DNA of 64,000 nucleotides. Origin: Escherichia phage ukendt. Positions 1-64,000 of this stretch are shown one piece after another. The notes under the pieces were generated by a model. It saw only the letters and a list, made by a program, of their open reading frames with translations, was not told the origin of the DNA and ran no database searches. Numbering within the stretch: position 1 is the first letter of the stretch; every line of letters begins with the position of its first letter. The DNA lies in sequence record NC_052661.1, one strand, 5' to 3'. The position numbers and the translations under genes are program-made.

Positions 1-17
1 TTATTTCATAAAACCGC

Positions 18-77
18 TTGCAATACTGCAAAAATAAAGTAAACTATATTCATCAAGGCGGGGAATGGTCCGCCGCC
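18..77 (+). promoter_or_regulatory. sigma70-type promoter (TTGCAA/TAAACT) plus GC-rich hairpin at predicted transcript 5' end
   Basis: -35 at 18-23, -10 at 40-45, inverted repeat GGCGG..CCGCC 57-77, then RBS and ATG at 102. Confidence 0.5.
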
Positions 78-101
78 TAACAAAGAGAAGAGGAAAACAT
101 C

Positions 102-275
102 ATGATCACTTTCGCTACCCGTGAAGCCGCTCGCAACGTTGCACGTAAAGTTAACGCCGCCAACCTGGGCGCTACACTTAAAGCCCCGGTGAAAGATGAA
201 TCAGGCAAATGGATCTTCCCTGGTCTGCGTCATGCTGACAAGTTAGGTACTTTAAGCCTTAAAAATAATCGTTGA
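102..275 (+). CDS. hypothetical small protein (57 aa, MITFATREAARN...)
   Basis: ATG after RBS gaagaggaaaac; N-terminus MITFA shared with next ORF; below ORF-track size cutoff. Confidence 0.5.
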   Translation: MITFATREAARNVARKVNAANLGATLKAPVKDESGKWIFPGLRHADKLGTLSLKNNR

Positions 276-306
276 CTTTTCGTTATAGCGCCTTACAATG
301 GGCGCT
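272..306 (+). promoter_or_regulatory. promoter (TTGACT) with hairpin TAGCGCC-N7-GGCGCTA
   Basis: -35 TTGACT 272-277 overlaps stop of previous ORF; perfect 7-bp inverted repeat 286-306. Confidence 0.45.
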
Positions 307-342
307 ATAGAGAAGAGAAACCACTATTAACAAGGAAACATC

Positions 343-564
343 ATGATTACTTTTGCTATTGTCGCCGTTGTTGCTGGTCAGGTTTACGTAAATGATACAT
401 TCACCACAGAAGACAAGGCAGCAGGAGACATCACCGCCGCTTATAATGAGTGCAAGGCAGTAGAAAGGATGTTAGCGCCTTGTATGCTAATGAGTGAACG
501 CCAGGACGGAATAACAGTATTTACTAACATTGAAACAGGGTACCAAATGGTAGTAACAAAATAA
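343..564 (+). CDS. hypothetical small protein (73 aa)
   Basis: ORF track; RBS aaggaaa; N-terminal MITFA like ORF 102-275. Confidence 0.55.
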   Translation: MITFAIVAVVAGQVYVNDTFTTEDKAAGDITAAYNECKAVERMLAPCMLMSERQDGITVFTNIETGYQMVVTK

Positions 565-567
565 AGC

Positions 568-626
568 TTGACACCGATTTAATTTTTAGTAAACTGTTAC
601 ACGTAGGGCGGGAATAGTTCCCGCTC
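568..626 (+). promoter_or_regulatory. promoter TTGACA-N16-TAAACT plus hairpin GGGCGGG-AATAGTT-CCCGCTC
   Basis: -35 568-573, -10 590-595, hairpin 606-626. Confidence 0.6.
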
Positions 627-643
627 AAAAAGAGAGAAAGACC

Positions 644-997
644 ATGAAAGCACAAAATGCAATTAAAGAGTACATCCTTGCCGCTATCGATTTTAATGAT
701 TACGGTATTACAACCGAAAAAGAGAAGATCGCGGAATTGATGCGCCGTTTTAATTCCGAGTACTGGTACCCTGATAACCAATCACGTTTTAATTATAGTA
801 TTGTTAAAGCACTTGCATCATGGTTACAAGGCTTGCCATCAGATATCAATATCGCTTTCGAATATTGGGAAATTGATCGCCTGTTAACATCCTGGGGATA
901 CATTAAAGAGAATAGCAGCGATGATAAAATCCAACGAGAAAGGGAAAATTATTGGCTTTATATTGCAGGCGTGATCCTTGCTTGCTCTTATGAATGA
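644..997 (+). CDS. hypothetical protein (117 aa)
   Basis: ORF track; RBS agagagaaag 6 nt upstream. Confidence 0.55.
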   Translation: MKAQNAIKEYILAAIDFNDYGITTEKEKIAELMRRFNSEYWYPDNQSRFNYSIVKALASWLQGLPSDINIAFEYWEIDRLLTSWGYIKENSSDDKIQRERENYWLYIAGVILACSYE

Positions 998-1003
998 TAA
1001 ACC

Positions 1004-1056
1004 TTGACAATTTTACAAAACAGTTTAAATTAACAATATAGCGGCAATGGTGCCGC
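1004..1056 (+). promoter_or_regulatory. promoter TTGACA plus hairpin GCGGC-AATGGT-GCCGC
   Basis: -35 1004-1009; hairpin 1041-1056. Confidence 0.55.
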
Positions 1057-1076
1057 TCATATGAAGAGGAAACAAA

Positions 1077-1223
1077 ATGAATACATCTAATCGCGCAGAA
1101 AAAATTCAATCTTCCAAGATCCGCAAGGCCTGGAACGAGGAAGTGATCCGCAAAGGCGACAAGCGCAATAAAACAAAGCGCGGGAAGAGTGACAAATATA
1201 ATTGGATGGATTTAGAGGATTAA
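1077..1223 (+). CDS. hypothetical small basic protein (48 aa)
   Basis: ATG after RBS gaagaggaaac; Lys/Arg-rich; followed by intrinsic terminator. Confidence 0.45.
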   Translation: MNTSNRAEKIQSSKIRKAWNEEVIRKGDKRNKTKRGKSDKYNWMDLED

Positions 1224-1231
1224 CATAACAA

Positions 1232-1257
1232 GGGCGCATCAAGCGCCCTTTCTTTTT
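1232..1257 (+). terminator. rho-independent terminator GGGCGC-loop-GCGCCC-TTTCTTTTT
   Basis: GC stem plus T-tract; same sequence recurs at 5857-5882. Confidence 0.7.
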
Positions 1258-1278
1258 ACATGTAGAGGATAAACAAAA

Positions 1279-1464
1279 ATGATTTTAAACGAGCTTAAAA
1301 CAGCCTACAACGCAACATTAAAAATAGCCGTGCGTTACCGTGATGCGTACGGTTTTATCGCGCAGGGCGTGATCCTGGGCTTTTCTGACGATGGTTTGAT
1401 CTATGTTGATGCACATCACAACAAGGTTAAACCGGAAAACGTTATCAATATAAAATATCTTTAA
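1279..1464 (+). CDS. hypothetical protein (61 aa)
   Basis: ORF track; RBS agaggataaac. Confidence 0.5.
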   Translation: MILNELKTAYNATLKIAVRYRDAYGFIAQGVILGFSDDGLIYVDAHHNKVKPENVINIKYL

Positions 1465-1470
1465 AAGTGG

Positions 1471-1527
1471 TTGACACCATAACCGGACCTGTTAAACTGT
1501 ATTACATCAGGCGGGGAATAGTTCCCC
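1471..1527 (+). promoter_or_regulatory. promoter TTGACA-N16-TAAACT plus hairpin GGGG-AATAGTT-CCCC
   Basis: -35 1471-1476, -10 1493-1498, hairpin 1513-1527. Confidence 0.55.
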
Positions 1528-1550
1528 CACCATACAAAAAGGTAAATATT

Positions 1551-1757
1551 ATGATCACCGCAAAACAAGAAAAAATCATTATCGACGTTGCAGCCGTTGC
1601 CGCTATTGCTATTATTGGATCTTATTATGATACCCGTTTCCCGTCGGCTATGCATGAGATCGCCGCCGTTGCATCAGTCGGCGTGCTGTTTTACGTTGGT
1701 AAACGCTATTTATCACCAATGATTAACAAGCTGACACCGTGGAAAAATAAAGGTTGA
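1551..1757 (+). CDS. hypothetical small membrane protein (68 aa)
   Basis: In-frame ATG after RBS aaaaaggtaaat; track ORF from 1467 would span the promoter; two hydrophobic segments. Confidence 0.5.
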   Translation: MITAKQEKIIIDVAAVAAIAIIGSYYDTRFPSAMHEIAAVASVGVLFYVGKRYLSPMINKLTPWKNKG

Positions 1758-1808
1758 TCCTGTTTTATATTGTGTTATAGTTATCGTGTAGGGCGGCAAT
1801 GGTGCCGC
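1754..1808 (+). promoter_or_regulatory. promoter (TTGATC) plus hairpin GCGGC-AATGGT-GCCGC
   Basis: hairpin 1793-1808 preceded by GTAGG box. Confidence 0.5.
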
Positions 1809-1829
1809 GCCCCCTTTGAGGATGAAATC

Positions 1830-2114
1830 ATGAGTAAAGCTAACACCGTGCTAATGTTTTCCCTGATTAATGATCCCGCTTACTTGTCCAACATGACGCA
1901 GGAGGGTAACACATTAACGGCAACATTCACCAATAAGCTTGACCGAGTGATCATCATCTCACTGAAAACAGTTAGTAAAGGCTTTTACTCGTTAGCTTAT
2001 CATTGGATCACCGATACCGATGAGACAAGCCAGGACTATAGCGCCCCTTTCCCTGAATCAATGGCACGGGAGATCATCGCCGCCGTTGTAAATGATGGTT
2101 TGTTTACTGCATAA
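1830..2114 (+). CDS. hypothetical protein (94 aa)
   Basis: In-frame ATG after RBS tttgaggatgaa, downstream of hairpin; track ORF start 1770 lies inside the promoter. Confidence 0.5.
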   Translation: MSKANTVLMFSLINDPAYLSNMTQEGNTLTATFTNKLDRVIIISLKTVSKGFYSLAYHWITDTDETSQDYSAPFPESMAREIIAAVVNDGLFTA

Positions 2115-2131
2115 ATAATTTAGAAAAAGGC

Positions 2132-2188
2132 TTGCAATCATTTTGAGATAGTGTATATTTAATTCATAGGGCGGCGGGAATAGTTCCC
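2132..2188 (+). promoter_or_regulatory. promoter TTGCAA plus ATAGGGCGGCGGG-AATAGTT-CCC element
   Basis: -35 2132-2137; conserved box 2168-2188. Confidence 0.5.
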
Positions 2189-2211
2189 AAAGCAAACGAG
2201 AGGATTACACG

Positions 2212-2331
2212 ATGAGCAAGTACACAGTAGAATACACGGTAGAAAATCCGGCAGTATCCGAAGGTAAAAAGATGACATTTGCCATCAGTATAATCGCTTT
2301 CGTTGTCACTATCTTATCAATCATCTTATAA
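2212..2331 (+). CDS. hypothetical hydrophobic peptide (39 aa)
   Basis: ATG after RBS gagaggatta; C-terminal hydrophobic stretch. Confidence 0.35.
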   Translation: MSKYTVEYTVENPAVSEGKKMTFAISIIAFVVTILSIIL

Positions 2332-2341
2332 GGTGCACACC

Positions 2342-2503
2342 ATGAAAACAACAGATATTATCAAAGAGATCGCCCTTGCCGCTGGCGTTGAGATCGAGGA
2401 AGTGATCGCGCTCAATCTTACAGAAAACGATCTGCGCAACTATGAAGCGGAAAGCGTGAAAGCAAGCGGTGCGATCCTGGCATATAATCCGGCTAACAAG
2501 TAA
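2342..2503 (+). CDS. hypothetical small protein (53 aa)
   Basis: In-frame ATG after RBS taaggtg; track ORF begins upstream at 2303. Confidence 0.45.
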   Translation: MKTTDIIKEIALAAGVEIEEVIALNLTENDLRNYEAESVKASGAILAYNPANK

Positions 2504-2512
2504 GGGGATAAC

Positions 2513-2623
2513 ATGAATCCGAAAGATATGCAAGCATGGAAAGGGTACGACGATCTGAGCGCCTTGCGTAATAAGTCCAGCCGTAACCTTAGACGATTGC
2601 AAGCAAAGAAAAAGAAAAAATAG
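2513..2623 (+). CDS. hypothetical basic peptide (36 aa)
   Basis: ATG after RBS taaggggataac; Lys-rich C-terminus. Confidence 0.3.
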   Translation: MNPKDMQAWKGYDDLSALRNKSSRNLRRLQAKKKKK

Positions 2624-2624
2624 T

Positions 2625-2680
2625 TTGACAAGTCCGCTTAATCTGATAATATGTATCTTGTAGGGCGGCAATGGTGCCGC
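2625..2680 (+). promoter_or_regulatory. promoter TTGACA-N16-TAATAT plus hairpin GCGGC-AATGGT-GCCGC
   Basis: -35 2625-2630; hairpin 2665-2680. Confidence 0.6.
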
Positions 2681-2701
2681 TCACAAGAAGAGAGAAAAAT
2701 C

Positions 2702-2986
2702 ATGAAAATCACAAAAAGCCTAACTAATTATGCAGCACGTCGCGGATTATGTTTAACCGTTGAAAACTTAGGGAAAGAAGACTTTTTGTGTTTTTGGGAG
2801 CTTGAAAACGATTGCGAGTGGATGTTTTCCTATTCTATCTGCGAAGATCAAAACGGTTGTTTGTTAACCTGGCGCGGTAATATTTATTTACCGGAAGAAA
2901 TTAAAGAGGAATTACCAGGTACGATCATGACAGAGAGACAGCTTAAGGAAATGATTAATTTTGTAGGGCAAAACATTAAAAAATAA
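2702..2986 (+). CDS. hypothetical protein (94 aa)
   Basis: In-frame ATG after RBS agagagaaaaatc. Confidence 0.5.
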   Translation: MKITKSLTNYAARRGLCLTVENLGKEDFLCFWELENDCEWMFSYSICEDQNGCLLTWRGNIYLPEEIKEELPGTIMTERQLKEMINFVGQNIKK

Positions 2987-2987
2987 T

Positions 2988-3049
2988 TTGACAGCACGCA
3001 AACAACGTAGTAAAGTTTACCACATAGGGCGGCGGAATGGTCCACCGCT
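2988..3049 (+). promoter_or_regulatory. promoter TTGACA-N17-TAAAGT plus imperfect GGCGGCGG-AATGGT-CCACCGC hairpin
   Basis: -35 2988-2993; conserved CATAGGGCGG box. Confidence 0.55.
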
Positions 3050-3071
3050 CACAACAGAAGAGAAACAAATC

Positions 3072-3242
3072 ATGATCCCGACTATGTTTTATGTATCGCG
3101 CAAAGGTCACAATATTTTTTGGTCTGAAGATTTAAATGAAGCCATGACGTTTGCCCGTGATCGTGTTGCTATCGGTGGCGTTAACATCACCGTAACCGAT
3201 GAAAATGGCATTGAATACTATAACGGCGACGATGAAGAGTAA
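3072..3242 (+). CDS. hypothetical small protein (56 aa)
   Basis: In-frame ATG after RBS agaagagaaacaaatc. Confidence 0.45.
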   Translation: MIPTMFYVSRKGHNIFWSEDLNEAMTFARDRVAIGGVNITVTDENGIEYYNGDDEE

Positions 3243-3249
3243 TTAATGA

Positions 3250-3267
3250 GGCGGGGAGTACCCCGCC
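3250..3267 (+). promoter_or_regulatory. GC hairpin GGCGGGG-AGTA-CCCCGCC with no recognisable -35/-10
   Basis: perfect 7-bp stem right after stop of previous gene, before RBS of next. Confidence 0.4.
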
Positions 3268-3286
3268 GTCAATAAAGAGGTAAATC

Positions 3287-3556
3287 ATGAAAATATCATT
3301 GGACGTTGCAATCAAGGCCATCGAATCCGGTTACATCCTGGTAAAAGATGATAAGGCTAAAATAGTGCATCATGTTAACAAGGAAACAGGCGAGAGCATG
3401 ATCACATATAAAGCCGCCTACTTTCTCCAATCAGTAGCAGATCCGCGCGTACAACGCCAGGTTACAGCGGCTATTGCTAAAAAATTATGTGCTTTACAGG
3501 GTGCAAGTTTTAACGAGATTGCCCCGTGTTTTGAGTGGTCAAGCTTGAAAAAATAA
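3287..3556 (+). CDS. hypothetical protein (89 aa)
   Basis: ORF track; RBS aaagaggtaaatc. Confidence 0.55.
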   Translation: MKISLDVAIKAIESGYILVKDDKAKIVHHVNKETGESMITYKAAYFLQSVADPRVQRQVTAAIAKKLCALQGASFNEIAPCFEWSSLKK

Positions 3557-3557
3557 T

Positions 3558-3619
3558 TTGACAACAATTATAAATCGGGTAGAATGTATTTCGTAGGGCG
3601 GGGCAATAAGGCAACGCCC
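3558..3619 (+). promoter_or_regulatory. promoter TTGACA-N16-TAGAAT plus GGGCG..CGCCC hairpin
   Basis: -35 3558-3563; GTAGGGCGG box 3594-3619. Confidence 0.55.
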
Positions 3620-3634
3620 ATTAATGAGGGTAGA

Positions 3635-3742
3635 ATGATGTTAGAGAAAATTTTCACGGTTGTAATAGTGGGCCTGGCGTTATCGGTTGGAGTGGTTGCA
3701 ACTATGGCTAACATGATCCTATCTTCCCACGGTATCGGCTAA
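3635..3742 (+). CDS. hypothetical hydrophobic peptide (35 aa)
   Basis: ATG after RBS tgagggtaga; single predicted TM segment. Confidence 0.3.
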   Translation: MMLEKIFTVVIVGLALSVGVVATMANMILSSHGIG

Positions 3743-3752
3743 GGTGAAACAA

Positions 3753-3968
3753 ATGATCACGAATAAGACAGGTAAAACGGAATTTTTACGCGGCTTGCAA
3801 GTTGGTAAACCTGAGATCTGGCATTGTACTAAATCCGCGCATAATGAAATGAAAGATTTTACCGCTACTTTACAACGTGTTAAAATATCTATCACACAGA
3901 AAAAAGCCTTGTTAGTAGTAGAAAACGAGATCCCGCAAACTATTATTATTGTCGAGCGTACAGCATGA
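3753..3968 (+). CDS. hypothetical protein (71 aa)
   Basis: ATG after RBS aaggtga; track start 3744 is an upstream GTG. Confidence 0.45.
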   Translation: MITNKTGKTEFLRGLQVGKPEIWHCTKSAHNEMKDFTATLQRVKISITQKKALLVVENEIPQTIIIVERTA

Positions 3969-4351
3969 AAACAGAAATCATTATTGAAATCATCAACGGT
4001 TATAAAGAAGCCTTTATTTTTGCTGAATCAGCAAGGGATCATGAAGGTAATTTTATTGAAAACTTAGACGATTATGATTTTTCTCCTAGCGCGGACGAAC
4101 GGATCGCCCAGGATGTAACAGCCTTTATTAATGCTAATCTTGCCGCTATCTCTGAGGCAATGAGCGACGGCGCAACAGCCAACCAGATCGGGAATGATTT
4201 ACATTTTACCCGTAACGGTCACGGCGTAGGCTTTTGGGATCGCCCTGAAATATACACCACTAACACGGCGAACCGCCTAACCAATGCAGCTAAGTTTATG
4301 CCGAACGTGTCGGCTTACATTGGTGAAGATAATTTGATTTATATTGAATAA
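3965..4351 (+). CDS. hypothetical protein (128 aa)
   Basis: ORF track; ATGA start/stop overlap with upstream gene. Confidence 0.55.
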   Translation: MKTEIIIEIINGYKEAFIFAESARDHEGNFIENLDDYDFSPSADERIAQDVTAFINANLAAISEAMSDGATANQIGNDLHFTRNGHGVGFWDRPEIYTTNTANRLTNAAKFMPNVSAYIGEDNLIYIE

Positions 4352-4357
4352 AAAGTA

Positions 4358-4414
4358 TTGACACAGATCGCCAGTGTGCTAATATTTACCACGTAGGGCG
4401 GCAATGGTGCCGCC
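4358..4414 (+). promoter_or_regulatory. promoter TTGACA-N17-TAATAT plus hairpin GGCGGC-AATGGT-GCCGCC
   Basis: -35 4358-4363; perfect hairpin 4397-4414. Confidence 0.6.
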
Positions 4415-4432
4415 GATAATGAGGAAAGTAAA

Positions 4433-4732
4433 ATGGAAACTATCGCTATTGTTACCGTAGAAAAACTGGTTGTTGGTGATGTATTCGCGTTAATGGTGCC
4501 TAACAGCAGCAAGCTGGGCGCTTATGAAGTAATGGATCATAAAAATGAATCATTTGGCGACGGTTGCACAATGGCGGTAAAATCTTTAAAGGATGGAATT
4601 ATCCGCCAGGCTAACTGGCACAAAGGGAATCAAGTCGGTTTAATATCAGCTAATTTCTTGCCAGAAGAGCAAACGTTAGACCAACTATCAGGCGGTAAGA
4701 CGTTAGCCGAACTACTGGAAACAGCGATCTAA
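4433..4732 (+). CDS. hypothetical protein (99 aa)
   Basis: ORF track; RBS aatgaggaaagt. Confidence 0.55.
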   Translation: METIAIVTVEKLVVGDVFALMVPNSSKLGAYEVMDHKNESFGDGCTMAVKSLKDGIIRQANWHKGNQVGLISANFLPEEQTLDQLSGGKTLAELLETAI

Positions 4733-4740
4733 TCGACAAG

Positions 4741-4756
4741 GGGCGGCAACGCCCCC
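4741..4756 (+). promoter_or_regulatory. GC hairpin GGGGCG-GCAA-CGCCCC (tetraloop) with no promoter
   Basis: perfect 6-bp stem between two cistrons. Confidence 0.4.
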
Positions 4757-4785
4757 ATTAAACGCAATAGGAAGAGGATAGACAC

Positions 4786-5076
4786 ATGAAAAAGATGATC
4801 GCAGTAGTTGCCCTGGTTGTTGGTATTAACGCGCCTGTAATGGCGAAAGAGTTGCCAGAATCCATCACGTTAACCGATATCAACGCAATAAACCGGATCG
4901 GCGTTAATTATCGCCTATGCCTTGCCGCTAAAACTTTCCAGGACGGCACAACAGAGTACTACGGATTCGAGGGTACCCGCTGCGGTGAGCTTGCACGCGA
5001 CCTTAAGGAAGATCCAGACCTTGAGGCCATACCGATGACCGTAAACGGTAAAGCTTACGTAAACCGCCAACAATGA
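4786..5076 (+). CDS. hypothetical secreted protein (96 aa, N-terminal signal peptide)
   Basis: ORF track; MKKMIAVVALVVGINAPVMA signal-like N-terminus. Confidence 0.55.
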   Translation: MKKMIAVVALVVGINAPVMAKELPESITLTDINAINRIGVNYRLCLAAKTFQDGTTEYYGFEGTRCGELARDLKEDPDLEAIPMTVNGKAYVNRQQ

Positions 5077-5207
5077 GAAAGGTAATCATCACAATGGGGA
5101 TCGTAGTAGCAACGCTGGCGCTTATCCCCTTCATGGTTGAACATGTGCTGATCAGTGTTGTCCTTGTAGTCAGTGACCTATTGGAAACGGTTGGCACCTG
5201 GTTTTAA
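5073..5207 (+). CDS. hypothetical small membrane protein (44 aa)
   Basis: ATGA overlap with upstream stop; hydrophobic. Confidence 0.35.
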   Translation: MRKVIITMGIVVATLALIPFMVEHVLISVVLVVSDLLETVGTWF

Positions 5208-5222
5208 GATAATAAATAGGGC

Positions 5223-5280
5223 TTGCAATAGTCCTATTTTTTGTTATACTTATTGAACGGGCGGCACCTGGGAGCAGGGG
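5223..5280 (+). promoter_or_regulatory. promoter TTGCAA plus degenerate GGGCGGC box, no ORF immediately downstream
   Basis: -35 5223-5228; followed by about 120 nt without an ORF. Confidence 0.35.
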
Positions 5281-5381
5281 AAGATAATCACCGGAAGACC
5301 CCGCTATATATTGATAACTAACGCCTATCAAACAACAAAACATCAAAGGAACAAACTATCAAATCTTTACAATTCTACCTA

Positions 5382-5424
5382 TTGACACCGGATCACGCTT
5401 ACATTATTATTTATCACGTAGGGC
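5382..5424 (+). promoter_or_regulatory. promoter TTGACA with CACGTAGGGC box but no hairpin
   Basis: -35 5382-5387; box 5415-5424. Confidence 0.5.
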
Positions 5425-5456
5425 AAATCATTTTAAACGGTAAACGAGGAATCACC

Positions 5457-5840
5457 ATGAGCAATATCATCAACCTGGCAGCGACTGTAAACGGTAAAGA
5501 CTTTAACGGCGCTGTAGACCGTGATCCTATGTGGTGCTTGTCAGTGTTTAAAGGTGACTTGGTTGAAGTTAGAACAACCGAAGGGTATAGCGATGATTAT
5601 AAATGCGAGATCCATTTACATAACTGGTACACGGGTAAAACTTATGCGCTGAATCATGCGTTTATCGGCAAGGTTGAATATAGAGAAATGATCGACGATG
5701 AAACGGGGCAGGATTTTAGCGAAAACGTTTATATTCGTTCCGAGACATTAGCCGAACGTTTGATCGAGAAAATGAAAGCAAAAAATAAAATTAATTTATC
5801 TCATTGGATTGATATAACAAACGATCCAGCTTATCAGTAA
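5457..5840 (+). CDS. hypothetical protein (127 aa)
   Basis: In-frame ATG after RBS aacgaggaatcacc; track ORF from 5382 would span the promoter. Confidence 0.55.
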   Translation: MSNIINLAATVNGKDFNGAVDRDPMWCLSVFKGDLVEVRTTEGYSDDYKCEIHLHNWYTGKTYALNHAFIGKVEYREMIDDETGQDFSENVYIRSETLAERLIEKMKAKNKINLSHWIDITNDPAYQ

Positions 5841-5856
5841 ATAACATTTCATACCA

Positions 5857-5882
5857 GGGCGCACAAAGCGCCCTTTCTTTTT
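5857..5882 (+). terminator. rho-independent terminator, same sequence as 1232-1257
   Basis: GGGCGC-ACAAA-GCGCCC plus TTTCTTTTT. Confidence 0.7.
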
Positions 5883-5889
5883 GCCCGAA

Positions 5890-7370
5890 CAATGTTGATA
5901 GCTTTCGCCTATGAAAAACCGACACAGAACAAAACTGAATAAATCACGGTATCAAGCTAATCGACCATTAAACGAATAACCATACATCCCAGGGCAACAG
6001 GCTGTTAGAGAGCTATTTAGAGCGGTTAAAATCGATCAACAACCAACAACAAACCATCAAAAACACCCTTTTACCTCCTTTCTAGTGCAATGATAACCAT
6101 TATCATCTACCCATGATTATCTATGCAATATAAGCGCATAATTATAATGTTGATAATAGTTCGCAACAACTAACCAACAAACAACATAAAACAATAAGCA
6201 AACTAATCATAATCAAAGGAATAATAGCAAGATGATTGATAACGACAAACAATCAAACCATGATGAATACTAAGCAAAACAACGATAACACGACAAAACA
6301 ACCAACTAACGAACAATAACAAACGAAACCATTAAAATAACAACTATTAGCAAAATAGTGCCTAAATGAAATCATTACAAAACGAATCATTCACAGGATC
6401 ATCATTAGCACGCTATGCCGGACACATAGCGAGCTAATAATAAGCCAACTACACCCCAACAATCATAACCATCGGTGACGGTTATTTCTTGTTACTGCGT
6501 AGCTTGCAATAATTGCAAGCGTAATGACGCTTACACTTATTGCGCTGGCTTATTATTAGCATTATATGTAATTACCAAGATCATAACATTAGCGCAATAA
6601 CAATAATCATTGTGGTAATTACAAGATGAAATCATTAGCAAGATGAATAATTGCACGTAGCAACATGAGCGAATAGCGACAGGTTGCATAGTGTGCACAT
6701 AGTGTATAAACATACAAGAAAATAAAGGCTAATCTTTTGGGGGCGAATACTATCGCGTAGCGATATGTTGAGCACCTTCTCTTAAACGTAAATAAAATCA
6801 GAAAATTCTTGATTTATTTTAGTTTTTATGTTAATAAACGTTTAAATAATAATCATTCTCATATAAATAATAGTCTGCTTGTCATGAGCGGGATTAGTTG
6901 ACAATGTTCCGTCATATGATGAAGTTGCCAAACCATTGATAAATAAGTGTTTGTGTGATTTATAATCAAGTGGCCCACCTTGTCGCTATGTTGGCATGAG
7001 CCTTGCATAAGTCATTGAATACGAATGATAATTATTCTCATTCGCATGATATTTGGGAATTGTCGCTGCGTGGACCTGACGGCCCGAAAATTCGCGTTAA
7101 GCACTTCTTACGTATGCGCCATGATTTTTGCCATATGATATTGATTCTATTAGATATTCTTGCCATGAAACAAGGTGTGTCGAAATAATCTCTCCCCGTA
7201 GATATTTTGGGTTACTTTTTATACAAGAGTGGGGTGTCAAAAATAATCGGTATATATGGGATAATTGATAGGAATCCCCTATGGTAATTCGATTGTAATT
7301 CCTTAAGATTGATCGTATGATGTTGGTGATTGATGATTGCCATGAAAGATGGCTAACGATGAGAGGAGAT
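5890..7370. other. 1.5-kb ORF-free region: A+C-skewed tract (about 5930-6430), 19-bp palindrome GCTTGCAATAATTGCAAGC (6503-6521), ATCATTAGCA-like direct repeats
   Basis: no ORF with RBS; strong strand compositional asymmetry; palindromes and repeats read directly. Confidence 0.5.
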
Positions 7371-7374
7371 TGTC

Positions 7375-7749
7375 ATGCAAGAGAGTAAAAATATTCCGTT
7401 GAGTAGTGCAACATTGCTTCGCTTCTATAAAGCATGGATTGCCAACTATCCTGCAATGAATCGCACAACGAGTGGCTTATGTGGTTGTCTGGTAGATTAT
7501 GTAGATGATTTTGTTGGTGAGACAACTAGAGAAGAAGATAGAAGATGGCGTGATCATTTGTTGGACCGTTTGAAATATGAAATGAGGAAACAATTTACAT
7601 GTGCAGGGCTGGACTACAATCTTCCGTTCAATGCAGATTGCATGGATTACCTTTCAGAGTGTATAAACTTGGCGTGTCATACCAACACGTTACGTCTTCA
7701 ATGGGTGAAAGATCGGATTGAAGATGCAAATAATGCTTGCATTGAATAA
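7375..7749 (+). CDS. hypothetical protein, member 1 of WVKDR paralog family
   Basis: ORF track; RBS gagaggag; shares FY..W...GLC....PF....WVKDRI pattern with 11626, 14846, 18145, 19450. Confidence 0.6.
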   Translation: MQESKNIPLSSATLLRFYKAWIANYPAMNRTTSGLCGCLVDYVDDFVGETTREEDRRWRDHLLDRLKYEMRKQFTCAGLDYNLPFNADCMDYLSECINLACHTNTLRLQWVKDRIEDANNACIE

Positions 7750-7798
7750 AGATGTTTGTATAATGGATGACATAACAGATAGCCAATGAGGAGATGAA

Positions 7799-8008
7799 AT
7801 GAAGAATTTGAAAACTGTCACAATGTTCTTGACTGATCCTACACGTGTGCAAGCACTGGCTAAAGCCAGCCGTGTAGCTGTAGAATTCCAAAACTTTAAG
7901 CCGTCCGTTGTGACAGGCAGTGAAACGTGTGTTATCGATTTCATTAACGAATACTTCCGAGGGAATCCGGTTGGTCGTTACTTTATTAAGGGTCTGAAGG
8001 ATGCATAA
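7799..8008 (+). CDS. hypothetical protein (69 aa)
   Basis: ORF track; RBS gaggagatgaa. Confidence 0.5.
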   Translation: MKNLKTVTMFLTDPTRVQALAKASRVAVEFQNFKPSVVTGSETCVIDFINEYFRGNPVGRYFIKGLKDA

Positions 8009-8231
8009 CATGAAACGCATGAAAATTCGTATTGAGAATGGTGGTGGTTATAAAGGATTGGCACATGCAAAATTTCCACTTGTGTTGGAAGCTACAGTGG
8101 AATACAGTGGGCTTGCTCATGTGCGATTCTCGAAGATGATGGAAGTGCAGGAATGGTTTTGGGACGAGATAGATGCACGAGAAGGAGAAGATTATGTTTT
8201 CTTTCCTCACGAATATAACATTGTCTATTAA
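8001..8231 (+). CDS. hypothetical protein (76 aa), DYVFF-motif pair with 12336
   Basis: ORF track; MKIRI...WF.E...EG.DYVFF shared with 12336-12557. Confidence 0.5.
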   Translation: MHNMKRMKIRIENGGGYKGLAHAKFPLVLEATVEYSGLAHVRFSKMMEVQEWFWDEIDAREGEDYVFFPHEYNIVY

Positions 8232-8234
8232 AGG

Positions 8235-8483
8235 TTGTGTGCAATGATCACACCACAACAGAATGAAGCAGCAATGGATCTTCTTGATAGTTTGTATTTC
8301 GATAATTGGTACTCTGAATGTGAATGGATGAATGTGCAAACTCTGAAAGAGAAGACAGAAGCGTTGATTACCGTAGATCAATTTCTTGCAGAGACGGAAA
8401 GAATGAATTATGATATGGCATCTCGCGCACGACGCGTTTCCATTTTCAATAAAATGTTAGCATTATGGGGAGGTAGAAAATGA
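8235..8483 (+). CDS. hypothetical protein (82 aa)
   Basis: ORF track. Confidence 0.5.
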   Translation: MCAMITPQQNEAAMDLLDSLYFDNWYSECEWMNVQTLKEKTEALITVDQFLAETERMNYDMASRARRVSIFNKMLALWGGRK

Positions 8484-8941
8484 GACAATTCACTATACTG
8501 GCAGCTTATGTGCAATGTGTTCACGACTATGTTAGTGCTCATACAGGTGTGCTGGAAGTTACCAGTAAAATTGAAGGTAATATGGGTACTGTCTGTGTGC
8601 AACATACTTTATCCAATGTGCCGTTTAAAGTGTTCACTGTTGTAGCTGCCGATTACAATCGTGTAGATGTGCGTTTCTTGGATCATAATTTTCGTAACGC
8701 ACTAGATAATATCGAAGATTATCTTCCCGTGAAACCTTTGTCATTTCCACCGAGTCGTGCAAATAATGTAGTGACAAACCTTAATGAAAGGAATGTGGCT
8801 ATGCACAAAAAAGTTCGTCAATTGAAAATGCTGATGGAAATGCAAGAAGAGATTGAAAAAGAACTGAAAGAAGATTTCGGTATGCTTCCAAAAGACGCTT
8901 TGAAATGGTATGATGAACTAGGAGGAGAAAGTTATGAATAA
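8480..8941 (+). CDS. hypothetical protein (153 aa)
   Basis: ORF track; RBS ggaggtagaaa; ATGA overlap. Confidence 0.55.
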   Translation: MRQFTILAAYVQCVHDYVSAHTGVLEVTSKIEGNMGTVCVQHTLSNVPFKVFTVVAADYNRVDVRFLDHNFRNALDNIEDYLPVKPLSFPPSRANNVVTNLNERNVAMHKKVRQLKMLMEMQEEIEKELKEDFGMLPKDALKWYDELGGESYE

Positions 8942-9128
8942 AGGAACTACTGTATATTTAGTGACTAAGAACACCCCAGGTTGGAATCAGTGCACAACAA
9001 CTCCATATAAAGTCTGTGCAACACTGGAATTAGCACAACGTGCAGAAGCAGAAGTTGATGCTATGCAATACAGCTACGGTGAAATCATTCCTTTTACTCT
9101 TGAACAAGAAGGAGCACATCATGTTTAA
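8934..9128 (+). CDS. hypothetical protein (64 aa)
   Basis: ORF track; RBS ggaggagaaagtt. Confidence 0.5.
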   Translation: MNKGTTVYLVTKNTPGWNQCTTTPYKVCATLELAQRAEAEVDAMQYSYGEIIPFTLEQEGAHHV

Positions 9129-9906
9129 AGTAGGTTTTGTTTATAATTTCAAATCGGAAGATACCAAAAAGAATTTTGGTAAAGCCAGTATTCGTAACGC
9201 TTTCTTTGTAGGTTGCATTCAAGATAGTAAGTTTAAAGTTTTAGATGTTGATTTTCTAGGTTCTGTGTCAAAGGTGAAGGTATTAGACACAAATAAGATC
9301 ATCGAAGGTAGTTCTGGGCTTTTTCCTGAAGGCTATAAGCTTGTAAGTTGTATAGATTATAGTCGTTTTGAAGAACATCCTCCTGAAGATTATGAGGATT
9401 CTCCTACAGGAGGTTGTGTCTTTGTAGAAGGTGGTGTCTATAAGTTTGCAAGTGAACAAGATCGTAAGCTTTTCGCCAATTATATTGACGGCGGACAAAC
9501 GACAAACAATGTAAACCGAAAAATTTCCGATCTTATTGGCGATGATCCTTTCGTGATCACAAAGATGGTTGGACAAGATGTAACAGCAATCCGTAGGCTT
9601 GTATGTAATACAAATCATGTAGCAGGTGAAGGTTGGTTCAAGGAAGCTTGTGCGCTGCTAATCAAAAGTGATAACCCTTATTTTAAAAATATTAAAGATG
9701 TTGTTGAGCCTAAACAAGAGGAACCCGCAGCGAATTTTAAACACTATGCTATTGTTAAAGGTATGAATGTCCAACTGGTGTCACATTCTTACGAAGAGAT
9801 CGCCACAGAAGCAAAAAAGATGAAGGAAGAATACCCAATTTCTACTGTTGAGATCTATGAGCGTATTGGTGTTGTTAGTATTGAGCCTACTGCGGTAATA
9901 AAATAA
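9121..9906 (+). CDS. hypothetical protein (261 aa), N-terminus MFKV paralogous to 9916
   Basis: In-frame ATG after RBS aaggagcacatc; track start 9040 overlaps upstream gene. Confidence 0.55.
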   Translation: MFKVGFVYNFKSEDTKKNFGKASIRNAFFVGCIQDSKFKVLDVDFLGSVSKVKVLDTNKIIEGSSGLFPEGYKLVSCIDYSRFEEHPPEDYEDSPTGGCVFVEGGVYKFASEQDRKLFANYIDGGQTTNNVNRKISDLIGDDPFVITKMVGQDVTAIRRLVCNTNHVAGEGWFKEACALLIKSDNPYFKNIKDVVEPKQEEPAANFKHYAIVKGMNVQLVSHSYEEIATEAKKMKEEYPISTVEIYERIGVVSIEPTAVIK

Positions 9907-9915
9907 GGAGCTATT

Positions 9916-10353
9916 ATGTTCAAAGTTAATGCTGTTTACTGTTTCAAAAGCAAAGCTGCATGTGAAGCTTTCTCTATGATCTCTGATGAAAATTTCAAAA
10001 TGGCAGCTTTGATTGAAGGGTCTTGTTTCCGCGTCGAAGATGTTAGTGAATCAGGGTCTGTTTGCTCATTGACTTTATTGGACAGCGGAGATATTATTGA
10101 AGCTGGACAGTATCCGTTCAGAAGTTGGGAGATATTGTTAGCTCGCGGAGAGCGTAACTTTTTTATGTGCGTGTCTGCGGGGGAAGTTGTGAAAGAAACT
10201 AAGGATGTTTCTGTTTACAATTCTGAATTTATAAGTTATAGTGAGTATCAACATCTGGAAGGCATTGTTGGTCACTTGTTATCTCTGATTGACATTGAAT
10301 GTGACTTGCCTGAATCATTGAAAGAAGAGTTGAAAGCATTAGATCTGCTGTAA
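9916..10353 (+). CDS. hypothetical protein (145 aa), MFKV-type N-terminus
   Basis: ORF track; RBS aataaggagctatt. Confidence 0.55.
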   Translation: MFKVNAVYCFKSKAACEAFSMISDENFKMAALIEGSCFRVEDVSESGSVCSLTLLDSGDIIEAGQYPFRSWEILLARGERNFFMCVSAGEVVKETKDVSVYNSEFISYSEYQHLEGIVGHLLSLIDIECDLPESLKEELKALDLL

Positions 10354-10380
10354 TGTTCCGCACAACGAAAGGAGAATAAA

Positions 10381-10680
10381 ATGAATCTGACCGAACAGTT
10401 ACGCCGTATTGCAAAAGAAGCTTCCTTCAACTTCCCTGTTGAAGAAGTGATCGAGACATGTTTTGCTGAAGCACGAGCGGGAAACTCTTCAAGAAATTTC
10501 ACGCCATCTGATTTTGGTCTGGATAATTCCCCTACCCACCCAGGGGAGATCTACAATCAGGTGAAGTGGATGGATGAAGCAGTAGCAATTCTTCGTGAGC
10601 GTGGGCTTATTGTTTATAAAGAAATGGATCTGAACGGGGCATACGAGTGGATCACTATTGATTGGTCGGAGGTGAAATAA
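10381..10680 (+). CDS. hypothetical protein (99 aa)
   Basis: ORF track; RBS aaaggagaataaa. Confidence 0.55.
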   Translation: MNLTEQLRRIAKEASFNFPVEEVIETCFAEARAGNSSRNFTPSDFGLDNSPTHPGEIYNQVKWMDEAVAILRERGLIVYKEMDLNGAYEWITIDWSEVK

Positions 10681-10889
10681 TGGTTACTATCACATTGACA
10701 GTTACACAAGAGCAAGCAGAAGAATTACGTGATGCAGTGGCATACATGGGACGCTCTTATTATATGCCTTATAAATCACAAGATGTTTTTGCTACAGCCA
10801 TTGAGAAAGCTTTAAACAAATATCGAGAAACTCATGCCGTTCCTAAAGTATCAGCAGAAGAGTTTGGCACTTGGCACGAAGTTAACTAA
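10680..10889 (+). CDS. hypothetical protein (69 aa)
   Basis: In-frame ATG after RBS ggaggtgaaata; 1-nt overlap with upstream stop. Confidence 0.5.
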   Translation: MVTITLTVTQEQAEELRDAVAYMGRSYYMPYKSQDVFATAIEKALNKYRETHAVPKVSAEEFGTWHEVN

Positions 10890-10899
10890 GGAGGTATCG

Positions 10900-11133
10900 A
10901 TGAAAGGTAACAAGATGAAAGTTAATCAGGTACCGAGTGCATACACTTTGTGGCTTGCGCGAGCGTTACACCAGACGATCAAAAATCCTAAGAAGCCAAT
11001 GAAGAGTGGGAAGAAGTTTATGTCTAAGGGCAAAACAACCTTTGGCTTCACTCGTATGTCTGTTAAGATGGAAAGGCTGGGGTACAAGCCAAACTACGCT
11101 CGTTACCCTTCCGAATACAACTGGTTTGACTAA
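10900..11133 (+). CDS. hypothetical basic protein (77 aa)
   Basis: In-frame ATG after RBS taaggaggtatcg. Confidence 0.5.
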   Translation: MKGNKMKVNQVPSAYTLWLARALHQTIKNPKKPMKSGKKFMSKGKTTFGFTRMSVKMERLGYKPNYARYPSEYNWFD

Positions 11134-11148
11134 AGAGGAGAACAAAAC

Positions 11149-11433
11149 ATGAAAACATCTATTCGCGTGAAACATGATCCGAACAGCAGTTACCCATACG
11201 TGTATGTTGAACGTCATGAAGGGGACTATTACACCATAAAACGTAAAGTCCCAACTGACACAGGGTTTAACTTCGATGTTATCGCACTGGATGATCAAGG
11301 TGTTGATAATCTGGTGAATGCATTACTCGCATTGAAGGAAGTACGACATGAAAATCAGACTAAAGGTAAAGTGGCTTTCGATTCTTGTGATCGTTTAGCC
11401 GAAGAGATTGCCGAATGGCGTGATACTCACTAA
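11149..11433 (+). CDS. hypothetical protein (94 aa)
   Basis: ORF track; RBS aaagaggagaacaaaac. Confidence 0.55.
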   Translation: MKTSIRVKHDPNSSYPYVYVERHEGDYYTIKRKVPTDTGFNFDVIALDDQGVDNLVNALLALKEVRHENQTKGKVAFDSCDRLAEEIAEWRDTH

Positions 11434-11448
11434 AACAGGAGAAAGATT

Positions 11449-11625
11449 ATGGCTACTTTTCAACAACTCAAAGATGTTTCACGTTTAGTAAGAAAAATCC
11501 GAGAAGCAGACGCTGCTGTGCGGAATGCATTAACGCCAGCAGAGCGTGAAGATCTTGAAGAGGAGGTGAAAACAGCCGAGAATGCTTTTGCTGCGTATCT
11601 TTCAACACTGTACACAGGAGGTTAA
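11449..11625 (+). CDS. hypothetical protein (58 aa)
   Basis: ATG after RBS aacaggagaaagatt; fills gap between track ORFs. Confidence 0.45.
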   Translation: MATFQQLKDVSRLVRKIREADAAVRNALTPAEREDLEEEVKTAENAFAAYLSTLYTGG

Positions 11626-11940
11626 ATGTCAGAAGAACTTAAAGAATTTTATCAGGCATATCATAACTGGCTGTTAGCTGGTGCTCCAGATAATAATCCT
11701 TTCTGGCACGATAAAGGGTTATGTAGTTGCCTCTACCTTTGGACTGGTGGTTACGATGATCTAAATTATGAAATGCAAATGCAATTTCGAGAAGCAGGGT
11801 TGTCTGAAGAATACCCGTTTGATGACGGGGACAGGTTTAAATATGATTTTGCACAAAGAAACGGGCTGCTACATTTGAATGCTGCCCGTATAAAATGGGT
11901 AAAAGATCATGCTACACAGGAGGATGTGCAATGCCTATAG
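11626..11940 (+). CDS. hypothetical protein, WVKDR paralog family member 2
   Basis: ORF track; conserved GLCSCL and KWVKDH motifs. Confidence 0.6.
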   Translation: MSEELKEFYQAYHNWLLAGAPDNNPFWHDKGLCSCLYLWTGGYDDLNYEMQMQFREAGLSEEYPFDDGDRFKYDFAQRNGLLHLNAARIKWVKDHATQEDVQCL

Positions 11941-12131
11941 TGTTTGTTTTCTTGGCGATTGTTATTGTAGTTCTTTTCGCTGCATGGCTTTGGGATTTTG
12001 ACCCAGGAGCCGCGCAGCAAAGAGCTACAGACTTGAAAGAACAATGTATTGTGCTCAAACATGAACGAAATGCGGAGAAATTTCTTGACCTGGAGTGTGA
12101 TCGCCTTGTAAGATACAAGCAAGATAAATAA
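11931..12131 (+). CDS. hypothetical membrane protein (66 aa)
   Basis: In-frame ATG; hydrophobic MPIVFVFLAIVIVVLFAAWLW. Confidence 0.45.
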   Translation: MPIVFVFLAIVIVVLFAAWLWDFDPGAAQQRATDLKEQCIVLKHERNAEKFLDLECDRLVRYKQDK

Positions 12132-12145
12132 CCTTGAGGTGCAAA

Positions 12146-12334
12146 ATGGTAATTGAGATTAAACTTGAATATGCTGGGGCTGTTGCCTTGATCGCACAAA
12201 TGCTTGGAGCAAAGATTGAAGAAGTGTATATCAATGCCTGGAGCGTAGAGATTGATGTTCCTATGGATAACATTGCTAATCGCTTGCTGGTAGCAGAGTG
12301 TGAACGCACCAACATAATCTACAAAGGAGCATAA
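12146..12334 (+). CDS. hypothetical protein (62 aa)
   Basis: In-frame ATG; track start 12134 is TTG. Confidence 0.45.
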   Translation: MVIEIKLEYAGAVALIAQMLGAKIEEVYINAWSVEIDVPMDNIANRLLVAECERTNIIYKGA

Positions 12335-12335
12335 T

Positions 12336-12557
12336 ATGAAAATTAGAGTTTGTGATGTATTGGGTTATGTTGGTTTTGAGAATGTTCAGATTCCTTTTGT
12401 TGTTGAAGCACATCTTGTTAGCGATGATATGACAACATTCTTTGTTACGATAGAAGAAATGTCTAAAGTTGAGGGATGGGAGTGGTTTGAAGAAGATGTT
12501 TGGGAAGGTTGTGATTACGTATTTTTCTCTGACGAAGTGAATGTTCTTTCGGAGTAG
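12336..12557 (+). CDS. hypothetical protein (73 aa), DYVFF-motif pair with 8001
   Basis: ORF track; RBS caaaggagcataat. Confidence 0.5.
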   Translation: MKIRVCDVLGYVGFENVQIPFVVEAHLVSDDMTTFFVTIEEMSKVEGWEWFEEDVWEGCDYVFFSDEVNVLSE

Positions 12558-12559
12558 GT

Positions 12560-12766
12560 ATGTCTTGTTTTACAAAAGCAGTGTCCATATGTAAGAAACA
12601 GTATGAAAGTGATTACGGAATATTTAATCTTCCAGTGGATCATACGGAGTATTGTTCATGTGGTGGCAGGATGAAGAAAACAGTGATTTATGCGGATAAT
12701 GGAGATGAACTTGTTCCGGTTATGGTTTGCAAAGCTTGTCATTCTGTTAAAACATTAAAAGCGTAA
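12560..12766 (+). CDS. hypothetical Cys-rich (zinc-ribbon-like) protein (68 aa)
   Basis: ORF track; CSCGG...CKACH pattern. Confidence 0.5.
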   Translation: MSCFTKAVSICKKQYESDYGIFNLPVDHTEYCSCGGRMKKTVIYADNGDELVPVMVCKACHSVKTLKA

Positions 12767-12861
12767 GGAGTCGGGACACCCGACGATTGGAGCTAAAAAT
12801 TTTGCGTACAACCCTTTCCGCCCAACAGGGGCGCGTCGGGTAAATAAAGAGGAGAGTTTAT

Positions 12862-13260
12862 ATGAAAAAGATCATCGTAGGTTTCTTGTTACTCATTGCA
12901 TCACTTGGAACAGCAAGTGCGTCTCAAGTTTATGAGTGTGTGTCAGATGTGGTTGTTAAAAATCTGAAAGGTGAAGTGATTTCTGGTCCTAAGAAAATGG
13001 CTTCTGTTATCATTAATAAAGATAACTCCTTTATCCTTAAAAATTCGGGTGGTGCTTTGATGAGTGGCATTCTGCAATACACAGGAGAAAAAAGTAAAGA
13101 TGGTAGTGCTATGTACGGTTCACAACAGTTTATTGGCACTACTGAAGTTGTGATGATGCGCACAGAGTATCGAGACACTTTGGCTTGGTTTGCATTTCTA
13201 AAAAATGATAAAACAATAACGAATGTTCTTACTCTAGAAGCTGATTGCACGCAACGATAA
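12862..13260 (+). CDS. hypothetical secreted protein or lipoprotein (132 aa)
   Basis: ORF track; signal-like N-terminus MKKIIVGFLLLIASLGTASA. Confidence 0.55.
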   Translation: MKKIIVGFLLLIASLGTASASQVYECVSDVVVKNLKGEVISGPKKMASVIINKDNSFILKNSGGALMSGILQYTGEKSKDGSAMYGSQQFIGTTEVVMMRTEYRDTLAWFAFLKNDKTITNVLTLEADCTQR

Positions 13261-13269
13261 GGGGTATTT

Positions 13270-13716
13270 ATGACTAAAATGAGACATTATGCTGTAAACT
13301 GTAACGATGTTTGGCGTTTGTGTCCTGATGATCCGACAGAAGGCACATTTGTAAGATATGAGGATTATAAAGAGTTATCAGATGCTGTGATCGCATTGTT
13401 AACTGATATCCGTTCACGTTATCCAGGACAAGATTTCACTTGCCCTCACATCAAACTTCTTGCTTGTCTGGTAGAAGGTGAGAAAGAAGTGGAAGATGGC
13501 TTCAAGCGTGTAGAGTATCAAGGTGAAACTTTAGAGGTTCCTGAATTTGTTAATTATATTGCAACAGATTCGAGTGGCGAGCGTTATGGCTACAGCCATA
13601 AGCCAGAGATTCCTGATTGGATTCCCGCTTGGAGATATTCCGTTAGTACCGGAGACTATATCTTCCTTGGTGTAGGTAGTAGTAAGGATTGGCGTTTCTC
13701 TTTGACAGAGGTTTAA
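13270..13716 (+). CDS. hypothetical protein (148 aa)
   Basis: ORF track. Confidence 0.55.
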   Translation: MTKMRHYAVNCNDVWRLCPDDPTEGTFVRYEDYKELSDAVIALLTDIRSRYPGQDFTCPHIKLLACLVEGEKEVEDGFKRVEYQGETLEVPEFVNYIATDSSGERYGYSHKPEIPDWIPAWRYSVSTGDYIFLGVGSSKDWRFSLTEV

Positions 13717-13720
13717 TAAT

Positions 13721-13984
13721 ATGAAAGAGACATTGCCAGCAGCATACCGTTTGAATGATGAACGTATTTGGGAGTGGACCGACGTTTCTTGTTTTTACCC
13801 TGAAATAGTTCAATATTGGCGAGCGAAAGGGTGTGTTGTAGTTATCAACCCTTGTGGACCAGTAGATGAAGATTGCTTGTATCTCGATGGAAAGTGGCAC
13901 AGTTATTGTCGCTGGCCTTTTGAGTGGATGTGTAAAGAAGATCTCCCAGAGGGTTGGGAGTATCCAAAAGCAAATAGGAGATAA
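13721..13984 (+). CDS. hypothetical protein (87 aa)
   Basis: ORF track. Confidence 0.5.
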   Translation: MKETLPAAYRLNDERIWEWTDVSCFYPEIVQYWRAKGCVVVINPCGPVDEDCLYLDGKWHSYCRWPFEWMCKEDLPEGWEYPKANRR

Positions 13985-13985
13985 T

Positions 13986-14348
13986 ATGTCTAAAGATTTT
14001 GTTGAAGTGTTTGTCAAAGACGAAGAAACTGGTTTAGGCACAGGTTTCATTTGTGAAGAAACCTTTAAGCGTGAACAAGAAAAAGCTATTCTTATGCGAA
14101 ACTATGATCACGCATTAGAACAATGGAAAAATGCAGAACAAAAATGCAAAAACCTTTATGCAGAAAATAGAAAACTACAAGATCAAATGGAGTTGTTAGC
14201 TATCAGTTTACGATCTCTCATTTTGGCTGTAGAAGATGGTTTTAAAAATCCAGATGGTTTTCCTGTGAGCGATATTGAACATGATTTGTATCTTGCTCGT
14301 GGTGCTTACTTTTATGTTAAACAGAAGTCTGTAGAAGGAGAGAAGTGA
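13986..14348 (+). CDS. hypothetical protein (120 aa)
   Basis: In-frame ATG after RBS aataggagataat; track start 13866 overlaps upstream gene. Confidence 0.5.
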   Translation: MSKDFVEVFVKDEETGLGTGFICEETFKREQEKAILMRNYDHALEQWKNAEQKCKNLYAENRKLQDQMELLAISLRSLILAVEDGFKNPDGFPVSDIEHDLYLARGAYFYVKQKSVEGEK

Positions 14349-14545
14349 TGGAAGAAAAACTGGAACGTATTATCGAGTTAGCCATGTCTATTGGCTACGA
14401 CGATTGTTTTATCCAAACTATTGGAGAAACACAGAACGATTACGACTCTTGGGTGAAAGAGTTGGAAGAACTCAAAACTTCCTTGATTGCTGACTTTGCT
14501 GAAGCAGAGGATAAAGCAGATCGTTACAACTATCTGTGTCGATAA
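14348..14545 (+). CDS. hypothetical protein (65 aa)
   Basis: TGATG overlap with upstream stop; RBS gaaggagagaag. Confidence 0.5.
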   Translation: MEEKLERIIELAMSIGYDDCFIQTIGETQNDYDSWVKELEELKTSLIADFAEAEDKADRYNYLCR

Positions 14546-14548
14546 ACC

Positions 14549-14585
14549 TTGACATTTATTTTATGTATGGTATACATACATTATC
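14549..14585 (+). promoter_or_regulatory. putative sigma70 promoter (TTGACA)
   Basis: -35 at 14549-14554 in intergenic gap before 14608 gene. Confidence 0.4.
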
Positions 14586-14607
14586 AACGTGAGCAAGGTG
14601 GTGTAAT

Positions 14608-14880
14608 ATGAATAAAGATCGGTTTCTTTCTTTAGTCGCGGAAGCGCCTTTTGATGTTCTTGGGGTGAGATTATGGAAAGACAGAAACTATGGGTTAGAT
14701 GTTCAAACATATTCTCTTTGGTTGGTTGGGGAGCACAGCTTAGATGAAAGCTTGTGCATGGGTAGGGATTCTCGTTCCCTTTGTTTAAAGTTCAGAAGCT
14801 TAGAACGCGCAAACAAAGAGCAAGAAAAACTAACGAGGTGGCTAAATGAAAACAAGCACAGGGTTGATGGAGTTTTATAA
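14608..14880 (+). CDS. hypothetical protein (90 aa)
   Basis: ORF track; RBS aaggtggtgtaat. Confidence 0.5.
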   Translation: MNKDRFLSLVAEAPFDVLGVRLWKDRNYGLDVQTYSLWLVGEHSLDESLCMGRDSRSLCLKFRSLERANKEQEKLTRWLNENKHRVDGVL

Positions 14881-15172
14881 AATTTATCTAGCATGGATTG
14901 ATGTTGGTGCTCCTGATGGTAAACCTTTTCGGCGGGATTGTGGTTTGTGTGCCAACTTGTTCGATTATGTGCACAGAGGTAATTACAACCCCATTATAAC
15001 AACCTTGTCAGATGAAATGCACGCACAGTTTTACCATAAAGGGTTGAATCAAGGACTCCCTTTCAATGAGAACTACGATGCATATGTCTTAGAGTCAGAT
15101 GCAGATGCCTGTCACCTGAACGTGGACAGAATTAATTGGGTAAGAGATCGTATTGCAGAGGAGGATGAATAA
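14846..15172 (+). CDS. hypothetical protein, WVKDR paralog family member 3
   Basis: ORF track; GLCANL and NWVRDRI motifs. Confidence 0.6.
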   Translation: MKTSTGLMEFYKIYLAWIDVGAPDGKPFRRDCGLCANLFDYVHRGNYNPIITTLSDEMHAQFYHKGLNQGLPFNENYDAYVLESDADACHLNVDRINWVRDRIAEEDE

Positions 15173-15399
15173 TGTCGGATTATAACTGGTATGAACTTGA
15201 AGCTGTTTGTCAGTTTTATGATTCAATAGTTCTACGTGATCCAATCTGTCAAGAATTGAGTCGCCGTGCAAGTGCATTGGCAATCCGTGTTAAAATAAAT
15301 GGTTGGAACCCAGACTTGGAAAAAGAGTTGGAATTTCTCTTAGAAACAACACGTGTCTTCCACAAAGTGTTCCCTGAATGGTTCGAGATGGAAGAATGA
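15172..15399 (+). CDS. hypothetical protein (75 aa)
   Basis: ORF track; TAATG overlap. Confidence 0.5.
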   Translation: MSDYNWYELEAVCQFYDSIVLRDPICQELSRRASALAIRVKINGWNPDLEKELEFLLETTRVFHKVFPEWFEMEE

Positions 15400-15617
15400 T
15401 CATGTGGATTGTACGTCTTAAATATGATGGCCCTGATCCTTGGGTGCATAACGTTTGCGGTTGTGATTCCGAAGAAGCAGCACATAAAGCAGGAAGAGCA
15501 GTAAGTGCCTTCTATAATGACAAACCTTTTTGTTTAGAAATGGCAGGTGTGGTTTGTATGAGCATGTTCGAATACTACTCTTATGAAATCAAAGAACACC
15601 AAGGGGAATGGAAATAA
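15396..15617 (+). CDS. hypothetical Cys-containing protein (73 aa)
   Basis: In-frame ATG; ATGA overlap with upstream gene. Confidence 0.45.
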   Translation: MIMWIVRLKYDGPDPWVHNVCGCDSEEAAHKAGRAVSAFYNDKPFCLEMAGVVCMSMFEYYSYEIKEHQGEWK

Positions 15618-15621
15618 ATCG

Positions 15622-15650
15622 TTGACAGAAGGATCTGTCTTTGTCATAAT
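15622..15650 (+). promoter_or_regulatory. putative promoter TTGACA-N17-CATAAT
   Basis: hexamers at 15622-15627 and 15645-15650. Confidence 0.45.
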
Positions 15651-15679
15651 CATCTCATCGAAACAAAGAGGAGAAAATC

Positions 15680-16093
15680 ATGAAAAAGTTTATTTGCACC
15701 CGTTCCACTAACAGTGATATCCTTGTAGGTAAGGTTATCAAAGGAGAACTCTTCCATGCAAATGGTAAGAAATATATTCTGCTGAAAGATTCTTTCAACG
15801 GGGAATATCCGCGCTGCACTTTCTTCAATTACAACACTCCATTTGCTTTAGAAGGAGATGCTTGGGAATGGGCTGAACTCAATCCTTGTTATGAGGAAGA
15901 AGAATCTATGTTCTTAGGTTTAAACGTTTACCGTGTAGATTACACCATGTGCGGAGCGGAACATTCTGTTCGCGTAGAAGCCGAATCCAAACTACAAGCA
16001 CCTTTCAAGGCAGGATTGACTTTGGGTCATTGTTTGGCAAACATTGAAGATGTTGTGATCCAAAGAGTTGTTTTAGAGAAAGAGGCTATTTGA
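15680..16093 (+). CDS. hypothetical protein (137 aa)
   Basis: ORF track; RBS caaagaggagaaaatc. Confidence 0.55.
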   Translation: MKKFICTRSTNSDILVGKVIKGELFHANGKKYILLKDSFNGEYPRCTFFNYNTPFALEGDAWEWAELNPCYEEEESMFLGLNVYRVDYTMCGAEHSVRVEAESKLQAPFKAGLTLGHCLANIEDVVIQRVVLEKEAI

Positions 16094-16147
16094 CAGAAGA
16101 CGGTACAATATTTAAAATATAAAGATTAACCACAAAAGGAGAGAAAC

Positions 16148-16447
16148 ATGCAAGTTGAAGACCTGATCAAGATTCTGAATAAAGCCAAAGAGAAGGGTGC
16201 TATCAAAGACTGGAAACGTGAAACAAGTGAAGATTTATCTCATTGTTGTCGAGAATTTTACATTGAAGGTATTGCTAACGATCATTATACTATTGAATGG
16301 TATATTAACTTAATGACTCTTAAACACGGTTCATTTGAGGTTTGGTTTGATGACATTGATGTAAATGGTTTTCATCCTGGCTATAAAATCGCTATGCAGT
16401 TATCTTATCGTAGAGAAGTTGTAGCACATTTGGGTTTACATAACTAA
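16148..16447 (+). CDS. hypothetical protein (99 aa)
   Basis: ORF track; RBS caaaaggagagaaac. Confidence 0.55.
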   Translation: MQVEDLIKILNKAKEKGAIKDWKRETSEDLSHCCREFYIEGIANDHYTIEWYINLMTLKHGSFEVWFDDIDVNGFHPGYKIAMQLSYRREVVAHLGLHN

Positions 16448-16457
16448 GGAGAAAAGA

Positions 16458-16781
16458 ATGCAAGCAGTTGTTAACGAAGCTATTATGAACTTATCCTTCT
16501 TGTTAGCTGGTTTAGGAGGTGTTCTCATAGGTTTGGCTCTTATCTGGTGTATTCGTCGATTAATCGGGTACCGACAAAAAGGTGTTTCATGTTTTGTATC
16601 TTACAATTTTACAACTGCTTACAGCAATGAGGTTGGATCTGGTAATGCTCAAGCATTTTTACCAACATATCCTCCTACGGTGGAAGATATTCGAAACTTG
16701 GAAGTAGAACTTATGGGACTAAGTGATAACTATACATCTCTCGTTATTCAAAATATTTTTCGACTAAAACAGGAGGCGTGA
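16458..16781 (+). CDS. hypothetical membrane protein (107 aa)
   Basis: ORF track; hydrophobic N-terminal segment. Confidence 0.5.
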   Translation: MQAVVNEAIMNLSFLLAGLGGVLIGLALIWCIRRLIGYRQKGVSCFVSYNFTTAYSNEVGSGNAQAFLPTYPPTVEDIRNLEVELMGLSDNYTSLVIQNIFRLKQEA

Positions 16782-16994
16782 ATGAAGGCACATTACCCTC
16801 ATCCCTTTGATCCTAAAAACAAAGCCGTAATTCTTCGTCAGTGGCAACGGGTTTGTCGTACTAAATGTCCAATTAATAGCCAACACAATGTGGACAAGGA
16901 TTATCTTGGGACATTTGTTGAATACACTTACATAGACAAAAACAAGCGTAAACAACATGTCGAGGAATACTGCTTAAAAGTAGAATGGCTGTAA
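16782..16994 (+). CDS. hypothetical protein (70 aa)
   Basis: ORF track; RBS aaacaggaggcgtga. Confidence 0.5.
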   Translation: MKAHYPHPFDPKNKAVILRQWQRVCRTKCPINSQHNVDKDYLGTFVEYTYIDKNKRKQHVEEYCLKVEWL

Positions 16995-17006
16995 ATAATA
17001 AATACC

Positions 17007-17035
17007 TTGACAAGTGTTTATTCGTTTTGTAAAGT
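17007..17035 (+). promoter_or_regulatory. putative promoter TTGACA-N17-TAAAGT
   Basis: hexamers 17007-17012 and 17030-17035 upstream of recombinase gene. Confidence 0.45.
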
Positions 17036-17064
17036 GAGAATACAGCAATGGTTTAGGAGTGGTT

Positions 17065-17736
17065 ATGAAAAAGTTTGTTGTTTACAGTCGTCTTTCTAAA
17101 CAGAAAAAAGGTGAGGCACAATATGGTATGGAGAGCCAAGAGAACGATATCCGTTACTTCTTAGACTCTGTGCCTGACGCTGAAGTTATTGGTCAATTTT
17201 CTGAATACTATTCGGGTAAGGGCGATTGGAAGCAACGTAAGGAACTGGTTAAAGCGGTTGAAATGTGTAAAGCTACCGGAGCAACTTTATTGGTAGCTAA
17301 AGTTGACCGCTTGGGTCGTAACAACGCCTCCGTAGCAACTCTCCTAGAAATGATCGATGTTAAGATAGCCATCATGCCAGACGCAGATAAAATGGTTATA
17401 CAGCTTCTGTCTGTTTTGGCTGAACAAGAAGTTAGAGGTATTGCTGATCGTATTAAAAAGGGTCTTGCTGTAGCAAAAAGCAAAGGTGTTTTATTAGGCA
17501 GTGCTAATCCTAAAACTGCCGCTGCACGTAGAAAAGGAAAAATGGAATACAACTCTGTTAAAGCAGACGCTTTTGCAGAGACATTCCGTGAACGCTTGGA
17601 GATCCTTAGAGATTTAAATACACCTTACAAAACTATTGCTGAAAAATTTAATAGTAAGAAAATAGCAACAGCACGTGGTGGTAAATGGGATGCTAAGACT
17701 GTTTCTCGTTTGTGTGCCAGACTGAACATTAAATAG
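17065..17736 (+). CDS. serine recombinase (resolvase/invertase family)
   Basis: YSRLSKQ catalytic-Ser context, VAKVDRLGRN and ADRIKKG motifs, C-terminal HTH; track start 17059 is GTG. Confidence 0.75.
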   Translation: MKKFVVYSRLSKQKKGEAQYGMESQENDIRYFLDSVPDAEVIGQFSEYYSGKGDWKQRKELVKAVEMCKATGATLLVAKVDRLGRNNASVATLLEMIDVKIAIMPDADKMVIQLLSVLAEQEVRGIADRIKKGLAVAKSKGVLLGSANPKTAAARRKGKMEYNSVKADAFAETFRERLEILRDLNTPYKTIAEKFNSKKIATARGGKWDAKTVSRLCARLNIK

Positions 17737-17744
17737 GAGAGGAT

Positions 17745-18167
17745 ATGAAACAAGAAAATGAATCTGTAGATCACTTAATCATGCTGTCAGCCCTTTTTGC
17801 AGGATGGGACGTATTTTTTGAAAATTTGTTCAATTCTGCTACAGATGGTTCCGATTTTATGCGCCAGTTTAAACGACGAACTGTTGAGGACTATGCTTTC
17901 TATTCAGGTCGGATTGAAAAAGGTTACGAAGATACAAATACAACACTCACCATTAAAGTTTTAGATGTGATGTTTAGTGTTATAGATGCTATCGACGAAA
18001 GTCTTCCGATCCTAGACAATTGTAATACGAAAGCCTATGTTTACAAAATAGCTCGTGCTTATGTGTCTGCAAACAGTTGCCTTCTTTCCACCCAGATTGC
18101 CGTGAACAATCTTGCCAACTTGTTCGATGAAGGAGAAACTTTTTATGACAATCGATTTGAAGTGTAA
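17745..18167 (+). CDS. hypothetical protein (140 aa)
   Basis: ORF track; RBS taggagaggat. Confidence 0.5.
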   Translation: MKQENESVDHLIMLSALFAGWDVFFENLFNSATDGSDFMRQFKRRTVEDYAFYSGRIEKGYEDTNTTLTIKVLDVMFSVIDAIDESLPILDNCNTKAYVYKIARAYVSANSCLLSTQIAVNNLANLFDEGETFYDNRFEV

Positions 18168-18510
18168 GAGGATTCTTTTAGATTTCTATAATAATTGGTT
18201 AGAACACCTCCGTCTCTTTCCAAGAGAAAGTGGTTACGCTGATGTTGGCTTATGCCGAGGTCTACGTATGTATATAAGTGATGAATTTCGGGCCGAGCAT
18301 TCTTTAGCATATTCTGTTTATGGTATGCAATTAGCCAGTTTTGAAAACGCTGGCTTAGATACAACTTTCCCATTTAACACAGCAAAATCTTTTGAGCAAG
18401 AGTGTAAGGAAAAACGTTGCATGTTTAATGAAAAACGTGTACAGTGGGTTAAGGATCGAGTTAAACAACTGGAACAAGAGTTGGATTTCTTCTATGATGA
18501 GGCAGAATAA
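18145..18510 (+). CDS. hypothetical protein, WVKDR paralog family member 4
   Basis: In-frame ATG after RBS gaaggagaaac; GLCRGL and QWVKDRV motifs. Confidence 0.6.
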   Translation: MTIDLKCKRILLDFYNNWLEHLRLFPRESGYADVGLCRGLRMYISDEFRAEHSLAYSVYGMQLASFENAGLDTTFPFNTAKSFEQECKEKRCMFNEKRVQWVKDRVKQLEQELDFFYDEAE

Positions 18511-18782
18511 TGGATAGACAAACCTTAAAAACAATGGCAGATGCCACTAATTCCCCGTACTTTGAAAAAGTAAGTAAATTGGTAGCTCAAGCCGCAGAGG
18601 AAGGATATTATAACATAAACATCCACAACCCAAGTCTTATACTAGAAATGCCAAGTGATAAGAAGATACAAGAGAGTATCTGTGAAGGTATTGTTAGTTA
18701 CTGGCGCGAGCGTGGGTGTGGTGCAAACATGGCTTTAGACAGTGCAAACATTGTAAGATATATAAATATTTCTTGGGGGTGA
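18510..18782 (+). CDS. hypothetical protein (90 aa)
   Basis: ORF track. Confidence 0.5.
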   Translation: MDRQTLKTMADATNSPYFEKVSKLVAQAAEEGYYNINIHNPSLILEMPSDKKIQESICEGIVSYWRERGCGANMALDSANIVRYINISWG

Positions 18783-18786
18783 TTTT

Positions 18787-19398
18787 ATGATTCAATGCAC
18801 TCATATCCAAATTACTTGGAGAGATGAACTTTACCATTTGGGACAATTTACTGTAGGGGAAACATACCCTATCATTAAACATAATCCTAACATCGCAAAC
18901 TTTGACAGGATGGTTCTTGTTGAGGACGATCTAGGTCAAACTTATTCTTTAGATCTAAAATATCCGTTTTCTTACGGCTACGATTGGATCGTTACTTTTG
19001 AAGACGTGGAGGAAAATAAAACAATGAACGAAAAAAATTCTTGGTATTATCGTTGTGAACTGCCACCAGTAGGTGAAAAGGTTATCTTTGTCCCTGATTT
19101 GGAAAGATATTCTTGGGACAGTTCTTATTCTGTTCCTAAAGAAGGCACCGAAGTTGAAGTTATTGCACATCGCACAACTTCGCATGGTAACGATGTAGCA
19201 GTTGTTTTCTGGGATGATGAAGGCGCTGCTTGTGCAGGTGGCTTTGTTGCAGGTAATTTTGAACCCCTGCCAGATCCTTTGAAGGAGGCAATTTTAGGCG
19301 TAGCTTCTTTTGGACTCTCTTACACATCTGCACAAGAGATCGTAGAAGGTATTTTAAACGGTACCGTTCCAAACGAAATTTTTAAACAGATTAAATAA
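18787..19398 (+). CDS. hypothetical protein (203 aa)
   Basis: ORF track. Confidence 0.55.
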   Translation: MIQCTHIQITWRDELYHLGQFTVGETYPIIKHNPNIANFDRMVLVEDDLGQTYSLDLKYPFSYGYDWIVTFEDVEENKTMNEKNSWYYRCELPPVGEKVIFVPDLERYSWDSSYSVPKEGTEVEVIAHRTTSHGNDVAVVFWDDEGAACAGGFVAGNFEPLPDPLKEAILGVASFGLSYTSAQEIVEGILNGTVPNEIFKQIK

Positions 19399-19449
19399 TA
19401 GTTGCACCCCGTTCTGCGGGGTGTTATTGTATATGTAAAGGAGGCGCTA

Positions 19450-19788
19450 ATGTATTACACTGAAGACTACATATTGTATAACTTTTTTAAAGGTTGGTTG
19501 AAATGGGCGGAACAAGCTCCTGTCGGAGATTGTGTTTTTCCTTGGGATTCTCGTCAAGGCTTGTGTCGTTGTTTGGAAGATTGGCTTATAACCACAAACT
19601 ACAATTCAGAAACTAAGAAATCTACATCAAACAGATTAAAAATGTTATTTGAAGAAGATGGTTTAGATCCAATTTATCCTTTCGGTGCTGAAAGCTTCCA
19701 CAATAGTCTTTTTCTTGGCACTCAACATTATGACAAAGATCGCGTAGATTGGGTAAAAGAAAAGGTAGCACAGTATGAATGGGGCTAA
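19450..19788 (+). CDS. hypothetical protein, WVKDR paralog family member 5
   Basis: In-frame ATG after RBS aaaggaggcgcta; GLCRCL and DWVKEKV motifs. Confidence 0.6.
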   Translation: MYYTEDYILYNFFKGWLKWAEQAPVGDCVFPWDSRQGLCRCLEDWLITTNYNSETKKSTSNRLKMLFEEDGLDPIYPFGAESFHNSLFLGTQHYDKDRVDWVKEKVAQYEWG

Positions 19789-19978
19789 GACTTATCATCG
19801 TTGGTTAGAAAGTTATATTAAGAAATGTGAACTTGGTGTTCCAGGTTATACTTACGACACGGACGAGATTCTTGATGAGATGGAAGTTTGGTTTAAAGAG
19901 CCTCGTGAACTATTGTCAAATATTCTAATGGCTTGGGATGGTACAGCACAAAGCATCGGAGGAGGTAGAAATGAGTAA
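19775..19978 (+). CDS. hypothetical protein (67 aa)
   Basis: ORF track; overlaps upstream gene end. Confidence 0.45.
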   Translation: MNGAKTYHRWLESYIKKCELGVPGYTYDTDEILDEMEVWFKEPRELLSNILMAWDGTAQSIGGGRNE

Positions 19979-20105
19979 GAAATTGTTTAATATTCGTGAG
20001 AACCGTGATGGATCGTTCTCTGTAGTTAATGAGTTTAACGTTTCGGTTGGGACTTTTATTACTAAACGTCAAGCAGAACAAGTAAGAGATACTTTAAACA
20101 AGTAA
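19971..20105 (+). CDS. hypothetical small protein (44 aa)
   Basis: ATG after RBS ggaggaggtagaa. Confidence 0.4.
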   Translation: MSKKLFNIRENRDGSFSVVNEFNVSVGTFITKRQAEQVRDTLNK

Positions 20106-20122
20106 GTTTTTAAGGGGGACTT

Positions 20123-20542
20123 ATGTTAGGTAAGATCAAAGCTTTTTTCAAACGTATTATTGAAGGAAGTCCAACAGAAGGTGCATTAGGAAGATCTCTA
20201 ACAGGAGAACCACTTTCCATAATTTCTATCAGTCGGTATGGTGGATATTCAATTCGACAAACACCTTTAGGTATAGAAGGTAGTATGCTTTCTTGGACAA
20301 TATCTCAAGTTGGTGATAACAGACTTGCAGCTATAGCGTTACTTCGTGGGGAGTATGACTACTGTTTATCAGCATCTTGTAAAAAGCACCTCATAGAGCA
20401 CATTAGAGACAGAGTAGAAAGAGAAGGCGGATACTTCTTCGAAACTAAGAGAAACGAACAAGGAACTCTTGACTTCACTAAGGTTTACTGGGACAATCAT
20501 ACTCGTCAAACTGTTGAACAACTTCTGGAGGAAAGATGTTAA
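20123..20542 (+). CDS. hypothetical protein (139 aa)
   Basis: ORF track; RBS taagggggactt. Confidence 0.55.
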   Translation: MLGKIKAFFKRIIEGSPTEGALGRSLTGEPLSIISISRYGGYSIRQTPLGIEGSMLSWTISQVGDNRLAAIALLRGEYDYCLSASCKKHLIEHIRDRVEREGGYFFETKRNEQGTLDFTKVYWDNHTRQTVEQLLEERC

Positions 20543-20745
20543 AAGCTTTTGCTATATACTCTACTGTAGGATTCTTTTATTGGATTATAGTTATTGTTGG
20601 ATGTTGGTTAGGTTCTTCTGTTGTGATGGGAGAATGGTTAACATACAATGTATTTGAATGGGATGTATTTTGTAGATCATTACTTGTTATATGGACTGTT
20701 ATTGTTTGTTGGATAACTGTTAGTCTAACATTAGATCTATACTGA
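20536..20745 (+). CDS. hypothetical membrane protein (69 aa)
   Basis: ORF track; two hydrophobic segments. Confidence 0.5.
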   Translation: MLKAFAIYSTVGFFYWIIVIVGCWLGSSVVMGEWLTYNVFEWDVFCRSLLVIWTVIVCWITVSLTLDLY

Positions 20746-20749
20746 TTAA

Positions 20750-21100
20750 TAGATGGTAGATAGATGATTATAGTTTATCTACCTTCACTTACGTTTCATA
20801 CCTCACTATCGTGAGTAACATGAAACATTATTATATAGAAATCTACTACTCGCTATCGCTCGTAAACATATGTTTAGGGTACCATATTTTTTTGAAAAAG
20901 TCAATGCTGGTTCACCTATCAATTATGTGTTTAAGATAAGTCTTACCTATCAATCCAATTCTTACTTTATATTACACCCATAGTAAGACTATTCTTATGG
21001 TTATTAATCACCTTCTTCTGTAGAATGTAATTAGATCCTTGACAAACTCACAAAGCTTGTGTTACATTATGTCTCACAGGTGAATAATACCGAACAGGAG
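20750..21100. other. intergenic region with several short inverted repeats (GGTAGATA/TATCTACC, AGTCTTAC/GTAAGACT, CTCAC/GTGAG) and a TTGACA promoter at 21039
   Basis: no ORF; inverted repeats read directly. Confidence 0.45.
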
Positions 21101-21105
21101 GAAGA

Positions 21106-21321
21106 ATGAGTTCCAATTTTCTATACAAAGCAAAAGATTCACGAGATGGAGAGAACCATTGGTGGTTGATCACAGAAGATGGTGTTATCATCCTACCGTG
21201 GGACGGAGAGACGAAAGTTCAAATACTAGAGAAAGTAAAAGGCGTTAGTTTTAATGTTAGTCATGACATAACAACTTTCAAAGCTTTTGCTATGAATCCT
21301 AGTCTTATTGCTGAATGGTAA
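21106..21321 (+). CDS. hypothetical protein (71 aa), C-terminal LIAEW
   Basis: ORF track; RBS gaacaggaggaaga. Confidence 0.5.
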   Translation: MSSNFLYKAKDSRDGENHWWLITEDGVIILPWDGETKVQILEKVKGVSFNVSHDITTFKAFAMNPSLIAEW

Positions 21322-21334
21322 TCCAGGAGAAAAT

Positions 21335-21553
21335 ATGACTAAAATGTATGCAGCCGTTGATAAGCTGGATGGGTCTGATTCTGTTTTTATTTTGAATAAA
21401 ATGGGTGTCTTAGTTTATGCCCGAACTTCTCAAAACATAGAGCACCAAGTGGAAGCAGCACAAATTTTAGAGCAAATAACCCCTCCATACCTATACTCAA
21501 ATGTTGAGCGTTTTAACGATGCACTTGGTTTGACGTTAATAGCGGAATGGTAA
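21335..21553 (+). CDS. hypothetical protein (72 aa), C-terminal LIAEW like upstream gene
   Basis: In-frame ATG after RBS ccaggagaaaat. Confidence 0.5.
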   Translation: MTKMYAAVDKLDGSDSVFILNKMGVLVYARTSQNIEHQVEAAQILEQITPPYLYSNVERFNDALGLTLIAEW

Positions 21554-21753
21554 TAATGGCGAAAATGTTGGAAATTGATAATGTCGTAACAATCACTACG
21601 TCCATACCTTGTCCTCCTATACCTTGCCCCTATTGTGGTGGTGCAGGATATGTTATGGCAGATGTAGGTCAAATTTACGAGTGTAACCCGTGCAAAACCA
21701 CAGGCTATATCGAAATAGAATCAGAGGAGAAACACTATGAGCCAAAACGCTAA
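21547..21753 (+). CDS. hypothetical Cys-rich protein (68 aa)
   Basis: ORF track; CPPIPCPYCGG...CNPCK. Confidence 0.5.
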   Translation: MVIMAKMLEIDNVVTITTSIPCPPIPCPYCGGAGYVMADVGQIYECNPCKTTGYIEIESEEKHYEPKR

Positions 21754-22186
21754 AGAAAAAGAAGTAATCACGGCAATCCGTCAGATGGAAGGTGCCGAAA
21801 ACAATGCTTTTGTTACTAAGATTCTTCTTAATATCTTTGAAGATATTATTTTAAACAATCCTGGTCATAAAGATTATCAGTATGATGTTATGATGGGTGC
21901 TTTGCTTGAGATTAACAAAAACACTTTTGCTGAATATGAGCAACACATGCTTTTACCAGAGGAAGATCAGGATTATTTGTTATCTGGTGCTTTAAGTGCA
22001 CAAGAAAATTTCTACCACGTTCTTAATATGGCTTATGCAGATGAACTGGCTGTATCCCTTGAAGAGCGGATTCAAATGGTCCGTGATGTAATGAATGAAC
22101 AGATCCAAGAAGTTGAAGATTTGGTAGCAGAACCTTTAGCAGAAGTTCGTGCAGCTATTGAAAAACAAAAAGGAACTCAATCATGA
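21737..22186 (+). CDS. hypothetical protein (149 aa)
   Basis: ORF track; RBS gaggagaaacact. Confidence 0.55.
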   Translation: MSQNAKEKEVITAIRQMEGAENNAFVTKILLNIFEDIILNNPGHKDYQYDVMMGALLEINKNTFAEYEQHMLLPEEDQDYLLSGALSAQENFYHVLNMAYADELAVSLEERIQMVRDVMNEQIQEVEDLVAEPLAEVRAAIEKQKGTQS

Positions 22187-22350
22187 TGCAAGTAGGTGAT
22201 GTGGTTTGTCTTAAAGGTGCAAACAAACAAATGACAGTAATAGAAAGTTATGGCGAATCTTGTAAAGTAACGTGGTTCGATGAAAACGGAGAGTTGCAAC
22301 ACGCTATATTCGATCAAAAAGCTTTGCGGAAGGTTGAAGAAAAAGAATGA
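22183..22350 (+). CDS. hypothetical small protein (55 aa)
   Basis: ATGA overlap with upstream stop and with next start. Confidence 0.4.
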   Translation: MMQVGDVVCLKGANKQMTVIESYGESCKVTWFDENGELQHAIFDQKALRKVEEKE

Positions 22351-22610
22351 GCTATCCGTCAATATTCTTCTGTTTTGTAGATCTTGAAAACGAATCTTTA
22401 ATCGTTGATAGTGATGGTTACTTCACTTATTGGGAATCCGAGCACGAAACTATAAGTGTAGTGAAAGAAATTATGCAAACTAATCCAAACCTACCAGCAC
22501 ATAAGTACGGTATTGCAAAAGTGTTTGTTACTAAAACAGAGTACACAAAAGAGCGAAGCACTTTGTATCATAATATTGAAGTGATTCACTATTTCAAAGA
22601 TGTTATTTAG
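22347..22610 (+). CDS. hypothetical protein (87 aa)
   Basis: ORF track. Confidence 0.5.
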   Translation: MSYPSIFFCFVDLENESLIVDSDGYFTYWESEHETISVVKEIMQTNPNLPAHKYGIAKVFVTKTEYTKERSTLYHNIEVIHYFKDVI

Positions 22611-22618
22611 GAGGTTAT

Positions 22619-23227
22619 ATGGAAGAGAAGATTTGGGATGGTAAAGATCCTTTAGAAGTGGGACATGTAGCACGTGTCAAAAAATCTACTACAGGCCCTG
22701 GTTTTTCTGGTTTGTATCATATACCAGAAGAGGGTCAGCACGTTACAATTTTGGCTCGTGACAAACAAAACGGATCAACACCTGTGTGGATTGTTCGTTG
22801 GTATGACAAAGATCTTAACATTTGCTTGTCACCTATTATGGCTCATTTGCTGGAAGCCCCTTGCTCTGAAGAAGCTCTCATTTTTGTTTCGGCTTTTCAG
22901 AAAGCCACAGGTTTAACATTAGATGCAAAAGATGTGCAAAAAGCATTTGACATTATTCAGGAAGACAACGATACTACATCTAACGACGAACTGGTTGAAG
23001 TTACAATCTTATCTTCAGCAGATATTCGAGAGATTGATAATTGTGATTTTCCAATCACATTTAAAATGTCACAGAAAGACGTGCAGTCATCTGGAAGTTG
23101 TTTTGGTATACCTCGTTGGTTTTTTGATTCTATCAAAAATTCTACTACAGAGGGATCAGATTATGATCAAGATGACATGCTTTGGTTCTTAAAAAACCGA
23201 GAGATTGTTCTCTCACCACTTAAGTAA
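22619..23227 (+). CDS. hypothetical protein (202 aa)
   Basis: ORF track; RBS ttaggaggttat. Confidence 0.55.
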   Translation: MEEKIWDGKDPLEVGHVARVKKSTTGPGFSGLYHIPEEGQHVTILARDKQNGSTPVWIVRWYDKDLNICLSPIMAHLLEAPCSEEALIFVSAFQKATGLTLDAKDVQKAFDIIQEDNDTTSNDELVEVTILSSADIREIDNCDFPITFKMSQKDVQSSGSCFGIPRWFFDSIKNSTTEGSDYDQDDMLWFLKNREIVLSPLK

Positions 23228-23236
23228 GGAGAAATA

Positions 23237-23338
23237 ATGGTTTCATTTATCGTAGGTGTAGTTGTAGGCTATCTTATTAACAAATATCAAGACGTTATCA
23301 CGGCAAAAGTAAAAGACATTTTAGACTCATCTAAATAA
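23237..23338 (+). CDS. hypothetical peptide (33 aa)
   Basis: ATG after RBS taaggagaaata; followed by hairpin terminator. Confidence 0.35.
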   Translation: MVSFIVGVVVGYLINKYQDVITAKVKDILDSSK

Positions 23339-23347
23339 TCTATCAAA

Positions 23348-23376
23348 GCTGCATCTTCAATAGGTGCAGCCTTTTA
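23348..23376 (+). terminator. putative intrinsic terminator GCTGCA-loop-TGCAGC plus T-rich tail
   Basis: inverted repeat followed by CTTTTA. Confidence 0.4.
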
Positions 23377-23390
23377 AAAGGAGATACGGC

Positions 23391-23564
23391 ATGACTAAAC
23401 GCACTGATTTTAAATGTATGCATTGTGGGAAATCTTTTGGGGATCATCAAGCTCGCACATTCAATTGTCCACGTAAAGGTCGCGGAAATTTTAAAGGTTT
23501 TAATCCCGCACATGTTTATTCTCCAGATTACGATAAACCAGAAGAAGAAAAATTTGTTATTTAA
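23391..23564 (+). CDS. hypothetical zinc-finger-like protein (57 aa)
   Basis: ATG after RBS aaaggagatacggc; CMHCG...CPRKG. Confidence 0.45.
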   Translation: MTKRTDFKCMHCGKSFGDHQARTFNCPRKGRGNFKGFNPAHVYSPDYDKPEEEKFVI

Positions 23565-23576
23565 TAAGGAGGTAAT

Positions 23577-23858
23577 ATGGAACTCGTTCAAGAACTGTAT
23601 AATGCTTTAGGAGCAAAAGGAAAAGATTGGCCCGAACATGCGCTTATTGCTATAAGAGACTCCGATGGTGAGATTAAGTTTTCAAGCGTAAGTAAAGAGC
23701 ACATTGTACAAACAAAACTGGGTATTTATATGCGTGGAACTTATTGCTTATTCAACACCAGAATGGTAGAAGCCCCTGTTATCGAGGATGGAACAAAAGG
23801 TTGCCCCACAATCGTAACAAAAGCTGAATATGAGAAGTTTTTCTACGCTAAGGCTTGA
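23577..23858 (+). CDS. hypothetical protein (93 aa)
   Basis: ORF track; RBS taaggaggtaat. Confidence 0.55.
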   Translation: MELVQELYNALGAKGKDWPEHALIAIRDSDGEIKFSSVSKEHIVQTKLGIYMRGTYCLFNTRMVEAPVIEDGTKGCPTIVTKAEYEKFFYAKA

Positions 23859-23903
23859 CACAGAAACAATACTATAGGATAGTGATTCTATCGTAGCAAT
23901 AGA

Positions 23904-23925
23904 ACCCGCTTCGGCGGGTTTTTTC
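23904..23925 (+). terminator. rho-independent terminator ACCCGC-TTCG-GCGGGT-TTTTT
   Basis: GC stem with TTCG loop plus T-tract. Confidence 0.7.
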
Positions 23926-23949
23926 ATATCTGTAGCAATAGGAGGTCGT

Positions 23950-24180
23950 GTGTTAAATAAAATCGAAGAAGGTTGTATGGCATTTTTGGTAGATAACCCG
24001 TTTCCGTTTATGGTTAAGATCCATGTAGGAGAGTATTTAGGTAATGACGAATGGGATTGTAGTATCAATAGCGAAATGCACTACTACCAACCAACAATAC
24101 TTAAGACGGATCAAATGGCGCGTATTACAGTAGAGGATGAATTGATCATTGAGTTATACGAGAGAGCACTGCACAAATAA
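23950..24180 (+). CDS. hypothetical protein (76 aa; start uncertain, GTG 23950 or ATG 23977)
   Basis: ORF track. Confidence 0.4.
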   Translation: MLNKIEEGCMAFLVDNPFPFMVKIHVGEYLGNDEWDCSINSEMHYYQPTILKTDQMARITVEDELIIELYERALHK

Positions 24181-24224
24181 GCTAGAACCCACCTAAATCG
24201 AACAGAGACGCTCTAAAATAGAAA

Positions 24225-24250
24225 AGGCACCCACTTGGGTGCCTTTGTTT
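24225..24250. terminator. bidirectional terminator AGGCACCC-ACTT-GGGTGCCT between convergent gene blocks
   Basis: perfect 8-bp stem flanked by T-runs on both strands at the plus/minus block junction. Confidence 0.65.
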
Positions 24251-24522
24251 TATTCTTCGTTAGATTGCGTTTCAGATGCGTTAAATTCGGTTTCAGTACA
24301 ACTTGCTAGGTAACTTATATTTTGCATCACTACAACTACAGGTGTTTGAAGTTTATCTTCTAGCCCCGCAGCTACTTGAGCCAAGGCATTATCAATATTT
24401 GATTTCCTAACACCTGTTCCATGTCCTGTTGCCAAGTAAAGATTACCTTCCCCTTTTTGTGTAGCATTAGCAAAGTAGTAAACGTAATGTGCAAGGTAGT
24501 AATCACGGATTTCTTCAGTCAT
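24250..24522 (-). CDS. hypothetical protein (90 aa)
   Basis: ORF track. Confidence 0.45.
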   Translation of the reverse strand: MTEEIRDYYLAHYVYYFANATQKGEGNLYLATGHGTGVRKSNIDNALAQVAAGLEDKLQTPVVVVMQNISYLASCTETEFNASETQSNEE

Positions 24523-24542
24523 TTTATTCTCCTAATAAGAAA

Positions 24543-24560
24543 GGGGCCGAAGCCCCTTGA
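24543..24560 (-). terminator. hairpin GGGGC-CGAA-GCCCC (identical copies at 36631 and 42797)
   Basis: palindromic stem-loop followed by T-run in minus sense. Confidence 0.5.
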
Positions 24561-24565
24561 GTGGT

Positions 24566-25366
24566 TTATTTGTTTAAATGGTCTTCAACCATTTTGATAA
24601 AGCCTTCATCACTGAAGACTGTTCCTGCTTTCTCTCGGTAGACAAGCACTCCACGTTCTTCGTAGAGAGTTTGTTCTACAAAATTCAAACCTGGGTTAAC
24701 TACAACCATCTTAACCCCAATATTCAGGGCAGGGAAGAGTTCCCAGTTGAAGTTGATTACTTGGTTAGAGCAGCCTACAACGATAACCATATCTTGTGAT
24801 GTTAGTTGATCCAGTTTGTGATACATGTCTGTGTAGAGCGGTGCATTCTCACCAAAAAACACCACATTAGGCTTCACATATTTGTAATCGTCTACATCAA
24901 TAGCTGCGTAACCCACATCTTTGATAATTTTGTTATCAACAACAACTTCTGGCAAGAAACCATGAACGTGCAATATTTCTTCTCTATCGATTCCAGCGCG
25001 TTCTAATAGATCGTCAACGTTAGTAGTGATGTTAATAATCCTTTCTGCACCGTATTTTTCGAACCATTCTCCAATCTGAAGATGTGCTGGATTCGGGTCA
25101 ACTTTCTCTAATTCCACGCGACGTTTATTGTAGAAGTCGTGAGTTTTACGGTAGAGGTTATATCCTTCCACATCTAAGCCACCCATAGCATCAGGAATAC
25201 CCTGTTCTTGCTGATAACCGTCACGGAAGTTGAAAATGTCACAGACTTCTGTCAAATCGTATTCATCCCATAATGCCTTTCCAGAATCTGTTTCTGTGCG
25301 AAATGTTTGGATTCCGCTGTCAGCACTTAGTCCCGCACCACTAATAAAATATACACGTCTTGGCAT
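24566..25366 (-). CDS. Sir2-like NAD-dependent deacylase/ADP-ribosyltransferase family protein
   Basis: sirtuin motifs GAGLSADSGIQTFR, ITTNVDDLLERAG, HVHG, KPNVVFFGE; no Cys4 zinc module. Confidence 0.65.
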   Translation of the reverse strand: MPRRVYFISGAGLSADSGIQTFRTETDSGKALWDEYDLTEVCDIFNFRDGYQQEQGIPDAMGGLDVEGYNLYRKTHDFYNKRRVELEKVDPNPAHLQIGEWFEKYGAERIINITTNVDDLLERAGIDREEILHVHGFLPEVVVDNKIIKDVGYAAIDVDDYKYVKPNVVFFGENAPLYTDMYHKLDQLTSQDMVIVVGCSNQVINFNWELFPALNIGVKMVVVNPGLNFVEQTLYEERGVLVYREKAGTVFSDEGFIKMVEDHLNK

Positions 25367-25839
25367 TATTCGTCCTCCTCAAATGGATCATAAGAATCAT
25401 ATTCGTAAGTATCATCTTCTGAAAATTCTACTTCAAAATAAATATCAAACTCTGCAAATAGACAGAGGATGTTAGACATGCTATAATAATTATCGTAGGC
25501 AGATTCAGCTTCATAATAAACATAAAGCAAATGGTTAGCCTTATCATCTTCCAAATATTTCCCGTCTGCATAAGCATAATCCGCATATGCTTTACCTGCA
25601 TCTTCTACAAAGGAACGATCAAGCAGAGTAGGAAAGGGTTTCTCTTTTTCTTTTAGTTTGCTCACCAACCAATGTGCAATCTCACTCCAGTCTGCATCCA
25701 TTCCACTGAAACAACTGGCACCTTCACCAAATTCTGCTTCTCCTAAGTCCCCTTTAATAGTAACTACAGTAGAGCTATTGTAACCGCAATCTTCACAGTC
25801 TGAATAACTATTGTGGACATTAATTTCTACTTGAAACAT
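25366..25839 (-). CDS. hypothetical acidic protein (157 aa)
   Basis: ORF track. Confidence 0.5.
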   Translation of the reverse strand: MFQVEINVHNSYSDCEDCGYNSSTVVTIKGDLGEAEFGEGASCFSGMDADWSEIAHWLVSKLKEKEKPFPTLLDRSFVEDAGKAYADYAYADGKYLEDDKANHLLYVYYEAESAYDNYYSMSNILCLFAEFDIYFEVEFSEDDTYEYDSYDPFEEDE

Positions 25840-25896
25840 ATTCCCTCCTATAAAGAAAAGCCCCCTGAAACAGGAGGCTTTGTTCAGATGTTGGCA

Positions 25897-26550
25897 CTAT
25901 ACCAGACTTTGTAGGTATTTGTCAAGGGCTTCTTGATCACCTTGGCAAACATAGCAACGGAAGTCTTGAGACGAAGGTTGTTTATTTTCATCCCAATCCC
26001 AATAAACATTACCTTTATAACGTGAGCCAGGAAACTCAAAAGAGGCTGTATGTGTAATGTATCCTGGGCCACCAGTGAAATCACAGAATGAGAATTGAGG
26101 GTATGCCGCCTTTACTGCCTCAATAAACCAAGCTTTACGATCTAATGCTTCATTGATGCTATATGCATGTCTCTCCATTTCTTCCCAAGTTTTCCAGACA
26201 CTTCTCTCATCAGGAGAAAAGACAAGCCATTCTGGAAGGTAGAGAGTGTCATAGTAATCATCATATTCGATCTCGGAGGCGCACGAAGCTGACTCCTCCA
26301 GTTTTGAGTAATCAAAAGCCGAATATACCCACCAACCATCTTCCAGTAAGGCTTTGATAGGGACGAAGCCTTTATCAACATATTGATCGAATTGTTTGAC
26401 ACGGTGGCTTGTGCAGTCTTCAAACTCACATTCTAAACGATAGGCACCTTTTCGACGAGCCTCAAGACCGTGTGTACTGAAAATAACAACACTTCCTTCA
26501 CCATCGTTACGATCTACTTGATAAGCAACTACTGGTTTTGAATTTGACAT
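25897..26550 (-). CDS. hypothetical protein (217 aa)
   Basis: ORF track. Confidence 0.5.
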   Translation of the reverse strand: MSNSKPVVAYQVDRNDGEGSVVIFSTHGLEARRKGAYRLECEFEDCTSHRVKQFDQYVDKGFVPIKALLEDGWWVYSAFDYSKLEESASCASEIEYDDYYDTLYLPEWLVFSPDERSVWKTWEEMERHAYSINEALDRKAWFIEAVKAAYPQFSFCDFTGGPGYITHTASFEFPGSRYKGNVYWDWDENKQPSSQDFRCYVCQGDQEALDKYLQSLV

Positions 26551-27233
26551 TATTTCTCCTTATCTAGAAGATTGTTAGACAAAAACACGGCACGAGCAAA
26601 ACCACGTGCGGTTAGGGATCTAAGTTGTTTTGTTTTTGCACTAGCTCCACCTAAGCTTTTCCAACCCCAGAAGCAGCCTATATGATCTACTGGTTTCTTC
26701 ACTGGTTGAACAAAACCATTGCCGTGCCAAATACAAGTTTTCTTTGTATACCCATCACGGGTAGGCATTTTAGGATGAAAGCTCCCTTCCTCTTCAAACA
26801 AATACCCACCATACTCATAAGGATCAAAGTAAAAATCGGGTTTACGCCATAAGGTTGAAAGTTTACCTACTGGGTTCTCAATCATCCAAGGAACATTATA
26901 TTTGTTACCCAAAGCTTCCACTACACGAATATTAGCTAAAGCTTCATCCAATTCCTCTGTGCTACGTTCGTGTTTGCTACCACTACCTGCTAACATAGTG
27001 CAAGGTGGAAATCCAAAAATAATATCGGGTTTAGGTATCCCATGATCTTCAGGGTTGAATGTAGAATCTATCCAAGCATTCACATAGGTTATGTTTGGGT
27101 GCTCCATCCTAACCTCGTATTTACCGTGATCCCCTTCATCAGCGTTTACACAAAAACACTTGTGACCTGCTTCGGCATAACGTAACACCATGATCCCAGA
27201 TCCGTCAAACATAGACAAAACTGTTTTACTCAT
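26550..27233 (-). CDS. DNA cytosine-C5 methyltransferase-like protein (short, atypical)
   Basis: motif I FDGSG, motif IV GFPPCT (PCQ-like), motif VI ENPVG; start placed at MSKTV after RBS ggagggg. Confidence 0.4.
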   Translation of the reverse strand: MSKTVLSMFDGSGIMVLRYAEAGHKCFCVNADEGDHGKYEVRMEHPNITYVNAWIDSTFNPEDHGIPKPDIIFGFPPCTMLAGSGSKHERSTEELDEALANIRVVEALGNKYNVPWMIENPVGKLSTLWRKPDFYFDPYEYGGYLFEEEGSFHPKMPTRDGYTKKTCIWHGNGFVQPVKKPVDHIGCFWGWKSLGGASAKTKQLRSLTARGFARAVFLSNNLLDKEK

Positions 27234-27639
27234 TACCCCTCCATTCAAGACAAGCCATAACTTTACGCCAATCACTTTCTGTAAGAAAAATCTCGTTTGC
27301 TTTCTTCCACAAATCTAAATCGTGAAGGGTTGGAATACGATATGTTAGTTCACAGAATCTATGCTCTTCTTCTGTAATATAACCAAAATGCAGAGCCACA
27401 TCGTGAAACCAACACCAACCATGCATCTCTCGAACAACATGGTCATGCTGAGACATTGTTTTATGCCGTAAACCTAACCAACAAGGAACAGATACTTTAG
27501 TAGTCTTTAATCTGTGATCAACAATATTAGAGTATTCAATAATAGCTGTCAGTTTCAATCGTGCTTTTTCTAAATCCTCGTGGGTCACTTTGAAATAACT
27601 TTCTGAAAGATATCCACACATATTAATAACCTCCTTCAA
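27226..27639 (-). CDS. hypothetical protein (137 aa)
   Basis: ORF track. Confidence 0.45.
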   Translation of the reverse strand: MKEVINMCGYLSESYFKVTHEDLEKARLKLTAIIEYSNIVDHRLKTTKVSVPCWLGLRHKTMSQHDHVVREMHGWCWFHDVALHFGYITEEEHRFCELTYRIPTLHDLDLWKKANEIFLTESDWRKVMACLEWRGNE

Positions 27640-28564
27640 AAGGCTTAACTACATGTTGATTAGCTTTAAAACGTTCAACATAGTCGTTTTCACCCATGTT
27701 TTCATATAGCTTAGTAACAACATAAAAGTTTTCCCAAGCATATTCCCTAAACCAACCACTAGTGATGGATGTGCAGACTTTAGATAAAGCCATTATAAAA
27801 CTTTGCTTAGGGGTTGGACCTCCGATCTCTCCACCGAAAGGAATTTGTGAACGTTCCAAAGCCAAAACACACGCTTCTTCATAAACACCTAACAGGCGCA
27901 CATGTTTTGGTTGAGCAAAAAACTTTTCTTTGCTGGTCATAACTTCACTTCCATCCTTCATATAAGATTTATATGCTGGAGCATCCATTACTGCGATTGC
28001 TTCATGAATAGAGTCATGATCATAAACATACGGAACCTCATCACCTTTAAAGAAGTCTTTACTTCTCACGTTTAAGTTTGGATGAGAGTAAGTGTATGTT
28101 TCTTTCTCACGCAACTCATAAATACTCTTAAGATTTTCTGGGATCTTTGCGCCTAGTGATCGCATGAAATGAATATCTTTCATAGTTTTAAAGAAGTGAG
28201 GACTATCCTTTTTAAAACGATGACTCATTTTAAGAAGGTAGAGCACATCTAAAGGAGCAACAACGTGTCCAGCGTAAGTTCGACGAATATCATCAGAGTC
28301 TTCACAATAACTAATCAAAGCTTCTGTGCTATCTCCTTGAGAAGCAATATCGTATTCCAAGTGTGCACCAGCTATCATTTTGACATGGCCCTTGTTCCCT
28401 TTACGCTCTACAAGTTCAACAAACTCATCTTGAGAGAACATTTTTGATAATTCTTCCCACTCTTGTTCTGTACAGAGATAATCTAAATCTACACAAGGGC
28501 GATACAAGTCTTTTCCCATGTCCATAGCATGAATTTGTAATGCACGGCTACCAATTAACACCAT
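27623..28564 (-). CDS. hypothetical protein with possible Pol-beta-type nucleotidyltransferase signature
   Basis: N-terminal IGSRAL...VDLDYL resembles the hG[GS]..Dh[DE]h minimal NTase motif. Confidence 0.35.
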   Translation of the reverse strand: MVLIGSRALQIHAMDMGKDLYRPCVDLDYLCTEQEWEELSKMFSQDEFVELVERKGNKGHVKMIAGAHLEYDIASQGDSTEALISYCEDSDDIRRTYAGHVVAPLDVLYLLKMSHRFKKDSPHFFKTMKDIHFMRSLGAKIPENLKSIYELREKETYTYSHPNLNVRSKDFFKGDEVPYVYDHDSIHEAIAVMDAPAYKSYMKDGSEVMTSKEKFFAQPKHVRLLGVYEEACVLALERSQIPFGGEIGGPTPKQSFIMALSKVCTSITSGWFREYAWENFYVVTKLYENMGENDYVERFKANQHVVKPFEGGY

Positions 28565-28624
28565 AATATTTCTCCTCTATTGGTTGATAGGTTAAGTTTA
28601 TCAAGCTTCCAGATTTCTGTCAAT

Positions 28625-28644
28625 AAAAAACCCGCCGAAGCGGG
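28625..28644 (-). terminator. rho-independent terminator CCCGC-CGAA-GCGGG
   Basis: stem-loop followed by T6 in minus sense. Confidence 0.6.
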
Positions 28645-28654
28645 TTATTATTTA

Positions 28655-28927
28655 CTAACACATTGAGGAAGAAGAGATCCAAACACCTCTTGTGGTTAAA
28701 CCATTTTCATCCAACTCTACACCATAATCTTCACAAATGAAATCAATATAGTGATCTGCGGCTGGCGTTCCTGTAGGGTAATAAGTTTCTCCGTTACCGT
28801 AGTCACCTATCCAAGCTTGTTCCTGAAACTGTTCACAAAGTTCTTCAATCTCCTTACGAAACTTTCTTTGTGCTTGTTCCATCTCTTTAACTTTCTTTTT
28901 TATCAGCAGTTCGCCTTCAGACTCCAC
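28655..28927 (-). CDS. hypothetical small acidic protein, C-terminal W-x-SSS-x-C
   Basis: ORF track; C-terminus GVWISSSSMC paralogous to 28937 and 29442. Confidence 0.5.
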   Translation of the reverse strand: MESEGELLIKKKVKEMEQAQRKFRKEIEELCEQFQEQAWIGDYGNGETYYPTGTPAADHYIDFICEDYGVELDENGLTTRGVWISSSSMC

Positions 28928-28936
28928 AATCTCTCC

Positions 28937-29197
28937 TTAACAGCTACTACTGTGCCAAACGCCTTGAGAATTAACGACGAAACCATCATCACCTTCACCA
29001 TAACAAGAAGAGGATTGCCAATCTTCAAAACAGATTGCGTCATTTTCTAAACTAAGACCAAAACCAGCATCTTCAGCTTCTTTTGTAAGTTCGTCCACTA
29101 AAGCCATAATAGCTTGGGCTTTTTCAGTTAATTCTTCAACATTACGATCACTCATTAGTATTTCTCCTCTGGTTGGAAAACTGAACGACAAGCCCAC
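28937..29197 (-). CDS. hypothetical small acidic protein, C-terminal GVWHSSSC
   Basis: ORF track; paralog of 28655. Confidence 0.5.
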   Translation of the reverse strand: MGLSFSFPTRGEILMSDRNVEELTEKAQAIMALVDELTKEAEDAGFGLSLENDAICFEDWQSSSCYGEGDDGFVVNSQGVWHSSSC

Positions 29198-29469
29198 ATA
29201 CTAGCTTCTTTTAAATGTTTAATAGCACAACGGATTTGATCAATACGTTCGTATGCAAGATCTAATTCTTTTTCTGTGCCGTCAAAAGACCCATGATATG
29301 CTTCACAATACTCTTCCTCTAAAGCTTTGAAGATTAAACCTAAACGCTCTTCTGCATCTTTAATAGCGTTAACCTTGCCAATCTTATCGTCAGTATGCGC
29401 CTTATAACCTTTGATATCTTCGATTCCCACTTTACCTCCTATTAACAACTTAAAGAAGATGGGTGCCAA
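29155..29469 (-). CDS. hypothetical protein (104 aa)
   Basis: ORF track. Confidence 0.45.
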   Translation of the reverse strand: MAPIFFKLLIGGKVGIEDIKGYKAHTDDKIGKVNAIKDAEERLGLIFKALEEEYCEAYHGSFDGTEKELDLAYERIDQIRCAIKHLKEASMWACRSVFQPEEKY

Positions 29470-29639
29470 TTTGTTCCAGTATTCTCATTTTCATCTTCTG
29501 GATCATAATAGCCACCCATCCCATATTCAGGGGAGAAACGGAAACCTTTACCAGTCTCATCTGCTAACTGCTCTGCTTCCGCTAAAGCCTCATAAGCTGC
29601 TTTTACGGCTTCTTCTACTGTTTTAAACTTGGTCGTCAT
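29442..29639 (-). CDS. hypothetical small acidic protein, C-terminal WHPSSLSC
   Basis: ORF track; third member of the SSC-tail family. Confidence 0.45.
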   Translation of the reverse strand: MTTKFKTVEEAVKAAYEALAEAEQLADETGKGFRFSPEYGMGGYYDPEDENENTGTNWHPSSLSC

Positions 29640-29913
29640 AAAATTTCTCCTCTCCTAAAGACATGTTGACATGAAATGCACGATATGTAAATTCGTTGTC
29701 CGTTGTGTTTGAATAAAACTCAAATTGAACAACACCGTCTTGAGAAGACAGATACATGCCAATTTGAACTGTTCCTTCTGGTACCAGGTAAGCATACTCT
29801 GGACGTAGTGTTACATTGTAAAAATAAAGTTCCCCAACACCCATTTCATCCCAAGCTTCCCAAGCGGTAACGAAGTTACTTTCAAAACTTGTTACTGATC
29901 TGAACTCTGCCAT
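29623..29913 (-). CDS. hypothetical protein (96 aa)
   Basis: ORF track. Confidence 0.5.
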   Translation of the reverse strand: MAEFRSVTSFESNFVTAWEAWDEMGVGELYFYNVTLRPEYAYLVPEGTVQIGMYLSSQDGVVQFEFYSNTTDNEFTYRAFHVNMSLGEEKFYDDQV

Positions 29914-30404
29914 AAAACCTCCTCAATCTTGTAGTTTGACTCCATCTCCAACACATTTCCACGAACGTCTCTCCGAAGAAAGGCATAAGCTTTATTAGGT
30001 ATTGTAGACTCATATTTAACCATATCTGGCACAGCAAAAGATACTACTACTCCTGCTGGGCTTCTGTCAAGAGCCTTATTAATATTTCTAAGGATATCGT
30101 TAGCCAAGATTTCTGCCAATTCTCCAAGAACGGTTTCGGTTATATCTTTATATCCCATTAAGTATTTGTTGATATCTTTCATCTCTGTATTGTTCAGAGT
30201 ATAATCCAAAGGATAGAAATTCAAAGCGGAGTCACTTTTATGTGTCCACATGAAATGCACCCGATCCGAGCAGAATCGTAACCCTCTTTGAAGAATATCT
30301 TCTACAACAGGCAGAATTTCTTTTGTCACATCATTAACCATGTTGTAATCTAAGATTTCTGCCAAGTTTGTTCTTTGTTCACCACGTTTACGTTTAGGAA
30401 TCAC
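29892..30404 (-). CDS. hypothetical protein (170 aa)
   Basis: ORF track. Confidence 0.5.
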   Translation of the reverse strand: MIPKRKRGEQRTNLAEILDYNMVNDVTKEILPVVEDILQRGLRFCSDRVHFMWTHKSDSALNFYPLDYTLNNTEMKDINKYLMGYKDITETVLGELAEILANDILRNINKALDRSPAGVVVSFAVPDMVKYESTIPNKAYAFLRRDVRGNVLEMESNYKIEEVLWQSSDQ

Positions 30405-30975
30405 TTGTTATTGCCCTCATTACCAAAGGTCGTAGAAAATCGTAAATCTCTTGTTTTGTTTTCCCACGAATGTTTAAACAAGGAACATTATTGGCTTTAG
30501 CTATCTTCCAAGCCGTAGCTGTTCCGCCTTTTGCATCCCCATGTTTATCAGTATTAGCACAAGCCAACAAGAAACACGATGGAGCAGGATTCTCCAAATC
30601 TCTGCCTAACACCTGATGCACATTACGTTGGTGCAATTTTCTAGCACCCTGCTTAAGCTTTTCATAAGCTGGGTGAACATCTTTGATCCATTGCACAGAG
30701 ATAGCATAGTTCATTGTATCTGGTTTTGCAAGAACAATAACATCACCTGGAATCTGATTACCTTTGAAATTTTCCCAAGGAACATAAATCTCCTTGTTAG
30801 TAGGATTTTCAGACTCTTGGACACCTGTTTCAAAAGCAGAATCACTACCCTCTGCCTTCCCAGACCTTAATTTAAACCCAAGGTTTGAAAGCCATTTCCC
30901 TATGCCTACCATCAAAGCCCACTCTTCTTCAGATATATCTCTACTTCCAACTCCCGTATAGAACAGTTCTGCCAT
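30394..30975 (-). CDS. DprA/Smf-like (SLOG-type) Rossmann-fold protein
   Basis: GVGSRDIS ... SGKAEGSDSAFETG resembles the DprA GSR / SG.A.G.D signature; start at MAELFY after RBS gaggtga. Confidence 0.35.
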   Translation of the reverse strand: MAELFYTGVGSRDISEEEWALMVGIGKWLSNLGFKLRSGKAEGSDSAFETGVQESENPTNKEIYVPWENFKGNQIPGDVIVLAKPDTMNYAISVQWIKDVHPAYEKLKQGARKLHQRNVHQVLGRDLENPAPSCFLLACANTDKHGDAKGGTATAWKIAKANNVPCLNIRGKTKQEIYDFLRPLVMRAITSDS

Positions 30976-30982
30976 AATCACC

Positions 30983-31291
30983 TCAACAAGTAATTTCAAA
31001 AGGTGTATAGGGTTCCGTATTTCTCATGATCCAAGGACTGCTAGGATTGCTCGGATCATAAGGACCAAAAGGTTTTATGGTAGGTTGTGTTTCTTTCTTC
31101 TGAATCTCTTCAAAAATACGACGAAGTTCAGAATATTCTTGATCCACCATAAGATTCGGTGCATCCGATTCTACAGTTTGCAGGTTATCTTCCTTAAAAA
31201 CAATCTCACGAACAAGATTAACATCTTCTGTTTCTAAGATAACTTCTTTACGGATATTACCTACACTTTGAATAATTGTAATCTTATACAT
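30983..31291 (-). CDS. hypothetical protein (102 aa)
   Basis: ORF track. Confidence 0.5.
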   Translation of the reverse strand: MYKITIIQSVGNIRKEVILETEDVNLVREIVFKEDNLQTVESDAPNLMVDQEYSELRRIFEEIQKKETQPTIKPFGPYDPSNPSSPWIMRNTEPYTPFEITC

Positions 31292-32034
31292 TAATCCTCC
31301 TCAAGAGTTGAATAAAATTGAAGACCACCGTCCATATCGAAATAAGCAAATGTTAAGTTATTATTGAACACAGATCCAGTATCCATATAAACACGATTCG
31401 CATTGATAATAGGTGTTTTTACATAAGAGTGTCCATGGAACACATAGTCCACACCCATCACAACAGGAAGTTTCATTCCCTCTTTAGCACAGTCCACCAT
31501 ATCTCTGTCCCACATAAGTGCTTCAGCAAAACGGTTTTCCTGTGTTTTTGTCATCTTCAAAGTGTATTCTGGAATATCTGTTACAGGGAGATATTCCAAA
31601 GAAGATGGATACCCACCATGAATAAACGCAAGTTTCATGCCTCTGTAGTTAACAATGAGAACAACAGGTAAATCTTCTGTCATCATTGCTAAGGCTGTAG
31701 CTCCTTCTTCACCACATTCTTCAAGGACTGTATATCCTCCATTTTGATACCAACACTCGAAGTAGCTACGATCTCCTTCCAGCATACCTTTAATCATCAT
31801 GTCTTCATGATTTCCACGAATAGCGTAGCGATTGTGTTTACGAGTAAATTCTAAAACACAACGAAAGTTTTGCTTTCCACGGTCAGTAAGATCTCCTAAA
31901 GATACAACTACATCTGTATCTCGGATACCTAACTTTGCCTTTCCTTTTTCATACAAATTATAACAACCGTGTAGATCTCCAATTATAAAAAGATCTTGAT
32001 CGCTTTTAACAGTAATTTCTCTATGTATGATCAC
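31291..32034 (-). CDS. Ser/Thr protein phosphatase (calcineurin-like metallophosphatase)
   Basis: GDLHG, GDLTDRG, GNHE motifs. Confidence 0.8.
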   Translation of the reverse strand: MIIHREITVKSDQDLFIIGDLHGCYNLYEKGKAKLGIRDTDVVVSLGDLTDRGKQNFRCVLEFTRKHNRYAIRGNHEDMMIKGMLEGDRSYFECWYQNGGYTVLEECGEEGATALAMMTEDLPVVLIVNYRGMKLAFIHGGYPSSLEYLPVTDIPEYTLKMTKTQENRFAEALMWDRDMVDCAKEGMKLPVVMGVDYVFHGHSYVKTPIINANRVYMDTGSVFNNNLTFAYFDMDGGLQFYSTLEED

Positions 32035-32360
32035 TTATCCTCCTCAAAATCTAAGAAAATAAAAATATTCACCTTTCCTTCAATCTCTTGTTCTAAAACA
32101 AGATCGGCAAATTCTGCATAAGCTTTCTCTTCAACTTTTTCAATATGCTCTGCGGCATCTTTAAAAGGTGTATCCCCATCCACCTTTACTAATAAGAAAA
32201 GAGATCGCATTTCGACGCTTTTACTGTTACGAGGAAGGAAATCTACAGCTTCAACAATTCTCCAACCCAAATAGCCAGGAGTTTTATGAATCTCCCCTAA
32301 ATGCTTTTCTAAGATTTTACGACCCTCGTCGATAAGGGCTTGTTCTGTAGTAATTTCCAT
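32031..32360 (-). CDS. hypothetical protein (109 aa)
   Basis: ORF track. Confidence 0.5.
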   Translation of the reverse strand: MEITTEQALIDEGRKILEKHLGEIHKTPGYLGWRIVEAVDFLPRNSKSVEMRSLFLLVKVDGDTPFKDAAEHIEKVEEKAYAEFADLVLEQEIEGKVNIFIFLDFEEDK

Positions 32361-32370
32361 TCCTTCCTCC

Positions 32371-32961
32371 TCAAATTATTAACGAAACCGCATGACTAAA
32401 TTTTGGTTCAGATATAACCTCTGCTACAGTCACATATGTATCGTGCAGCCAAAAAGATTCTACTCTACAAACACAAATACCGTTGATAATGAAATCTACA
32501 CAGGCTTTATTATTTTCGCACACTTGTTGTCTATAAACAACCCCTAAAGAGTCATAAAGTGATCTCACTGTTGCTACCATTTCATCTGTTTCATCTTCGT
32601 GCGAAACAAAGAAAACGAATACAGACAAGTTGTTAGCGAAAGTACTGCTATTCTCTACTTCAACCGACTTACAAGGTAAAAAGGAGTAATATTTACCGTT
32701 AGGTATCAATTTCGCCTCAACCTGGTTAAGTATGCTTTGAGATGGTTTTGTTACATAAAAAAGATTTTCTGTTGGGTTTTCAACATTACTCCTTACTATG
32801 CAACGAGTGGGGTTCGAAGGATCAAAAACATGATCGAAATCGACACACACAGGTAAGTTAACAACTTTAAACTTTTTGCTAAGAATGCTTACTGCGGTAA
32901 AAATCAAACCAGCGTTTATTTTGCCAGTGAAAGTTGAACGCATAACTACTCCTCGGATCAT
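32371..32961 (-). CDS. hypothetical protein (196 aa)
   Basis: ORF track. Confidence 0.5.
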   Translation of the reverse strand: MIRGVVMRSTFTGKINAGLIFTAVSILSKKFKVVNLPVCVDFDHVFDPSNPTRCIVRSNVENPTENLFYVTKPSQSILNQVEAKLIPNGKYYSFLPCKSVEVENSSTFANNLSVFVFFVSHEDETDEMVATVRSLYDSLGVVYRQQVCENNKACVDFIINGICVCRVESFWLHDTYVTVAEVISEPKFSHAVSLII

Positions 32962-33152
32962 TCTACCAAAGAGAATTCCGCCTCTTCCAGGTAGATTACA
33001 GACCTTGTTGCATGATATTTAACGCTCCAGAAATTACCTTCGCGCCGTAAAAGTATCTCATTCACATCAAGATTGCTTAGAAAAACCATATAACTTAAAG
33101 CTTGTTGACGCGTTGAGAATTGTTTCTCTAAAAGTTCTTCTCCGCTCTGCAT
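32958..33152 (-). CDS. hypothetical protein (64 aa)
   Basis: ORF track. Confidence 0.45.
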   Translation of the reverse strand: MQSGEELLEKQFSTRQQALSYMVFLSNLDVNEILLRREGNFWSVKYHATRSVIYLEEAEFSLVE

Positions 33153-33198
33153 AATCCCTCCTTAAAAATACTCCCTCCGAGAAGGGAGTATAAGTATA

Positions 33199-33402
33199 TC
33201 ACGTAGTTGTTATGTTGTCTTCTTGGATACCAGAATCCACTTCTGCAAACATATCTTCTGCACTGTAATTATTTCCAGTCCAGCGTGATAGAAGGATAGC
33301 ACCAATCTCTTTTGCATGAGATTCAGACTCCGCATAAACGTTAGTCCCAGTGTCACCTTTTTTCTTTTCATGTGCATAAATGCAGTAATAATTGTAAGCC
33401 AT
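33199..33402 (-). CDS. hypothetical protein (67 aa)
   Basis: ORF track. Confidence 0.45.
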   Translation of the reverse strand: MAYNYYCIYAHEKKKGDTGTNVYAESESHAKEIGAILLSRWTGNNYSAEDMFAEVDSGIQEDNITTT

Positions 33403-33638
33403 TAGTCTTCCCAGTCATTGTCCTCGGTAGAGTGAACCAAAGCTCGCACGATGCCGCCATAGTCTACTGCTTGGTTTGCAGCATGTTCGGCATAAACTTC
33501 AATAGCTTTTTTGAAGAAAAGAGCAGTAGCTGCTTCAATATTATCCATTTCACCCTCTACATCAGTAGAAAGTGAAAGGTTGAGGCTTTCATCTACTTCA
33601 TCAAAATCAATAGCCACTGTCATAATTAGTTTACCCAT
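33402..33638 (-). CDS. hypothetical acidic protein (78 aa)
   Basis: ORF track. Confidence 0.45.
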   Translation of the reverse strand: MGKLIMTVAIDFDEVDESLNLSLSTDVEGEMDNIEAATALFFKKAIEVYAEHAANQAVDYGGIVRALVHSTEDNDWED

Positions 33639-33650
33639 AGTTCACACTCC

Positions 33651-34160
33651 TTAAACAAAATAAAATGGTTGAGAGAGGCCCAAACGATTCTTTGGGTCGT
33701 ATACATACCAAGCGTATGCTGTCTTATCTGTTCCACCTGCAACAAACGAAGGCCGTTCTGAAAGAACTATAAGGTTTGTCGGTGGATTCTTTTGATGGAA
33801 CTCTCGTCGTTTCTTTGACTCCAAGAAGCCCAACCGAAGAAGATAAATACAAACATCCGCCTCTTTTAAGCTCTTTTCCAAGAACTCCATTGCTAACTTA
33901 AATGGAGGGTTTGTGATTATAATGTCGGGACGATTTTCCCACTCGTGACTAAAATAATCCTTACCTTCTTCAAGTTCACAATATTCTGAACCTTCAGGAA
34001 AATGGCGATAAATCGCTTCAGCTTCACCTCTGCAAGGTTCTGCAAAAACCCAACCTTCTTCCTTTAGATTTTTGAAATCTATAACACTAAACAAACTATT
34101 GATTGCTTTTTGCGGTGTAGGATAATAATCGCTCGTTGGGCGATCATAATCTAATGCCAT
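33651..34160 (-). CDS. putative N6-adenine methyltransferase (NPPF motif)
   Basis: DIIITNPPF catalytic motif IV; small (169 aa). Confidence 0.55.
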   Translation of the reverse strand: MALDYDRPTSDYYPTPQKAINSLFSVIDFKNLKEEGWVFAEPCRGEAEAIYRHFPEGSEYCELEEGKDYFSHEWENRPDIIITNPPFKLAMEFLEKSLKEADVCIYLLRLGFLESKKRREFHQKNPPTNLIVLSERPSFVAGGTDKTAYAWYVYDPKNRLGLSQPFYFV

Positions 34161-34578
34161 CTAAAATCTCCTCTTTTGTAATATTATCCAACTCTTTAAA
34201 AGATGAAATCTCGTTTAATAATCCTATTTGATCAGCCTCTAGAGGATAAGTGTTTTTATCTGTTTTTCTAGACAGAATATCCTCAACAAACTTATCAATA
34301 GCCAAAGAAGAATCATAAAATTTTAAAAGTTGGTAATCCATAGGAGATATTTTGTCATCTCTTAGAAATATTTCTAACATGTTTTCAGGAGTATCGTGGT
34401 TTAGTTTATGTTCACCAAAAATATTAACTTCGTAAACATCTTTGCCAAACCAACGTTTCTTCTTTTCAACAGTATAGGTTTTTGCCACCAGACCATCTAA
34501 ACAGTTTCTTGCCCTCTTACATGTTTGACGGTAAGAGTGGATAGCGCCTTCAACAAACTTAGCAGGAACTTGTAACAT
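34144..34578 (-). CDS. hypothetical protein (144 aa)
   Basis: ORF track. Confidence 0.5.
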   Translation of the reverse strand: MLQVPAKFVEGAIHSYRQTCKRARNCLDGLVAKTYTVEKKKRWFGKDVYEVNIFGEHKLNHDTPENMLEIFLRDDKISPMDYQLLKFYDSSLAIDKFVEDILSRKTDKNTYPLEADQIGLLNEISSFKELDNITKEEILDGIRL

Positions 34579-34602
34579 TATTAATCTCCTATGTTTAAGA
34601 AA

Positions 34603-34618
34603 TGCCCCCGAAGGGGCA
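34603..34618 (-). terminator. rho-independent terminator TGCCCC-CGAA-GGGGCA
   Basis: stem-loop followed by TTTCTT in minus sense, downstream of the HslV-like gene. Confidence 0.6.
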
Positions 34619-34623
34619 GTTTG

Positions 34624-35316
34624 TTAAATAGCGGTTCCTTCGAAATCCGCCACATTTACGAGATTAATATTTTCAGATTTAGAAGTCAAGTTGTTTTCTG
34701 CAACAGATTTTTCTTCAGTATCCGCCTCGTTACCTGCCACGTTACGAGGTTCTTCTTCACCGTAGGGATTACCGAATTTCAAAAGATTGATCAATTCTTC
34801 TTTGGAGAAGTTTTCTAAATCATCGTCTGTTAATTCAATAATCTCGTCTTGTTCTTCAACAAATGTTTCACCACCAGAAAAAGCATCTCGCTTTTTAGCT
34901 ACTTCCATAGCTTGTTCTGGTGTTGCCCCTGCGTCAAGAGCAGCTAAAGCAAAGTCTGACCCACTTCCTACTGCATAATATTCTTCATCAATCGGATATG
35001 CACGTGTTGGGTTGTTACCTTCGTGCAGGAAAATACGCCCGTCTGGATGAACAACAAGTGCAATAAACTCTTCATCTTCTTTATCTGGATCAGAGTGAAT
35101 CATCAAACCAGGGACAGCATCACGTGCTGCTTCGCACTGTAGATTTTGTTCAAACCATTGAAAGAAAGAAAGCACGGAGGTCAGACGACCAGCACCACCT
35201 ACAAGGTAATCTCCAATTTTTCGGACCTTTTTGAAATTAATAGAATCTACACGTCCACCAAAAGTTACCTTACCGTCACTCAAAATCTTATTTTTGGTTG
35301 CAATAATTGTCGTCAC
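34624..35316 (-). CDS. HslV-like Ntn-hydrolase peptidase with acidic C-terminal extension
   Basis: N-terminal MTTIIA (Thr nucleophile), KKVRK, GGAG, AVGSGSDFALAALDAG align in order with E. coli HslV as recalled. Confidence 0.65.
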   Translation of the reverse strand: MTTIIATKNKILSDGKVTFGGRVDSINFKKVRKIGDYLVGGAGRLTSVLSFFQWFEQNLQCEAARDAVPGLMIHSDPDKEDEEFIALVVHPDGRIFLHEGNNPTRAYPIDEEYYAVGSGSDFALAALDAGATPEQAMEVAKKRDAFSGGETFVEEQDEIIELTDDDLENFSKEELINLLKFGNPYGEEEPRNVAGNEADTEEKSVAENNLTSKSENINLVNVADFEGTAI

Positions 35317-35819
35317 TATTCTTCCTCCTCTGTTAATGTTTTAAGAACCGCTTTCCCGCCATTCACATATTTGCAGATGTATTCTATCGCACGTAGTGTC
35401 TCTTTGTCAACAAAAATTTGATCAGACGTTGCGAGCGGGTTATTAAGAAGATCACTACAATCACGAACAAGCAGTGCTTTCTTATTAAACAAATTACTTA
35501 AGAACAGTAACTTCGCCTCTTCTTCTGTTATGTGCAGAAGGCTAGGATCGGAGCCAGCTATTCCTATTATACAATCAAACAAGCTTTCTTTACTATCAGA
35601 AAGTTCTTGAAAATGGTTTAAAAGCCAATCTTCTCCTAGACACCAACATTTAAACATTTCCAGCTTATCTCGGAGGGTCATATTCTCTAAAGTAAGAGCA
35701 ATCTCTTTTTCAATATGGTTTACACAAATTTGACGAAATTCGTTAGGTTTTACGAGTCCCGTTTGATAGCACTCATCTATACCGCTTCTTCCGATAGCTA
35801 TTGTTGCTACACCCATCAA
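35316..35819 (-). CDS. hypothetical protein (167 aa)
   Basis: ORF track. Confidence 0.5.
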   Translation of the reverse strand: MMGVATIAIGRSGIDECYQTGLVKPNEFRQICVNHIEKEIALTLENMTLRDKLEMFKCWCLGEDWLLNHFQELSDSKESLFDCIIGIAGSDPSLLHITEEEAKLLFLSNLFNKKALLVRDCSDLLNNPLATSDQIFVDKETLRAIEYICKYVNGGKAVLKTLTEEEE

Positions 35820-35851
35820 TCCTCCTTATAAATGGCTTCCCTGCCACGTTA

Positions 35852-36610
35852 TTAAATAAACACTTCAGTAATCAGTTTAGACAAACGTCCACGTTTATTA
35901 TCGTCCGTTGTCAGTTCAACATATCCAATAAAATCTACAATTGGCTCACGAACACCTTCTTCATTCTCTGGATATAAAAGTTCCAAAATTTGATGCAGAC
36001 CATTGCTACGTTTTTTAATTGCATATGTCTGGCGAACATCGCCTAATACAATAACATGCGTATTAATACCTGCACGTTCAATAAGAAGTTTAAGTGTTTC
36101 TGTTGACATAAGTTGTGCTTCGTCAATAATGACGATTGTATTATCCAGGGTAGCCCCCAACAAATAGTTAGGAATATTCAATTCGATCTTACCTGATCCA
36201 ATATCGTTTTCCAATTTGTTAGCTGTCATGAATTGCTGGAAAATACGTTTTGTAGATTCATAGTGTGCTGCTAGTTTATCTGTTTTATCCCCAGACAAGA
36301 AACCAATCTGGTCATCTCCGACTTCAGTAGGGTTCTTGATAAAAAGTAGTTTACGGAAGTCTCCTGAACGAAGCATCTGCAAAGCTTTCCATAAAGCAAC
36401 AGAGGTTTTACCAGTCCCTGCCGGAGCATTTACAACAGTCAGATCATTCCAAATCATGCTTTGAACAATCTTATTTTGGTCCCCTTCAGGCATAAATTCA
36501 TCTAAACGGTAATCGTCATTACCTACCGCTTTTGCTGCATAACGGCTTTCAATCTTTGCTGAATTAGCCAGTTTCTGCCGTTGTGTTTTAGCTGCGGTTT
36601 TATTTCCCAT
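35852..36610 (-). CDS. phoH: PhoH-like ATPase
   Basis: Walker A APAGTGKTS and PhoH-like layout; start placed at MGNK after RBS aaggag because the upstream ATG lies inside a hairpin. Confidence 0.75.
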   Translation of the reverse strand: MGNKTAAKTQRQKLANSAKIESRYAAKAVGNDDYRLDEFMPEGDQNKIVQSMIWNDLTVVNAPAGTGKTSVALWKALQMLRSGDFRKLLFIKNPTEVGDDQIGFLSGDKTDKLAAHYESTKRIFQQFMTANKLENDIGSGKIELNIPNYLLGATLDNTIVIIDEAQLMSTETLKLLIERAGINTHVIVLGDVRQTYAIKKRSNGLHQILELLYPENEEGVREPIVDFIGYVELTTDDNKRGRLSKLITEVFI

Positions 36611-36630
36611 AGTAGCACTCCTTTTAGAAG

Positions 36631-36644
36631 GGGCCGAAGCCCCT
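36631..36644 (-). terminator. hairpin GGGGC-CGAA-GCCCC after the lysozyme gene
   Basis: identical to hairpins at 24543 and 42797. Confidence 0.45.
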
Positions 36645-36647
36645 TTA

Positions 36648-37148
36648 TTAGTTGTAAGCATCTAAAGTTCCAGAAGTCAGAACTTTAATTACTCGTTCAG
36701 CACGGTTTGGCGTCTGGCTATACCATCGGCTTTTACGCATGTTTTTACCTGCTTGAGTATAATATGCATTGCTGATTAAAGTCAAGCTATTTTTAAACCC
36801 TTCAGCACCTTTTAACCCCAACTGGAAAACCATGTTGATTATTCCCAATTTACGAGTATCACTCACCTTATCATAGATTGGTGATAAGATAGCACTGTTT
36901 TTTATGTCTCTCTTCACTTTTGCAACATCGTCAGCAAAGATTTGACGGGCTTCTTTTTCTGTGATAACTCCATTGGTCTTACGACCAAGGAGATTATCTA
37001 AGATTTGAATAGCCTTTGCTTTATCTTTTATTTTAGTCAGAAGGTGTCCTATGCCGACTGTCCAATAACCAAGATGATCTTGGTAAACAGTAAGCTTCAG
37101 TCCTTCATCGACTCGTAGCATATCAAACTCATCTACTACTTTAGCCAT
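36648..37148 (-). CDS. T4-type lysozyme (GH24 endolysin)
   Basis: MLRVDEGLKLTVYQDHLGYWTVGIGHLL matches the T4 lysozyme catalytic region. Confidence 0.9.
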   Translation of the reverse strand: MAKVVDEFDMLRVDEGLKLTVYQDHLGYWTVGIGHLLTKIKDKAKAIQILDNLLGRKTNGVITEKEARQIFADDVAKVKRDIKNSAILSPIYDKVSDTRKLGIINMVFQLGLKGAEGFKNSLTLISNAYYTQAGKNMRKSRWYSQTPNRAERVIKVLTSGTLDAYN

Positions 37149-37155
37149 TTACTTC

Positions 37156-37302
37156 CTATTCGTCGTCTCCTACTCCGTGATCCAACTCATTAAACAACAG
37201 ATGTTCTGGAGAAGTTTCACGTTTTGGTTTCGTTTTCTTTATGTTGGACTTCAGCTCATTTGCCAAAGCACGAGAAAAGATCTTACGTTTCTGTTTACTT
37301 TT
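37156..37302 (-). CDS. hypothetical small basic protein (48 aa)
   Basis: ATG after RBS ggagtaacaatt; not in ORF track. Confidence 0.35.
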   Translation of the reverse strand, partial: KSKQKRKIFSRALANELKSNIKKTKPKRETSPEHLLFNELDHGVGDDE

Positions 37303-37310
37303 CATAATTG

Positions 37311-37571
37311 TTACTCCGCAATTTGAGCCATGAGATCACGCAGTTCGGTAAAACCGCCTACGTATGTTACCTCCCCGTTCACTTCAGACAGAATTTGTGG
37401 AAATGTGCGTGGAGGAACTCCGGTAAGATCAACAACTGTTTTAGTCATTGATTCTAAATCGTAGTCTTGGTCAAGACTTAAATATTCAAACTGTTTATTG
37501 CGCATGGTTAATAGTTGTTTTGACATTTCGCAAAATTGACAGTTAGGTTTACCAAAAATTACAAATTCCAT
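37311..37571 (-). CDS. glutaredoxin/NrdH-like redoxin
   Basis: CQFC active-site motif in a small thioredoxin-fold protein adjacent to rml and nrd genes. Confidence 0.75.
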   Translation of the reverse strand: MEFVIFGKPNCQFCEMSKQLLTMRNKQFEYLSLDQDYDLESMTKTVVDLTGVPPRTFPQILSEVNGEVTYVGGFTELRDLMAQIAE

Positions 37572-38413
37572 TACCTCTCCTTATTAAGTAATACTGCTAA
37601 AGACCGTTCAATACCTTTATTTAAATCTGATTTTGTAAGATAGTGACTGGTTACTAATTGTGACTTCACCGGACGTGCTGCTGGAGCATTATAGGTTGAA
37701 GCTGATACCGCCGATATCTTAACAGGTTCTGGCATCTGTGTCAAGATCTTTTCCGCAAACTCCGCCCAAGAAATAAGATGGCTTCCTGCAAAATGGTAAG
37801 TCTTAACAGACCTTGACCAACCTGTTTTTAATACTTCAAAAATAGCTTCTGCTAAATCTGGAGCATATGTTGGACAAGAGAACTGATCAGCAACAATAAT
37901 AAAATCACGTTGTCCATCATTATAGCGAGACAACATGGTTTTTAGAAAGTTATTTCCAAATTCGCTATATACCGAGGCTGTTCGAATAATATATGCATTT
38001 GGGTTAACTCCTCGCACCATTTTTTCACCAAGTTCTTTCGTATACCCATAATTGTTTATTGGGTTAGGTGTAGTATCTTCAAAAATAGGATGAGAATAAT
38101 TAAAAATATAGTCTGTAGAAATATGCACAAAATCAATTTTAAGTTTACTGCACACTGCTGCAATGTTTGCAGGGCCGTAGGCATTAACAGCCAAAGCAGT
38201 AGCAAAATCATGTTCTGCTTTATCTACAGCCGTATAAGCAGCGCAATTAATAACACCATCTACATAATCTTCAATAATAGCGTTGCGCACGGCTTCAAAA
38301 TTTGTAATATCTACACGTTCTTTAGGATAAATTAAAGATACGTTTGAAGGAGCCACTTTACGTAAAGCTTGTCCCAGTTGTCCATTACCACCCAATACCA
38401 GATATGTTAGCAT
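37571..38413 (-). CDS. rmlD: dTDP-4-dehydrorhamnose reductase
   Basis: N-terminal GGNGQLG Rossmann motif, RmlD-like length, last gene of the rml operon. Confidence 0.8.
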   Translation of the reverse strand: MLTYLVLGGNGQLGQALRKVAPSNVSLIYPKERVDITNFEAVRNAIIEDYVDGVINCAAYTAVDKAEHDFATALAVNAYGPANIAAVCSKLKIDFVHISTDYIFNYSHPIFEDTTPNPINNYGYTKELGEKMVRGVNPNAYIIRTASVYSEFGNNFLKTMLSRYNDGQRDFIIVADQFSCPTYAPDLAEAIFEVLKTGWSRSVKTYHFAGSHLISWAEFAEKILTQMPEPVKISAVSASTYNAPAARPVKSQLVTSHYLTKSDLNKGIERSLAVLLNKER

Positions 38414-38973
38414 ACACCCTCACTACGTAGCTGTTGAAAAGACTTAGCCATTGCATCTTTTGTTGATAAGATAGGTTTAAAATCTTCGTCAAAAATCATA
38501 TCGAAGCCCCAATCAATCCCTATATCAGGATCATCCCAACGTAAACTTTGCTCGCTGGAAGGGTCGTATGGAGTTGTGCATTTGTATTCGAAGATAGCAT
38601 CCATACTCAAGACTATAAAGCCATGTGCCAAACCAGGTGGAAGCCAGAACTGTGTATGGTGTCGTGCACGAAGAACAACACCGTCCCAAGCACCGTAAGT
38701 TGGACTGTCTTTACGTAAGTCTACAGCGAAATCCAATACTTCACCACTTACACAACGAACAAGCTTGCCTTGTGGATTATTTGTTTGGAAGTGCATTCCT
38801 CGCAAAACACCGAAGTTTGATTTAGACATGTTATCTTGAACGAAAGTTTGTTTACCAATAATATCTTCGTATTTTTGTTCATTGTATGTTTCTAAAAAGA
38901 AACCACGATCATCTTTATAAACGTCTGGTTTGATAATTACCGCACCTTCGATTTTTGTTTTTTCTACTTTCAT
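38407..38973 (-). CDS. rmlC: dTDP-4-dehydrorhamnose 3,5-epimerase
   Basis: [10 protein letters not shown] and RGMHFQ motifs; start at MKVEK with ATGA overlap to rmlA stop. Confidence 0.85.
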
Positions 38974-39848
38974 TTTCTCTCCGCTAATTTGAGTAGGTAT
39001 TGCCCGTACTCTGTTTTCTTCAGTGAGTTTCCATGGTACACCAAAGTCTCTAAAGAAATCCACCCTTTTTTGAAAGCAATTTCTTCCAGGCACGCAATCT
39101 TCAATCCTTGGCAGTTCTCAATAGTCTGCACGAATTGACCAGCTTCCATCAGACTGGCGTGTGTTCCTGTGTCAAGCCAAGTAAATCCTCGTCCGAGAAC
39201 TTCTACTTGTAACTTCCTGTCTTCGAGGTAGCTGCGATTGATATCTGTGATCTCCAGTTCTCCACGCGAGGAAGGGGTTACTTCTAGTGCGCGTTGAACA
39301 ACAGAATTATCATAGAAATACAAACCTGTGACAGCATAATCTGATTTAGGATTTTCAGGTTTCTCTTCAATAGAAATAGCTTGACGATTACTCCCAAATT
39401 CAACCACGCCGAATCGTTCAGGATCTTTCACCAAATACCCAAAGATACAAGCTCCGCCCCAAACATCTACCATCTCACTGGCATTAATCAGTAGTTTACC
39501 AAAGCTTTGTCCGAAGAATAGGTTGTCACCTAAAATAAGAGCAACAGAGTCTTCTCCGATAAAATCTTTACCGATGATGAAAGCCTCCGCAAGACCTCGT
39601 GGCTCGGATTGGATTGCGTAAGTGAGTTTTATCCCAAACATAGACCCATCTCCGAGAAGATACTTAAAGTCTTCCTGATCGCCTGGTGTGGTGATGATTA
39701 AGATATCTTTAATGTCAGCCAACATCAATACCGATAAAGGGTAGTAGATCATGGGTTTGTCATACACAGGGAGCAATTGCTTGCTCACACTGCGTGTTAC
39801 CGGATGAAGGCGGGTTCCACTTCCTCCCGCCAAAATAATACCTTTCAT
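38970..39848 (-). CDS. rmlA: glucose-1-phosphate thymidylyltransferase
   Basis: [19 protein letters not shown]-terminal motif. Confidence 0.9.
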
Positions 39849-39856
39849 AACCCTCC

Positions 39857-40849
39857 TTAAATCTTCTCACTCCACCATTGAGGGTTGTTTAAGTACCATT
39901 CAATCGTTGAGTAGAGATCTTGTTCAAATGTAGAGTTTGCACTCCAACCCAGTTCAGACTCTATTTTAGAAGGATTGATTTCATAACGCAAGTCATGTCC
40001 TTTACGATCTTCAACAAAAGTTATCAAGTTGGAAGAAGGGTAGGTTCCTGCTTCTGGATGTACAGCATCCATGTAGTCACAAACCATATAGATGATCTCC
40101 ATATTGGTTTTGGGATTACGTGTTCCAATATTATACGTTTGACCTGGTTCTCCACCTGTTGCCACTTGAAGAATAGCTCGCGCATGATCCTCCACAAAAA
40201 GCCAGTCTCGCACCTGATCGCCTTTACCATACACTGGAATCTTTTTATTCGTCAAGATACTTGTGATGATTTTTGGGATCAGCTTTTCTGGATGTTGATA
40301 AGGTCCAAAGTTATTGGAGCAGTTGGTTATCACAACAGGTAAGTCGTAGGTACGGTGCCAAGCTTTCACAAGATGGTCAGATGCTGCCTTAGACGCACTG
40401 TACGGGCTTGAAGGGGCATAAGCTGTCTCTTCGGTAAAAGGAACGCCAGAGTCTGCCATATCGCCGTACACTTCGTCTGTGGAGACGTGTACGAACATCT
40501 TCAGTTTATTCTTTGGGAGGAGCCTTGCAGCTTCCAATAAATTGTATGTACCAATAATATTGGAGTCGATGAAAGCTCGTGGATTCTTGATAGAATTATC
40601 CACATGACTCTCTGCCGCTAAGTGAATGATGAAATCGGGATTGCACTCTACTACTAAACTTTTGACCTGGGCTTCGTTTGCCAAATCTGTTATACTTAGT
40701 TTAGCGTGAGTGATATCGCCTACATTCTTAATGTCTGCTGCATAGCTCATCTTATCAACGACAAAAACTTCGTTATTGGGATCTTGACAAAGAGAGCGCA
40801 CCACGGCGCTCCCAATAAAACCAAGACCACCTGTTACCAGATAGCGCAT
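39857..40849 (-). CDS. rmlB: dTDP-glucose 4,6-dehydratase
   Basis: [13 protein letters not shown] Rossmann motif and SDR catalytic region. Confidence 0.9.
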
Positions 40850-40858
40850 ACGTTCTCC

Positions 40859-41185
40859 TTACCAGACGTTTTGTGATACTAACGTTTCAGTTTCAATATT
40901 ATACTTATTAAGTAGTTCAAAATAGACCTCATTTGCTTTTTTATTTAAGCTTGTGAGGTCTATGGCACAAGCACCACAACCGCTACACAGCTTGATACCG
41001 AAGACACAATCTTCAGGATCTGCATCATACCACGGGGAAATGTTTTCCAAGCCCAAACCTTCGCAGAGAAACCAATTAAAGTCCCCATCGAACTGGTCTT
41101 CGACTTGTGGATCGTCTCCAAATATTTCTTTCCATTTATCATATGGTGCACCCTGTAACATACGCCATTCGATATCAATACCCAT
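40859..41185 (-). CDS. hypothetical Cys-containing protein (108 aa)
   Basis: ORF track. Confidence 0.5.
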   Translation of the reverse strand: MGIDIEWRMLQGAPYDKWKEIFGDDPQVEDQFDGDFNWFLCEGLGLENISPWYDADPEDCVFGIKLCSGCGACAIDLTSLNKKANEVYFELLNKYNIETETLVSQNVW

Positions 41186-41339
41186 TTTTCATCTCCTCCT
41201 CTTCTTGAGCAGCTTTAATAATTGCTTCATAAATATCGTAAGCAATGCCTCCACAACATCTAGCTTCGAAAGCTATTGCTTCTGCAATGTGATCTGTTAA
41301 TTCTCGTGGAATGCGAACATACTCTTTTTCACTCTCCAT
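41175..41339 (-). CDS. hypothetical small protein (54 aa)
   Basis: ATG after RBS ggaggtagaag; stop overlaps next start; not in ORF track. Confidence 0.4.
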   Translation of the reverse strand: MESEKEYVRIPRELTDHIAEAIAFEARCCGGIAYDIYEAIIKAAQEEEEMKNGY

Positions 41340-41481
41340 CTTCTACCTCCAACCCTTCTTTTTCAAAGATTACTACTCGTCCTTCACCATGACAATTCAG
41401 GCAAGGAAATGTTACCATAATCTCCACTTCCATTTGTCCAGTCCCACCACACACAGGACAAAAAATAAGTTTTTCAGCCAT
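41329..41481 (-). CDS. hypothetical zinc-ribbon protein (50 aa)
   Basis: CPVCGG...CLNCHG; RBS aaggaggaata; not in ORF track. Confidence 0.45.
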   Translation of the reverse strand: MAEKLIFCPVCGGTGQMEVEIMVTFPCLNCHGEGRVVIFEKEGLEVEDGE

Positions 41482-41690
41482 TATTCCTCCTTAATTATTT
41501 CAAACTTGGCAACACCATTTACAATAATATGACCACAAGACATAACTCCTAACCAAGGATCGCCGTTTTTCTTCAGGCGTTTACCGAATACATCACAAAA
41601 ACCATTCTTCATTTCGGAGGCTTCATAAGAAGCCCCTTTGTCAAAAACGTCTTTGAATGTGTCGATTATACCAACACATCTCAGAATCAT
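41481..41690 (-). CDS. hypothetical protein (69 aa)
   Basis: ORF track. Confidence 0.45.
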   Translation of the reverse strand: MILRCVGIIDTFKDVFDKGASYEASEMKNGFCDVFGKRLKKNGDPWLGVMSCGHIIVNGVAKFEIIKEE

Positions 41691-42775
41691 TAGAAGTCAA
41701 GCTCCTCATCATCAGAAAGATCTTTGTTAGCTGAATTCAACTTGTAATTAGTTAACTGAATCTCTTGGGCTGCTGACTGAATCAAATCAGGATTCAACCA
41801 TTTTTCCATCCAAGCTAAAGGACTATGTTTAGGTGCTTTAAACTTGGCTTTCATTTTCAATCGACGATAAATAGGAGCAGCATTGAAATAAACCCACTGT
41901 TTAGACAATTCGGCGTTAAGACCTACAATAAAACGACCTTCACTAAACAGGTAGTCACACCACTGTTCCTCTTGTTCAACAACAGTGTCGAGGATCAAAG
42001 TCAACTCTTCAATATTGTCTTCGTAAATTTTACGCCAAATTGGGTCATGCATCAATGCATCAATTACAGCATAATCCATCTTAACATGCAAGATTTCATC
42101 TAGCATAATTTTCTGGATCAGTTTACAAGCCCCAACAAACAGTTGTTGTTCTGCCATAGCAAAAGTAGCAGAGAAGGAAGATATGAACTGAATACCTTCT
42201 AATCCAATCAGGGCTACCATCCCTTTAAGAATCAGCAATCGAAGTTCATCGTTAGCTTCAATCAATCCTAGAGCATACTTATGACCAGCTTCTTCCAACT
42301 GACCCATGATATCAGCAATGATACCCATACGATTGAAAATTTTATCATTAATCATAATCTGATTGATGACTTCAATTGGATCTGGAGTACATTGACGGAT
42401 TATTTCAGAATATGTTAACGCATGGAGAACTTCCATTTCACTCTGCTTCATCATCATAGCACAGGCTTCATTGTTACTCAAGAATGGAGAGAACAAAGTG
42501 ATGATTGATTTTGCAAGAGAATCATTTTCCCATTGGAACGATAAGTTTTTAATCATAACATCATAGTTGTTTTTAGAACAAGCTACGAAATCTTTACGTG
42601 TCTGATCCAGATTGACTTCATTCTCATCCCAATCTTGTGCTTTTTGAAGTTTGTAGAGTTTATGCATTTCTGGATAAGTTACGTTAACAGAATCAAAAAT
42701 CCCTAATTGTTCTCCTAAAAATACTGGATATTTTCCTGTTTTGTAAACTTCATTGTGTAAATTAATTGCTGCCAT
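41690..42775 (-). CDS. nrdB: ribonucleotide reductase class Ia beta subunit
   Basis: R2-type diiron/tyrosyl region and length. Confidence 0.9.
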   Translation of the reverse strand: MAAINLHNEVYKTGKYPVFLGEQLGIFDSVNVTYPEMHKLYKLQKAQDWDENEVNLDQTRKDFVACSKNNYDVMIKNLSFQWENDSLAKSIITLFSPFLSNNEACAMMMKQSEMEVLHALTYSEIIRQCTPDPIEVINQIMINDKIFNRMGIIADIMGQLEEAGHKYALGLIEANDELRLLILKGMVALIGLEGIQFISSFSATFAMAEQQLFVGACKLIQKIMLDEILHVKMDYAVIDALMHDPIWRKIYEDNIEELTLILDTVVEQEEQWCDYLFSEGRFIVGLNAELSKQWVYFNAAPIYRRLKMKAKFKAPKHSPLAWMEKWLNPDLIQSAAQEIQLTNYKLNSANKDLSDDEELDF

Positions 42776-42796
42776 TTAAAATTCTCCTCAATAAAA

Positions 42797-42810
42797 AGGG
42801 GCCGAAGCCC
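42797..42810 (-). terminator. hairpin GGGGC-CGAA-GCCCC between nrdA and nrdB
   Basis: identical stem-loop followed by T5 in minus sense; possible attenuator. Confidence 0.5.
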
Positions 42811-42819
42811 CTAGTTTCA

Positions 42820-45060
42820 TCACATCTTGCAAGCTTCACAACCACCATCAGAATCTTCTTGTGCTAAAGAATCTGCTGATTTTGTTCTACTATTAAGGTA
42901 ATACAATGACTTACCACCCAGTCTAGCAAAGTTCAAAATAAATTTCATCTCTTCTTTAACTGATAAACGTCCCCCTACCAATTTAGAATAATCTAACCAA
43001 GAATCACAAGAAATTCCTTGGTCCGTAAACTTGGTAAAGATACCATACATTTCTGCAAGATCTTTAGCCGGAGTATCCCAGGCGGACTGGTAAAACATTT
43101 TCAGTTTTTCATAGTCTGGAACAATAAATAATACACTACCTTTCTGACTTTGTTTATACATAATAGTATCACGAACAGGATACAGAGAGTTAGTAGTATT
43201 GCTTACCAAACTGCTGGACTCATTAGGTGCAATAGCAGCCAAGACACTGTTACGGATACCACCTTGTTCAATGATTTCAGCACGTAAGCCTTCCCAGTCC
43301 ATTTTAAGATCAAAATTACCGATACTGTCTACTGTTTTAGCATAAGTGTCAATTGGTAGCCAACCTTGAGGCCATTTGGTTTTATCGATCCATTCCGCAT
43401 TGCCTTTTTCCTTAGCCAGACGCAGAGAGGCTTTTGCCAACCAAAAGTAATGACGTTCTGCAAGTTCATGCATTAATTTTTTAGCATAAGCATCTGAATA
43501 ATTTACAAAATTACTTGCCAAGTAATGCGCTAAGTTTGTAATGCCTACACCAATAGATCTACGTGCTTTAGCAGTTATTTCGTTATGTTTAAATGGATAA
43601 TCCATTGTTTCAATAACGTTGTCAATTGTCAATACAGTGTAGTATGCAACATCCTCATATTCTTCAGGTAAGACACGACCAGCAACAATAGAAGATAAGA
43701 AGCATAAAGCCAATTCTTGATCTTCTGTATTCTCACCAGTAAAGAGATCCGGCATACTGTGGAAAGCTTTAGTTGGTAAGAAGATCTCTTGACACAGGTT
43801 TGATTGATACACCGTATCCAGGAAAGGTGTATGGTTGTTAACGTTGTCAGCAAAGAACATGTAAATACGTCCTGTTTCTGCACGTTGAACAATAATCTCT
43901 GTCAGAAGATCACGAGCCTTAACAAATTTTTTCTTAATGCGACGACGGCTTACTTTGTCATAAACTGCATCAAACTCTTCTTCACTTTTATACAAAGCTT
44001 CATAAAGTTCAGGAGCATCATCACAACTAACTAACATCCAGTCTTCGTTTTTTGCTGCTCGACGCAAGAACGAACGGTTAACAACAATAGAATAATCTAG
44101 TTTGTCTACTCGTTTATCTATAGGTGTTGTTGGATTCTTCAGTCGAATCAGATCGTCGAAGTCTGGTTCAAGTATGGTAAAGGTAACTGTAGCACTACCT
44201 CCACGGCTTGCTTGCTTCGAAGCTCCAACACTATCTTCCATCCATTTCAGATACGGAAGAAGACCACCATGAATAATACGATTATTCTTAACACCTTGAC
44301 CTGTGGCACGAGTTTGAAGATTAACACCAATACCTGCGTTATTCAACGTATACTCATGAGCTAAGTAATTAGCAATGGCTAAAGATTCTGCCGTATCGTC
44401 TGCACGGAATAAACAACAAGACGCACTTCCTTTGATTGGAGTTCGTAGAGTTGTCAGATACGGCGATGGCAGATTAATCTTAAGATCGCTAACATAAGTA
44501 TAAAGTTTTTTAATATCTTCTATACGGCGTTCTTTTGGTTGGATCTCCATAACCTTCATTGCGATACCAATGAAAAGAAACTGTGGAGACTCATGCACCA
44601 CATCGTTTACTGCATCTCGAATAAGATATTTATCTACCATCTGACGTAAAACAGAATAACCATAAGTTAGATTTTTATTATGCTTTACAATCTTACCGAT
44701 TTCTTTGATCTCTTCATCAGTATAATCCATTTTAGCCCAATGTCCACGTTCTACCATATCATGATAAAAGGTATTCAGTGAAGGGATACTGTGGTATCCC
44801 CCATGAGCCTGTTTGTAAATCATACCCAGAAGAAGCCTTCCTGCCATATCACTGTAAGCTTGTGTTTTCTTGTCAATACACGCTGCAATCATTGCTTTAT
44901 GCAGATCACGTGTAGACACACCGTCATAACACCGCTTCACAGCTTCTAATTCAATTTCAGACCAGTTTAGTTTACCTGCTGCAAATTCAGACCACTTGCG
45001 AAGTTTTTCTGGATTAAACTCCTCTGTCTTACCGTTAGATTTAGTTACAAAACGAATCAA
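42820..45060 (-). CDS. nrdA: ribonucleotide reductase class Ia alpha subunit
   Basis: N-terminal ATP-cone, SNLCQEI catalytic motif, 746 aa. Confidence 0.9.
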   Translation of the reverse strand: MIRFVTKSNGKTEEFNPEKLRKWSEFAAGKLNWSEIELEAVKRCYDGVSTRDLHKAMIAACIDKKTQAYSDMAGRLLLGMIYKQAHGGYHSIPSLNTFYHDMVERGHWAKMDYTDEEIKEIGKIVKHNKNLTYGYSVLRQMVDKYLIRDAVNDVVHESPQFLFIGIAMKVMEIQPKERRIEDIKKLYTYVSDLKINLPSPYLTTLRTPIKGSASCCLFRADDTAESLAIANYLAHEYTLNNAGIGVNLQTRATGQGVKNNRIIHGGLLPYLKWMEDSVGASKQASRGGSATVTFTILEPDFDDLIRLKNPTTPIDKRVDKLDYSIVVNRSFLRRAAKNEDWMLVSCDDAPELYEALYKSEEEFDAVYDKVSRRRIKKKFVKARDLLTEIIVQRAETGRIYMFFADNVNNHTPFLDTVYQSNLCQEIFLPTKAFHSMPDLFTGENTEDQELALCFLSSIVAGRVLPEEYEDVAYYTVLTIDNVIETMDYPFKHNEITAKARRSIGVGITNLAHYLASNFVNYSDAYAKKLMHELAERHYFWLAKASLRLAKEKGNAEWIDKTKWPQGWLPIDTYAKTVDSIGNFDLKMDWEGLRAEIIEQGGIRNSVLAAIAPNESSSLVSNTTNSLYPVRDTIMYKQSQKGSVLFIVPDYEKLKMFYQSAWDTPAKDLAEMYGIFTKFTDQGISCDSWLDYSKLVGGRLSVKEEMKFILNFARLGGKSLYYLNSRTKSADSLAQEDSDGGCEACKM

Positions 45061-45076
45061 CTTCTCCTCCCTATTA

Positions 45077-45331
45077 TTAATGCATATTCAAAACATCTAC
45101 ATCATAACCGAACTTCATTTCATTAAAAAGTCCATTAGCATATAGAAAACCTTCAAAATGAGTTATGTCATCAAACCCTTTTGCTTTTGCTCGACGGTCT
45201 GCTTCTTGTCTTTTAGGAGATAAACGTTTTGAAGTGTCTAGAATTACAGTTACATTACAACCAACAGTTTCATCAAAATAGACTTCGATTTCACAGCCTT
45301 CATATTTATTATCAGTCATTGTCCCTCTCAT
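45077..45331 (-). CDS. hypothetical protein (84 aa)
   Basis: ORF track. Confidence 0.5.
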   Translation of the reverse strand: MRGTMTDNKYEGCEIEVYFDETVGCNVTVILDTSKRLSPKRQEADRRAKAKGFDDITHFEGFLYANGLFNEMKFGYDVDVLNMH

Positions 45332-45739
45332 TGATTAGTATCATCTGCTTTCGCAGGATCATAAGAGTTACCGAAATCATCCATCTTAATATGTGACGCA
45401 CCCCAACCTGTAAATTCTTCATCACCAAAATGAAAAATATCATTTTCTTGATAGATTCGTTTAAAACCACAATTAGGTGAAACAGGGAAAGTGAAAAGCG
45501 TTGTATTTGCAAACACTACTCGCTTATCGTTATTGCTTCGGATATTCACATTACGCTCAACAGAATAGTGTGAATCTTCAGCCATACCCAGCATTACAAG
45601 CGACGCTCTAATAACAGCATTTTGTTTCTCGTGTGGGATATTACCATTGTGTTTATTTGATTCTAGTTTCCAGATAGGGGTAGACATTACAGTAGACATG
45701 CTTACGGTAGCCCAAGTTGTAGTATTTACTAATGACATA
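45328..45739 (-). CDS. hypothetical protein (136 aa)
   Basis: Start at MSLVNT after RBS aaggagaaaat. Confidence 0.5.
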
Positions 45740-45836
45740 TTTTCTCCTTCATTTTGAATGGGAGGACTCACCTCCTCCCAGTATTGTGCTATATTATACT
45801 AAAACTAATACTAAAGTCAATAACTATTTAAACAGA

Positions 45837-46835
45837 TCACCATTTAGTATGATTTGTTAAAAGTTGACGATGTTGAATCCAGCCTTTGAAATTGCCAGAC
45901 CAAAACTTACCATTACGATCTACATGGGTAATACCTGGTTCCCAAGAGTTAAAATCCCAAGGAGCATTGATAAACAAATCTTCAAAACAGTTCTCTCCAT
46001 ATTGTTCGCATGTTTCTTGAATTGGAGTGGCTTGATGTTCAAACGGAGAAGCATGAACCTTGCGCCCAGTCAGCAAGCGACCATAGATATCTAAAGCTTT
46101 ATCTTTAGTTGCATTTAAACGACGATAGCTAACCTGTGCACAACATGAAGCTGAAATAGCTTTGGCTTCTTCCAAAGTAAGCACAACAACTTCTCCAGAT
46201 TCATCTTGAACGTAGTATCCACCAAAAACAAAATGATCGTCACCTTCTGTGCCAATATTATCGTAGAAATGGTCTACATAAGGTGTGTGCCATTGCCCTG
46301 GTTTCAGAACTTCTGGTGTAGATCCTTCATACTCTTTGTGCATCTCTTTAGCCAAAGCTTCGATAGTAGGATCGGCTTCTTTGTCATCACGTAGCCACCA
46401 GAAATTTTCATATTCTGTTGCTGTCAGAACTGTTTTAATTCGTTGGAAAGGTTCCAGAAGACGGTTTGCAACTTGTTTGTGGTACCCTGCCAAAGAGAAT
46501 TCTTCTGCAAAACGTGCTGCACTAAGCGCGGCAAGATCCCACCACTCTTGAGCAGTATAACCTGCATCAATAAGAGCGTCATGATCAACACCTTTATCCT
46601 GCATACCAGGTTGGTTAGCCCCAAAACGATAAGGACGAGCAGGTTGATTTCGCACCATTTCAATCAGTGTTTTAACAGGTATAGCACGGCTAGAAGCAGC
46701 ATTACGACTGAACAGGCGGTGAGTCATCAATTCTGAATGAATAATACGTGGATATTCTAGTTCAAAAGTTACAATCTCTTTTCCGTCTTCAGTGATGGAA
46801 TGCGCAATAATACTAGCCGAAATCTGTTTTGTCAT
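45837..46835 (-). CDS. thyX: flavin-dependent thymidylate synthase (ThyX family, long form)
   Basis: ThyX signature THRLFSRNAASSRAIP (RHR..S) and C-terminal HASPFEH; 332 aa. Confidence 0.8.
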   Translation of the reverse strand: MTKQISASIIAHSITEDGKEIVTFELEYPRIIHSELMTHRLFSRNAASSRAIPVKTLIEMVRNQPARPYRFGANQPGMQDKGVDHDALIDAGYTAQEWWDLAALSAARFAEEFSLAGYHKQVANRLLEPFQRIKTVLTATEYENFWWLRDDKEADPTIEALAKEMHKEYEGSTPEVLKPGQWHTPYVDHFYDNIGTEGDDHFVFGGYYVQDESGEVVVLTLEEAKAISASCCAQVSYRRLNATKDKALDIYGRLLTGRKVHASPFEHQATPIQETCEQYGENCFEDLFINAPWDFNSWEPGITHVDRNGKFWSGNFKGWIQHRQLLTNHTKW

Positions 46836-46844
46836 TTTTTCTCC

Positions 46845-47453
46845 TTAGTTTTTAAAATTGTTCAAAGTGTTAAAAACATCCAAACATGTTAGCCACTGAT
46901 CTTCTAAACCTGTGATCACAACATTTGGTTTTTTCTTTAGTTCTTCTAGATGGTTATCTTTATAAGGCGTATTAAAATATATTTTAACCACTTCATCTGG
47001 AAAATATAGTAGGTTATCAGCCCTGTCATCTATTGCTATATCACAAGGCAATAAGTATTTTTCTTTCGTAGCAAAAAAGCCGTTACCAGATCCTTTGCTA
47101 AAATCAATCGTATCTAACGTTCTTAAAACATGCTTATGTTTAGAACTTAAGTGACCACCTTTTGTCACACTTGCGATCAAAAGATTGCTACCTTTCCTTG
47201 AAACATACTTTAAGAAATCTGGCATACCTGGAACAAAACCCATTGTATCATAGAGATGAGGATTATCCAGAAATCCGTAAGGATCTATATTGAACTCCTC
47301 CCTGAAACCAGGAAAGTAGTTGGTAAGATCATAGTCTGCATTTTTTGTGAATGTGTCTATCTTAACACCAAGTCCACTAATCTTATTCAACCATTCTAAC
47401 CAAGCAATATCTAATGGAGCCACAACTAAATCCCAATCACATACTATCTGCAT
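46845..47453 (-). CDS. putative 5'(3')-deoxyribonucleotidase (HAD-like)
   Basis: N-terminal DWD in place of the HAD DxD motif; identification tentative. Confidence 0.45.
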   Translation of the reverse strand: MQIVCDWDLVVAPLDIAWLEWLNKISGLGVKIDTFTKNADYDLTNYFPGFREEFNIDPYGFLDNPHLYDTMGFVPGMPDFLKYVSRKGSNLLIASVTKGGHLSSKHKHVLRTLDTIDFSKGSGNGFFATKEKYLLPCDIAIDDRADNLLYFPDEVVKIYFNTPYKDNHLEELKKKPNVVITGLEDQWLTCLDVFNTLNNFKN

Positions 47454-47489
47454 AAAACCTCCTCTCTCTTTTAGTATAGTTATCTTATA

Positions 47490-48065
47490 CTAACTTTCAA
47501 TTTCCTGCAATAGGATTTTGACTATTTGTTTACGGCGTTTTGCTACTGTGCTTTCAGGTTCTATTTTACGCTTCTTCAGCCACGCTTTATCTTTCTTAGC
47601 TCTACACAAAGCTATCGCTTCTTTTTCAGCTTTTGCTTCTTCAAAAGATATGTCTTGCTTGTCTGCATAAGCAAGAATAGAGTTGCACAATTTACAAACC
47701 ATTCGCAAATCTTCTTCTTTCACATAGATCAAACGGAAAACAAAAAGGGGAATATCCTCAAAACATTGAAGTTGTTTTGCTGCGTGAATATGATCCACTT
47801 GGAAGTCTTTCATTCCTCCTTTATGTCCACATATTTCGCACTCACAATTCCAAACTTGTTTTGGTTTTCCAGTTTTCTTGTCTATCATTACATTGCCGTC
47901 TTTATCTACACGATCAACTTTAAAACGCCTTGCATTGATAACCTTAATTTTATTAGGGTGTCTCATCCATGCTTTTCTAAAACATCCCCTAAGATAAGTA
48001 TAAAATTCAGCTTGTGTTTTCCAGGGTGTTCCTTCACCCCACATTATTTTTGGTTCACCTGCCAA
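47490..48065 (-). CDS. HNH endonuclease-like protein
   Basis: CECEICGHKGG...VDHIHAAKQ HNH motif. Confidence 0.6.
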   Translation of the reverse strand: MAGEPKIMWGEGTPWKTQAEFYTYLRGCFRKAWMRHPNKIKVINARRFKVDRVDKDGNVMIDKKTGKPKQVWNCECEICGHKGGMKDFQVDHIHAAKQLQCFEDIPLFVFRLIYVKEEDLRMVCKLCNSILAYADKQDISFEEAKAEKEAIALCRAKKDKAWLKKRKIEPESTVAKRRKQIVKILLQEIES

Positions 48066-48232
48066 TATTGCTCACCTTTTTAGCTGTATATTCCCCTGGT
48101 GGGATATTATGTTTAAAAAACAAAAGGCGGTCTAACCCCGCCTTGCACATTGTTTCTGGAATAGTCAAAGTTAGTAAAAGTTTATCACCTTTTCGGTTGA
48201 ATATTTTATAAACTTCTCCTGCTCCATATTGT

Positions 48233-48634
48233 TTAGTATTGCTCGCCACTAATACGTTCCTTAAGTTGTTTAATAGCTTCAACTGCATCTACATAAGAAG
48301 AGTTATACATGTGTTTCAGTGCCACTCGGATTAAAGGATCTTTTGTGAAGAAATCAATAAGAAGCATAGCTTGATCATGTTTAGCTGCATTTGTCATAGA
48401 TGGATAATTTTCACGAACCATATACGTGTTATTTTGCATAAGGGTTCTTTCTAGTTCAATACAATGAATAGCTTTATCTAGGTTAATCTGACGTTCACCT
48501 TTAATACGTGTTGCATATTTTGCCAATTTGCAAAAACAAGGTGTGCCACCAACCAAATAAGCTAGTTCAATAGGTTGCATTGCCATTTTTGTGTAGTGAT
48601 CACCGTCAACCTGATTATCAAAAGCATTAGACAT
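48233..48634 (-). CDS. hypothetical protein (133 aa)
   Basis: ORF track. Confidence 0.5.
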   Translation of the reverse strand: MSNAFDNQVDGDHYTKMAMQPIELAYLVGGTPCFCKLAKYATRIKGERQINLDKAIHCIELERTLMQNNTYMVRENYPSMTNAAKHDQAMLLIDFFTKDPLIRVALKHMYNSSYVDAVEAIKQLKERISGEQY

Positions 48635-48890
48635 AATTTTCCTCCTGAATTCCTACTGCGCCTTCTTCTGGGTAGTCTGTATAATAAGCTACCCTACCTT
48701 GATAGATAACATCACCATCATTATTGTAGATTGCTGTATCTTCTTGAATTGTTATTTCAACATCAAGTAAATCTGGGTCTTTCTCGATGGTATAGTTCAA
48801 ACCTAACATTTCAAACAGTTCGAAAATTTCGTTACCTGTTAATGTAATGCTCATATTTCCTCCTTTTATTGTGGTTAGCAGAGTATACAC
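48627..48890 (-). CDS. hypothetical protein (87 aa)
   Basis: ORF track. Confidence 0.5.
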   Translation of the reverse strand: MYTLLTTIKGGNMSITLTGNEIFELFEMLGLNYTIEKDPDLLDVEITIQEDTAIYNNDGDVIYQGRVAYYTDYPEEGAVGIQEENYV

Positions 48891-48940
48891 TAATATAAAA
48901 TTTTTGTCAATAAAAAAGGGAGCAATAAGCTCCCTGATTA

Positions 48941-49900
48941 TTAGATTCCAATGATAGTTGCTGCTCGTTTATCCTTGGATCTGGTGTTTGCTCTACTACG
49001 TGACAAACCTCCGCAAGATTCACAACGAATGATATCGAAAGAACTTACCGCAGTGTGGTATTGTTTACCAGTAACAACGTGAACGTGATCACTGCCACAA
49101 CGAGAACAACGGACCTTCTCATCTGGGTAATAAGCGGATAAGTTAGGATGCTGCGGAATCCACGGAAGGATTTTCATATACAAATCACGGAGTGAAACAA
49201 CATCACCATCATTGTAAATCTGCATACGTTCAAAAGCATCACGATCACCTTCACAACATGCTTTCCATAAAGGGAACCCCTCGTTATCCAGTTTTTCACT
49301 TTCTGTTTCGAAATATGCTCCCATTTCTTTAAGGGAGTTGGAAGGAAGTGCAAATTGTTTCTTAGCTGCCTTCAATGTATCAACAACTACATAATTAGAA
49401 GGAGGAGCCATATCGTGATATGCAAATCGTTGGTTAATGTATGCACGGTCAAACTTATATCCGTTGTGTGCCACAACTACATCTGCCTCATTCAGAAGGT
49501 TCCAAAGATCTTGGCAAAGCTCCCAATCATCTGTATGATCAATATCAAAAAGAGGATAAGAAGACAAGTTCTTACCTTCTACCTCACCAGTATACAGGTC
49601 AGCAGAAGAGTAAGATAACAAATAACCCCTACGAATTACTTGATCTGGAGAAATGAAGGCTTTGAATCGACGGAAAGTATATGCAATCTCTGGTGCAGTT
49701 TCAACATCAATAATTTTAATAACTGGTTGTTTCTTTTTAACTGGCTCTTGTTTACTTGCTCCAAATCGTGCAAGGAAATCGTTCACTGTGCTTTTTCTTG
49801 TTGGACTACCTAAAACAATTGCTGCAATATTGCGAGAAGACATACCCTCTGCACTCATACTAAGGATATCTGCTTTCTGCTCTTCTGTTAATCTGCTCAC
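48941..49900 (-). CDS. DnaQ-like (DEDD) 3'-5' exonuclease with N-terminal HTH and C-terminal zinc ribbon
   Basis: Exo I IDVETAPE and Exo II VVAHNGYKFD motifs; CSRCG...CESCGG. Confidence 0.55.
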   Translation of the reverse strand: MSRLTEEQKADILSMSAEGMSSRNIAAIVLGSPTRKSTVNDFLARFGASKQEPVKKKQPVIKIIDVETAPEIAYTFRRFKAFISPDQVIRRGYLLSYSSADLYTGEVEGKNLSSYPLFDIDHTDDWELCQDLWNLLNEADVVVAHNGYKFDRAYINQRFAYHDMAPPSNYVVVDTLKAAKKQFALPSNSLKEMGAYFETESEKLDNEGFPLWKACCEGDRDAFERMQIYNDGDVVSLRDLYMKILPWIPQHPNLSAYYPDEKVRCSRCGSDHVHVVTGKQYHTAVSSFDIIRCESCGGLSRSRANTRSKDKRAATIIGI

Positions 49901-51015
49901 TCTGCCTCCTGTTGCGAGATGTATGACTGAAGCATACTCTCAAATGTTGTATCGTCATTATCCCAGCGTTTCATGTATACCAACTGGAAAATTGTTTCTA
50001 TCCATTCATCTGTTGTCATATGGACTTCTTCTCCATCCCAAGAAGTAAAATTAACACCATCTGGGAACCATGAGTAGTAAGTATCTTTAACTGTTTGGAA
50101 AAGTTCTGCTTGAGTTTTACAAGCTGAAAGAAGATTAAAACAAGTAATATCTCCGAACTTAATATCAAAATCTTGATAAGGTCGGATACTATCTGTTTTA
50201 TCTCCCATTAGCATCTGATATGCTAACCAGTAACTGCCCCAACCTTTAACTTCTTTCTTTTTACCTTTATCTACGATCCATATATCGCCAATAGACTCGT
50301 CAATAAGAATTATATCTGGATTTTTAAATACTCCATCCTCTTTGTAGAAATTAAAAAGGATACTAGGAGTATGTAAACTATCTTTATCTATAGACACTAC
50401 GATATAAGAAAATTTACCCGTCCTTTTATAATCTTTATAACCTTGGAAACCATACTTCTCTAACTCATCATCAGCTTCTATTACAGTAACAACATCACCA
50501 TTGTGGAACTCCACAAGATAATCTTTGGTTTCTGAAAGCTGAAGTGGTTTGATATCTAATCGTTCAGATTTATATTCTACAGGCATTTTGAAGGCGTGTC
50601 TGAAAGTTTTTCCTACGCCAATAACTCCGCAATATTTTTCTAAACGTAGATGTTTTAGAATACCTAAGACTTTTGTTTTAGCTGCTTGGAAGGTGTGTCC
50701 GATATCTTCTGGCGGGTATTGCTTATCAATGATTTCGAACTCTTCCTTTGTGAAGGGACGTTTGTTTTTGGAGGCTCTTTCTGCATTTGTATCTCCTAGC
50801 CAACCTCCAATTTTAGTCTTGCTTTTACCCCAAAACTCTGTCTTATTTTTAAATTCCTTTTGAGCACCTGAAGGGATGTGCTTCGCAATGATTGTTCTTT
50901 TCTCTAATGCAGACGCTGCTTGGAAAGCGATCTGATCATAATCAATTGCAGCTATTGTTTCTTCGTTGACATATAAATGAAGATCTTCAGGTTTAATTAA
51001 AATATAACCGCTAAT
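49897..51015 (-). CDS. 5'-3' exonuclease / flap endonuclease; start codon non-canonical or unresolved
   Basis: FEN motifs GVGKTFR...EYKSER, VIEADDE, LMGDKTDSIRPY; FEN-like N-terminal residues lie upstream of the first ATG (50586) in a stretch with no in-frame ATG/GTG/TTG; 5' end set at ATT 51015 after AGGGGGA. Confidence 0.7.
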   Translation of the reverse strand: MSGYILIKPEDLHLYVNEETIAAIDYDQIAFQAASALEKRTIIAKHIPSGAQKEFKNKTEFWGKSKTKIGGWLGDTNAERASKNKRPFTKEEFEIIDKQYPPEDIGHTFQAAKTKVLGILKHLRLEKYCGVIGVGKTFRHAFKMPVEYKSERLDIKPLQLSETKDYLVEFHNGDVVTVIEADDELEKYGFQGYKDYKRTGKFSYIVVSIDKDSLHTPSILFNFYKEDGVFKNPDIILIDESIGDIWIVDKGKKKEVKGWGSYWLAYQMLMGDKTDSIRPYQDFDIKFGDITCFNLLSACKTQAELFQTVKDTYYSWFPDGVNFTSWDGEEVHMTTDEWIETIFQLVYMKRWDNDDTTFESMLQSYISQQEAE

Positions 51016-51027
51016 ATTTCCCCCTAA

Positions 51028-51237
51028 TTATTCATCGTCATCCTCTGTTGAGAATGTTTTAGTATACGGACATTGACGACTTTTCGGGATTGCTATAACT
51101 TCATCTTGGTTAGCGTTAGAATAGTAACAATATTTTGTATTGCCATTAACTTCAGAATCAGACAAGATTAAAGTAATTTGACCTGCTGCTACTGTGAAAC
51201 TAAAAGCTAAAAGAATGACTGTTAGAATCTTTTTCAT
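51028..51237 (-). CDS. hypothetical secreted protein (69 aa)
   Basis: ORF track; signal-like MKKILTVILLAFSFTVAAG. Confidence 0.5.
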   Translation of the reverse strand: MKKILTVILLAFSFTVAAGQITLILSDSEVNGNTKYCYYSNANQDEVIAIPKSRQCPYTKTFSTEDDDE

Positions 51238-51309
51238 AACGCCTCCTAAAAAGCCTACCTCATTAAGTAGGTAGGCATAGTATCATAACTAATCCCGCAA
51301 GTCAAGAAC

Positions 51310-52188
51310 TTATTTAAGGATTGTTGCTTTGGTTAAATCTTCCATCAGACCTCGAATCTCATTGAAGCACAGAAGGACTGAAGCTTCAATACTGCCTTCT
51401 TCGTCTGCAAAATATTTCGGAAAACGTAGTTTAGAAAGTTTAAACTCTTTATCCACTACAAAATCTACAACACCGTCATATTCAAGACCGATTGCAACAA
51501 CATCTTTACCATCTTCTTTTAGTTCGACAGCTTTAGACTCGTATAGGGATTCTTTACTCCAAACAACAACGCCCTCGCTATCCTCCATTTTGATATAATT
51601 TCCTAGAGTAATACGATCTGCTTCGTGATTCTCCAGCAATTCACCAAAACCTTTTACAATAGCTTCTTCGTGCACACTAAAACCTACCGAAGGGAAAGTC
51701 CCCAGAACGGAACGGAGGAAAGAAGTAATCTCTTCTGCAACCTTTTTACTTCCATTAAGAACATAAAGAAGATTCGTAGTTTTATCCAAGACAACATAGT
51801 TAAAGAAATCTTCAGGTTCTGTTTCAGGCAATAGTGCAAATTCAATATCTTCTTTCATTGCTTTGACTACTTCTTTATCGACATAAAACTCTTTACCCTC
51901 GCTCTCCATATCCTGACGCATTTCTTCTAGACGTTCATTCAGAATACGTTTAACTTTCTTTTTATCTACCTTCTTCACAGATTGACCTACATTAAGCAGT
52001 TCAAGATCTGAAAACTCTTTTACAAATTTGGAGTCATCTTCGAAACGAACAAGACCGATAGTGTGTGACTGGGAGCCTTCTGCTGTTACAAATTCCAGAG
52101 GAATATCTGTAATGTTGTTAAGGGATGCTACAGAAGCATTGTCACCAACAACCATAGGCAGAGCGGATTTAAAAGATTTTACAAACAT
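51310..52188 (-). CDS. hypothetical protein (292 aa), possibly RdgC-like
   Basis: ORF track; weak resemblance to RdgC from memory. Confidence 0.35.
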   Translation of the reverse strand: MFVKSFKSALPMVVGDNASVASLNNITDIPLEFVTAEGSQSHTIGLVRFEDDSKFVKEFSDLELLNVGQSVKKVDKKKVKRILNERLEEMRQDMESEGKEFYVDKEVVKAMKEDIEFALLPETEPEDFFNYVVLDKTTNLLYVLNGSKKVAEEITSFLRSVLGTFPSVGFSVHEEAIVKGFGELLENHEADRITLGNYIKMEDSEGVVVWSKESLYESKAVELKEDGKDVVAIGLEYDGVVDFVVDKEFKLSKLRFPKYFADEEGSIEASVLLCFNEIRGLMEDLTKATILK

Positions 52189-52244
52189 GTTTCCTCCTAT
52201 TTAATACATCTCACATTACCGCCCGTAAAGGGCGGCTTACAACA

Positions 52245-52970
52245 TTACTTGTTAATAATACCTGCAATATTAGGTTTGACAAAGGTCGATGGTTTCATGA
52301 TCTTACCTTTATCATCAAAGAACACATACACTTTCTGTTTTTCATTATAAACAGCATGAACACCAGTGTATGCCCCTTCTGGACGATTGGCATTTCGTTC
52401 TTCAATTGCAGCGCATTCTTGTGCAATGGCTGAATCGATATCCGAAGTTTTCCAAGTTTTCAGCAACTGTTGTTTAGTTGGATACTTGGAATCATTACTT
52501 TTCAATACCTCTTTAATAACTTTCTTTTCTGGATATTTTGAACGGATTAGAGTGTCACGAGACATACGCATAATACCAGCAGCCATTAGTGCCATTTGAA
52601 CTGGCTCTGTAAATGTTTGTTCCAAAGCATCAAAATCAGTATACACAGTTGGAGTAAAAACATCGCCTACAGCATAGTCCAAGAAATTCATCGTATGTTC
52701 TTCACCAAAGAACATGTAAGTCAGATAACTGGATACTACAAAAATATCTGCTGCTGCGTCCAAGAGTTCTACATGATCGTTTACTTTCGCGGCTGTTTCA
52801 TACTCTTTAAGTTCTTCACGAACGAATCCGATTTGGGACATAAATAGCTCTTGAGTGAATTCAGGTTGTTCACCACCTCGTGCTTTGGCATTCCAATCAA
52901 TCACGTGCTTTGCTGCATTTTTGAAAAATTCAGTATCGAATTTAATATCTTTAAAAAAATTCTCGATCAT
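52245..52970 (-). CDS. hypothetical protein (241 aa), possibly an all-alpha NTP pyrophosphohydrolase
   Basis: ORF track; EELKEYE...ELLDAAAD acidic helix pattern only. Confidence 0.3.
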   Translation of the reverse strand: MIENFFKDIKFDTEFFKNAAKHVIDWNAKARGGEQPEFTQELFMSQIGFVREELKEYETAAKVNDHVELLDAAADIFVVSSYLTYMFFGEEHTMNFLDYAVGDVFTPTVYTDFDALEQTFTEPVQMALMAAGIMRMSRDTLIRSKYPEKKVIKEVLKSNDSKYPTKQQLLKTWKTSDIDSAIAQECAAIEERNANRPEGAYTGVHAVYNEKQKVYVFFDDKGKIMKPSTFVKPNIAGIINK

Positions 52971-52979
52971 TATAACTCC

Positions 52980-53162
52980 TTATTTAAAATAGCTTTCTAG
53001 AAAGTTGCTAATATTTACTACAGTCTCACCCATGTAAATTCCTGCGAAACCGAAAACAAGCATACGTGGAATATTGAAATACCATTTATCCGCTGGAAAA
53101 GATGCCAGAATTACAATAGCAATTGCTATCAGCATCATAAGAATTGTTGCTAAAATTATCAT
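52980..53162 (-). CDS. hypothetical small membrane protein
   Basis: Start at internal Met after RBS ctggagg; hydrophobic. Confidence 0.4.
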   Translation of the reverse strand: MIILATILMMLIAIAIVILASFPADKWYFNIPRMLVFGFAGIYMGETVVNISNFLESYFK

Positions 53163-53353
53163 AAAAATGCCTCCAGGTATTTTGAACAATGATAAGCTAA
53201 GAAACAAGAAACTACCGCATACCCAACTCCAGACATACATGAATCAATCACAACACATACGGTTCTTTTCTTTGAATTCTTAGGAAAGTTTTCCGAAGCA
53301 TTCATACAATAAAAAGAAAGCACACTGAAAACAATTAAAATGGCTAAGAACAT
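53159..53353 (-). CDS. hypothetical small membrane protein (64 aa)
   Basis: ORF track. Confidence 0.4.
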   Translation of the reverse strand: MFLAILIVFSVLSFYCMNASENFPKNSKKRTVCVVIDSCMSGVGYAVVSCFLAYHCSKYLEAFL

Positions 53354-53362
53354 TTTTCCTCC

Positions 53363-54490
53363 TTACTCTGCTGGTTCCCAAGTGCCTGGGATCATTTCTC
53401 GAATACGAACACCAACAGGTTTTGTTGGAATACCTTCATCTGAAAATTCTTCATACTCTATTTCAACGAACTGATTAATCAAGGTAGAAGCATTCTCTGC
53501 TTTACGATAATTGATAGTCTCATGAGCATCTTTACGCATTAAGAATTCGACTACTTTACCATTTTCCATCTCACCTGTCAACACTCCATCACCATTTTTA
53601 TCACTTTTTGAATTTGTTACTTTAACTTCAAGGGTGTGGCGAGGCTTACGTTTAATAACGTCATAAGAACGTTTATCAAATTCGTAAACTCCGTTAGCAT
53701 TACGATATACTACACCTTCAGCTTTCTCAAGTAAAGCTTTTTCATAGAAAGCATCAAACTGTTCTTGGTTTTCAATATACTCTGTATGAACTACGCAAAT
53801 AAGCTCGTCAAGACCATAATCTTCAACTACTGCCTTAAGAGCAGCAAGAACATCAACACGTTTTTCAAACGGTAGATCTGGAACTGGAATATCATATACG
53901 TAATAATTCAGCAAAGGTGTATTTGCATTATGCTTCTTCCAGGCACTGTTAATTTGTTGCAGACTAAGGACACCTAACCCAGCAAACACTTCACCATCAA
54001 GAGGATGACCAACAACTTCACTAATAAAGTTTGGAATACCTTTCCAATGAGGTGGCAGGTTATACACTTCCCCAGCTTTTGATAAACACTCTCCTTTCAT
54101 GTTAATCATAGAACGTAACCCGTTCAGTTTGTATTGTGCATAACCAGGGAACACAACCCTTTCAGGATAATCTTTATAATCCTGGCATTTCATTGGTGTG
54201 GAAGGAACATGGTTTTCAGCTTCTTCTTTTGTTTTATAATAGCCATTCTTTAACTGTTTTGTCCATTTGGCAAAAGCTTCAAGTTCAGCTTGTTCTTCCG
54301 GTGTTGTTTCATTGGAACGACCAATGTTTTTTGCTTCTGCTGTATAAGATTTTTCTGTGATTTTTCCACCTACTCTTCCATGAGCTACAGTAACAACTGC
54401 ACCATCTGTATACACTGTCCACTGTTTAAGTTTTCCTTTTGAATCTTTACCATACAGCGTTTGATTTGTTTGTTGCATCAGTCCTCCCAT
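53363..54490 (-). CDS. ATP-dependent polynucleotide ligase (nucleotidyltransferase superfamily; DNA or RNA ligase)
   Basis: motif I KLNGLR, motif IV EGVVYR, motif V K-x-K. Confidence 0.55.
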   Translation of the reverse strand: MGGLMQQTNQTLYGKDSKGKLKQWTVYTDGAVVTVAHGRVGGKITEKSYTAEAKNIGRSNETTPEEQAELEAFAKWTKQLKNGYYKTKEEAENHVPSTPMKCQDYKDYPERVVFPGYAQYKLNGLRSMINMKGECLSKAGEVYNLPPHWKGIPNFISEVVGHPLDGEVFAGLGVLSLQQINSAWKKHNANTPLLNYYVYDIPVPDLPFEKRVDVLAALKAVVEDYGLDELICVVHTEYIENQEQFDAFYEKALLEKAEGVVYRNANGVYEFDKRSYDVIKRKPRHTLEVKVTNSKSDKNGDGVLTGEMENGKVVEFLMRKDAHETINYRKAENASTLINQFVEIEYEEFSDEGIPTKPVGVRIREMIPGTWEPAE

Positions 54491-54699
54491 TTAAAAACTG
54501 AAATTTTCAATCTATTACACACTTCATCCAAATCTGCGTCGAGTAACGTTGTAGATGTTGCCAATATGTAATCAATGCTTGTGAAACCTTGTCCTTTGGC
54601 ATAGTCAAGCATATCTTCATACATATCTTCAAGATCACCGTCATCAAAAGTAGCTAGAAAATCCTCGTCTCCGCTACGAACATAAAATGCAGTACTCAT
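54478..54699 (-). CDS. hypothetical acidic protein (73 aa)
   Basis: ORF track. Confidence 0.45.
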   Translation of the reverse strand: MSTAFYVRSGDEDFLATFDDGDLEDMYEDMLDYAKGQGFTSIDYILATSTTLLDADLDEVCNRLKISVFKWED

Positions 54700-54887
54700 T
54701 CTTCTTCATCCCAAGATTCAAAAGCACAACAATCATCGGTTTCTATAATACCAACACGTCCGCAGGTATTGCAAGTGATTTTATCCCCGTAGAATAAATA
54801 ATTTTTATCACCCTCTGTGTTTACAGTTATGTCATTACTACCACAAGGGCAAGTCAGCCAACCAACAACAACGATATCTTTTTTCAT
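54696..54887 (-). CDS. hypothetical zinc-ribbon protein (63 aa)
   Basis: ORF track; CPCG...CNTCG. Confidence 0.45.
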   Translation of the reverse strand: MKKDIVVVGWLTCPCGSNDITVNTEGDKNYLFYGDKITCNTCGRVGIIETDDCCAFESWDEEE

Positions 54888-54896
54888 AATCCCTCC

Positions 54897-55223
54897 TTAA
54901 GCGTTAAGTTCGTTGTTGAGTTCGTAAATCTCTTCTTGAAGAGCATCAATCTCTTCCTCCAAACGGGAGATCTCTTCTCTTAGATATACCATTTCGGATT
55001 CTTTCTCTTCTAATTCATTTTCAAATTTTACTTTATTAGCCTCATTTTCATAATGCAGTTCAGCGTAATCATCACGCATTTGTTCAATAAGATGAATCAG
55101 AGACAAGATATAATTGTCTCCCGTTTCATCACGCCACTCTTCACCGTGACGGAGAACGGTAATTCGTCCAGTATCTTCATCTAAAATTGTCTCATATTTA
55201 CGATCATCTGTATAAATCTGCAT
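54897..55223 (-). CDS. hypothetical coiled-coil protein (108 aa)
   Basis: ORF track. Confidence 0.45.
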   Translation of the reverse strand: MQIYTDDRKYETILDEDTGRITVLRHGEEWRDETGDNYILSLIHLIEQMRDDYAELHYENEANKVKFENELEEKESEMVYLREEISRLEEEIDALQEEIYELNNELNA

Positions 55224-55232
55224 TATTTCTCC

Positions 55233-55637
55233 TTATTGAAGTTTAAGTGAACCACGAAGACGTTTCTCTTGCTGATCACGGATATATTGTGGAACCTCGT
55301 GAATTGAATCATTACCGTGCCTATTTTCAACAACTAAAGAGATAACTTGATAACCAAACTCTTCAGCAAGAGCTAGATAAGGTTTAAGTTCTTTCTCTGT
55401 GGTTGAAGTATTAGAAACAATAATCTTGTTAAGATTAGATGCCATAGCATCACGAACAATACCCTGACACCATGCGTGTGCTTTACCTACATTTTCTGGC
55501 TTCCAATCGTAAACACCACTCTCTGTGTAATGATATTGATCTGCCTCACAGATAGGCCAATAACCTTCAGAAATAATTTCTGCTACTGTAGATTTACCAG
55601 CACCTGAAACGCCACGTAAAATGATAAGTTGTTTCAT
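55233..55637 (-). CDS. P-loop polynucleotide kinase-like protein (T4 Pnk kinase-domain-like)
   Basis: Walker A GVSGAGKST in a 134-aa protein immediately downstream of the RNA ligase. Confidence 0.55.
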   Translation of the reverse strand: MKQLIILRGVSGAGKSTVAEIISEGYWPICEADQYHYTESGVYDWKPENVGKAHAWCQGIVRDAMASNLNKIIVSNTSTTEKELKPYLALAEEFGYQVISLVVENRHGNDSIHEVPQYIRDQQEKRLRGSLKLQ

Positions 55638-56570
55638 TTATCCTCCAAAAAAGTTTTCGATTTTTTCACGTCGCTCTTGCTGATTTAAAGCAGCCCATTG
55701 AATCTTCGTAAAATTATTTCGAATCCATTCTAACAAAGCGTAATATTCTTCGTCAACCATTTGTTTGGCATTTTTTGGATTATCCCAAATCAGATCCCAC
55801 TTTTTATCTCCACCGCGCATAAGAAACTTCTTAGTAAGATAGTGTGGTGATTTAATTTTTAAAAGTAAGTTGAACGGATAGTTTGTTTCACGAACTACAA
55901 ACCCTTCGTGTTTACAATGTTTAGACATTTCAACAACATCTGAAAACTTAACCATTGGATGAACTTCAGGACGCTTAAATTTGGTGACAGAAGCAATTCC
56001 ATCAAGAGCACCTTCAGGTAACATAAAACTTGTCCCATCAGGATTTTGAATTCTGGCACCAATTAAGTATGCACCTGGTTCTTCTTCGACAATATGCGGA
56101 TCAGAAGGATCACAGATTTCAAAAAGGAAAGTTGCTTTTGCGCTCTCTGTCCATTTGATGAAATGTTCTATGTCATCACACTCTGAAACAATATGATTCT
56201 TTGCAATACTTGCAAAATCTGATTCAAGGCTTCCTGTTGTCGATACAATAAGTTGACCTTTATATACACCTACAGAGGCCATAAAACCATTTACTTTACG
56301 AACCACATCTACAAGTTCATCCGCTGGTAGATCTGTGCCATTCTCAAAACGATTAAAAATCTTAGTGAAAGGCCAAATAACAACATTGTCATCAGCATCA
56401 ACAACGATTCCGCGACATTCTAGAAGACGAGAATCAATGCTCCATAAGTTATCCCAGAAAACTTTGTTCTTATACTTAAGAACAGATAGACCAGAATACT
56501 CTCCTTCTTTATATGTTTTCTTATGAACTAAACCTTTTTCAACCAAATCGTCGCAATTAAATTTAGTCAC
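55638..56570 (-). CDS. RNA ligase (T4 Rnl1-like)
   Basis: LECRGIVVD...FNRFEN and motif I KVNGFM resemble T4 RnlA as recalled; EGFVVR and LKIK motifs. Confidence 0.7.
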   Translation of the reverse strand: MTKFNCDDLVEKGLVHKKTYKEGEYSGLSVLKYKNKVFWDNLWSIDSRLLECRGIVVDADDNVVIWPFTKIFNRFENGTDLPADELVDVVRKVNGFMASVGVYKGQLIVSTTGSLESDFASIAKNHIVSECDDIEHFIKWTESAKATFLFEICDPSDPHIVEEEPGAYLIGARIQNPDGTSFMLPEGALDGIASVTKFKRPEVHPMVKFSDVVEMSKHCKHEGFVVRETNYPFNLLLKIKSPHYLTKKFLMRGGDKKWDLIWDNPKNAKQMVDEEYYALLEWIRNNFTKIQWAALNQQERREKIENFFGG

Positions 56571-56571
56571 A

Positions 56572-57123
56572 TTACTCTCCTTTGATTATTTTGTGATGGT
56601 CTACAGTCACGATATCTCGTTTACTCATCATAGAAATTATCTCATCAAAATGCAAGATTTTTCCGTGTGCATCCCAACCCACATCTAACATTTTACCATA
56701 AGCTTCATCAGGGAAAGATCCGTGGGAATGCCCATGTAGCATGATTGATCCACGACCTTGTTTATTCCAGGAGGCAATAGGGTAATGACTTAAGACGAAG
56801 AACAGCTTCTGGTATTTCACTTCGTCATAATACACCACTTCGCCATACTCTGCAAGCACTTCTCGGTGTTTGCTGTAGTCATGGTTCCCAACACAGTAGG
56901 TGATATCTCCTTGGAGACGGGAAGCAATTTTACGGGTATCTTCTTCAGTTCCGAAACAGAAGTCGCCCAAATGCCACATCTTAACACCAGGAGTAGTAGC
57001 ACATTTGTTCCATGCTTCGATCAAGGCTTCTGTCATGTGGTCCATATCTTCCCACGGACGATATTCAGGAGCAAACTCTCGAATACGTTTATGCATAAAA
57101 TGCAAATCGCTTGTAATAAACAT
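56572..57123 (-). CDS. calcineurin-like metallophosphoesterase
   Basis: DLHF, GDFCFG, GNHD, GHSH metal-binding motifs. Confidence 0.7.
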   Translation of the reverse strand: MFITSDLHFMHKRIREFAPEYRPWEDMDHMTEALIEAWNKCATTPGVKMWHLGDFCFGTEEDTRKIASRLQGDITYCVGNHDYSKHREVLAEYGEVVYYDEVKYQKLFFVLSHYPIASWNKQGRGSIMLHGHSHGSFPDEAYGKMLDVGWDAHGKILHFDEIISMMSKRDIVTVDHHKIIKGE

Positions 57124-57479
57124 TAGTATAATCCCTCGCTAAATAATTCATGATCGTGACCATTACGCTCATGGTCGATCTGGTCAGCATTTTCCGCGAT
57201 GATGTAAGCATCCGCACGACTCCACCAATTGTAATACTGATCGATAAAGCCTTGATTATCTGGTGTGCACAAAGTTTTGTTGATTACACCTGCTTCTTTC
57301 AACACGTTTAACTGTGCATATAGTACAGGATTTGCATGTCGAACACAAGGAATAATTAACTCTTCACCATTATTCAAAATATACTTATTTGCAGCACAGA
57401 CGATAACACGTTGCGCATAATGACCCTCACCCATCCAGGTAAGAGGTTGGTAACAAATATTGTTTTCAATACCACTCAT
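57123..57479 (-). CDS. hypothetical protein (118 aa)
   Basis: ORF track. Confidence 0.5.
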   Translation of the reverse strand: MSGIENNICYQPLTWMGEGHYAQRVIVCAANKYILNNGEELIIPCVRHANPVLYAQLNVLKEAGVINKTLCTPDNQGFIDQYYNWWSRADAYIIAENADQIDHERNGHDHELFSEGLY

Positions 57480-57638
57480 TGTTTCCTAATCCTCCTCTCT
57501 TAAGTTATCCTCGAAAAAACTAGTGTCTGGAAGTAAAAGATCATTACTTGTGTCGGGCCAATCCTCTTCTTCTCGGTAGATAAAGTAACCTTCGTCCTCT
57601 TCTTGTTCCGACCAAACCGAATGATGCATGTTCTCTCC

Positions 57639-57995
57639 TTAATAGTGCACACGAATCATTTTAATACCATAACGCAGCATGGATTCTTTTGCAAGCATGA
57701 ATTTATCCCCAGCGGCGGGATTAGAAGTATGCACGAAAATGGTAGGTGAACCAAAGCAAGGTTTACCAAACGCCAAAAGTTCTTCCAGGCGCAGGAAAAC
57801 ATCATACCCATCTTGGTCAGAATCTTCACCCAAATCGTTGTCAAAATGCCACTCGTCTACAAAACGATAACCCTTCTGCACCTCGTTCATGTAGCGAGAG
57901 GCAAGAAGTTCCTGTGATGTTTTAAACCAGATTGCATCTGGACAACCATAATCTTTTGGATCACGTAAATCATCAAGCCAAATAATAGTACCCAT
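57639..57995 (-). CDS. hypothetical protein (118 aa)
   Basis: ORF track. Confidence 0.5.
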   Translation of the reverse strand: MGTIIWLDDLRDPKDYGCPDAIWFKTSQELLASRYMNEVQKGYRFVDEWHFDNDLGEDSDQDGYDVFLRLEELLAFGKPCFGSPTIFVHTSNPAAGDKFMLAKESMLRYGIKMIRVHY

Positions 57996-58005
57996 ATAAC
58001 CTCCT

Positions 58006-58476
58006 CTAAGCTGGCATGATTAAAAAAGAACTCTCCACTTCAAAATGCCAATCATCTACAAGCCCTGATTCCCAATCCTTCTCTTCATGGAAAGAGCAAA
58101 TCCAACGGTACATACCTGGCGGTGTATTCTCAACATCTTCTGGCAACCCATAATCCAAAGCTGTCTTACCGTTCTCGGTAAAACCAGGATGGAGATTAGG
58201 AGCTTTCAGTACAGAAACCATACCTCCAACATCTACAGCCACGATCCACTCTGTCATGTATGGGCTGTCATATTGAGGCTCATCAGAACCTACCTCAACA
58301 GCCTCTGTGCGTAAGATGATAATAGCCTGCTCTGTGATTGGGGCTTTGACAATATACCCGTGATCCTCAAAAAGATCGATAACCTCGAACTCATCGCCGT
58401 TTTCGATACCATAGCTCTTATTCAAAGAGATAAACTTCGGGTTATCATCGTAAGCTTTAGTTACTTTAATTTTCAT
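58006..58476 (-). CDS. hypothetical protein (156 aa)
   Basis: ORF track. Confidence 0.5.
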   Translation of the reverse strand: MKIKVTKAYDDNPKFISLNKSYGIENGDEFEVIDLFEDHGYIVKAPITEQAIIILRTEAVEVGSDEPQYDSPYMTEWIVAVDVGGMVSVLKAPNLHPGFTENGKTALDYGLPEDVENTPPGMYRWICSFHEEKDWESGLVDDWHFEVESSFLIMPA

Positions 58477-58697
58477 TTTTCCTCCTTCACTTTAACCTCA
58501 AATTCTACAGGCTTACCCTCAATGTAAAAACACTGATACTCTGCCTTATCATCCTCATCACGAGGCCAAGTTACCAAGGAGTTATAGCAATCTTCTGGTG
58601 CTTTGAAGATGGTTTTAGTCTCCACAGTAACATTCCCATTAAGTGTTGCCAATACCACCCACCCAGCTACAGGGATCATAGTGCCTCCACTTTCCAC
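58473..58697 (-). CDS. hypothetical protein (74 aa)
   Basis: ORF track. Confidence 0.45.
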   Translation of the reverse strand: MESGGTMIPVAGWVVLATLNGNVTVETKTIFKAPEDCYNSLVTWPRDEDDKAEYQCFYIEGKPVEFEVKVKEEK

Positions 58698-58858
58698 GTT
58701 TTACCCTTATCAACCAAGGTCTTTGCTACAGCATACTCCTTCCCATTAACAATGAAATAATAAACTATAAAAGATTTTCCGATTGTTACTGTCTTAGTAA
58801 CCTCTACGCGTTTAACACCTTGCATGTATTTCGCCTTACCGGAATAAAGTAAAATCAT
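58676..58858 (-). CDS. hypothetical protein (60 aa)
   Basis: ORF track. Confidence 0.4.
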   Translation of the reverse strand: MILLYSGKAKYMQGVKRVEVTKTVTIGKSFIVYYFIVNGKEYAVAKTLVDKGKTWKVEAL

Positions 58859-59136
58859 TTTGCATTCCTCTTATTATTGATAACATCCATAGCAGTATAT
58901 GGTTTATTAGTGCCATGATACTCCAGAATCATTGGAGAGCCTTCTTGCACTACTTCAAAAATACCATAAACAGAACTTTCAGCAAATACCATTTGCTTCG
59001 TGCCTTCATCGTTTACAACGAGAGAAAACTTCTTGCCTGTCCCGTTGAGGATCTCGTATTTCTTGCCAGCAGTGAATAATCCAGAGTACCACTCGTTATC
59101 TGTTGCTTTTACACACTTCAGGAAAGTCTTGATCAT
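58855..59136 (-). CDS. hypothetical protein (93 aa)
   Basis: ORF track. Confidence 0.45.
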   Translation of the reverse strand: MIKTFLKCVKATDNEWYSGLFTAGKKYEILNGTGKKFSLVVNDEGTKQMVFAESSVYGIFEVVQEGSPMILEYHGTNKPYTAMDVINNKRNAK

Positions 59137-59486
59137 TTCTTTTTGCTCCTCTTTTTAGATTTCTCATACAAACCTAACACAGCCGCCTCTTTTGCACAAG
59201 TAGGAACTGAAGTCATTCCTCTTCGTTTTGCTTCTGGTAGTTGCAAAGTCCATATTCCCCACCAATAAATTTGGTCTGCCGTGAGTGGTTCAGCCATTGG
59301 ATCTGCCTCCTGCTCCTCAAGACGTTGCAACGCTTCTTCAATCTTCTCGATTGGTGTGTCAAAGACGAATGCCTCCGTATCAAATTTATCTTTCTTAGGA
59401 ACTGATTTGGCTACTTTGAGAACCTCGTTTTTCGGTTTCTTAGTAACGTTCTTTGGCTTTGATAACTTCTTCGGTGTTTTCGCCAC
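59133..59486 (-). CDS. hypothetical Lys-rich basic protein (117 aa)
   Basis: ORF track; basic N- and C-termini. Confidence 0.45.
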   Translation of the reverse strand: MAKTPKKLSKPKNVTKKPKNEVLKVAKSVPKKDKFDTEAFVFDTPIEKIEEALQRLEEQEADPMAEPLTADQIYWWGIWTLQLPEAKRRGMTSVPTCAKEAAVLGLYEKSKKRSKKK

Positions 59487-59679
59487 TTACTACCTCCATA
59501 CGATCTAAAAAGTCATTCACAAATCTCCAGTAACGTTGACCTGTTCTAAGATCTTCATAGATAACCACAGGATCAAACACTTTAGATATTCCGGCAGGTT
59601 TTGGAAATTCCACTACCGTATATAAACCACCTTTTGCTACACAAGAATAGGTTACGCCTGTAATTGGATAGTTGCTCAT
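59440..59679 (-). CDS. hypothetical protein (79 aa)
   Basis: ORF track. Confidence 0.45.
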   Translation of the reverse strand: MSNYPITGVTYSCVAKGGLYTVVEFPKPAGISKVFDPVVIYEDLRTGQRYWRFVNDFLDRMEVVSGENTEEVIKAKERY

Positions 59680-59870
59680 TTCTTTACGTACTCCATGATT
59701 GGGGTATGGTCGCCAGTAAGTGTAACACGGCTGTAGGACACATCTTGTGTCTTCAGTGTATCAATCCACTCTAAGAAGTGTTCTTTCGCTTCTGTGTAGT
59801 TCTGTGTGCCTTTAACAACGTGTATACCATCTAGAGTTACACGGAATACCATTTGAATAACGTCTTTCAT
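59676..59870 (-). CDS. hypothetical protein (64 aa)
   Basis: ORF track. Confidence 0.45.
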   Translation of the reverse strand: MKDVIQMVFRVTLDGIHVVKGTQNYTEAKEHFLEWIDTLKTQDVSYSRVTLTGDHTPIMEYVKK

Positions 59871-59983
59871 TTCTTACCTCCTTTGTTGTCAAAATAACTT
59901 ACCAGAACATCGTGAACCACACACATGGCAAAAATCAGAACAATTGTTGTCAGGACTGGATTCTCACTAATTAGTGCTATCAT
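59867..59983 (-). CDS. hypothetical small membrane peptide
   Basis: Internal Met start chosen to limit overlap with upstream gene. Confidence 0.3.
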   Translation of the reverse strand: MIALISENPVLTTIVLIFAMCVVHDVLVSYFDNKGGKK

Positions 59984-60290
59984 CTTTAACCACCTCCAAT
60001 TGCCTTTCGAGTTTGACTTTGTTTGAGAACTGATAATGACACAACTTACATTGCATGTCAACAATCTGATCGTGATTTAACCCTACAATTTTAACTTCCT
60101 TTGCACCATCCCATTCCAAATACTCAAAGCCATCCAAATGATTACTCTTGTCCAACAGGAATGCTATCTGCTGCCATTCAATCTGAATATCATTTAAATG
60201 ATATGCTGCACAGAAGATATCCTCATAGTAAAAGACGACCATTGTCATTGCTTCGTCCAGTACAACTACCTCTTGTCTTGTAAATCTCAT
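59967..60290 (-). CDS. hypothetical protein (107 aa), first gene of minus-strand block
   Basis: ORF track. Confidence 0.5.
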   Translation of the reverse strand: MRFTRQEVVVLDEAMTMVVFYYEDIFCAAYHLNDIQIEWQQIAFLLDKSNHLDGFEYLEWDGAKEVKIVGLNHDQIVDMQCKLCHYQFSNKVKLERQLEVVKDDSTN

Positions 60291-60299
60291 TCTAGCCTC

Positions 60300-60770
60300 C
60301 TAAACGCGTCTCTGACGCACTTTTTATATATAAGATGATAAATCACCTTACCTAGTAAGTAAACTTGCTCTACGAGCCTCTTATGAAGCTTATGTTATAG
60401 GCTATACTATTGCTACCTGTTTAAGCAAGGTTTTTGCACACAGAAAATAATTTTTAATAAAACTCTTGACTTTTGTGTTCGAAGTATGCTACCCTAGAAA
60501 TCTATTAACGAGCGAAGCGAGTTAAGGTTTTAGGTTGTTGATGTAGTACTCTGTACTCAAGTACTGTACTCCGTACTAGATTAATAATTATTAAATATTA
60601 ATAATAAATAATTATTAGATCTAACAAACAGGTACAGTGTATCAGAACTGGTACGTACAGATCAACTTCTATCAATTAAAAAATAAAATAATAAATTATT
60701 ATAAATAATACTTGATCTATAGATCAGTATGAAGTATAGTACGGAACATCTTAACAAGAATGGAGGTGTG
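60300..60770. other. divergent intergenic control region with GTACT repeat cluster (60544-60577) and AT-only palindromes (60581-60618)
   Basis: no ORFs; GTACT occurs 5 times in 34 bp; TTAATAATTATTAA is a perfect palindrome. Confidence 0.5.
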
Positions 60771-60772
60771 CA

Positions 60773-60958
60773 ATGATTAGTGAGAATCCGTGCAAATGGC
60801 ATCATGTGCCTATTAAAGATTGTATGTCTTGTAATCCACGTTCTATTTATAACATTGCATCTTATGATGATGACAATGTGTTAGACGATGATGAAGGCTG
60901 GGAGGATTTAGATTGGACTGGTTATGAAACCAAAAAGGATAAAATTATTCCTAGTTGA
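60773..60958 (+). CDS. hypothetical protein (61 aa)
   Basis: ORF track; RBS gaatggaggtgtgca. Confidence 0.5.
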   Translation: MISENPCKWHHVPIKDCMSCNPRSIYNIASYDDDNVLDDDEGWEDLDWTGYETKKDKIIPS

Positions 60959-60995
60959 CTTAAGATATCCTTCGTGCTAAACTAGAAATGAGGAG

Positions 60996-61247
60996 ATGCC
61001 GATCACTCCCCATTTGGGGTTCGAAGGATATATGCAAAATAGCTTTTATTTTAGGTGCCGTGCTTGTAATAGGCATTTGACAAACCACTCCAGACGTGAT
61101 AAAAATGGAGTCATCAAGGAATCAGACCTCTGTTCTATTTGCACAGGTTTGGCTTTTGATGATAGTCCCGAAAGGGTTTATCAGCATCAATGTATAACAG
61201 ACGTTCTCGTGTCAAACTTGGTAGAGGACGAACAACTAACAGATTAG
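60996..61247 (+). CDS. hypothetical zinc-finger protein (83 aa)
   Basis: ORF track; CRACNRH...CSIC. Confidence 0.5.
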   Translation: MPITPHLGFEGYMQNSFYFRCRACNRHLTNHSRRDKNGVIKESDLCSICTGLAFDDSPERVYQHQCITDVLVSNLVEDEQLTD

Positions 61248-61255
61248 GAGGAACA

Positions 61256-61504
61256 ATGTCTCTATTAGAAAAACACGTGTTTGAAGATGGTAACGGCAAT
61301 GCAGTTTTTCTTTTCCATCCAGAAAAATACACATCTGAAAACAATGGTACAACTTCTATTGTAATCACTAAAGATGTTAAAGTTATTGATTTCTTGGCTC
61401 TGATGCGAGAGATGGATCTTGAAATTAATACTTTTAACGCAGAAGCTTTGGTTGTTGCTCTTCTGGAAAAGAAAGATAGTGAAGAAGTAGCAGAATATGC
61501 TTAA
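61256..61504 (+). CDS. hypothetical protein (82 aa)
   Basis: In-frame ATG after RBS attaggaggaaca. Confidence 0.5.
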   Translation: MSLLEKHVFEDGNGNAVFLFHPEKYTSENNGTTSIVITKDVKVIDFLALMREMDLEINTFNAEALVVALLEKKDSEEVAEYA

Positions 61505-61512
61505 ATAACTAT

Positions 61513-61542
61513 TGACAAACGTATCCTTCATATGTTAGGATA
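61513..61542 (+). promoter_or_regulatory. promoter TTGACA with TG-n-TAGGAT, upstream of tRNA cluster
   Basis: -35 61513-61518; same TATGTTA(R)GAT architecture as 62100 and 63828. Confidence 0.5.
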
Positions 61543-61751
61543 CGTTCATCAAGTGTGGTAACAGGGTCGTTGACTTTTGTTAAGAGAGGCTTGCACTGCG
61601 GATAGTGTTAGAGACTACTTCTTCAGAGGTTAGCTACCAAAGAGGAAAAGGAATAGTCTCGGCTCAAGAACTTTTACGCTGAAAGTTGGGCTTGGTCTTA
61701 GAGAATGTAGCGGTTCTCTACAATCGTCAGCGTCTCTGTTACCACATTTAT

Positions 61752-61823
61752 GGCCCTGTAGCTCAATGGGAGAGCTGTCGGCTCATAACCGATAGGTAGC
61801 TGGATCGAAACCAGCCAGGGCCA
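61752..61823 (+). tRNA. tRNA, anticodon CAT (elongator Met or lysidine-modified Ile2)
   Basis: cloverleaf folded by eye; anticodon loop CUCAUAA; T-arm GCTGG-ATCGAAA-CCAGC; CCA encoded. Confidence 0.75.
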
Positions 61824-61828
61824 CCAAC

Positions 61829-61900
61829 GTCTTTATGGTGTAATGGATAGCACAGGAGTCTTCTAAACTCTTAGTCAAGGTTCGATTCCTTGTAAAGACA
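61829..61900 (+). tRNA. tRNA-Arg (anticodon TCT)
   Basis: acceptor GTCTTTA/TAAAGAC; loop CTTCTAA; T-loop TTCGATT. Confidence 0.75.
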
Positions 61901-62099
61901 CCAGAACATTTTAACATGAATTAGCTCAAGTGATTTGAACCCACTACTGATCATGGTGGCAGAGAATGAGGTAAGTATGTCAGACATTATAAACAAAGGC
62001 CACGGTTATATTAGAAGACATAAATGCTCGAAGAGCACCGTTCGCTGAGAACGGGGGTTGGTGGAGTCACCATTCATGGTAAAATGTTTTAAAAAACTA

Positions 62100-62128
62100 T
62101 TGACAACTAACACTATTTTATGTTAGAT
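62100..62128 (+). promoter_or_regulatory. promoter TTGACA-N17-TTAGAT inside tRNA cluster
   Basis: hexamers 62100-62105 and 62123-62128, immediately before tRNA-Ser. Confidence 0.5.
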
Positions 62129-62137
62129 TATAAGCAT

Positions 62138-62225
62138 GGAAGGGCAAATCGACGTGGCGACGAAAACGGTCTTGAAAACCGCCGAGCTTGAAAGAGCCTT
62201 GGGAGTTCGACTCTCCCTCCTTCCG
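62138..62225 (+). tRNA. tRNA-Ser (anticodon TGA), class II
   Basis: acceptor GGAAGGG, loop CUUGAAA, long variable arm, discriminator G, CCA encoded; D-arm irregular. Confidence 0.7.
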
Positions 62226-62232
62226 CCAGATT

Positions 62233-62315
62233 GGTAGATTGGTGAAATGGTAGCCACGACAGTTTGCTAAACTGTAGTCGGAAACGGCGTGTAGGTTCGA
62301 GTCCTACATCTACCG
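62233..62315 (+). tRNA. tRNA-Ser (anticodon GCT), class II
   Basis: stem ACAGT/ACTGT, loop TTGCTAA, long variable arm, discriminator G. Confidence 0.75.
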
Positions 62316-62448
62316 CCAAGTTCTTTTTAATGTAGCTTACTTTAGCAGAGTAAATCTTCGGCAAGTGGCGGTAACCACTTTACCGATACCTCATAGTTAG
62401 TGGTGTGAACACTGGCTATTTTAAAAAGAATTTAAATATTAGTATTTA

Positions 62449-62533
62449 GGTGAGTTAATTCCGTAGGGGTAGCGGGGCAGACTGTAAATCTGTTATCATT
62501 GCGATTCGGGTGGTTCGACTCCATCACTCACCA
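62449..62533 (+). tRNA. tRNA-Tyr (anticodon GTA), class II
   Basis: loop CTGTAAA, long variable arm, discriminator A; 5-nt spacer between acceptor and D-stem is atypical. Confidence 0.65.
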
Positions 62534-62542
62534 CCAAATTAA

Positions 62543-62625
62543 GATGAGTTGGCTGAATGGTTTAAGCGGCGGACTGTTAATCCGTGTTCGAAAGAACAAT
62601 ATAGGTTCGAATCCTATACTCATCG
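62543..62625 (+). tRNA. atypical tRNA: Ser-type class II body with anticodon GTT (Asn codons)
   Basis: acceptor GATGAGT/ACTCATC, 3-bp D-stem, stem GCGGA/TCCGT, loop CTGTTAA, 15-nt variable arm, discriminator G. Confidence 0.6.
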
Positions 62626-62635
62626 CCAGAATTAT

Positions 62636-62711
62636 GGACTTGTAGAGTTAAGGTAAACCCCCAGTCGCCAATAGGCTTCTGGAATTGCAGGTATCGAATC
62701 CTGCCGAGTCC
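62636..62711 (+). tRNA. tRNA-like element (acceptor and T-arm pair, anticodon arm not foldable); possible pseudo-tRNA
   Basis: GGACTTG/CGAGTCC acceptor pairing and GCAGG..CCTGC T-stem with 8-nt loop; no canonical anticodon stem found. Confidence 0.25.
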
Positions 62712-62718
62712 CAGCATT

Positions 62719-62790
62719 GCTCCTATAGTATAATGGCTATTACAACGGTTTTGTAATCCGTGGATCTCTGTTCGATTCAGTGTGGGAGCA
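62719..62790 (+). tRNA. tRNA-Thr (anticodon TGT)
   Basis: acceptor GCTCCTA/TGGGAGC, loop TTTGTAA, T-loop TTCGATT; a few stem mismatches. Confidence 0.65.
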
Positions 62791-63065
62791 CCAACACAAC
62801 ATTAAGAGCACTGTGATTGATCGTCGTATCCTGTGCACAAGGTCTGCTCGAAAGACAGTGTTCTTAGTATTGTGTTGATCACAAAAAGAGTCACCCGAAA
62901 CTTGACCGGAGTAGGGTTGGATGGGGCAAAATGAGAAGCGGCTCTCCCATCGACAGCAACGAAGAATAATATTTGACTTTGGTTTTGTATTATTTAAGTT
63001 AGCTTACCGAACGTAGGGCTAGTCACCCAACGGGATACTCGTCACTGTCCCAATCAATAAAAGTC

Positions 63066-63095
63066 TTGACAACAAATAGTAAAATGTAGTATAGT
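63066..63095 (+). promoter_or_regulatory. promoter TTGACA-N18-TATAGT before tRNA-Gly
   Basis: hexamers 63066-63071 and 63090-63095. Confidence 0.5.
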
Positions 63096-63106
63096 AAAGA
63101 TATAGG

Positions 63107-63177
63107 GCGTTCTTGGTGTAGCGGTAGCATTCCGTCCTTCCAAGTCGGCGGCACGAGTTCGATCCTCGTAGAACGCT
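63107..63177 (+). tRNA. tRNA-Gly (anticodon TCC)
   Basis: acceptor GCGTTCT/AGAACGC, loop CTTCCAA, T-arm ACGAG-TTCGATC-CTCGT, discriminator T; D-arm weak. Confidence 0.6.
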
Positions 63178-63277
63178 CCAAATTATTTAATAAAGGGTTG
63201 CCAGAAAACTTTCTCTTTTACTCATGGTTTTCTCCTTCTCTCACACTTCTTCTGGTTGCCCTTCATTAAATGATTTT

Positions 63278-63350
63278 TGGTTTGTAGTGTAGTCCGGTAG
63301 CACACGACACTTTGACTGTCGTAGGTTTGGTTCAAATCCAGACAGACCAG
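63278..63350 (+). tRNA. tRNA-Gln (anticodon TTG)
   Basis: U1-A72 start, stem CGACA/TGTCG, loop CTTTGAC, discriminator G, CCA encoded. Confidence 0.75.
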
Positions 63351-63358
63351 CCATATAA

Positions 63359-63432
63359 CGGAATTTAGCTCAGTTTGGTAGAGTGTACGCTTTGGGAGCG
63401 TATTGTCGCAGGTTCGAATCCTGCAATTCCGA
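63359..63432 (+). tRNA. tRNA-Pro (anticodon TGG)
   Basis: acceptor CGGAATT/AATTCCG, stem TACGC/GCGTA, loop TTTGGGA, T-arm GCAGG-TTCGAAT-CCTGC. Confidence 0.8.
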
Positions 63433-63441
63433 CCAATTAAA

Positions 63442-63512
63442 TGTTTCGTAGTTCAATGGTAGAACCCACGACTGATAATCGTGAGACACAAGTTCGATTC
63501 TTGTCGAAACAA
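63442..63512 (+). tRNA. tRNA-Ile (anticodon GAT)
   Basis: acceptor TGTTTCG/CGAAACA, D-stem GTTC/GAAC, stem CACGA/TCGTG, loop CTGATAA. Confidence 0.75.
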
Positions 63513-63517
63513 CCAGT

Positions 63518-63587
63518 TTCCCGTTAGACTTACAGGATAAGAGTTCCACAGCTTATTGTGATGCTGGTTCGAATCCAGCACGGGATA
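63518..63587 (+). tRNA. tRNA-like element with canonical T-arm but non-canonical anticodon arm; possible pseudo-tRNA
   Basis: T-arm GCTGG-TTCGAAT-CCAGC and acceptor pairing present; only a 5-bp stem with 4-nt loop (CACAG-CTTA-TTGTG) found. Confidence 0.3.
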
Positions 63588-63593
63588 CATAAT

Positions 63594-63669
63594 AGCGGGA
63601 TAGAGGAGTCTGGTCGTCCTCGCCAGTTTCATATGCTGGAGATCATTGGTTCAAATCCGATTCCCGCCT
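63594..63669 (+). tRNA. tRNA, anticodon CAT, initiator-like (1:72 mismatch, T-loop TTCAAAT)
   Basis: acceptor AGCGGGA/TCCCGCC with A1-C72 mismatch, D-stem GAGG/CCTC, stem CCAGT/GCTGG, loop TTCATAT. Confidence 0.6.
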
Positions 63670-63787
63670 CCAAATATCGCTTGCCAGCGGTATCTTTGAA
63701 GACCTTGCCTGGTTCCTTCTAAGATGGAGGGGTGCGACTCCTTAACGCACAATTATAATAAAGCATTTCAAATTAACAGTATTTATT

Positions 63788-63811
63788 AGCCTCCTTATTG
63801 GAGGCTTTTTG
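63788..63811 (+). terminator. rho-independent terminator AGCCTCC-TTATT-GGAGGCT-TTTT
   Basis: perfect 7-bp stem plus T-tract after tRNA cluster. Confidence 0.75.
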
Positions 63812-63827
63812 CTATCTATTGAATAAA

Positions 63828-63855
63828 ACTTGACTTATTATTTTTTATATGTTAA
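63828..63855 (+). promoter_or_regulatory. promoter TTGACT with TG-n-TAAGAT
   Basis: same architecture as 61513 and 62100; followed by RBS aggagg and ATG 63881. Confidence 0.5.
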
Positions 63856-63880
63856 GATAAAGTTTAGGAGGATTTTATTA

Positions 63881-64000
63881 TGCCTAAACTAAAACGTGGT
63901 CGTGGAAGACCAACAGCCGAAATGCAACAGATCTACGCAATGGATGCGGCGCAAGCAAGTGTAAAAGAATTATTTGCAGAGCATTATTTAGAAGCTATGC
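63881..64000 (+). CDS. hypothetical protein, 5' partial at window edge; N-terminal KRGRGRP AT-hook-like motif
   Basis: ATG after RBS aggaggatttt; ORF runs off the window. Confidence 0.5.

Follow-up and report, generated by a model that had tools for sequence, protein, structure and literature searches.

The early region of phage N4 contains, as its third gene, gp3 (ABK54374, 104 aa), which lies between gp1/gp2 and gp15/gp16. A review of the N4 RNA polymerases describes roles for gp1, gp2, gp15, and gp16 and leaves gp3 unmentioned. We analysed a window of 64,000 nucleotides from the 150-kb genome of an E. coli phage (Escherichia phage ukendt, NC_052661.1), in which five genes, all on the + strand, encode proteins of the same family. 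N4 gp3 was 32% identical to paralog 3 of the window, was similar in length, contained the same motifs (GLC, LPFN, CHLN..RI.WIK), and matched the family HMM with 60.9 bits (E = 6e-20). N4 has one copy, whereas this phage has five. PHROG 2510, a group without assigned function to which phrog_6418, phrog_27059, and phrog_2176 are related, matches all five. Its profile has 219 positions, of which the window proteins span half, so it was probably built in part on two-domain members.

The sole family members with experimental data are gp85–gp87 of phage PTXU04, whose membership was confirmed by scores of 70–86 bits with the HMM made from the five paralogs of the window. They are likewise multi-copy and located in a small-gene cluster, close to a genome end. 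They are directly adjacent in tandem, whereas the copies of this phage are dispersed, and they are shorter (95–96 aa) with a reduced helix 2–3 region. In a CRISPRi-ART screen on a laboratory host, each of PTXU04_00085-87 was scored 'Not Fit' (PMC11879866, supplementary files 8 and 16). The HHpred annotation given by the authors was 'unknown', and the three genes are absent from those named as toxic on expression in the main text (PMC11879866). The three tandem copies are individually dispensable on the laboratory host; this result comes from single-gene knock-downs in another phage with paralogs present, and redundancy could mask an important function. Dispensability of single copies is compatible with an anti-defence or takeover role and proves neither.

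Fusions of the family domain downstream of a DUF551 domain occur in the rV5-like phage Av-05 and in its relatives; DUF551, the C-terminal domain of lambda Ea22, is another early accessory module and non-homologous to the family domain. T7 Ocr, T4 AsiA, and T4 Arn are small, acidic, soluble accessory proteins of the start of infection. The five proteins resemble them in size, in acidity (pI 4.65–5.28), and in predicted solubility, with no transmembrane segment found in the family proteins. No sequence or fold similarity to Ocr, ArdA, KlcA, Acb2, Tad1/2, Gad, or other solved anti-defence proteins was detected. Scanning the five proteins against Pfam, NCBIfam, and PADLOC yielded nothing meaningful, and a Pfam scan of 130 diverse family members gave no match.

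The five ORFs with a shared motif listed in an earlier note on this DNA were all present on the + strand, and their ATG starts agreed with the GenBank annotation of related phages. Paralog 1 (7375–7749, 124 aa; phrog_2510 E = 2e-25; family HMM 114 bits) is preceded by approximately 2 kb without convincing genes and opens the gene series after that gap. It has a Shine-Dalgarno sequence (GAGAGGAG) and a 20-residue charged insertion in the interval between helices 2 and 3. Paralog 2 (11626–11940, 104 aa; phrog_2510 E = 4e-29) matched paralog 3 in BLASTP with E = 5e-18. Paralog 3 (14846–15172, 108 aa; phrog_2510 E = 8e-32) is the most canonical of the five copies. Paralog 4 (18145–18510, 121 aa; phrog_2510 E = 2e-26), whose start is that annotated in relatives, has an acid-aromatic tail (ELDFFYDEAE), and in the alignment several of its family-conserved polar positions are degenerate (E57, Q61, H90). 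Paralog 5 (19450–19788, 112 aa; phrog_2510 E = 1e-26; BLASTP E = 3e-8 to paralog 4) is the most divergent copy; it has lost E57, Q61, N74, E83, and N92 and has kept C35, R95, and WV. It is preceded by the Shine-Dalgarno sequence AAGGAGG and, directly 5' of the gene, by a GC-rich terminator-like hairpin on the + strand (19404–19424). The equivalent site in phage Schickermooser is annotated as a terminator. Because of this hairpin, a longer ORF with a TTG start was excluded. The five ORFs are under purifying selection, with pN/pS of 0.14 for paralog 1 (compared with phage vB_Ec-G1) and 0.02–0.04 for paralog 2.

The five ORFs are homologous. The motifs F-[YF] followed by W-[LI], G-L-C-x-x-L, P-F, and R-[ILV]-x-W-V-[KR]-[DE] occur in all five, and BLASTP between paralogs gave E-values from 5e-18 to 2e-3 at 24–39% identity over nearly the full length. 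Each matched phrog_2510 (E from 2e-25 to 8e-32). An HMM built from the five paralogs, or from 130 distant relatives, retrieved the same five and no others when the window was translated in all six frames, the best match beyond them having E = 0.77. The shared residues thus lie far above chance in BLASTP, phrog_2510, and HMM comparisons, and the expanded small-protein family proposed earlier is genuine. That the motifs match by chance, or that the ORFs are spurious, has a negligible probability and is already refuted by the profile, BLASTP, HMM, Shine-Dalgarno, and pN/pS evidence.

The genes belong to a block of approximately 48 small + strand genes (7.4–23.2 kb). This block looks early, as the earlier note supposed, and it also looks driven by host RNA polymerase. 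Sigma70-like promoters are enriched in its intergenic gaps (p = 0.0015). A bidirectional, terminator-like hairpin at 24223–24246 (10 bp stem, six GC pairs) divides the block from the following – strand genes, and the sign of the GC skew flips there. Homologues are found in N4, within the region known to be early, and in the promoter-proximal region of the T7-like phage JG068, in which the family member gp5 is flanked by host promoters and the early terminator.

Three further gene pairs of the block that had been suspected from the sequence were real. The DYVFF genes (8001–8231 and 12336–12557, both + strand), located 252 nt 3' of paralog 1 and 396 nt 3' of paralog 2, are related with z = 17 and BLASTP E = 1.6e-12, and both belong to phrog_15322. 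The adjacent MFKV genes (9121–9906 and 9916–10353, + strand) have an N-terminal domain in common (z = 13; BLASTP E = 5.5e-9) and share matches to phrog_622, phrog_3710, and phrog_5347. They are labelled 'goF' in some GenBank records. Their matches to T4 goF (comC-alpha) were weak (phrog_13003, E = 4e-7; phrog_2980, E = 4e-6), with no stretch passing alone, and PHROGs of unknown function were matched much more strongly. A Pfam scan of this pair gave no match. The adjacent LIAEW genes (21106–21321 and 21335–21553, + strand) are a real but weak pair (z = 6; phrog_16110 cross-hit E = 5e-4). Among the other genes of the block, Pfam recognized a resolvase, DUF7202, DUF2158, DUF7438, and nothing else; with so few matches, the neighbourhood offers no functional clue.

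Conservation was computed over 173 domains. The near-invariant positions are L7, F10, Y11, W17, G33-L34-C35, E57, Q61-F62, G66-L67, P72-F73-N74, Y80, E83, H90, N92, R95, and W98-V99. C35 is present in 170 of 172 domains and R95 in all 173, while E57, Q61, N74, E83, H90, and N92 are 68–92% conserved (H90 in 69%). About 15 positions, polar ones included, reach 90% conservation or more among phage families that are distant from each other. The motif set FY..W, GLC, EM..QF, GL, PF(N), Y..E, and (C)H.N..R..WV is complete in paralogs 1–3; paralogs 4 and 5 retain FY/FF, W, GLC, GL, PF, and R..WV and have lost several polar positions. The loop between helices 2 and 3 is hypervariable.

Paralog 3 was chosen for AF2 modelling (pLDDT 93.6, pTM 0.86). 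According to the model, each copy is predicted to be a single domain of about 100 residues folded as a five-helix bundle (helices 5–19, 34–43, 50–64, 77–85, and 93–107 in paralog 3), with C35 at the N-terminus of helix 2. The Foldseek comparison suggested in the earlier note retrieved 17 phage proteins from BFVD at TM 0.79–0.86, all uncharacterized. Neither fold comparison of the model with solved structures nor sequence-profile searches gave a match. As judged by motif order, fold, or charge, the following readings were rejected: HEPN RNase (R-x(4-6)-H motif on a four-helix HEPN fold), MarR/PadR-like winged-helix protein (wHTH fold with a basic DNA-binding surface), papain-like cysteine peptidase/deamidase (Cys-His-Asn/Asp triad on an alpha+beta fold), lysozyme-like/SLT protein, and zinc-binding anti-sigma factor. 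In the model of a natural two-domain fusion, P0035, domain 1 was poor (pLDDT ~50), and it therefore lends no support to a defined dimer geometry. The conserved polar residues of the modelled bundle could form a buried network with a purely structural role.

The family comprises 1,465 representatives of 50%-identity clusters at E ≤ 1e-3, of which 506 reach E ≤ 1e-10, and was found at 629 places in 255 phage records. Its phages infect Alpha-, Beta-, and Gammaproteobacteria, irrespective of phage transcription strategy. It is a very large, phage-only family whose members are spread over six or more lineages of Proteobacteria phages. Plasmids essentially lack it (1 of 72,556 records, that one a phage-plasmid). 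A word-indexed protein search recovered close relatives alone. Related phages carry from one to eight copies per genome: Schickermooser has six, and L005 has seven family genes with eight domains, one gene fusing a paralog-2-like and a paralog-1-like domain. Among the best 150 representatives, 19 carry two or three domains. The domain is thus often multi-copy per genome or tandemly fused. No description of the family was found in the literature under phAPEC8/paralogs, N4 gp3, rV5/phi92, PHROG 2510, or Phapecoctavirus early genes.

The spacing of 3–4 kb in the earlier note is loose, the start-to-start distances being 4251, 3220, 3299, and 1305 nt. Segmental duplication, which the note had read from it, did not stand. 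A recent duplication of a multi-gene cassette every 3–4 kb would account for one recurring order, a family gene followed 250–400 nt on by a DYVFF gene (7375/8001 and 11626/12336); it was the only collinearity detected, and the genes lying between are unrelated, as are those between family members generally (z < 1.6). The copies share DNA similarity only in a 34-nt WVKD-coding stretch (68–76% identity), their spacing is irregular, and the proteins are just 24–39% identical. Furthermore, in an NJ tree without bootstrap, four of the five paralogs each grouped with a copy from the distant relative L005. A recent event of this kind is very improbable and can be regarded as refuted; an ancient duplication of two genes, the family gene and the DYVFF gene, is possible. 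The downstream neighbours of 11626 and 19450 are also conserved in L005. Given this and the NJ pairing, the duplications are probably ancient, neither segmental nor periodic. The description of the family as fast-diverging applies at long range, where median identity is 39% for the family vs. 59% for shared neighbours (p = 0.003), and not within the genus, where identity is 94–100% and pN/pS is 0.09 vs. 0.10–0.11 in neighbours. With pN/pS equal to that of neighbours, there is no arms-race signature inside the genus.

Our preferred reading, which we hold somewhat above even, is that the five genes are anciently duplicated N4 gp3-like (PHROG 2510) copies encoding early cytoplasmic accessory effectors, dimeric or oligomeric, with a conditional role. 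Host RNA polymerase would transcribe them early from the block of small genes rich in sigma70 promoters, and the products would be cytoplasmic accessory effectors and not core replication or virion components. The copies would act as homo- or hetero-dimers or oligomers, because tandem fusions exist, including the one of paralog-2-like and paralog-1-like domains. A conserved, probably partly buried polar cluster around Cys35/Arg95 may be a shared ligand- or target-binding or catalytic site, and the variable helix 2–3 loop together with degenerate copies 4 and 5 may confer paralog-specific behaviour. An anti-defence or host-takeover role, as the earlier note had suggested, is plausible; our best guess is counter-defence or host takeover aimed at a component found throughout Proteobacteria. 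A bolder version, rather doubtful at present, is a structurally new class of early effectors working as a dimer of diverged subunits, in which a pocket centred on Cys35/Arg95 would act on a small molecule or a conserved host factor, e.g., an immune signal or immune protein, by binding or modifying it. Such effectors would be used by at least six families of virulent Proteobacteria phages, and the 5–8 copies of phAPEC8-like phages would form a specificity panel.

Three other explanations share parts of this evidence. The paralogs could be a panel of anti-defence binders, with a common helical scaffold, structural conserved residues, and a different host immune protein for each copy. Copy number varying from one to eight between related phages, early-type location, acidity, dispensability of single PTXU04 copies on a laboratory strain, the hypervariable helix 2–3 loop, and long-range divergence above that of shared neighbours are all in line with this. 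We nevertheless consider it rather unlikely: about 15 positions conserved to at least 90%, some of them polar, would be unusual if the proteins did nothing but bind diverse targets, pN/pS within the genus is 0.09, and solved anti-defence proteins show no resemblance. Anti-restriction genes are common on plasmids, from which the family is nearly missing. The nearly universal C35 at the helix 2 N-terminus and invariant R95, with six further polar residues at 68–92%, would fit a small enzyme or small-molecule/metal binder, e.g., a signalling-nucleotide sponge or hydrolase, or Cys35 thiol chemistry. Copies 4 and 5, which lack several polar residues yet retain C35 and R95, would then be inactive regulatory subunits, and a composite site would fit the tandem fusions. 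This explanation is unlikely, since no enzyme is linked by fold or sequence, the domain is an all-helical one of about 100 residues, H90 occurs in just 69% of domains, and 5–8 diverged copies are not obviously needed for one activity.

Quite unlikely, in our estimate, is that the proteins are host-takeover regulators of a conserved Proteobacteria machine (RNA polymerase, nucleoid proteins, degradosome, or replisome). The PTXU04 copies are unnecessary for growth and are not listed as toxic when expressed (PMC11879866, main text), and AsiA, Gp2, Ocr, and similar proteins have no similarity to the family. This explanation agrees with the confinement of the family to Alpha-, Beta-, and Gammaproteobacteria phages, whatever their transcription strategy, and with the early-type location, and the acidic charge fits nucleic-acid mimicry.

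With 1,465 clusters at 50% identity, the family is among the larger uncharacterized phage-only families and is found in N4 and in therapeutic-type coliphages. It has no Pfam entry or solved structure, and no paper on it was found; at present it is typical phage dark matter, though unusually widespread. The confident AlphaFold model, strong motif conservation, tandem fusions, and copy-number expansion make it a good target for function discovery. If the counter-defence or takeover role is true, thousands of 'hypothetical' early genes in phages of Proteobacteria would gain an annotation.

Five + strand ORFs were present at the positions reported in the earlier note (7375, 11626, 14846, 18145, and 19450; hereafter paralogs 1–5), with the ATG starts annotated in GenBank relatives. 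A longer reading of the fifth ORF from a TTG codon was excluded because of a terminator-like hairpin at 19404–19424. Each gene had a Shine-Dalgarno motif 5–9 nt upstream. Alignment of the five ORFs yielded 16 invariant columns, covering all the shared motifs listed in the note, and BLASTP was significant for all ten pairs (E 5e-18 to 2e-3, 24–39% identity). All five matched phrog_2510 (E 2e-25 or better), and family HMMs run on the whole 64 kb, translated in six frames, picked out precisely these paralogs. Judged by sequence, the ORFs are real genes, and the observation of a five-member family is real and statistically solid. The other proposed pairs, 8001/12336 (DYVFF), 9121/9916 (MFKV), and 21106/21335 (LIAEW), were homologous too.

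When 1.84 billion cluster representatives were searched with a profile, 1,465 matched at E ≤ 1e-3, of which 506 also passed E ≤ 1e-10; most were ~100–130 aa long. Of the 150 best, 19 carried the domain in duplicate or triplicate, and in one cluster it was fused to DUF551, the C-terminal domain of lambda Ea22. Among GenBank phages, the family occurred in 255 records: Stephanstirmvirinae and rV5/phi92-like myophages; N4-like podophages of Escherichia, Achromobacter, Erwinia, Delftia, Rhizobium, and Alcaligenes; T7-like podophages (e.g., Ralstonia RSB1 and Burkholderia JG068); T1-like siphophages (e.g., Sf12); Akira and PTXU04; Pseudomonas KPP10/PAK_P1-like phages (BFVD structural matches, several of them weak); phiW-14; and the jumbo phages BcepSaruman/BcepSauron. 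All hosts were Proteobacteria. The family is already catalogued, as a PHROG with no assigned function and as a hypothetical protein in every GenBank record. Only one of 72,556 plasmids gave a match, and it was itself a phd/doc-carrying phage-plasmid, which points to a phage family rather than a plasmid leading-region family. This Escherichia coli phage-plasmid (NZ_CP148392; 159-aa member at 49153–49632) also codes for a DUF2829 protein and a dUTPase and was the only clearly non-virulent carrier seen.

The AlphaFold2 model of paralog 3 (36-sequence alignment; pLDDT 93.6, pTM 0.86) consisted of five helices (residues 5–19, 34–43, 50–64, 77–85, and 93–107). The best Foldseek hit among all PDB chains to April 2026 had an E of 2.1 (TM 0.27), and profile searches of PDB sequences gave no match; BFVD matches (TM ~0.8) were uncharacterized phage proteins only. 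Over 173 aligned domains (paralog 3 numbering), 80–100% conservation was found for L7, F10, Y11, W17, G33, L34, C35 (170 of 172), L38, E57, Q61, F62, L67, P72, F73, Y80, N92, R95 (173 of 173), W98, and V99; N37, A65, G66, N74, E83, and H90 were conserved at 68–77%. In the model, C35 lies at the N-terminus of helix 2. Since E57 and Q61 share a helical face with the core residues L54, M58, and F62, the conserved polar set probably forms a semi-buried cluster, whose role may be functional, as a pocket, or structural, as a network. Nearly all conserved residues were present in paralogs 1–3; paralogs 4 and 5 had lost several but kept C35 and R95. All five proteins were acidic (pI 4.65–5.28, net charge −4 to −9), and none had a hydrophobic segment. 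Paralog 4 ends in an acid-aromatic tail, ELDFFYDEAE (18478–18507), conserved in orthologues (EEIDFFYNEEE in one of them), and may resemble the acidic tails at the C-terminus of SSB-type proteins.

Segmental duplication with periodic spacing, as the note had suggested, was not borne out. The longest DNA repeat in the region was 34 nt (68–76% identity) and merely codes for the WVKD motif, the genes that separate a family member from the repeated gene after it showed no relatedness (z below 1.6), and the distances between starts were 4251, 3220, 3299, and 1305 nt. A contig of a distant relative, L005, whose shared genes were ~59% identical to the window, carried seven family genes with eight domains. 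In a neighbor-joining tree without bootstrap, hence suggestive only, four of the five window paralogs paired with an L005 copy, and paralog 1 fell within a broader clade. The genes downstream of paralogs 2 and 5 (11626 and 19450) matched those 3' of their respective L005 counterparts. Together with the tree, this indicates that the duplications probably predate the split of the two lineages; retention under purifying selection since then argues for non-redundant roles. The label "fast-diverging" did not hold within the genus, where pooled pN/pS against two congeneric phages was 0.09 for the paralogs and an indistinguishable 0.10–0.11 for other block genes. It did hold at the L005 range relative to still-shared neighbors (median identity 39% vs. 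59%; Mann-Whitney p = 0.003), many other neighbor genes having been lost outright. The earlier interpretation stands insofar as this is an accessory family that has expanded and is probably early; it is not segmental, periodic, recent, or, within the genus, fast-evolving.

Copy number varied: each genome in the collection had between one and eight tblastn places, and Schickermooser had six copies, two of them adjoining at the block start. The dispersed window copies are unlike the arrays seen elsewhere, where three genes stand in a row in L005 (14–1289, including a two-domain fusion) and likewise in PTXU04 (gp85–87, 10186–11030). Metagenome orthologues of paralog 1 (7375–7749) had an invariant N-terminus (MQESKNVPLSS...) and C-terminus (...WVKDRIEDANNACIE) around a middle of ~50% identity with indels, as if recombination had exchanged cassettes between the conserved ends.

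Many members of the genus Phapecoctavirus (Escherichia phages; Stephanstirmvirinae), among them phAPEC8, ESCO5, vB_Ec-G1, and Schickermooser, matched the 13-kb region at 96–98% identity; nearly all region genes are "hypothetical protein" in these records. The paralogs belong to a block of ~48 short + strand genes (7.4–23.2 kb), whose other scanned genes gave Pfam matches to one serine recombinase and three DUFs only. Upstream lies an AT-rich stretch of ~2 kb without a convincing gene (~5300–7375), where short, imperfect repeats (direct and inverted) were all that was found; genes resume with paralog 1, and GenBank numbering of several related phages begins near 7000. The serine recombinase (resolvase/invertase; 17059–17736, + strand; PF00239, E 5e-18) lies mid-block, directly 5' of paralog 4. 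The tblastn match in Schickermooser spans just 78% of it, and the CDS annotated there has only 387 nt, with a note of a partial PinE domain. The + strand gene at 8480–8941 shared only 55–56% identity with the vB_Ec-G1 and Schickermooser versions, between flanks of 96–100% identity, and the + strand ORF 8934–9128 had no counterpart in either phage; this comparison marks 8480–9128 as a hot spot of local replacement.

A strong bidirectional terminator-like hairpin (24223–24246) separates the block from − strand genes for a Sir2-family protein, dTDP-sugar enzymes, ribonucleotide reductase (RNR), ThyX, and DNA and RNA ligases. The Sir2-family ORF (24566–25366; PF02146, E 1e-20) is the first large − strand ORF, ~320 nt past the hairpin. 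Sir2 domains are better known in bacterial anti-phage systems, and this phage-borne copy deserves attention. RmlD-like and dTDP-glucose/GDP-mannose 4,6-dehydratase-like genes (37571–38413 and 39857–40849, − strand) give the phage part of a nucleotide-sugar pathway amid nucleotide-metabolism genes (RNR, ThyX, ligases). In the tRNA cluster (61.7–63.7 kb), Rfam gave an eleventh tRNA-like match (62449–62533, + strand, 39 bits) not reported by ARAGORN.

With a threshold of at least 10 of 12 consensus matches, 5 of 11 sigma70-like + strand promoters in the window fell in intergenic gaps, which make up 8.8% of the DNA (p = 0.0015). This enrichment supports transcription by host RNA polymerase, and we infer early expression of the paralogs. 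Phage N4 gp3, a clear member of the family shared with the window, lies between gp1/gp2 and gp15/gp16, which are early products (PMC4496689), and gp5 of Burkholderia JG068 lies between annotated host promoters and the early terminator. Counterparts of other N4 early proteins were sought in the window, and none was found.

The only experimental data found in the literature concern PTXU04 gp85–87, whose family membership was confirmed. In a transcriptome-wide CRISPRi-ART knock-down screen, all three were "Not Fit" (fitness −1.99, −1.51, and −2.32; threshold −1.1), and manual HHpred annotation by the screen authors was "unknown" (PMC11879866, supplementary files 8 and 16). These genes are therefore individually dispensable in the laboratory host, which is consistent with a role that is accessory or conditional, or with copies that are redundant.

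The five ORFs are ancient, selectively maintained paralogs of the N4 gp3-like (PHROG 2510) domain, a small, acidic protein, predicted to be helical and cytoplasmic, that is widespread among Proteobacteria phages and accessory in at least one phage; no relative with a known function or structure was detected. The paralogs may be early effectors. Tandem fusions and tandem gene arrays suggest that they would act as dimers or oligomers; one L005 fusion protein joins a domain nearest to paralog 2 with a following domain nearest to paralog 1. The conserved Cys/Arg-centered cluster would be a shared putative working site, with specialization possibly arising through the variable helix 2–3 loop and degenerate copies. 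Candidate activities for such effectors are, in falling order of preference, binding in counter-defense, a small enzyme or ligand binder, and takeover of a housekeeping machine. The locus, a well-documented piece of phage dark matter, is notable for the breadth of the family, the conservation of its motifs, and an apparently unmatched fold, and makes a reasonable candidate for experimental follow-up.

Follow-up and report, generated by a model that had tools for sequence, protein, structure and literature searches.

The gene at 17065-17736 of the window, by which we mean the whole 64,000-nucleotide stretch of DNA analysed here, encodes a protein that, judged by its sequence and its predicted fold, is an intact small serine recombinase whose DNA-binding module is not of the HTH_7 type and resembles that of large serine recombinases. 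Its pattern of conservation indicates that the enzyme is almost certainly active, and it is almost certainly useful to the phage in nature. We propose, tentatively and well short of even confidence, that it acts on one simple site of the phage's own DNA, in the manner of Cre/lox or of a plasmid resolvase. The features on which this discussion draws are collected in Table 1.

Table 1. Location of the features discussed in the text (window positions unless residues are indicated).
Feature	Position	Strand	Description
Small serine recombinase gene	17065..17736	+	223 aa; assigned from ORF, profile and model
Recombinase domains	residues 1-~105; 109-139; 159-219		catalytic domain; E-helix; helical DNA-binding domain
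Sigma70-type promoter of the recombinase	17007..17035	+	TTGACA 17007-17012, 17-nt spacer, TAAAGT 17030-17035
Ribosome-binding site of the recombinase	17055-17059	+	AGGAG, read from the sequence
26-bp imperfect dyad over the -35 box	16997..17022	.	AATAAATACCTT-GA-CAAGTGTTTATT; 9/13 mirrored positions complementary
Conserved non-coding element	20740..20965	-	promoter, 5' hairpin, conserved CGAGCGATAGCGAGT leader, two more hairpins
Promoter of the element	20904-20876	-	TTGACT 20904-20899, 17 nt, TGnTACCCT with -10 at 20881-20876
'Empty site'	33152..33211	-	only a terminator hairpin between homologues of the flanks of the phi92-like cassette
Local AT-rich palindrome	60582-60617		inverted match above background
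Block of small early-type genes	up to ~24 kb	+	
Block of nucleotide/DNA metabolism genes	24 to 60 kb	-	
tRNA cluster	from 61.7 kb	+	

Across this region, about 60 Phapecoctavirus records (e.g., AV126, ESCO5 and phAPEC8) have an identity of 97-98.6%, and by this measure the window is a Phapecoctavirus of the Stephanstirmvirinae (the phAPEC8/phi92 group). Members of this genus are E. coli myoviruses of about 150 kb that are regarded as strictly lytic. AV126, which is 98% identical to the window and collinear with it over 64 kb (AV126 84188-147755), served as the full relative genome. The initial annotation had the gene embedded among the early genes of a lytic phage, and small plus-strand genes of a lytic myovirus are indeed its surroundings. 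Ten neighbouring products were scanned, all of them of no recognised function, and no repressor gene was found among them. Also in line with the first reading, there is no att-like or transposon-end context near the gene, and neither terminal repeats nor target duplications were seen.

That the protein is a serine recombinase with a catalytic-serine motif, as had been claimed, is borne out by the Pfam Resolvase profile PF00239, which matches residues 5-142 (E=5e-18, 66 bits against a cut-off of 23.3), and by the motifs YSRLSKQ and VAKVDRLGRN at residues 7-13 and 77-86. In a family alignment of 29 sequences that reaches down to approximately 30-31% identity, Y7, R9, S11 (codon 17095-17097), D81, R82, R85 and E120 are invariant; by alignment position, they can be read as Y6, R8, S10, D67, R68 and R71 of gamma-delta resolvase plus the acidic residue of the E-helix. 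From residue 45 onward, the protein aligns with the Tn3 and gamma-delta resolvases. The reading frame begins with the ATG at 17065, and an alternative in-frame GTG lies at 17059.

An AlphaFold2 model of the protein (pLDDT 88) consists of an alpha/beta catalytic domain, a long E-helix and a four-helix C-terminal domain (pLDDT about 90-95 over residues 159-219), and a Foldseek search with this model returned Sin, gamma-delta resolvase, TP901-1, Bxb1 and phiC31. A C-terminal helix-turn-helix had been reported initially, and this claim holds in so far as the model has a DNA-binding domain of four helices, but HTH_7 is absent from the protein in Pfam (E<=1). When used alone, the C-terminal 79 amino acids have no sequence match in the PDB; with the family profile, the region after the E-helix aligns only to Sin and to the first part of the recombinase domain of YokA (from SPbeta) and Bxb1. 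PF07508 ('Recombinase') matches residues 187-216 weakly (profile positions 19-48 of 102; 18.2 bits, under the cut-off of 21.1), and with this partial, sub-threshold match and a length of 223 aa as against more than 400 aa, the protein falls outside the large serine recombinases. The order of its domains, with the catalytic part (5-142) before the DNA-binding part, is the reverse of that in IS607-type serine transposases, where a MerR-like helix-turn-helix comes first.

A profile-based classification as resolvase or invertase had been suggested as a check, and it was carried out, with the result that the sequence does not decide: against solved structures, the family profile matches Gin best (1e-16), with Tn3, gamma-delta and Sin at about 1e-14. 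PHROG 125 'DNA invertase' matches at 2.6e-32 and PHROG 95 'integrase' at 7.6e-22, and all NCBIfam models stay far below their cut-offs (YneB-like, as the best of them, reaches 32.5 bits vs 175). GenBank records label the protein 'DNA invertase', 'resolvase', 'serine recombinase' or 'recombinase family protein', and some mislabel it 'methionine ABC transporter ATP-binding protein'. According to the genome papers on ESCO5, ESCO13 and ESCO37, no specific recombinase is present (PMC5374246, PMC10269720), contrary to which ESCO5 and ESCO13 encode a 100%-identical copy. Beyond the speculation that the enzyme 'keeps concatemers single' (PMC10282059), our literature search found nothing on its role, and nothing for the homologues in phi92 or ICP1. 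As an annotation, the gene is ordinary, having been deposited many times already, and its product is an uncharacterised member of a familiar kind of enzyme.

How the protein relates to known systems is instructive. With Tn3/gamma-delta resolvase, Sin and beta recombinase it shares the catalytic domain, the active-site residues, the long E-helix, a small C-terminal DNA-binding domain and a size of about 200 aa, and its alignment with Sin extends to residue 194. It differs from them in having no HTH_7 and no adjacent multi-subsite res, in not being part of a transposon or plasmid, and in an identity of only about 20-28%. Gin, Hin, Cin and Pin (from Mu, P1 and prophages) are likewise phage-encoded small serine recombinases, and with them it has the best profile match (Gin) and the 'DNA invertase' labels in common; however, its C-terminal domain is a different one, and inverted crossover sites, an invertible segment and adjacency to tail-fibre genes are all lacking. 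Large serine recombinases such as Bxb1, phiC31, SPbeta SprA/YokA and TP901-1 use simple sites without accessory subsites, and the C-terminal region of the phage protein aligns with the first part of their recombinase domain (YokA 140-244). Yet they are 450-600 aa long, whereas zinc ribbon, coiled coil and the remainder of the recombinase domain are missing from the phage protein, and their attP/attB context and lysogeny are not seen for it.

The promoter upstream of the gene matches 10 of 12 consensus positions in a consensus scan, and from its sequence the host polymerase presumably transcribes the recombinase early, although this timing is something that we infer. A promoter of the form TTGAC(A/T)-17 nt-(-10) is found directly 5' of the gene in six out of six lineages, namely the window, phiWec186, phi92, a Klebsiella phage, a metagenomic phage and ICP1. 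In 13 sequences, the stretch from -35 to -10 is invariant, and all four variable sites fall in the 5' UTR. Since the promoter precedes the gene in six lineages with different neighbourhoods, promoter and gene can be regarded as a cassette unit. Apart from this promoter region of 58-70 bp (70 bp in the window), no non-coding DNA accompanies the gene.

Over the -35 box lies an imperfect dyad (Table 1), which is an unproven candidate for an operator or a crossover site. The window contains one copy of it, with 0.3 expected by chance, and the estimated probability of a dyad of such quality in a 70-bp stretch is p~0.07, which is not significant. No conserved counterpart was found upstream of the recombinase in the other lineages. 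As a single-copy, non-significant sequence that is not conserved across genera, the dyad was rejected as a recombination site. In the Klebsiella phage, a perfect 25-bp palindrome covers the -10 box of the recombinase promoter.

From the comparison of gene orders, the cassette is positioned differently in Phapecoctavirus and in phi92-like phages. In phi92, Klebsiella phage phi1_175008 and a metagenomic relative, the order is lysozyme-PhoH-HslV-Dam-x-x-REC-x-x-phosphatase-DprA, with REC standing for the recombinase. The same block from lysozyme to DprA is collinear on the minus strand of the window, from 37.2 to 29.7 kb, without the recombinase, and the place corresponding to the cassette is an 'empty site'. 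In Phapecoctavirus-like phages, the gene has a fixed position, in which it adjoins a DUF7202 gene, and for the exact protein, all 10 of the assembly contexts listed show this same phage neighbourhood.

Conservation of the gene is pronounced. Within the subfamily, 131 records match the recombinase gene, as against 130 for the tail module and 130 for the early region, which is a comparison of counts and not a record-by-record check. In tblastn, the band of at least 99% identity comprises 61 Phapecoctavirus records, and the 23 matches listed are all 99.6-100% identical. The protein is about 57% identical in Justusliebigvirus (phi92 gp053, annotated as 'DNA invertase') and 55-57% identical in Klebsiella and Serratia relatives, and homologues with 30-39% identity occur in Vibrio phages of about 134 kb and in some ICP1 isolates. 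Between the copies of the window, AV126 and G1, which are unbiased pairs, there are 0 non-synonymous vs 8-14 synonymous differences, and relative to the phiWec186 allele (75% identical) pN/pS is approximately 0.31. Public assemblies contain the exact protein in 884 blocks, one of the contigs being 0.2-1 Mb long, and ten loci that encode it represent ten distinct nucleotide alleles with 34 segregating sites, a sample that was chosen by protein identity, such that only its synonymous diversity is informative. Taken at the sequence level, the gene is under strong purifying selection, and this includes the DNA-binding domain.

There is one exception to this, the isolate Schickermooser, the only one with a decayed copy, in which six frameshifting indels are clustered in the 5' third of the gene, including the region of the catalytic serine. 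Its 3' part is annotated as a CDS of 128 aa and could still encode the E-helix and the DNA-binding domain. Because this phage carries a decayed copy, the recombinase must be dispensable for propagation in the laboratory. The suggestion that the gene is the remnant of a mobile element nevertheless sits poorly with a gene that is matched by about as many subfamily records as the tail module, that is under strong purifying selection and of which a single copy has decayed.

We searched for recombination sites by a repeat census in which the complete AV126 genome and the window were each compared with themselves, Markov shuffling serving as the control in the case of the window. A search for crossover sites around the gene had been proposed initially; in the window and in AV126, it yielded no inverted repeats above background beyond one terminator pair and the local AT-rich palindrome. 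The former is a perfect inverted pair of 22 bp (23903-23924/28625-28646), which was rejected as a site, as its two members are one intrinsic terminator that serves either strand. All direct repeats lie in the upstream early region (1-6.5 kb of the window); considered as protein sites, this family was discarded in favour of cassettes of promoter, 5' stem-loop and RBS whose stems co-vary. A multi-subsite res (86-120 bp) was not found in the 70 bp of non-coding DNA upstream of the recombinase, nor were directly repeated copies of one. In the absence of a repeated site pair in the phage genome, any phage-borne substrate would therefore be one site per genome copy.

The inverted repeats that the initial annotation had pointed out at 20750-21100 turned out to be local hairpins of a conserved promoter/leader element and not crossover sites. 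This element of about 220 bp sits in a 360-bp non-coding stretch (20746-21105). It is 83-90% identical in phiWec phages, as against only 40-65% for the flanking proteins; phi92 and Citrobacter phage Tr1 keep its core, and partial copies are present at about 60466-60522 of the window and at 71357-71421 of AV126. On the opposite strand, the invariant core reads TTGACT-17/18 nt-TGnTACCCT, an extended -10 sigma70 promoter; after it come a hairpin, with a stem that varies from copy to copy, and then the conserved CGAGCGATAGCGAGT. At 60.47 kb, the copy is directed into the tRNA block, those of AV126 and phi92 run in the same direction as the local genes, and the one at 20904-20876 faces the end of the plus-strand cluster in antisense orientation. 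The RNA of approximately 139 nt that is predicted from the latter folds with z=-2.9, and one of its stems has two compensatory substitutions in phiWec186; Rfam has no match to the element. The element and its partial copies were dismissed as recombination sites, as they have no dyad symmetry and are explained by a promoter and structured leader. On its sequence features, we regard the element as a regulatory or RNA feature (a sigma70 promoter with a structured leader or an antisense RNA) outside the recombinase system.

Three further candidates for the activity of the enzyme were considered and rejected. The genome of WPEC2 (PV691511) is rearranged relative to AV126, but the junctions have no common core, one of them cuts a CDS, and tiny CDSs abound in the record; the rearrangement is one of misassembly or illegitimate recombination. 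In REC, a natural recombinant of ESCO5 and ESCO37, the narrow crossover interval amounts to a single small CDS. The inverted repeats that surround the homologue P0071 in its prophage look like chance or RBS-type matches.

With respect to lysogeny, a megablast search of 5,426 complete E. coli genomes with the 3 kb surrounding the gene gave no match, and no close relative of the recombinase was found in the genomes of 185,579 species (one each) by a pattern-based scan, which covers close relatives only. Lysogeny by this enzyme is unsupported by these genome searches. Full-length relatives with 35-40% identity, including the C-terminal domain, are the lone recombinases of non-mobilizable plasmids of 5-8 kb (e.g., Klebsiella pIIIF7SW-P1_2 and Marinovum pMaD11), where about 650 bp of non-coding DNA lie upstream; their role as resolvases is itself deduced from context. 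Relatives with 33-44% identity are located on small contigs that look like circles or tandem repeats. This layout is typical of multimer-resolution cassettes. Other distant relatives lie within 1.5 kb of the ends of viral contigs (13 of 53 contigs, with 6.6 expected), and some are found at prophage ends or beside a cI-like repressor, which fits small serine integrases. Taken together, the relatives on small plasmids, on small circular contigs and near viral-contig ends are 31-44% identical to the phage protein. The wider clade looks like one of simple-site resolvases and integrases and not of invertases.

How, then, might the recombinase serve the phage? We infer its substrate, biological role, early timing and enzymatic activity alike. 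Action on a single site of the phage's own DNA is the most economical reading, because the genome contains no site pair for inversion or deletion and there is no sign of integration. According to this proposal, host RNA polymerase would transcribe the gene from its own promoter straight after infection, and the enzyme would recombine copies of the single site on different or multimeric genome copies, by which terminally redundant incoming DNA would be cyclised or circular replicative multimers would be cut to monomers. It is in this sense that the resolution of concatemers, one of the roles considered in the initial annotation, would apply. The invariant active site, the confident fold, purifying selection, the subfamily-wide matches and the gene's own promoter speak for it, as do the position of the gene among DNA-metabolism genes (Dam methylase, DprA-like, PhoH) in phi92-like phages and the lone recombinases on small plasmids and circular contigs with their upstream non-coding DNA. 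Against it, the searches turned up no such site, the 58-70 bp of co-travelling DNA would not accommodate a classical three-subsite res, and the dyad within them is neither significant nor conserved between genera. It is also hard to see why a phage packaging from concatemers should need monomers of its DNA, and Schickermooser propagates with a decayed copy.

The Cre/loxP system of P1 illustrates the role that we propose, though as a functional analogy only, since the protein families are unrelated. Cre is a tyrosine recombinase that has its own promoters and, acting on one site per genome, cyclises terminally redundant DNA and resolves dimers. P1, however, is temperate and plasmid-borne, and its loxP lies beside cre and near pac, whereas no site so located is seen for the phage recombinase; because some 47 kb separate the gene from that of the terminase in AV126, a P1-like site in the terminal redundancy is not evident.

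A rather unlikely alternative is that the target is foreign DNA, be it the host chromosome, plasmids, prophages or satellites, or co-infecting phages, and that the enzyme takes part in immediate-early takeover or in competition. This would accord with the host-type promoter in all six lineages, with a phage genome that has no repeated site, with matches throughout the subfamily and homologues in other large lytic phages (the ~134-kb Vibrio phages and some ICP1 isolates), and with relatives on small enterobacterial plasmids. However, a candidate host site is lacking, and the hosts span Escherichia, Klebsiella, Serratia, Citrobacter and Vibrio, such that the target would have to be widely conserved or to co-diverge. 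To our knowledge, there is no precedent for a phage recombinase directed at foreign DNA. That the enzyme, in the course of takeover or of conflict between elements, rearranges or cuts DNA of the host or of competitors (plasmids, prophages, satellites, phase-variable loci), we consider unlikely; a milder version of this reading is Cre/lox-like cyclisation in a virulent phage.

We give still less credit to the idea that promoter and gene are a self-contained cassette, a 'moron', which persists or moves for itself and is of little use to the phage. Its different positions in Phapecoctavirus and in phi92-like and Klebsiella phages, its clean borders and the promoter that it always brings along would be expected of such an element, as would its dispensability in Schickermooser. 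In ICP1 records such as that of isolate 2017_DRC_82, moreover, the homologue and its neighbours are only 'Annotated with Prodigal' and carry no older GP numbers, which suggests a variable region. Yet the position is fixed within each genus, the context was identical in the 10 metagenomic places listed, terminal repeats and target duplications were not seen, and very strong purifying selection extends across the whole protein, including the DNA-binding domain.

Quite improbably, the protein may be a domesticated one that binds specific DNA sequences as a regulator or in an architectural role, recombination not being its main function. Resolvases commonly repress their own promoters (Tn3, gamma-delta), and a regulatory role would be compatible with the dyad over the -35 box in the window, with the perfect palindrome over the -10 box in the Klebsiella phage and with the domains that the Schickermooser allele could still encode. 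However, all catalytic residues are invariant down to 30% identity, which is unexpected if catalysis is irrelevant.

The notion of a small serine integrase that permits rare lysogeny or episomal carriage is largely refuted. It draws on the PHROG 95 match, on the distant relatives beside cI-like repressors or at the ends of prophages and viral contigs, and on the small serine recombinase of Ralstonia phage phiRSM, which acts as an integrase, but it meets with the negative genome searches described above, the constant phage context of the assembly places listed and the lack of a repressor gene among the ten neighbouring products scanned. Least credible is a DNA invertase that flips a phage segment, for instance as a host-range switch like Gin, Cin or Hin: the inversion switch considered in the initial annotation has the GenBank and PHROG 125 labels and the top match to Gin in its favour, but there are no inverted repeats over the shuffle background save the terminator pair and the local palindrome, HTH_7 is absent, AV126 shows the gene order of the window throughout the 64 kb, the tail-fibre module, the classical target of phage invertases, keeps its order in about 62 related genomes without orientation polymorphism and maps to one place on the same strand in essentially all records (in the only two listed records with two tail-fibre places, the matches end at the record boundary), and none of 80 viral-contig relatives has an inverted-repeat-flanked segment beside the gene.

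Recombinase and integrase genes are red flags for a temperate lifestyle in the screening of phages for therapy, and phages of this group are used and proposed for therapy. The finding of a conserved, apparently active recombinase without sign of lysogeny or inversion clarifies this question of safety. Furthermore, the protein is compact and combines its catalytic part with an LSR-like DNA-binding module, and if its site is simple, it would be a potential recombinase tool. An entire subfamily regarded as strictly lytic seems to keep, as a core gene, a presumably immediate-early recombinase for which the phage genome offers no repeated site as substrate, and this marks a real question, namely the role of a site-specific recombinase in a virulent phage.

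In AV126, a relative 98% identical to ukendt, as well as in AV125, Mt1B1_P17, TSP7_1, phAPEC8_ev052, vB_EcoM_3A1_SA_NWU and other GenBank records, the recombinase CDS is misnamed "methionine ABC transporter ATP-binding protein". The papers on ESCO5 and ESCO13 declared a specific recombinase to be absent (PMC5374246, PMC10269720). However, both phages encode an identical copy of it. In the isolate Schickermooser the gene has decayed through six small frameshifting deletions (1, 1, 7, 1, 2 and 7 nt), all clustered in its first 230 nt, while the other 450 nt are about 99% identical. This cluster could be a patch recombined from a decayed allele, or else the product of local error-prone repair.

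In WPEC2 (PV691511.1, loci L018-L020), the order is rearranged as compared to AV126, with junctions (AV126 coordinates) at 148009/55829, 71748/148010, 52875/116805(-) and 88835(-)/116808. A comparison of these junctions revealed no motif in common, and the record contains many tiny CDSs; the rearrangement is probably a misassembly. One public assembly has a contig of 0.2-1 Mb that exceeds the phage genome in length and encodes both the recombinase and the Sir2-like protein with identical sequence; it could have arisen as a chimera or by assembly of a concatemer.

Coordinates of the features (window positions unless another genome is named)
Feature	Position	Strand	Details
Early-promoter cassette family, repeated	1-6500		order: TTGACA promoter, GC-rich stem-loop, RBS
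Possible further small paralogue	14846-15172		by eye
Paralogous small proteins	18145-18507; 19450-19785		both match phrog_2510
Conserved non-coding element	20740-20965	promoter on -	-35 at 20904-20899, -10 at 20881-20876
Intrinsic terminator, identical pair	23903-23924; 28625-28646	+; -	AACCCGCTTCGGCGGGTTTTTT; opposite strands, 4.7 kb apart
Paralogous promoter copy	60466-60522	+	-35 at 60466-71, -10 at 60490-95
Further paralogous promoter copies	AV126 71357-71421; phi92 129751-129846		
AT-rich intergenic stretch	60540-60720		very AT-rich; between divergent transcription units
Decayed recombinase allele (L010)	Schickermooser NC_048196 5990-6270		corresponds to window 17091-17300

Small paralogues sharing the C-terminal motif ...R(V/I)xWV(K/R)(D/E)(R/K)(V/I)... 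are dispersed in the early cluster on both sides of the recombinase. At the start of the window, very small genes are set apart by the early-promoter cassettes, whose stem-loops (e.g., GGCGGCAATGGTGCCGC) have co-varying stems, and gene content there is mosaic with respect to AV126, which recalls the modular "PeSL" shuffling in T4. The terminator pair is the sole long-range "inverted repeat" above chance.

Within the AT-rich intergenic stretch, (A)GTAC motifs recur and a palindrome of 36 bp lies at 60582-60617; the stretch is a candidate replication origin. An eleventh tRNA (62449-62533), absent from the ARAGORN output, gives an Rfam match of 39 bits; its position in the tRNA order equals that of the tRNA-Tyr annotated in AV126 (146201-146285) between tRNA-Ser and tRNA-Asn.

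The inverted repeats that the initial annotation had placed near 20750-21100 correspond to the conserved non-coding element. Its promoter, of the sigma70 class with an extended -10, is directed antisense into the end of the plus-strand early cluster. Downstream, an RNA of about 139 nt is predicted to be well folded (z=-2.9); it belongs to no Rfam family, and its stem shows compensatory changes in phiWec186. The paralogous copies, one of which heads the tRNA block of the window, share a common build, namely the same promoter, a co-varying 5′ hairpin and a CGAGCGA(T)AGCGAGT leader. The element is a candidate antisense or small RNA, with conservation across Stephanstirmvirinae.

Follow-up and report, generated by a model that had tools for sequence, protein, structure and literature searches.

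Hairpins of the form (X)nCUUCGG(Y)n are common in phage intergenic regions and are abundant in T4, according to the passage of PMC8948821 that cites Tuerk 1988. The same passage describes one CUUCGG hairpin that stabilizes the T4 gene 32 mRNA. Rho-independent terminators with UUCG and GAAA tetraloops are described in the part of PMC3972237 that cites d'Aubenton Carafa et al. 1990. In phiKZ, one conserved terminator hairpin motif recurs at experimentally mapped 3' ends (PMC10914365). The window analyzed here, a stretch of 64,000 nt, contains three identical hairpins of a kind that is already known; they are the standard operon punctuation of large lytic phages, a feature that is real but ordinary. 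Hairpins of the CUUCGG class have unusual thermal stability and stop reverse transcriptase. UUCG and GNRA tetraloops reportedly interchange at homologous rRNA hairpins, an observation attributed to Woese et al. in 1990. The hairpins of the window and their relatives resemble that case in carrying UUCG or GCAA/GAAA/GUAA, by lineage, at one stem position, and differ from it in being phage mRNA punctuation rather than structural RNA.

The core GGGG-CUUCGG-CCCC fits the Tuerk 1988-type formula (X)2-8 CUUCGG (Y)2-8, in which X pairs with Y, with an A-U extension to 6-7 bp, and all three copies are sited as in that class, being intercistronic with UUCG in the mRNA sense. The copies thus share with the T4 hairpins, as treated in the relevant parts of PMC8948821 and PMC3972237, the motif, the intercistronic site in a large virulent coliphage, the sense polarity, and the proposed roles in RNA 3'-end formation, as a barrier, and in mRNA stabilization. 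T4 belongs to the Tevenvirinae, whereas the phage studied here belongs to the Stephanstirmvirinae and its hairpins are predicted from sequence. A GC-rich stem with a tetraloop and a U-rich tail is likewise found in the intrinsic (Rho-independent) terminators of E. coli and its phages that have UUCG or GNRA loops, and ARNold predicts copies 1 and 3 in a RefSeq relative. Unlike those terminators, the copies are intra-operon, 19-22 nt before the next start codon, and must therefore be leaky; copy 2 has no U tract. In phiKZ, as here, one hairpin sequence recurs at intergenic sites of a large phage genome, many of them in phiKZ, and is interpreted as sharing an action at the RNA level, but the sequence and host are different, and the 3' ends that are predicted here at three copies were mapped there by ONT-cappable-seq (PMC10914365).

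Three copies at three gene junctions

The 14-mer GGGGCCGAAGCCCC has exact plus-strand matches at 24543-24556, 36630-36643, and 42798-42811 in a two-strand pattern search of the window. The three identical 14-bp stem-loops of the preliminary description are thus present, with the first position exact and the second and third each off by one. No further copies with two or fewer mismatches occur in the window. Because the mean number of exact matches in 100 dinucleotide-preserving shuffles was 0.00, three copies are far beyond chance. On the minus (coding) strand, the 14-mer reads GGGGC-UUCG-GCCCC, a stem closed by a C(UUCG)G tetraloop, and flanking A/U pairs lengthen the hairpins as follows.

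24541..24558, minus strand: copy 1, AAGGGGC-UUCG-GCCCCUU, between the Sir2-like gene (stop 24568-24566) and a 90-aa ORF; tail UCUUAUU, Shine-Dalgarno (SD) AGGAG at 24533-24529, ATG at 24522.
36628..36645, minus strand: copy 2, AAGGGGC-UUCG-GCCCCUU, between lysozyme (stop 36650-36648) and PhoH; tail CUAAAAGGAG with a poor U tract, SD AAGGAG at 36623-36618, ATG at 36610.
42797..42812, minus strand: copy 3, AGGGGC-UUCG-GCCCCU, between nrdA (stop 42822-42820) and nrdB; tail UUUUAUU, SD GAGGAG at 42789-42784, ATG at 42775.

Each copy sits in a spacer of 36-44 nt, where the stop codon is followed by the hairpin, then a U-rich tail, the SD, and the ATG. The window, from a phAPEC8-like E. coli phage, belongs to Phapecoctavirus and is 98.5% identical to NC_052654. 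In the annotated genome at that identity, the gene order is Sir2, hairpin, small ORF; lysozyme, hairpin, PhoH; and nrdA, hairpin, nrdB, in agreement with the gene context first given for the copies. The genome-wide count that had been proposed as a check was run on this close relative: the complete NC_052654.1 (151,671 bp) contains exactly three copies of the 14-mer, at the same three junctions. An Rfam 15 scan of the window at the gathering threshold returned 11 tRNAs only, with no match at the hairpins.

The stem, with five G-C pairs, one or two A-U pairs, and a tetraloop, is within the limits for a Rho-independent terminator (GC-rich, at least 5 bp, loop of 3-8 nt). With 5 bp, the core stem is near the lower limit of length for efficient intrinsic terminators. 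The tails differ when judged by a U tract of at least about 5 U in 8 directly after the stem: copy 3 (UUUUUAUU) has one, copy 1 (UUUCUUAU) has one moderately, and copy 2 (UUCUAAAA) does not. The d'Aubenton-Carafa-type terminator score is +27.3 for copy 3 and +13.8 for copy 1, whose hairpin is present in the minimum free energy fold, and -11.5 for copy 2, whose tail UUCUAAAAGG is below terminator grade. A simple terminator scan of the minus strand also called copies 1 and 3. The public record already lists two of the three copies as terminators: in RefSeq NC_048196 (Schickermooser), the orthologs of copies 1 and 3 are ARNold terminators, copy 3 being labeled 'putative transcriptional terminator, ARNOLD, -13.90', and the ortholog of copy 2 has no terminator annotation. 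The proposal of a common terminator or attenuator module therefore broadly holds for the GC-rich sense hairpins followed by U-rich tails, of which copies 1 and 3 are ARNold-annotated, but what is common is the hairpin alone, since the tails range from strong (copy 3) through moderate (copy 1) to sub-grade (copy 2). With copy 2 lacking the U tract, the three copies may not share one mechanism. A literature search found no transcriptome or Term-seq study of Phapecoctavirus or phi92-like phages, and termination at the copies is a prediction.

The model energy is about -9.6 kcal/mol when the core is taken by itself and -13 to -15 kcal/mol when its surroundings are included. Fold z-scores against shuffles are an unremarkable -0.5 to -1.7 in contexts of 56-61 nt, which is expected and uninformative because the element is so short (14 nt). 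Sequestration of the SD, or translational occlusion by the hairpin, was considered and rejected, as local folds leave the SD essentially free at the copies.

Loop polarity and other hairpins in the window

The reverse complement of the 14-mer is GGGGCTTCGGCCCC, so that symmetry is limited to the stem; the plus-strand loop is CGAA, and the minus (coding) strand reads UUCG there. Because all matches in the two-strand search are on the plus strand, the three copies are oriented alike with respect to their genes. The hairpin had been described as palindromic and strand-symmetric. This is wrong, as the loop is asymmetric and its orientation tracks transcription; in the hairpin census, UUCG reads on the coding strand in 6/6 UUCG hairpins of the window. 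The description is corrected to a hairpin with a sense-strand UUCG loop. In the 151.7-kb relative NC_052654.1, all 10 perfect UUCG hairpins are sense and none is antisense. The difference in loop energy under the Turner model is small (sense -9.6 vs antisense -8.7 kcal/mol). Other hairpins of the window are the following.

23903..23920, plus strand: the 18-mer AACCCGCTTCGGCGGGTT of the 28629 hairpin on the opposite genome strand, sense, ending plus-strand genes; score +26.0; annotated terminator in NC_048196.
24223..24246, no strand assigned: 10-bp bidirectional terminator where plus and minus transcription units converge; GC skew flips.
28629..28646, minus strand: AACCCGC-UUCG-GCGGGUU, a UUCG hairpin sister to the copies, whose strong U tract leads into a TTGACA promoter; fold z = -3.6, score +29.6.
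34603..34618, minus strand: UGCCCC-UUCG-GGGGCA after an HslV-like gene, with a weak U tract; score -15.6.
48917..48935, minus strand: AGGGAGC-UUAUU-GCUCCCU terminator and TTGACA promoter; score +31.5.

The hairpin at 28629..28646 is kept in all relatives examined and is the terminator-promoter boundary of a transcription unit. Its 18-mer is found on both genome strands of the window and is sense to the local genes each time, which indicates that polarity tracks transcription. The stem at 34603..34618 covaries in relatives. In phiWec179, phi92, muut, and FKP3, the site orthologous to 48917..48935 has a GGGGC-tetraloop-GCCCC hairpin.

Conservation in relatives and recurrence in unrelated viruses

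The GGGGC/GCCCC stem is held at the same sites across two genera and metagenomic relatives, with different loops. At the lysozyme/PhoH site, the stem is identical in more than eight lineages and the loop is UUCG, GCAA, GAAA, or GUAA. The loop is UUCG, UACG, or GAAA at the Sir2 site and UUCG, UUCA, GAAA, or a U.G-closed UUCG at the nrdA site. By our own tally, UNCG and GNRA make up about 30 of 35 site-by-genome loops, vs 12 of the 256 possible tetraloops. A fixed stem with loops that are nearly all UNCG or GNRA indicates selection on the sense-strand RNA hairpin. The junctions are a clear natural case of UNCG and GNRA loops replacing each other on an unchanged stem, which could inform terminator design. 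Both loop families are stable in the sense reading only.

The hairpin also bears on gene annotation. The PhoH start is annotated after the hairpin in phi92 and Schickermooser, and some records start the gene upstream, placing the hairpin inside the ORF; the hairpin supports the shorter start, at 36610.

The exact 14-mer was found in at least 120 viral contigs in a scan of IMG/VR, with GC contents of 33-68% and unrelated flanks. Chance alone could, as a rough guess, yield hundreds of 14-mer matches in a collection of this size, so the count itself was not taken as evidence of enrichment, and the context and orientation of the matches were used instead. Among the matches listed, an SD and start codon lie within 30 nt downstream in 63/125 in the UUCG orientation vs 2/125 in the other orientation. 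Judged by these contexts, the use of the 14-mer by unrelated phages is convergent.

Action of the hairpins

The structure, polarity, context, and conservation pattern of the copies, together with their public terminator annotation, make it probable that they are conserved, convergently favored C(UUCG)G intercistronic hairpins that serve as leaky terminators or stabilizers; actual termination, its efficiency, and any mRNA stabilization are predicted from these features. The site of action would be the mRNA, in the minus-strand sense, and not the DNA. A 5-7 bp G/C stem with an extra-stable UUCG loop would form right after the stop codon, with a U-rich tail leading into the next SD. Copies 3 (nrdA/nrdB) and 1 (after Sir2), with tails that are U-rich enough, may act as leaky Rho-independent terminators (attenuators), at which a fraction of polymerases would stop. 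The remainder would read through, since a new promoter would not fit ahead of the next start codon. A hairpin at a 3' end or internal processing boundary would also shield the upstream message from 3'-to-5' exonucleases, and copy 2 (lysozyme/PhoH) probably works mainly in this way because of its poor U tract. The efficiency of copy 3 would have to be limited or compensated because an efficient stop would starve nrdB and many downstream genes. That this copy sets subunit stoichiometry, as first suggested, is plausible, and the hairpin points to a way in which the ratio of nrdA to nrdB mRNA may be adjusted. The nrdA-nrdB copy combines a strong U tract with no room for a promoter before nrdB. GGGGC-tetraloop-GCCCC would be a minimal, near-optimal design, its exact identity not derived from recent copying or mobility, and the hairpins would have stood at the same junctions since before Phapecoctavirus and Justusliebigvirus split.

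An unlikely alternative is that the hairpins are purely for mRNA stability or processing, with no termination of RNA polymerase at any of the three. Their role would be to stop 3' exonucleases once an endonuclease has cut, or to protect a new 5' end, so that segments of the polycistronic mRNA would differ in half-life. All three copies lie inside operons with no downstream promoter found, copy 2 and the 34603 hairpin, though lacking an adequate U tract, are as strongly conserved as the rest, and a T4 CUUCGG hairpin stabilizes the gene 32 mRNA in the account that PMC8948821 gives in its relevant passage. However, the run of U directly 3' of the stem at copies 1 and 3 is kept in every relative examined, although an exonuclease block needs none, and both ARNold and the simple scan call these two copies terminators.

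It is quite improbable that the GGGGC/GCCCC stem is the site of a phage or host RNA-binding protein (a translational repressor, antiterminator, or processing factor) that co-regulates nrdB, PhoH, and the gene after Sir2. Over two genera, the stem sequence at sites A-C does not vary and has undergone almost no compensatory change, and the SD is about 10 nt away, but purifying selection alone accounts for such invariance in a 5-bp stem that tolerates no single mismatch, and there is covariation at other sites (site E). Furthermore, the loop, the usual recognition element, switches between unrelated tetraloop families, and the same 14-mer occurs in unrelated phages of very different GC content.

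The preliminary description also considered a small mobile repeat, and a miniature mobile or copied repeat (MITE/REP-like), or short-patch gene conversion between copies, has a slighter chance still. Identical 14-20-mers do recur within genomes (GGGGCUUCGGCCCC three times here, AAAGGGGCGAAAGCCCCUUU twice in phi92), the sites of one genus tend to have the same loop type (UUCG here; GAAA in phi92 and muut), and all four loop positions differ between genera in flanks that are roughly 60-80% identical by hand count. Against this, when the copies are aligned on the hairpin, their identity ends 1-3 nt outside it and the flanks match no better than chance (10-20 of 40), terminal repeats and target duplications are absent, and phiWec179 and FKP3 have mixed loops at these sites. 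The same stem is at the same junctions in two genera, and every relative has a hairpin at the orthologous sites. The mobile-repeat proposal is thus not upheld.

An element acting at the DNA level and identically on both strands (a cruciform, or a target for recombination or homing) is scarcely credible: the nrdA-nrdB spacer is an insertion hot spot, with an HNH endonuclease gene or small ORF inserted on either side of the hairpin in relatives, but at the other two copies the five further genomes compared are free of insertion polymorphism, and strict sense loop polarity and the UNCG/GNRA pattern are meaningless for duplex DNA.

A separate and doubtful proposal is that the GGGGC-stem hairpins at three or four junctions evolve in concert. 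It is based on tetraloops that are swapped the same way at several sites (UUCG in Phapecoctavirus, GAAA in Justusliebigvirus) and on stems that are identical while the flanks diverge only about 20-40% (hand count). Concerted change, if true, would point to short-patch copying between terminator hairpins, loop inversion, or a lineage-specific factor that recognizes the stem. Inversion would turn UUCG into its reverse complement, CGAA, which a single change separates from the GNRA loop GGAA.

A repeated intercistronic hairpin

The window comes from a phAPEC8-like E. coli myovirus (Phapecoctavirus, Stephanstirmvirinae) and shares 98.5% identity with vB_EcoM-Ro121c4YLVW (NC_052654) over 10 kb. An identical hairpin is indeed used three times, as the preliminary description stated. 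The 14-mer GGGGCCGAAGCCCC occurs on the plus strand at exactly 24543-24556, 36630-36643 and 42798-42811; one of the positions first given was correct and two of the three were off by 1 base. Chance expectation is a mean of 0.00 matches (100 dinucleotide-preserving shuffles), and the window holds no further copy at up to 2 mismatches. The reverse complement, GGGGCTTCGGCCCC, is a different sequence, so the 14-mer is not the palindrome it was taken for, and a two-strand search places all three copies in a single orientation rather than in strand symmetry. The complete NC_052654 genome (151,671 bp, assembled from four pieces) contains exactly three GGGGCTTCGGCCCC, at the same three junctions. Local genes in the ORF list lie on the minus strand, and GC skew flips at ~24,000. 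The mRNA of each copy therefore reads GGGGC-UUCG-GCCCC, a 5-pair G/C stem with C(UUCG)G closure. The perfect-hairpin census of the window gives six UUCG-tetraloop hairpins.

UUCG-tetraloop hairpins in the window (perfect-hairpin census)
24541-24558, minus strand: copy 1, after the Sir2-like gene, stem lengthened by flanking A/U
36628-36645, minus strand: copy 2, between lysozyme and PhoH, stem lengthened by flanking A/U
42797-42812, minus strand: copy 3, between nrdA and nrdB, stem lengthened by flanking A/U
28629-28646, minus strand: AACCCGC-UUCG-GCGGGUU
23903-23920, plus strand: AACCCGC-UUCG-GCGGGUU, the same 18-mer as at 28629
34603-34618, minus strand: UGCCCC-UUCG-GGGGCA

The NC_052654 annotation bears out the gene context: Sir2-like gene/hairpin/small ORF, lysozyme/hairpin/PhoH and nrdA/hairpin/nrdB. 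Each spacer is 36-44 nt on the coding strand and runs in the order stop codon, 1-9 nt, hairpin, U-rich tail, Shine-Dalgarno (SD), ATG, with 19-22 nt from hairpin to ATG. The minimum-energy structure of each spacer contains the hairpin and leaves the SD free; fold z-scores do not stand out for elements this short. With its start at 36661, the longest PhoH ORF (35852-36661, minus strand) overlaps the lysozyme gene, and its translation would pass through the hairpin. This upstream start is the one used in NC_052654, which puts the hairpin inside the PhoH ORF. In phi92, Schickermooser, FKP3, muut and phiWec179, PhoH starts 3' of the hairpin, behind an AGGAG-type SD. The ATG at 36610 is taken as the probable PhoH start, favoured by its AAGGAG SD and the phi92 and Schickermooser annotations.

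The nrdA-nrdB spacer (window 42776-42819; loci L002-L007 of the comparison) is an insertion hot spot among relatives. An HNH endonuclease gene is inserted between nrdA and the hairpin in phi92. The same gene is interrupted by a stop codon in AV126 and annotated there as two hypothetical ORFs, which we read as a probable pseudogene. In phAPEC8, phiWec179, muut and FKP3, a ~110-aa ORF lies between hairpin and nrdB; the window spacer has neither insertion. These insertions are reminiscent of mobE between nrdA and nrdB of T4.

Terminator features and read-through

The proposal of a common terminator or attenuator module is broadly right, with a terminator predicted at copies 1 and 3 but not at copy 2. 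A consensus terminator scan calls copies 1 and 3 terminator-like on the minus strand and copy 2 on the opposite strand only. In NC_048196 (phage Schickermooser), copies 1 and 3 have orthologues annotated 'putative transcriptional terminator, determined by ARNOLD, -13.90', so that two of the three copies already carry terminator annotation in the public record. That record also marks the convergent terminator and the hairpins with the AACCCGC stem; the orthologues of copy 2 and the 34603 hairpin have no such annotation. The tails behind the three identical hairpins all differ (UUUUUAUU, UUUCUUAUU, UUCUAAAA).

Scores of d'Aubenton-Carafa type (used only for ranking)
Copy 3: +27
Copy 1: +14
Copy 2: -11.5
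Hairpin at 34603: -15.6
Strong-U-tract hairpins (23903, 28629, 48917, convergent terminator): +26 to +32

The sequence features of an intrinsic terminator are complete in copy 3, moderate in copy 1 and insufficient in copy 2. Copies 1 and 3 are probably leaky intrinsic terminators, which would act as attenuators within a long operon, and all three hairpins, chiefly copy 2, would also be a 3'-exonuclease barrier or processing boundary, leaving upstream and downstream mRNA segments unequally abundant. We infer termination and how efficient it would be, as well as any influence on the nrdA:nrdB ratio. A pure stability element is unlikely.

None of the three copies leaves room for a promoter between hairpin and next ATG, so the downstream genes rely on read-through. 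The arrangement differs at the AACCCGC hairpins of NC_052654: two of the three (one being window 28629) abut TTGAC(A) -35 elements, and the 48917 hairpin likewise directly abuts one. At 28595-28646 and 48890-48935 (minus strand), terminator and promoter are fused, the U tract running directly into a TTGACA -35 (UUUUAUUGACA); the fusion is kept in phi92 and other relatives.

According to PMC3972237, citing d'Aubenton Carafa 1990, UUCG and GAAA tetraloops act as rho-independent terminators. In phiKZ, a single conserved terminator hairpin motif is reused at experimentally mapped 3' ends (PMC10914365). Hairpins of the form (X)nCUUCGG(Y)n are frequent between phage genes and plentiful in T4, where one stabilises gene 32 mRNA (PMC8948821, citing Tuerk et al.). 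In sequence, location and polarity the window elements fit this CUUCGG-hairpin class. No Rfam family covers the window hairpins, and a literature search found no published transcriptome for this phage group. Hairpin structure and polarity, gene context, conservation and the annotation already in place are shown directly. The feature is real and non-random, yet ordinary and of a kind already known.

Conservation of stem and loop

Orthologous junctions were compared in phiWec179 (a divergent Phapecoctavirus), the Justusliebigvirus phages phi92, muut and Klebsiella phage FKP3, phAPEC8, AV126 and eight IMG/VR relatives found via PhoH.

Hairpins at orthologous junctions
Site A, after nrdA: stem GGGGC/GCCCC, one GGGGG/CCCCC; loops UUCG, UUCA, GAAA, U.G-closed UUCG and one CUUUGU hexaloop
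Site B, lysozyme-PhoH: stem (A)AGGGGC/GCCCCU(U), unchanged across all lineages; loops UUCG, GCAA, GAAA, GUAA
Site C, after Sir2: stem as at site B; loops UUCG, UACG, GAAA
Site D, after the DNA polymerase exonuclease subunit: GGGGC-tetraloop-GCCCC in relatives, loops UUCG, GAAA; AGGGAGC-UUAUU-GCUCCCU at 48917 in the window

The stem at 34603 covaries (UGCCCC/GGGGCA, AACCCCC/GGGGGUU, AUGCCUC/GAGGCAU, AAAAUGCCC/GGGCAUUUU). By our own tally, ~30 of 35 site-by-genome loops are UNCG or GNRA, which together account for 12 of 256 possible tetraloops and are special in the sense reading only. A pattern of this kind indicates selection for a stable RNA hairpin on the sense strand, with loop identity free among stable tetraloops. 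The comparison also shows that the GGGGC stem is old at several sites and was in use there before the two genera split. A protein-binding site is very unlikely.

At sites B and C the two genera differ in all four loop positions, as they do at site D with phiWec179 as the reference; none of the ten stem bases differs, and flank identity is roughly 60-80% (hand count). Loop type tends to agree between sites of one genus. Most simply, the loop hops under selection from one stable alternative to another; short-patch copying from copy to copy, or loop inversion, is improbable. UUCA replaces UUCG in otherwise identical hairpins of phAPEC8 (L002, 589-602) and muut (L014, 34136-34155). Such single-base variants could be mildly deleterious polymorphisms, or steps in the turnover of the loop.

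Recurrence and polarity

A small mobile repeat had also been suggested, which the surroundings do not support. When the copies are aligned at the hairpin, all three agree for just 1-3 extra bases per side, and their 40-nt flanks match at 10-20 of 40 positions, which is chance level. No terminal repeats or duplications surround them, and every relative compared has a hairpin at these sites. Despite its identical copies, a copied or mobile repeat thus has very little chance of being right.

The exact 14-mer occurs in at least 120 stretches of DNA in IMG/VR, on contigs of 33-68% GC with unrelated flanks; in a collection of this size the count itself carries no meaning, and context was used instead. 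Among the matches listed, an SD and start codon follow within 30 nt in 63 of 125 in the UUCG orientation versus 2 of 125 in the opposite one, and at least 5 T fall in the first 8 downstream bases in 55 versus 21. An A/T-rich peak ~7-9 nt upstream, also among the matches listed, fits a putative stop codon just 5' of the hairpin. This bias points to a stop-hairpin-SD-start module used convergently by many unrelated phages.

The UUCG reading follows the local gene strand in all six window hairpins. Since the AACCCGC 18-mer is found on both genome strands, sense to local genes each time, polarity tracks transcription and not DNA, and a DNA-level element is scarcely credible. NC_052654 has 41 perfect GC-rich tetraloop hairpins; ten carry a UUCG loop, all sense and none antisense. 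AACCCGCTTCGGCGGGTT occurs three times in that genome.

At 24223-24246, a perfect 10-bp hairpin (AAAGGCACCC-ACTT-GGGTGCCTTT) with T-rich tails on both strands marks the exact point where plus and minus transcription units converge and GC skew changes sign; tails and position predict a bidirectional terminator. Another, larger family of hairpins (GCGGCAATGGTGCCGC with its variants) occupies window 40-4440 (plus strand), for example at 57-74, 608-624, 1040-1057, 1793-1808, 2665-2680, 3250-3267 and 4397-4414. Its repeat module comprises an A-rich tract, TTGACA, ~16-17 nt, TAATAT/TAGAAT, ~10 nt, GTAGGGCGGCAATGGTGCCGC, AAGAGAG and ATG, and at least eight perfect copies lie at 124-134 kb of NC_052654. 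The modules resemble strong early sigma-70 promoters; transcripts made from them would open with a conserved 5' stem-loop before many small ORFs. Eleven tRNA genes (Rfam RF00005 matches) cluster at 61752-63669 (plus strand), in agreement with the NC_052654 tRNA block.
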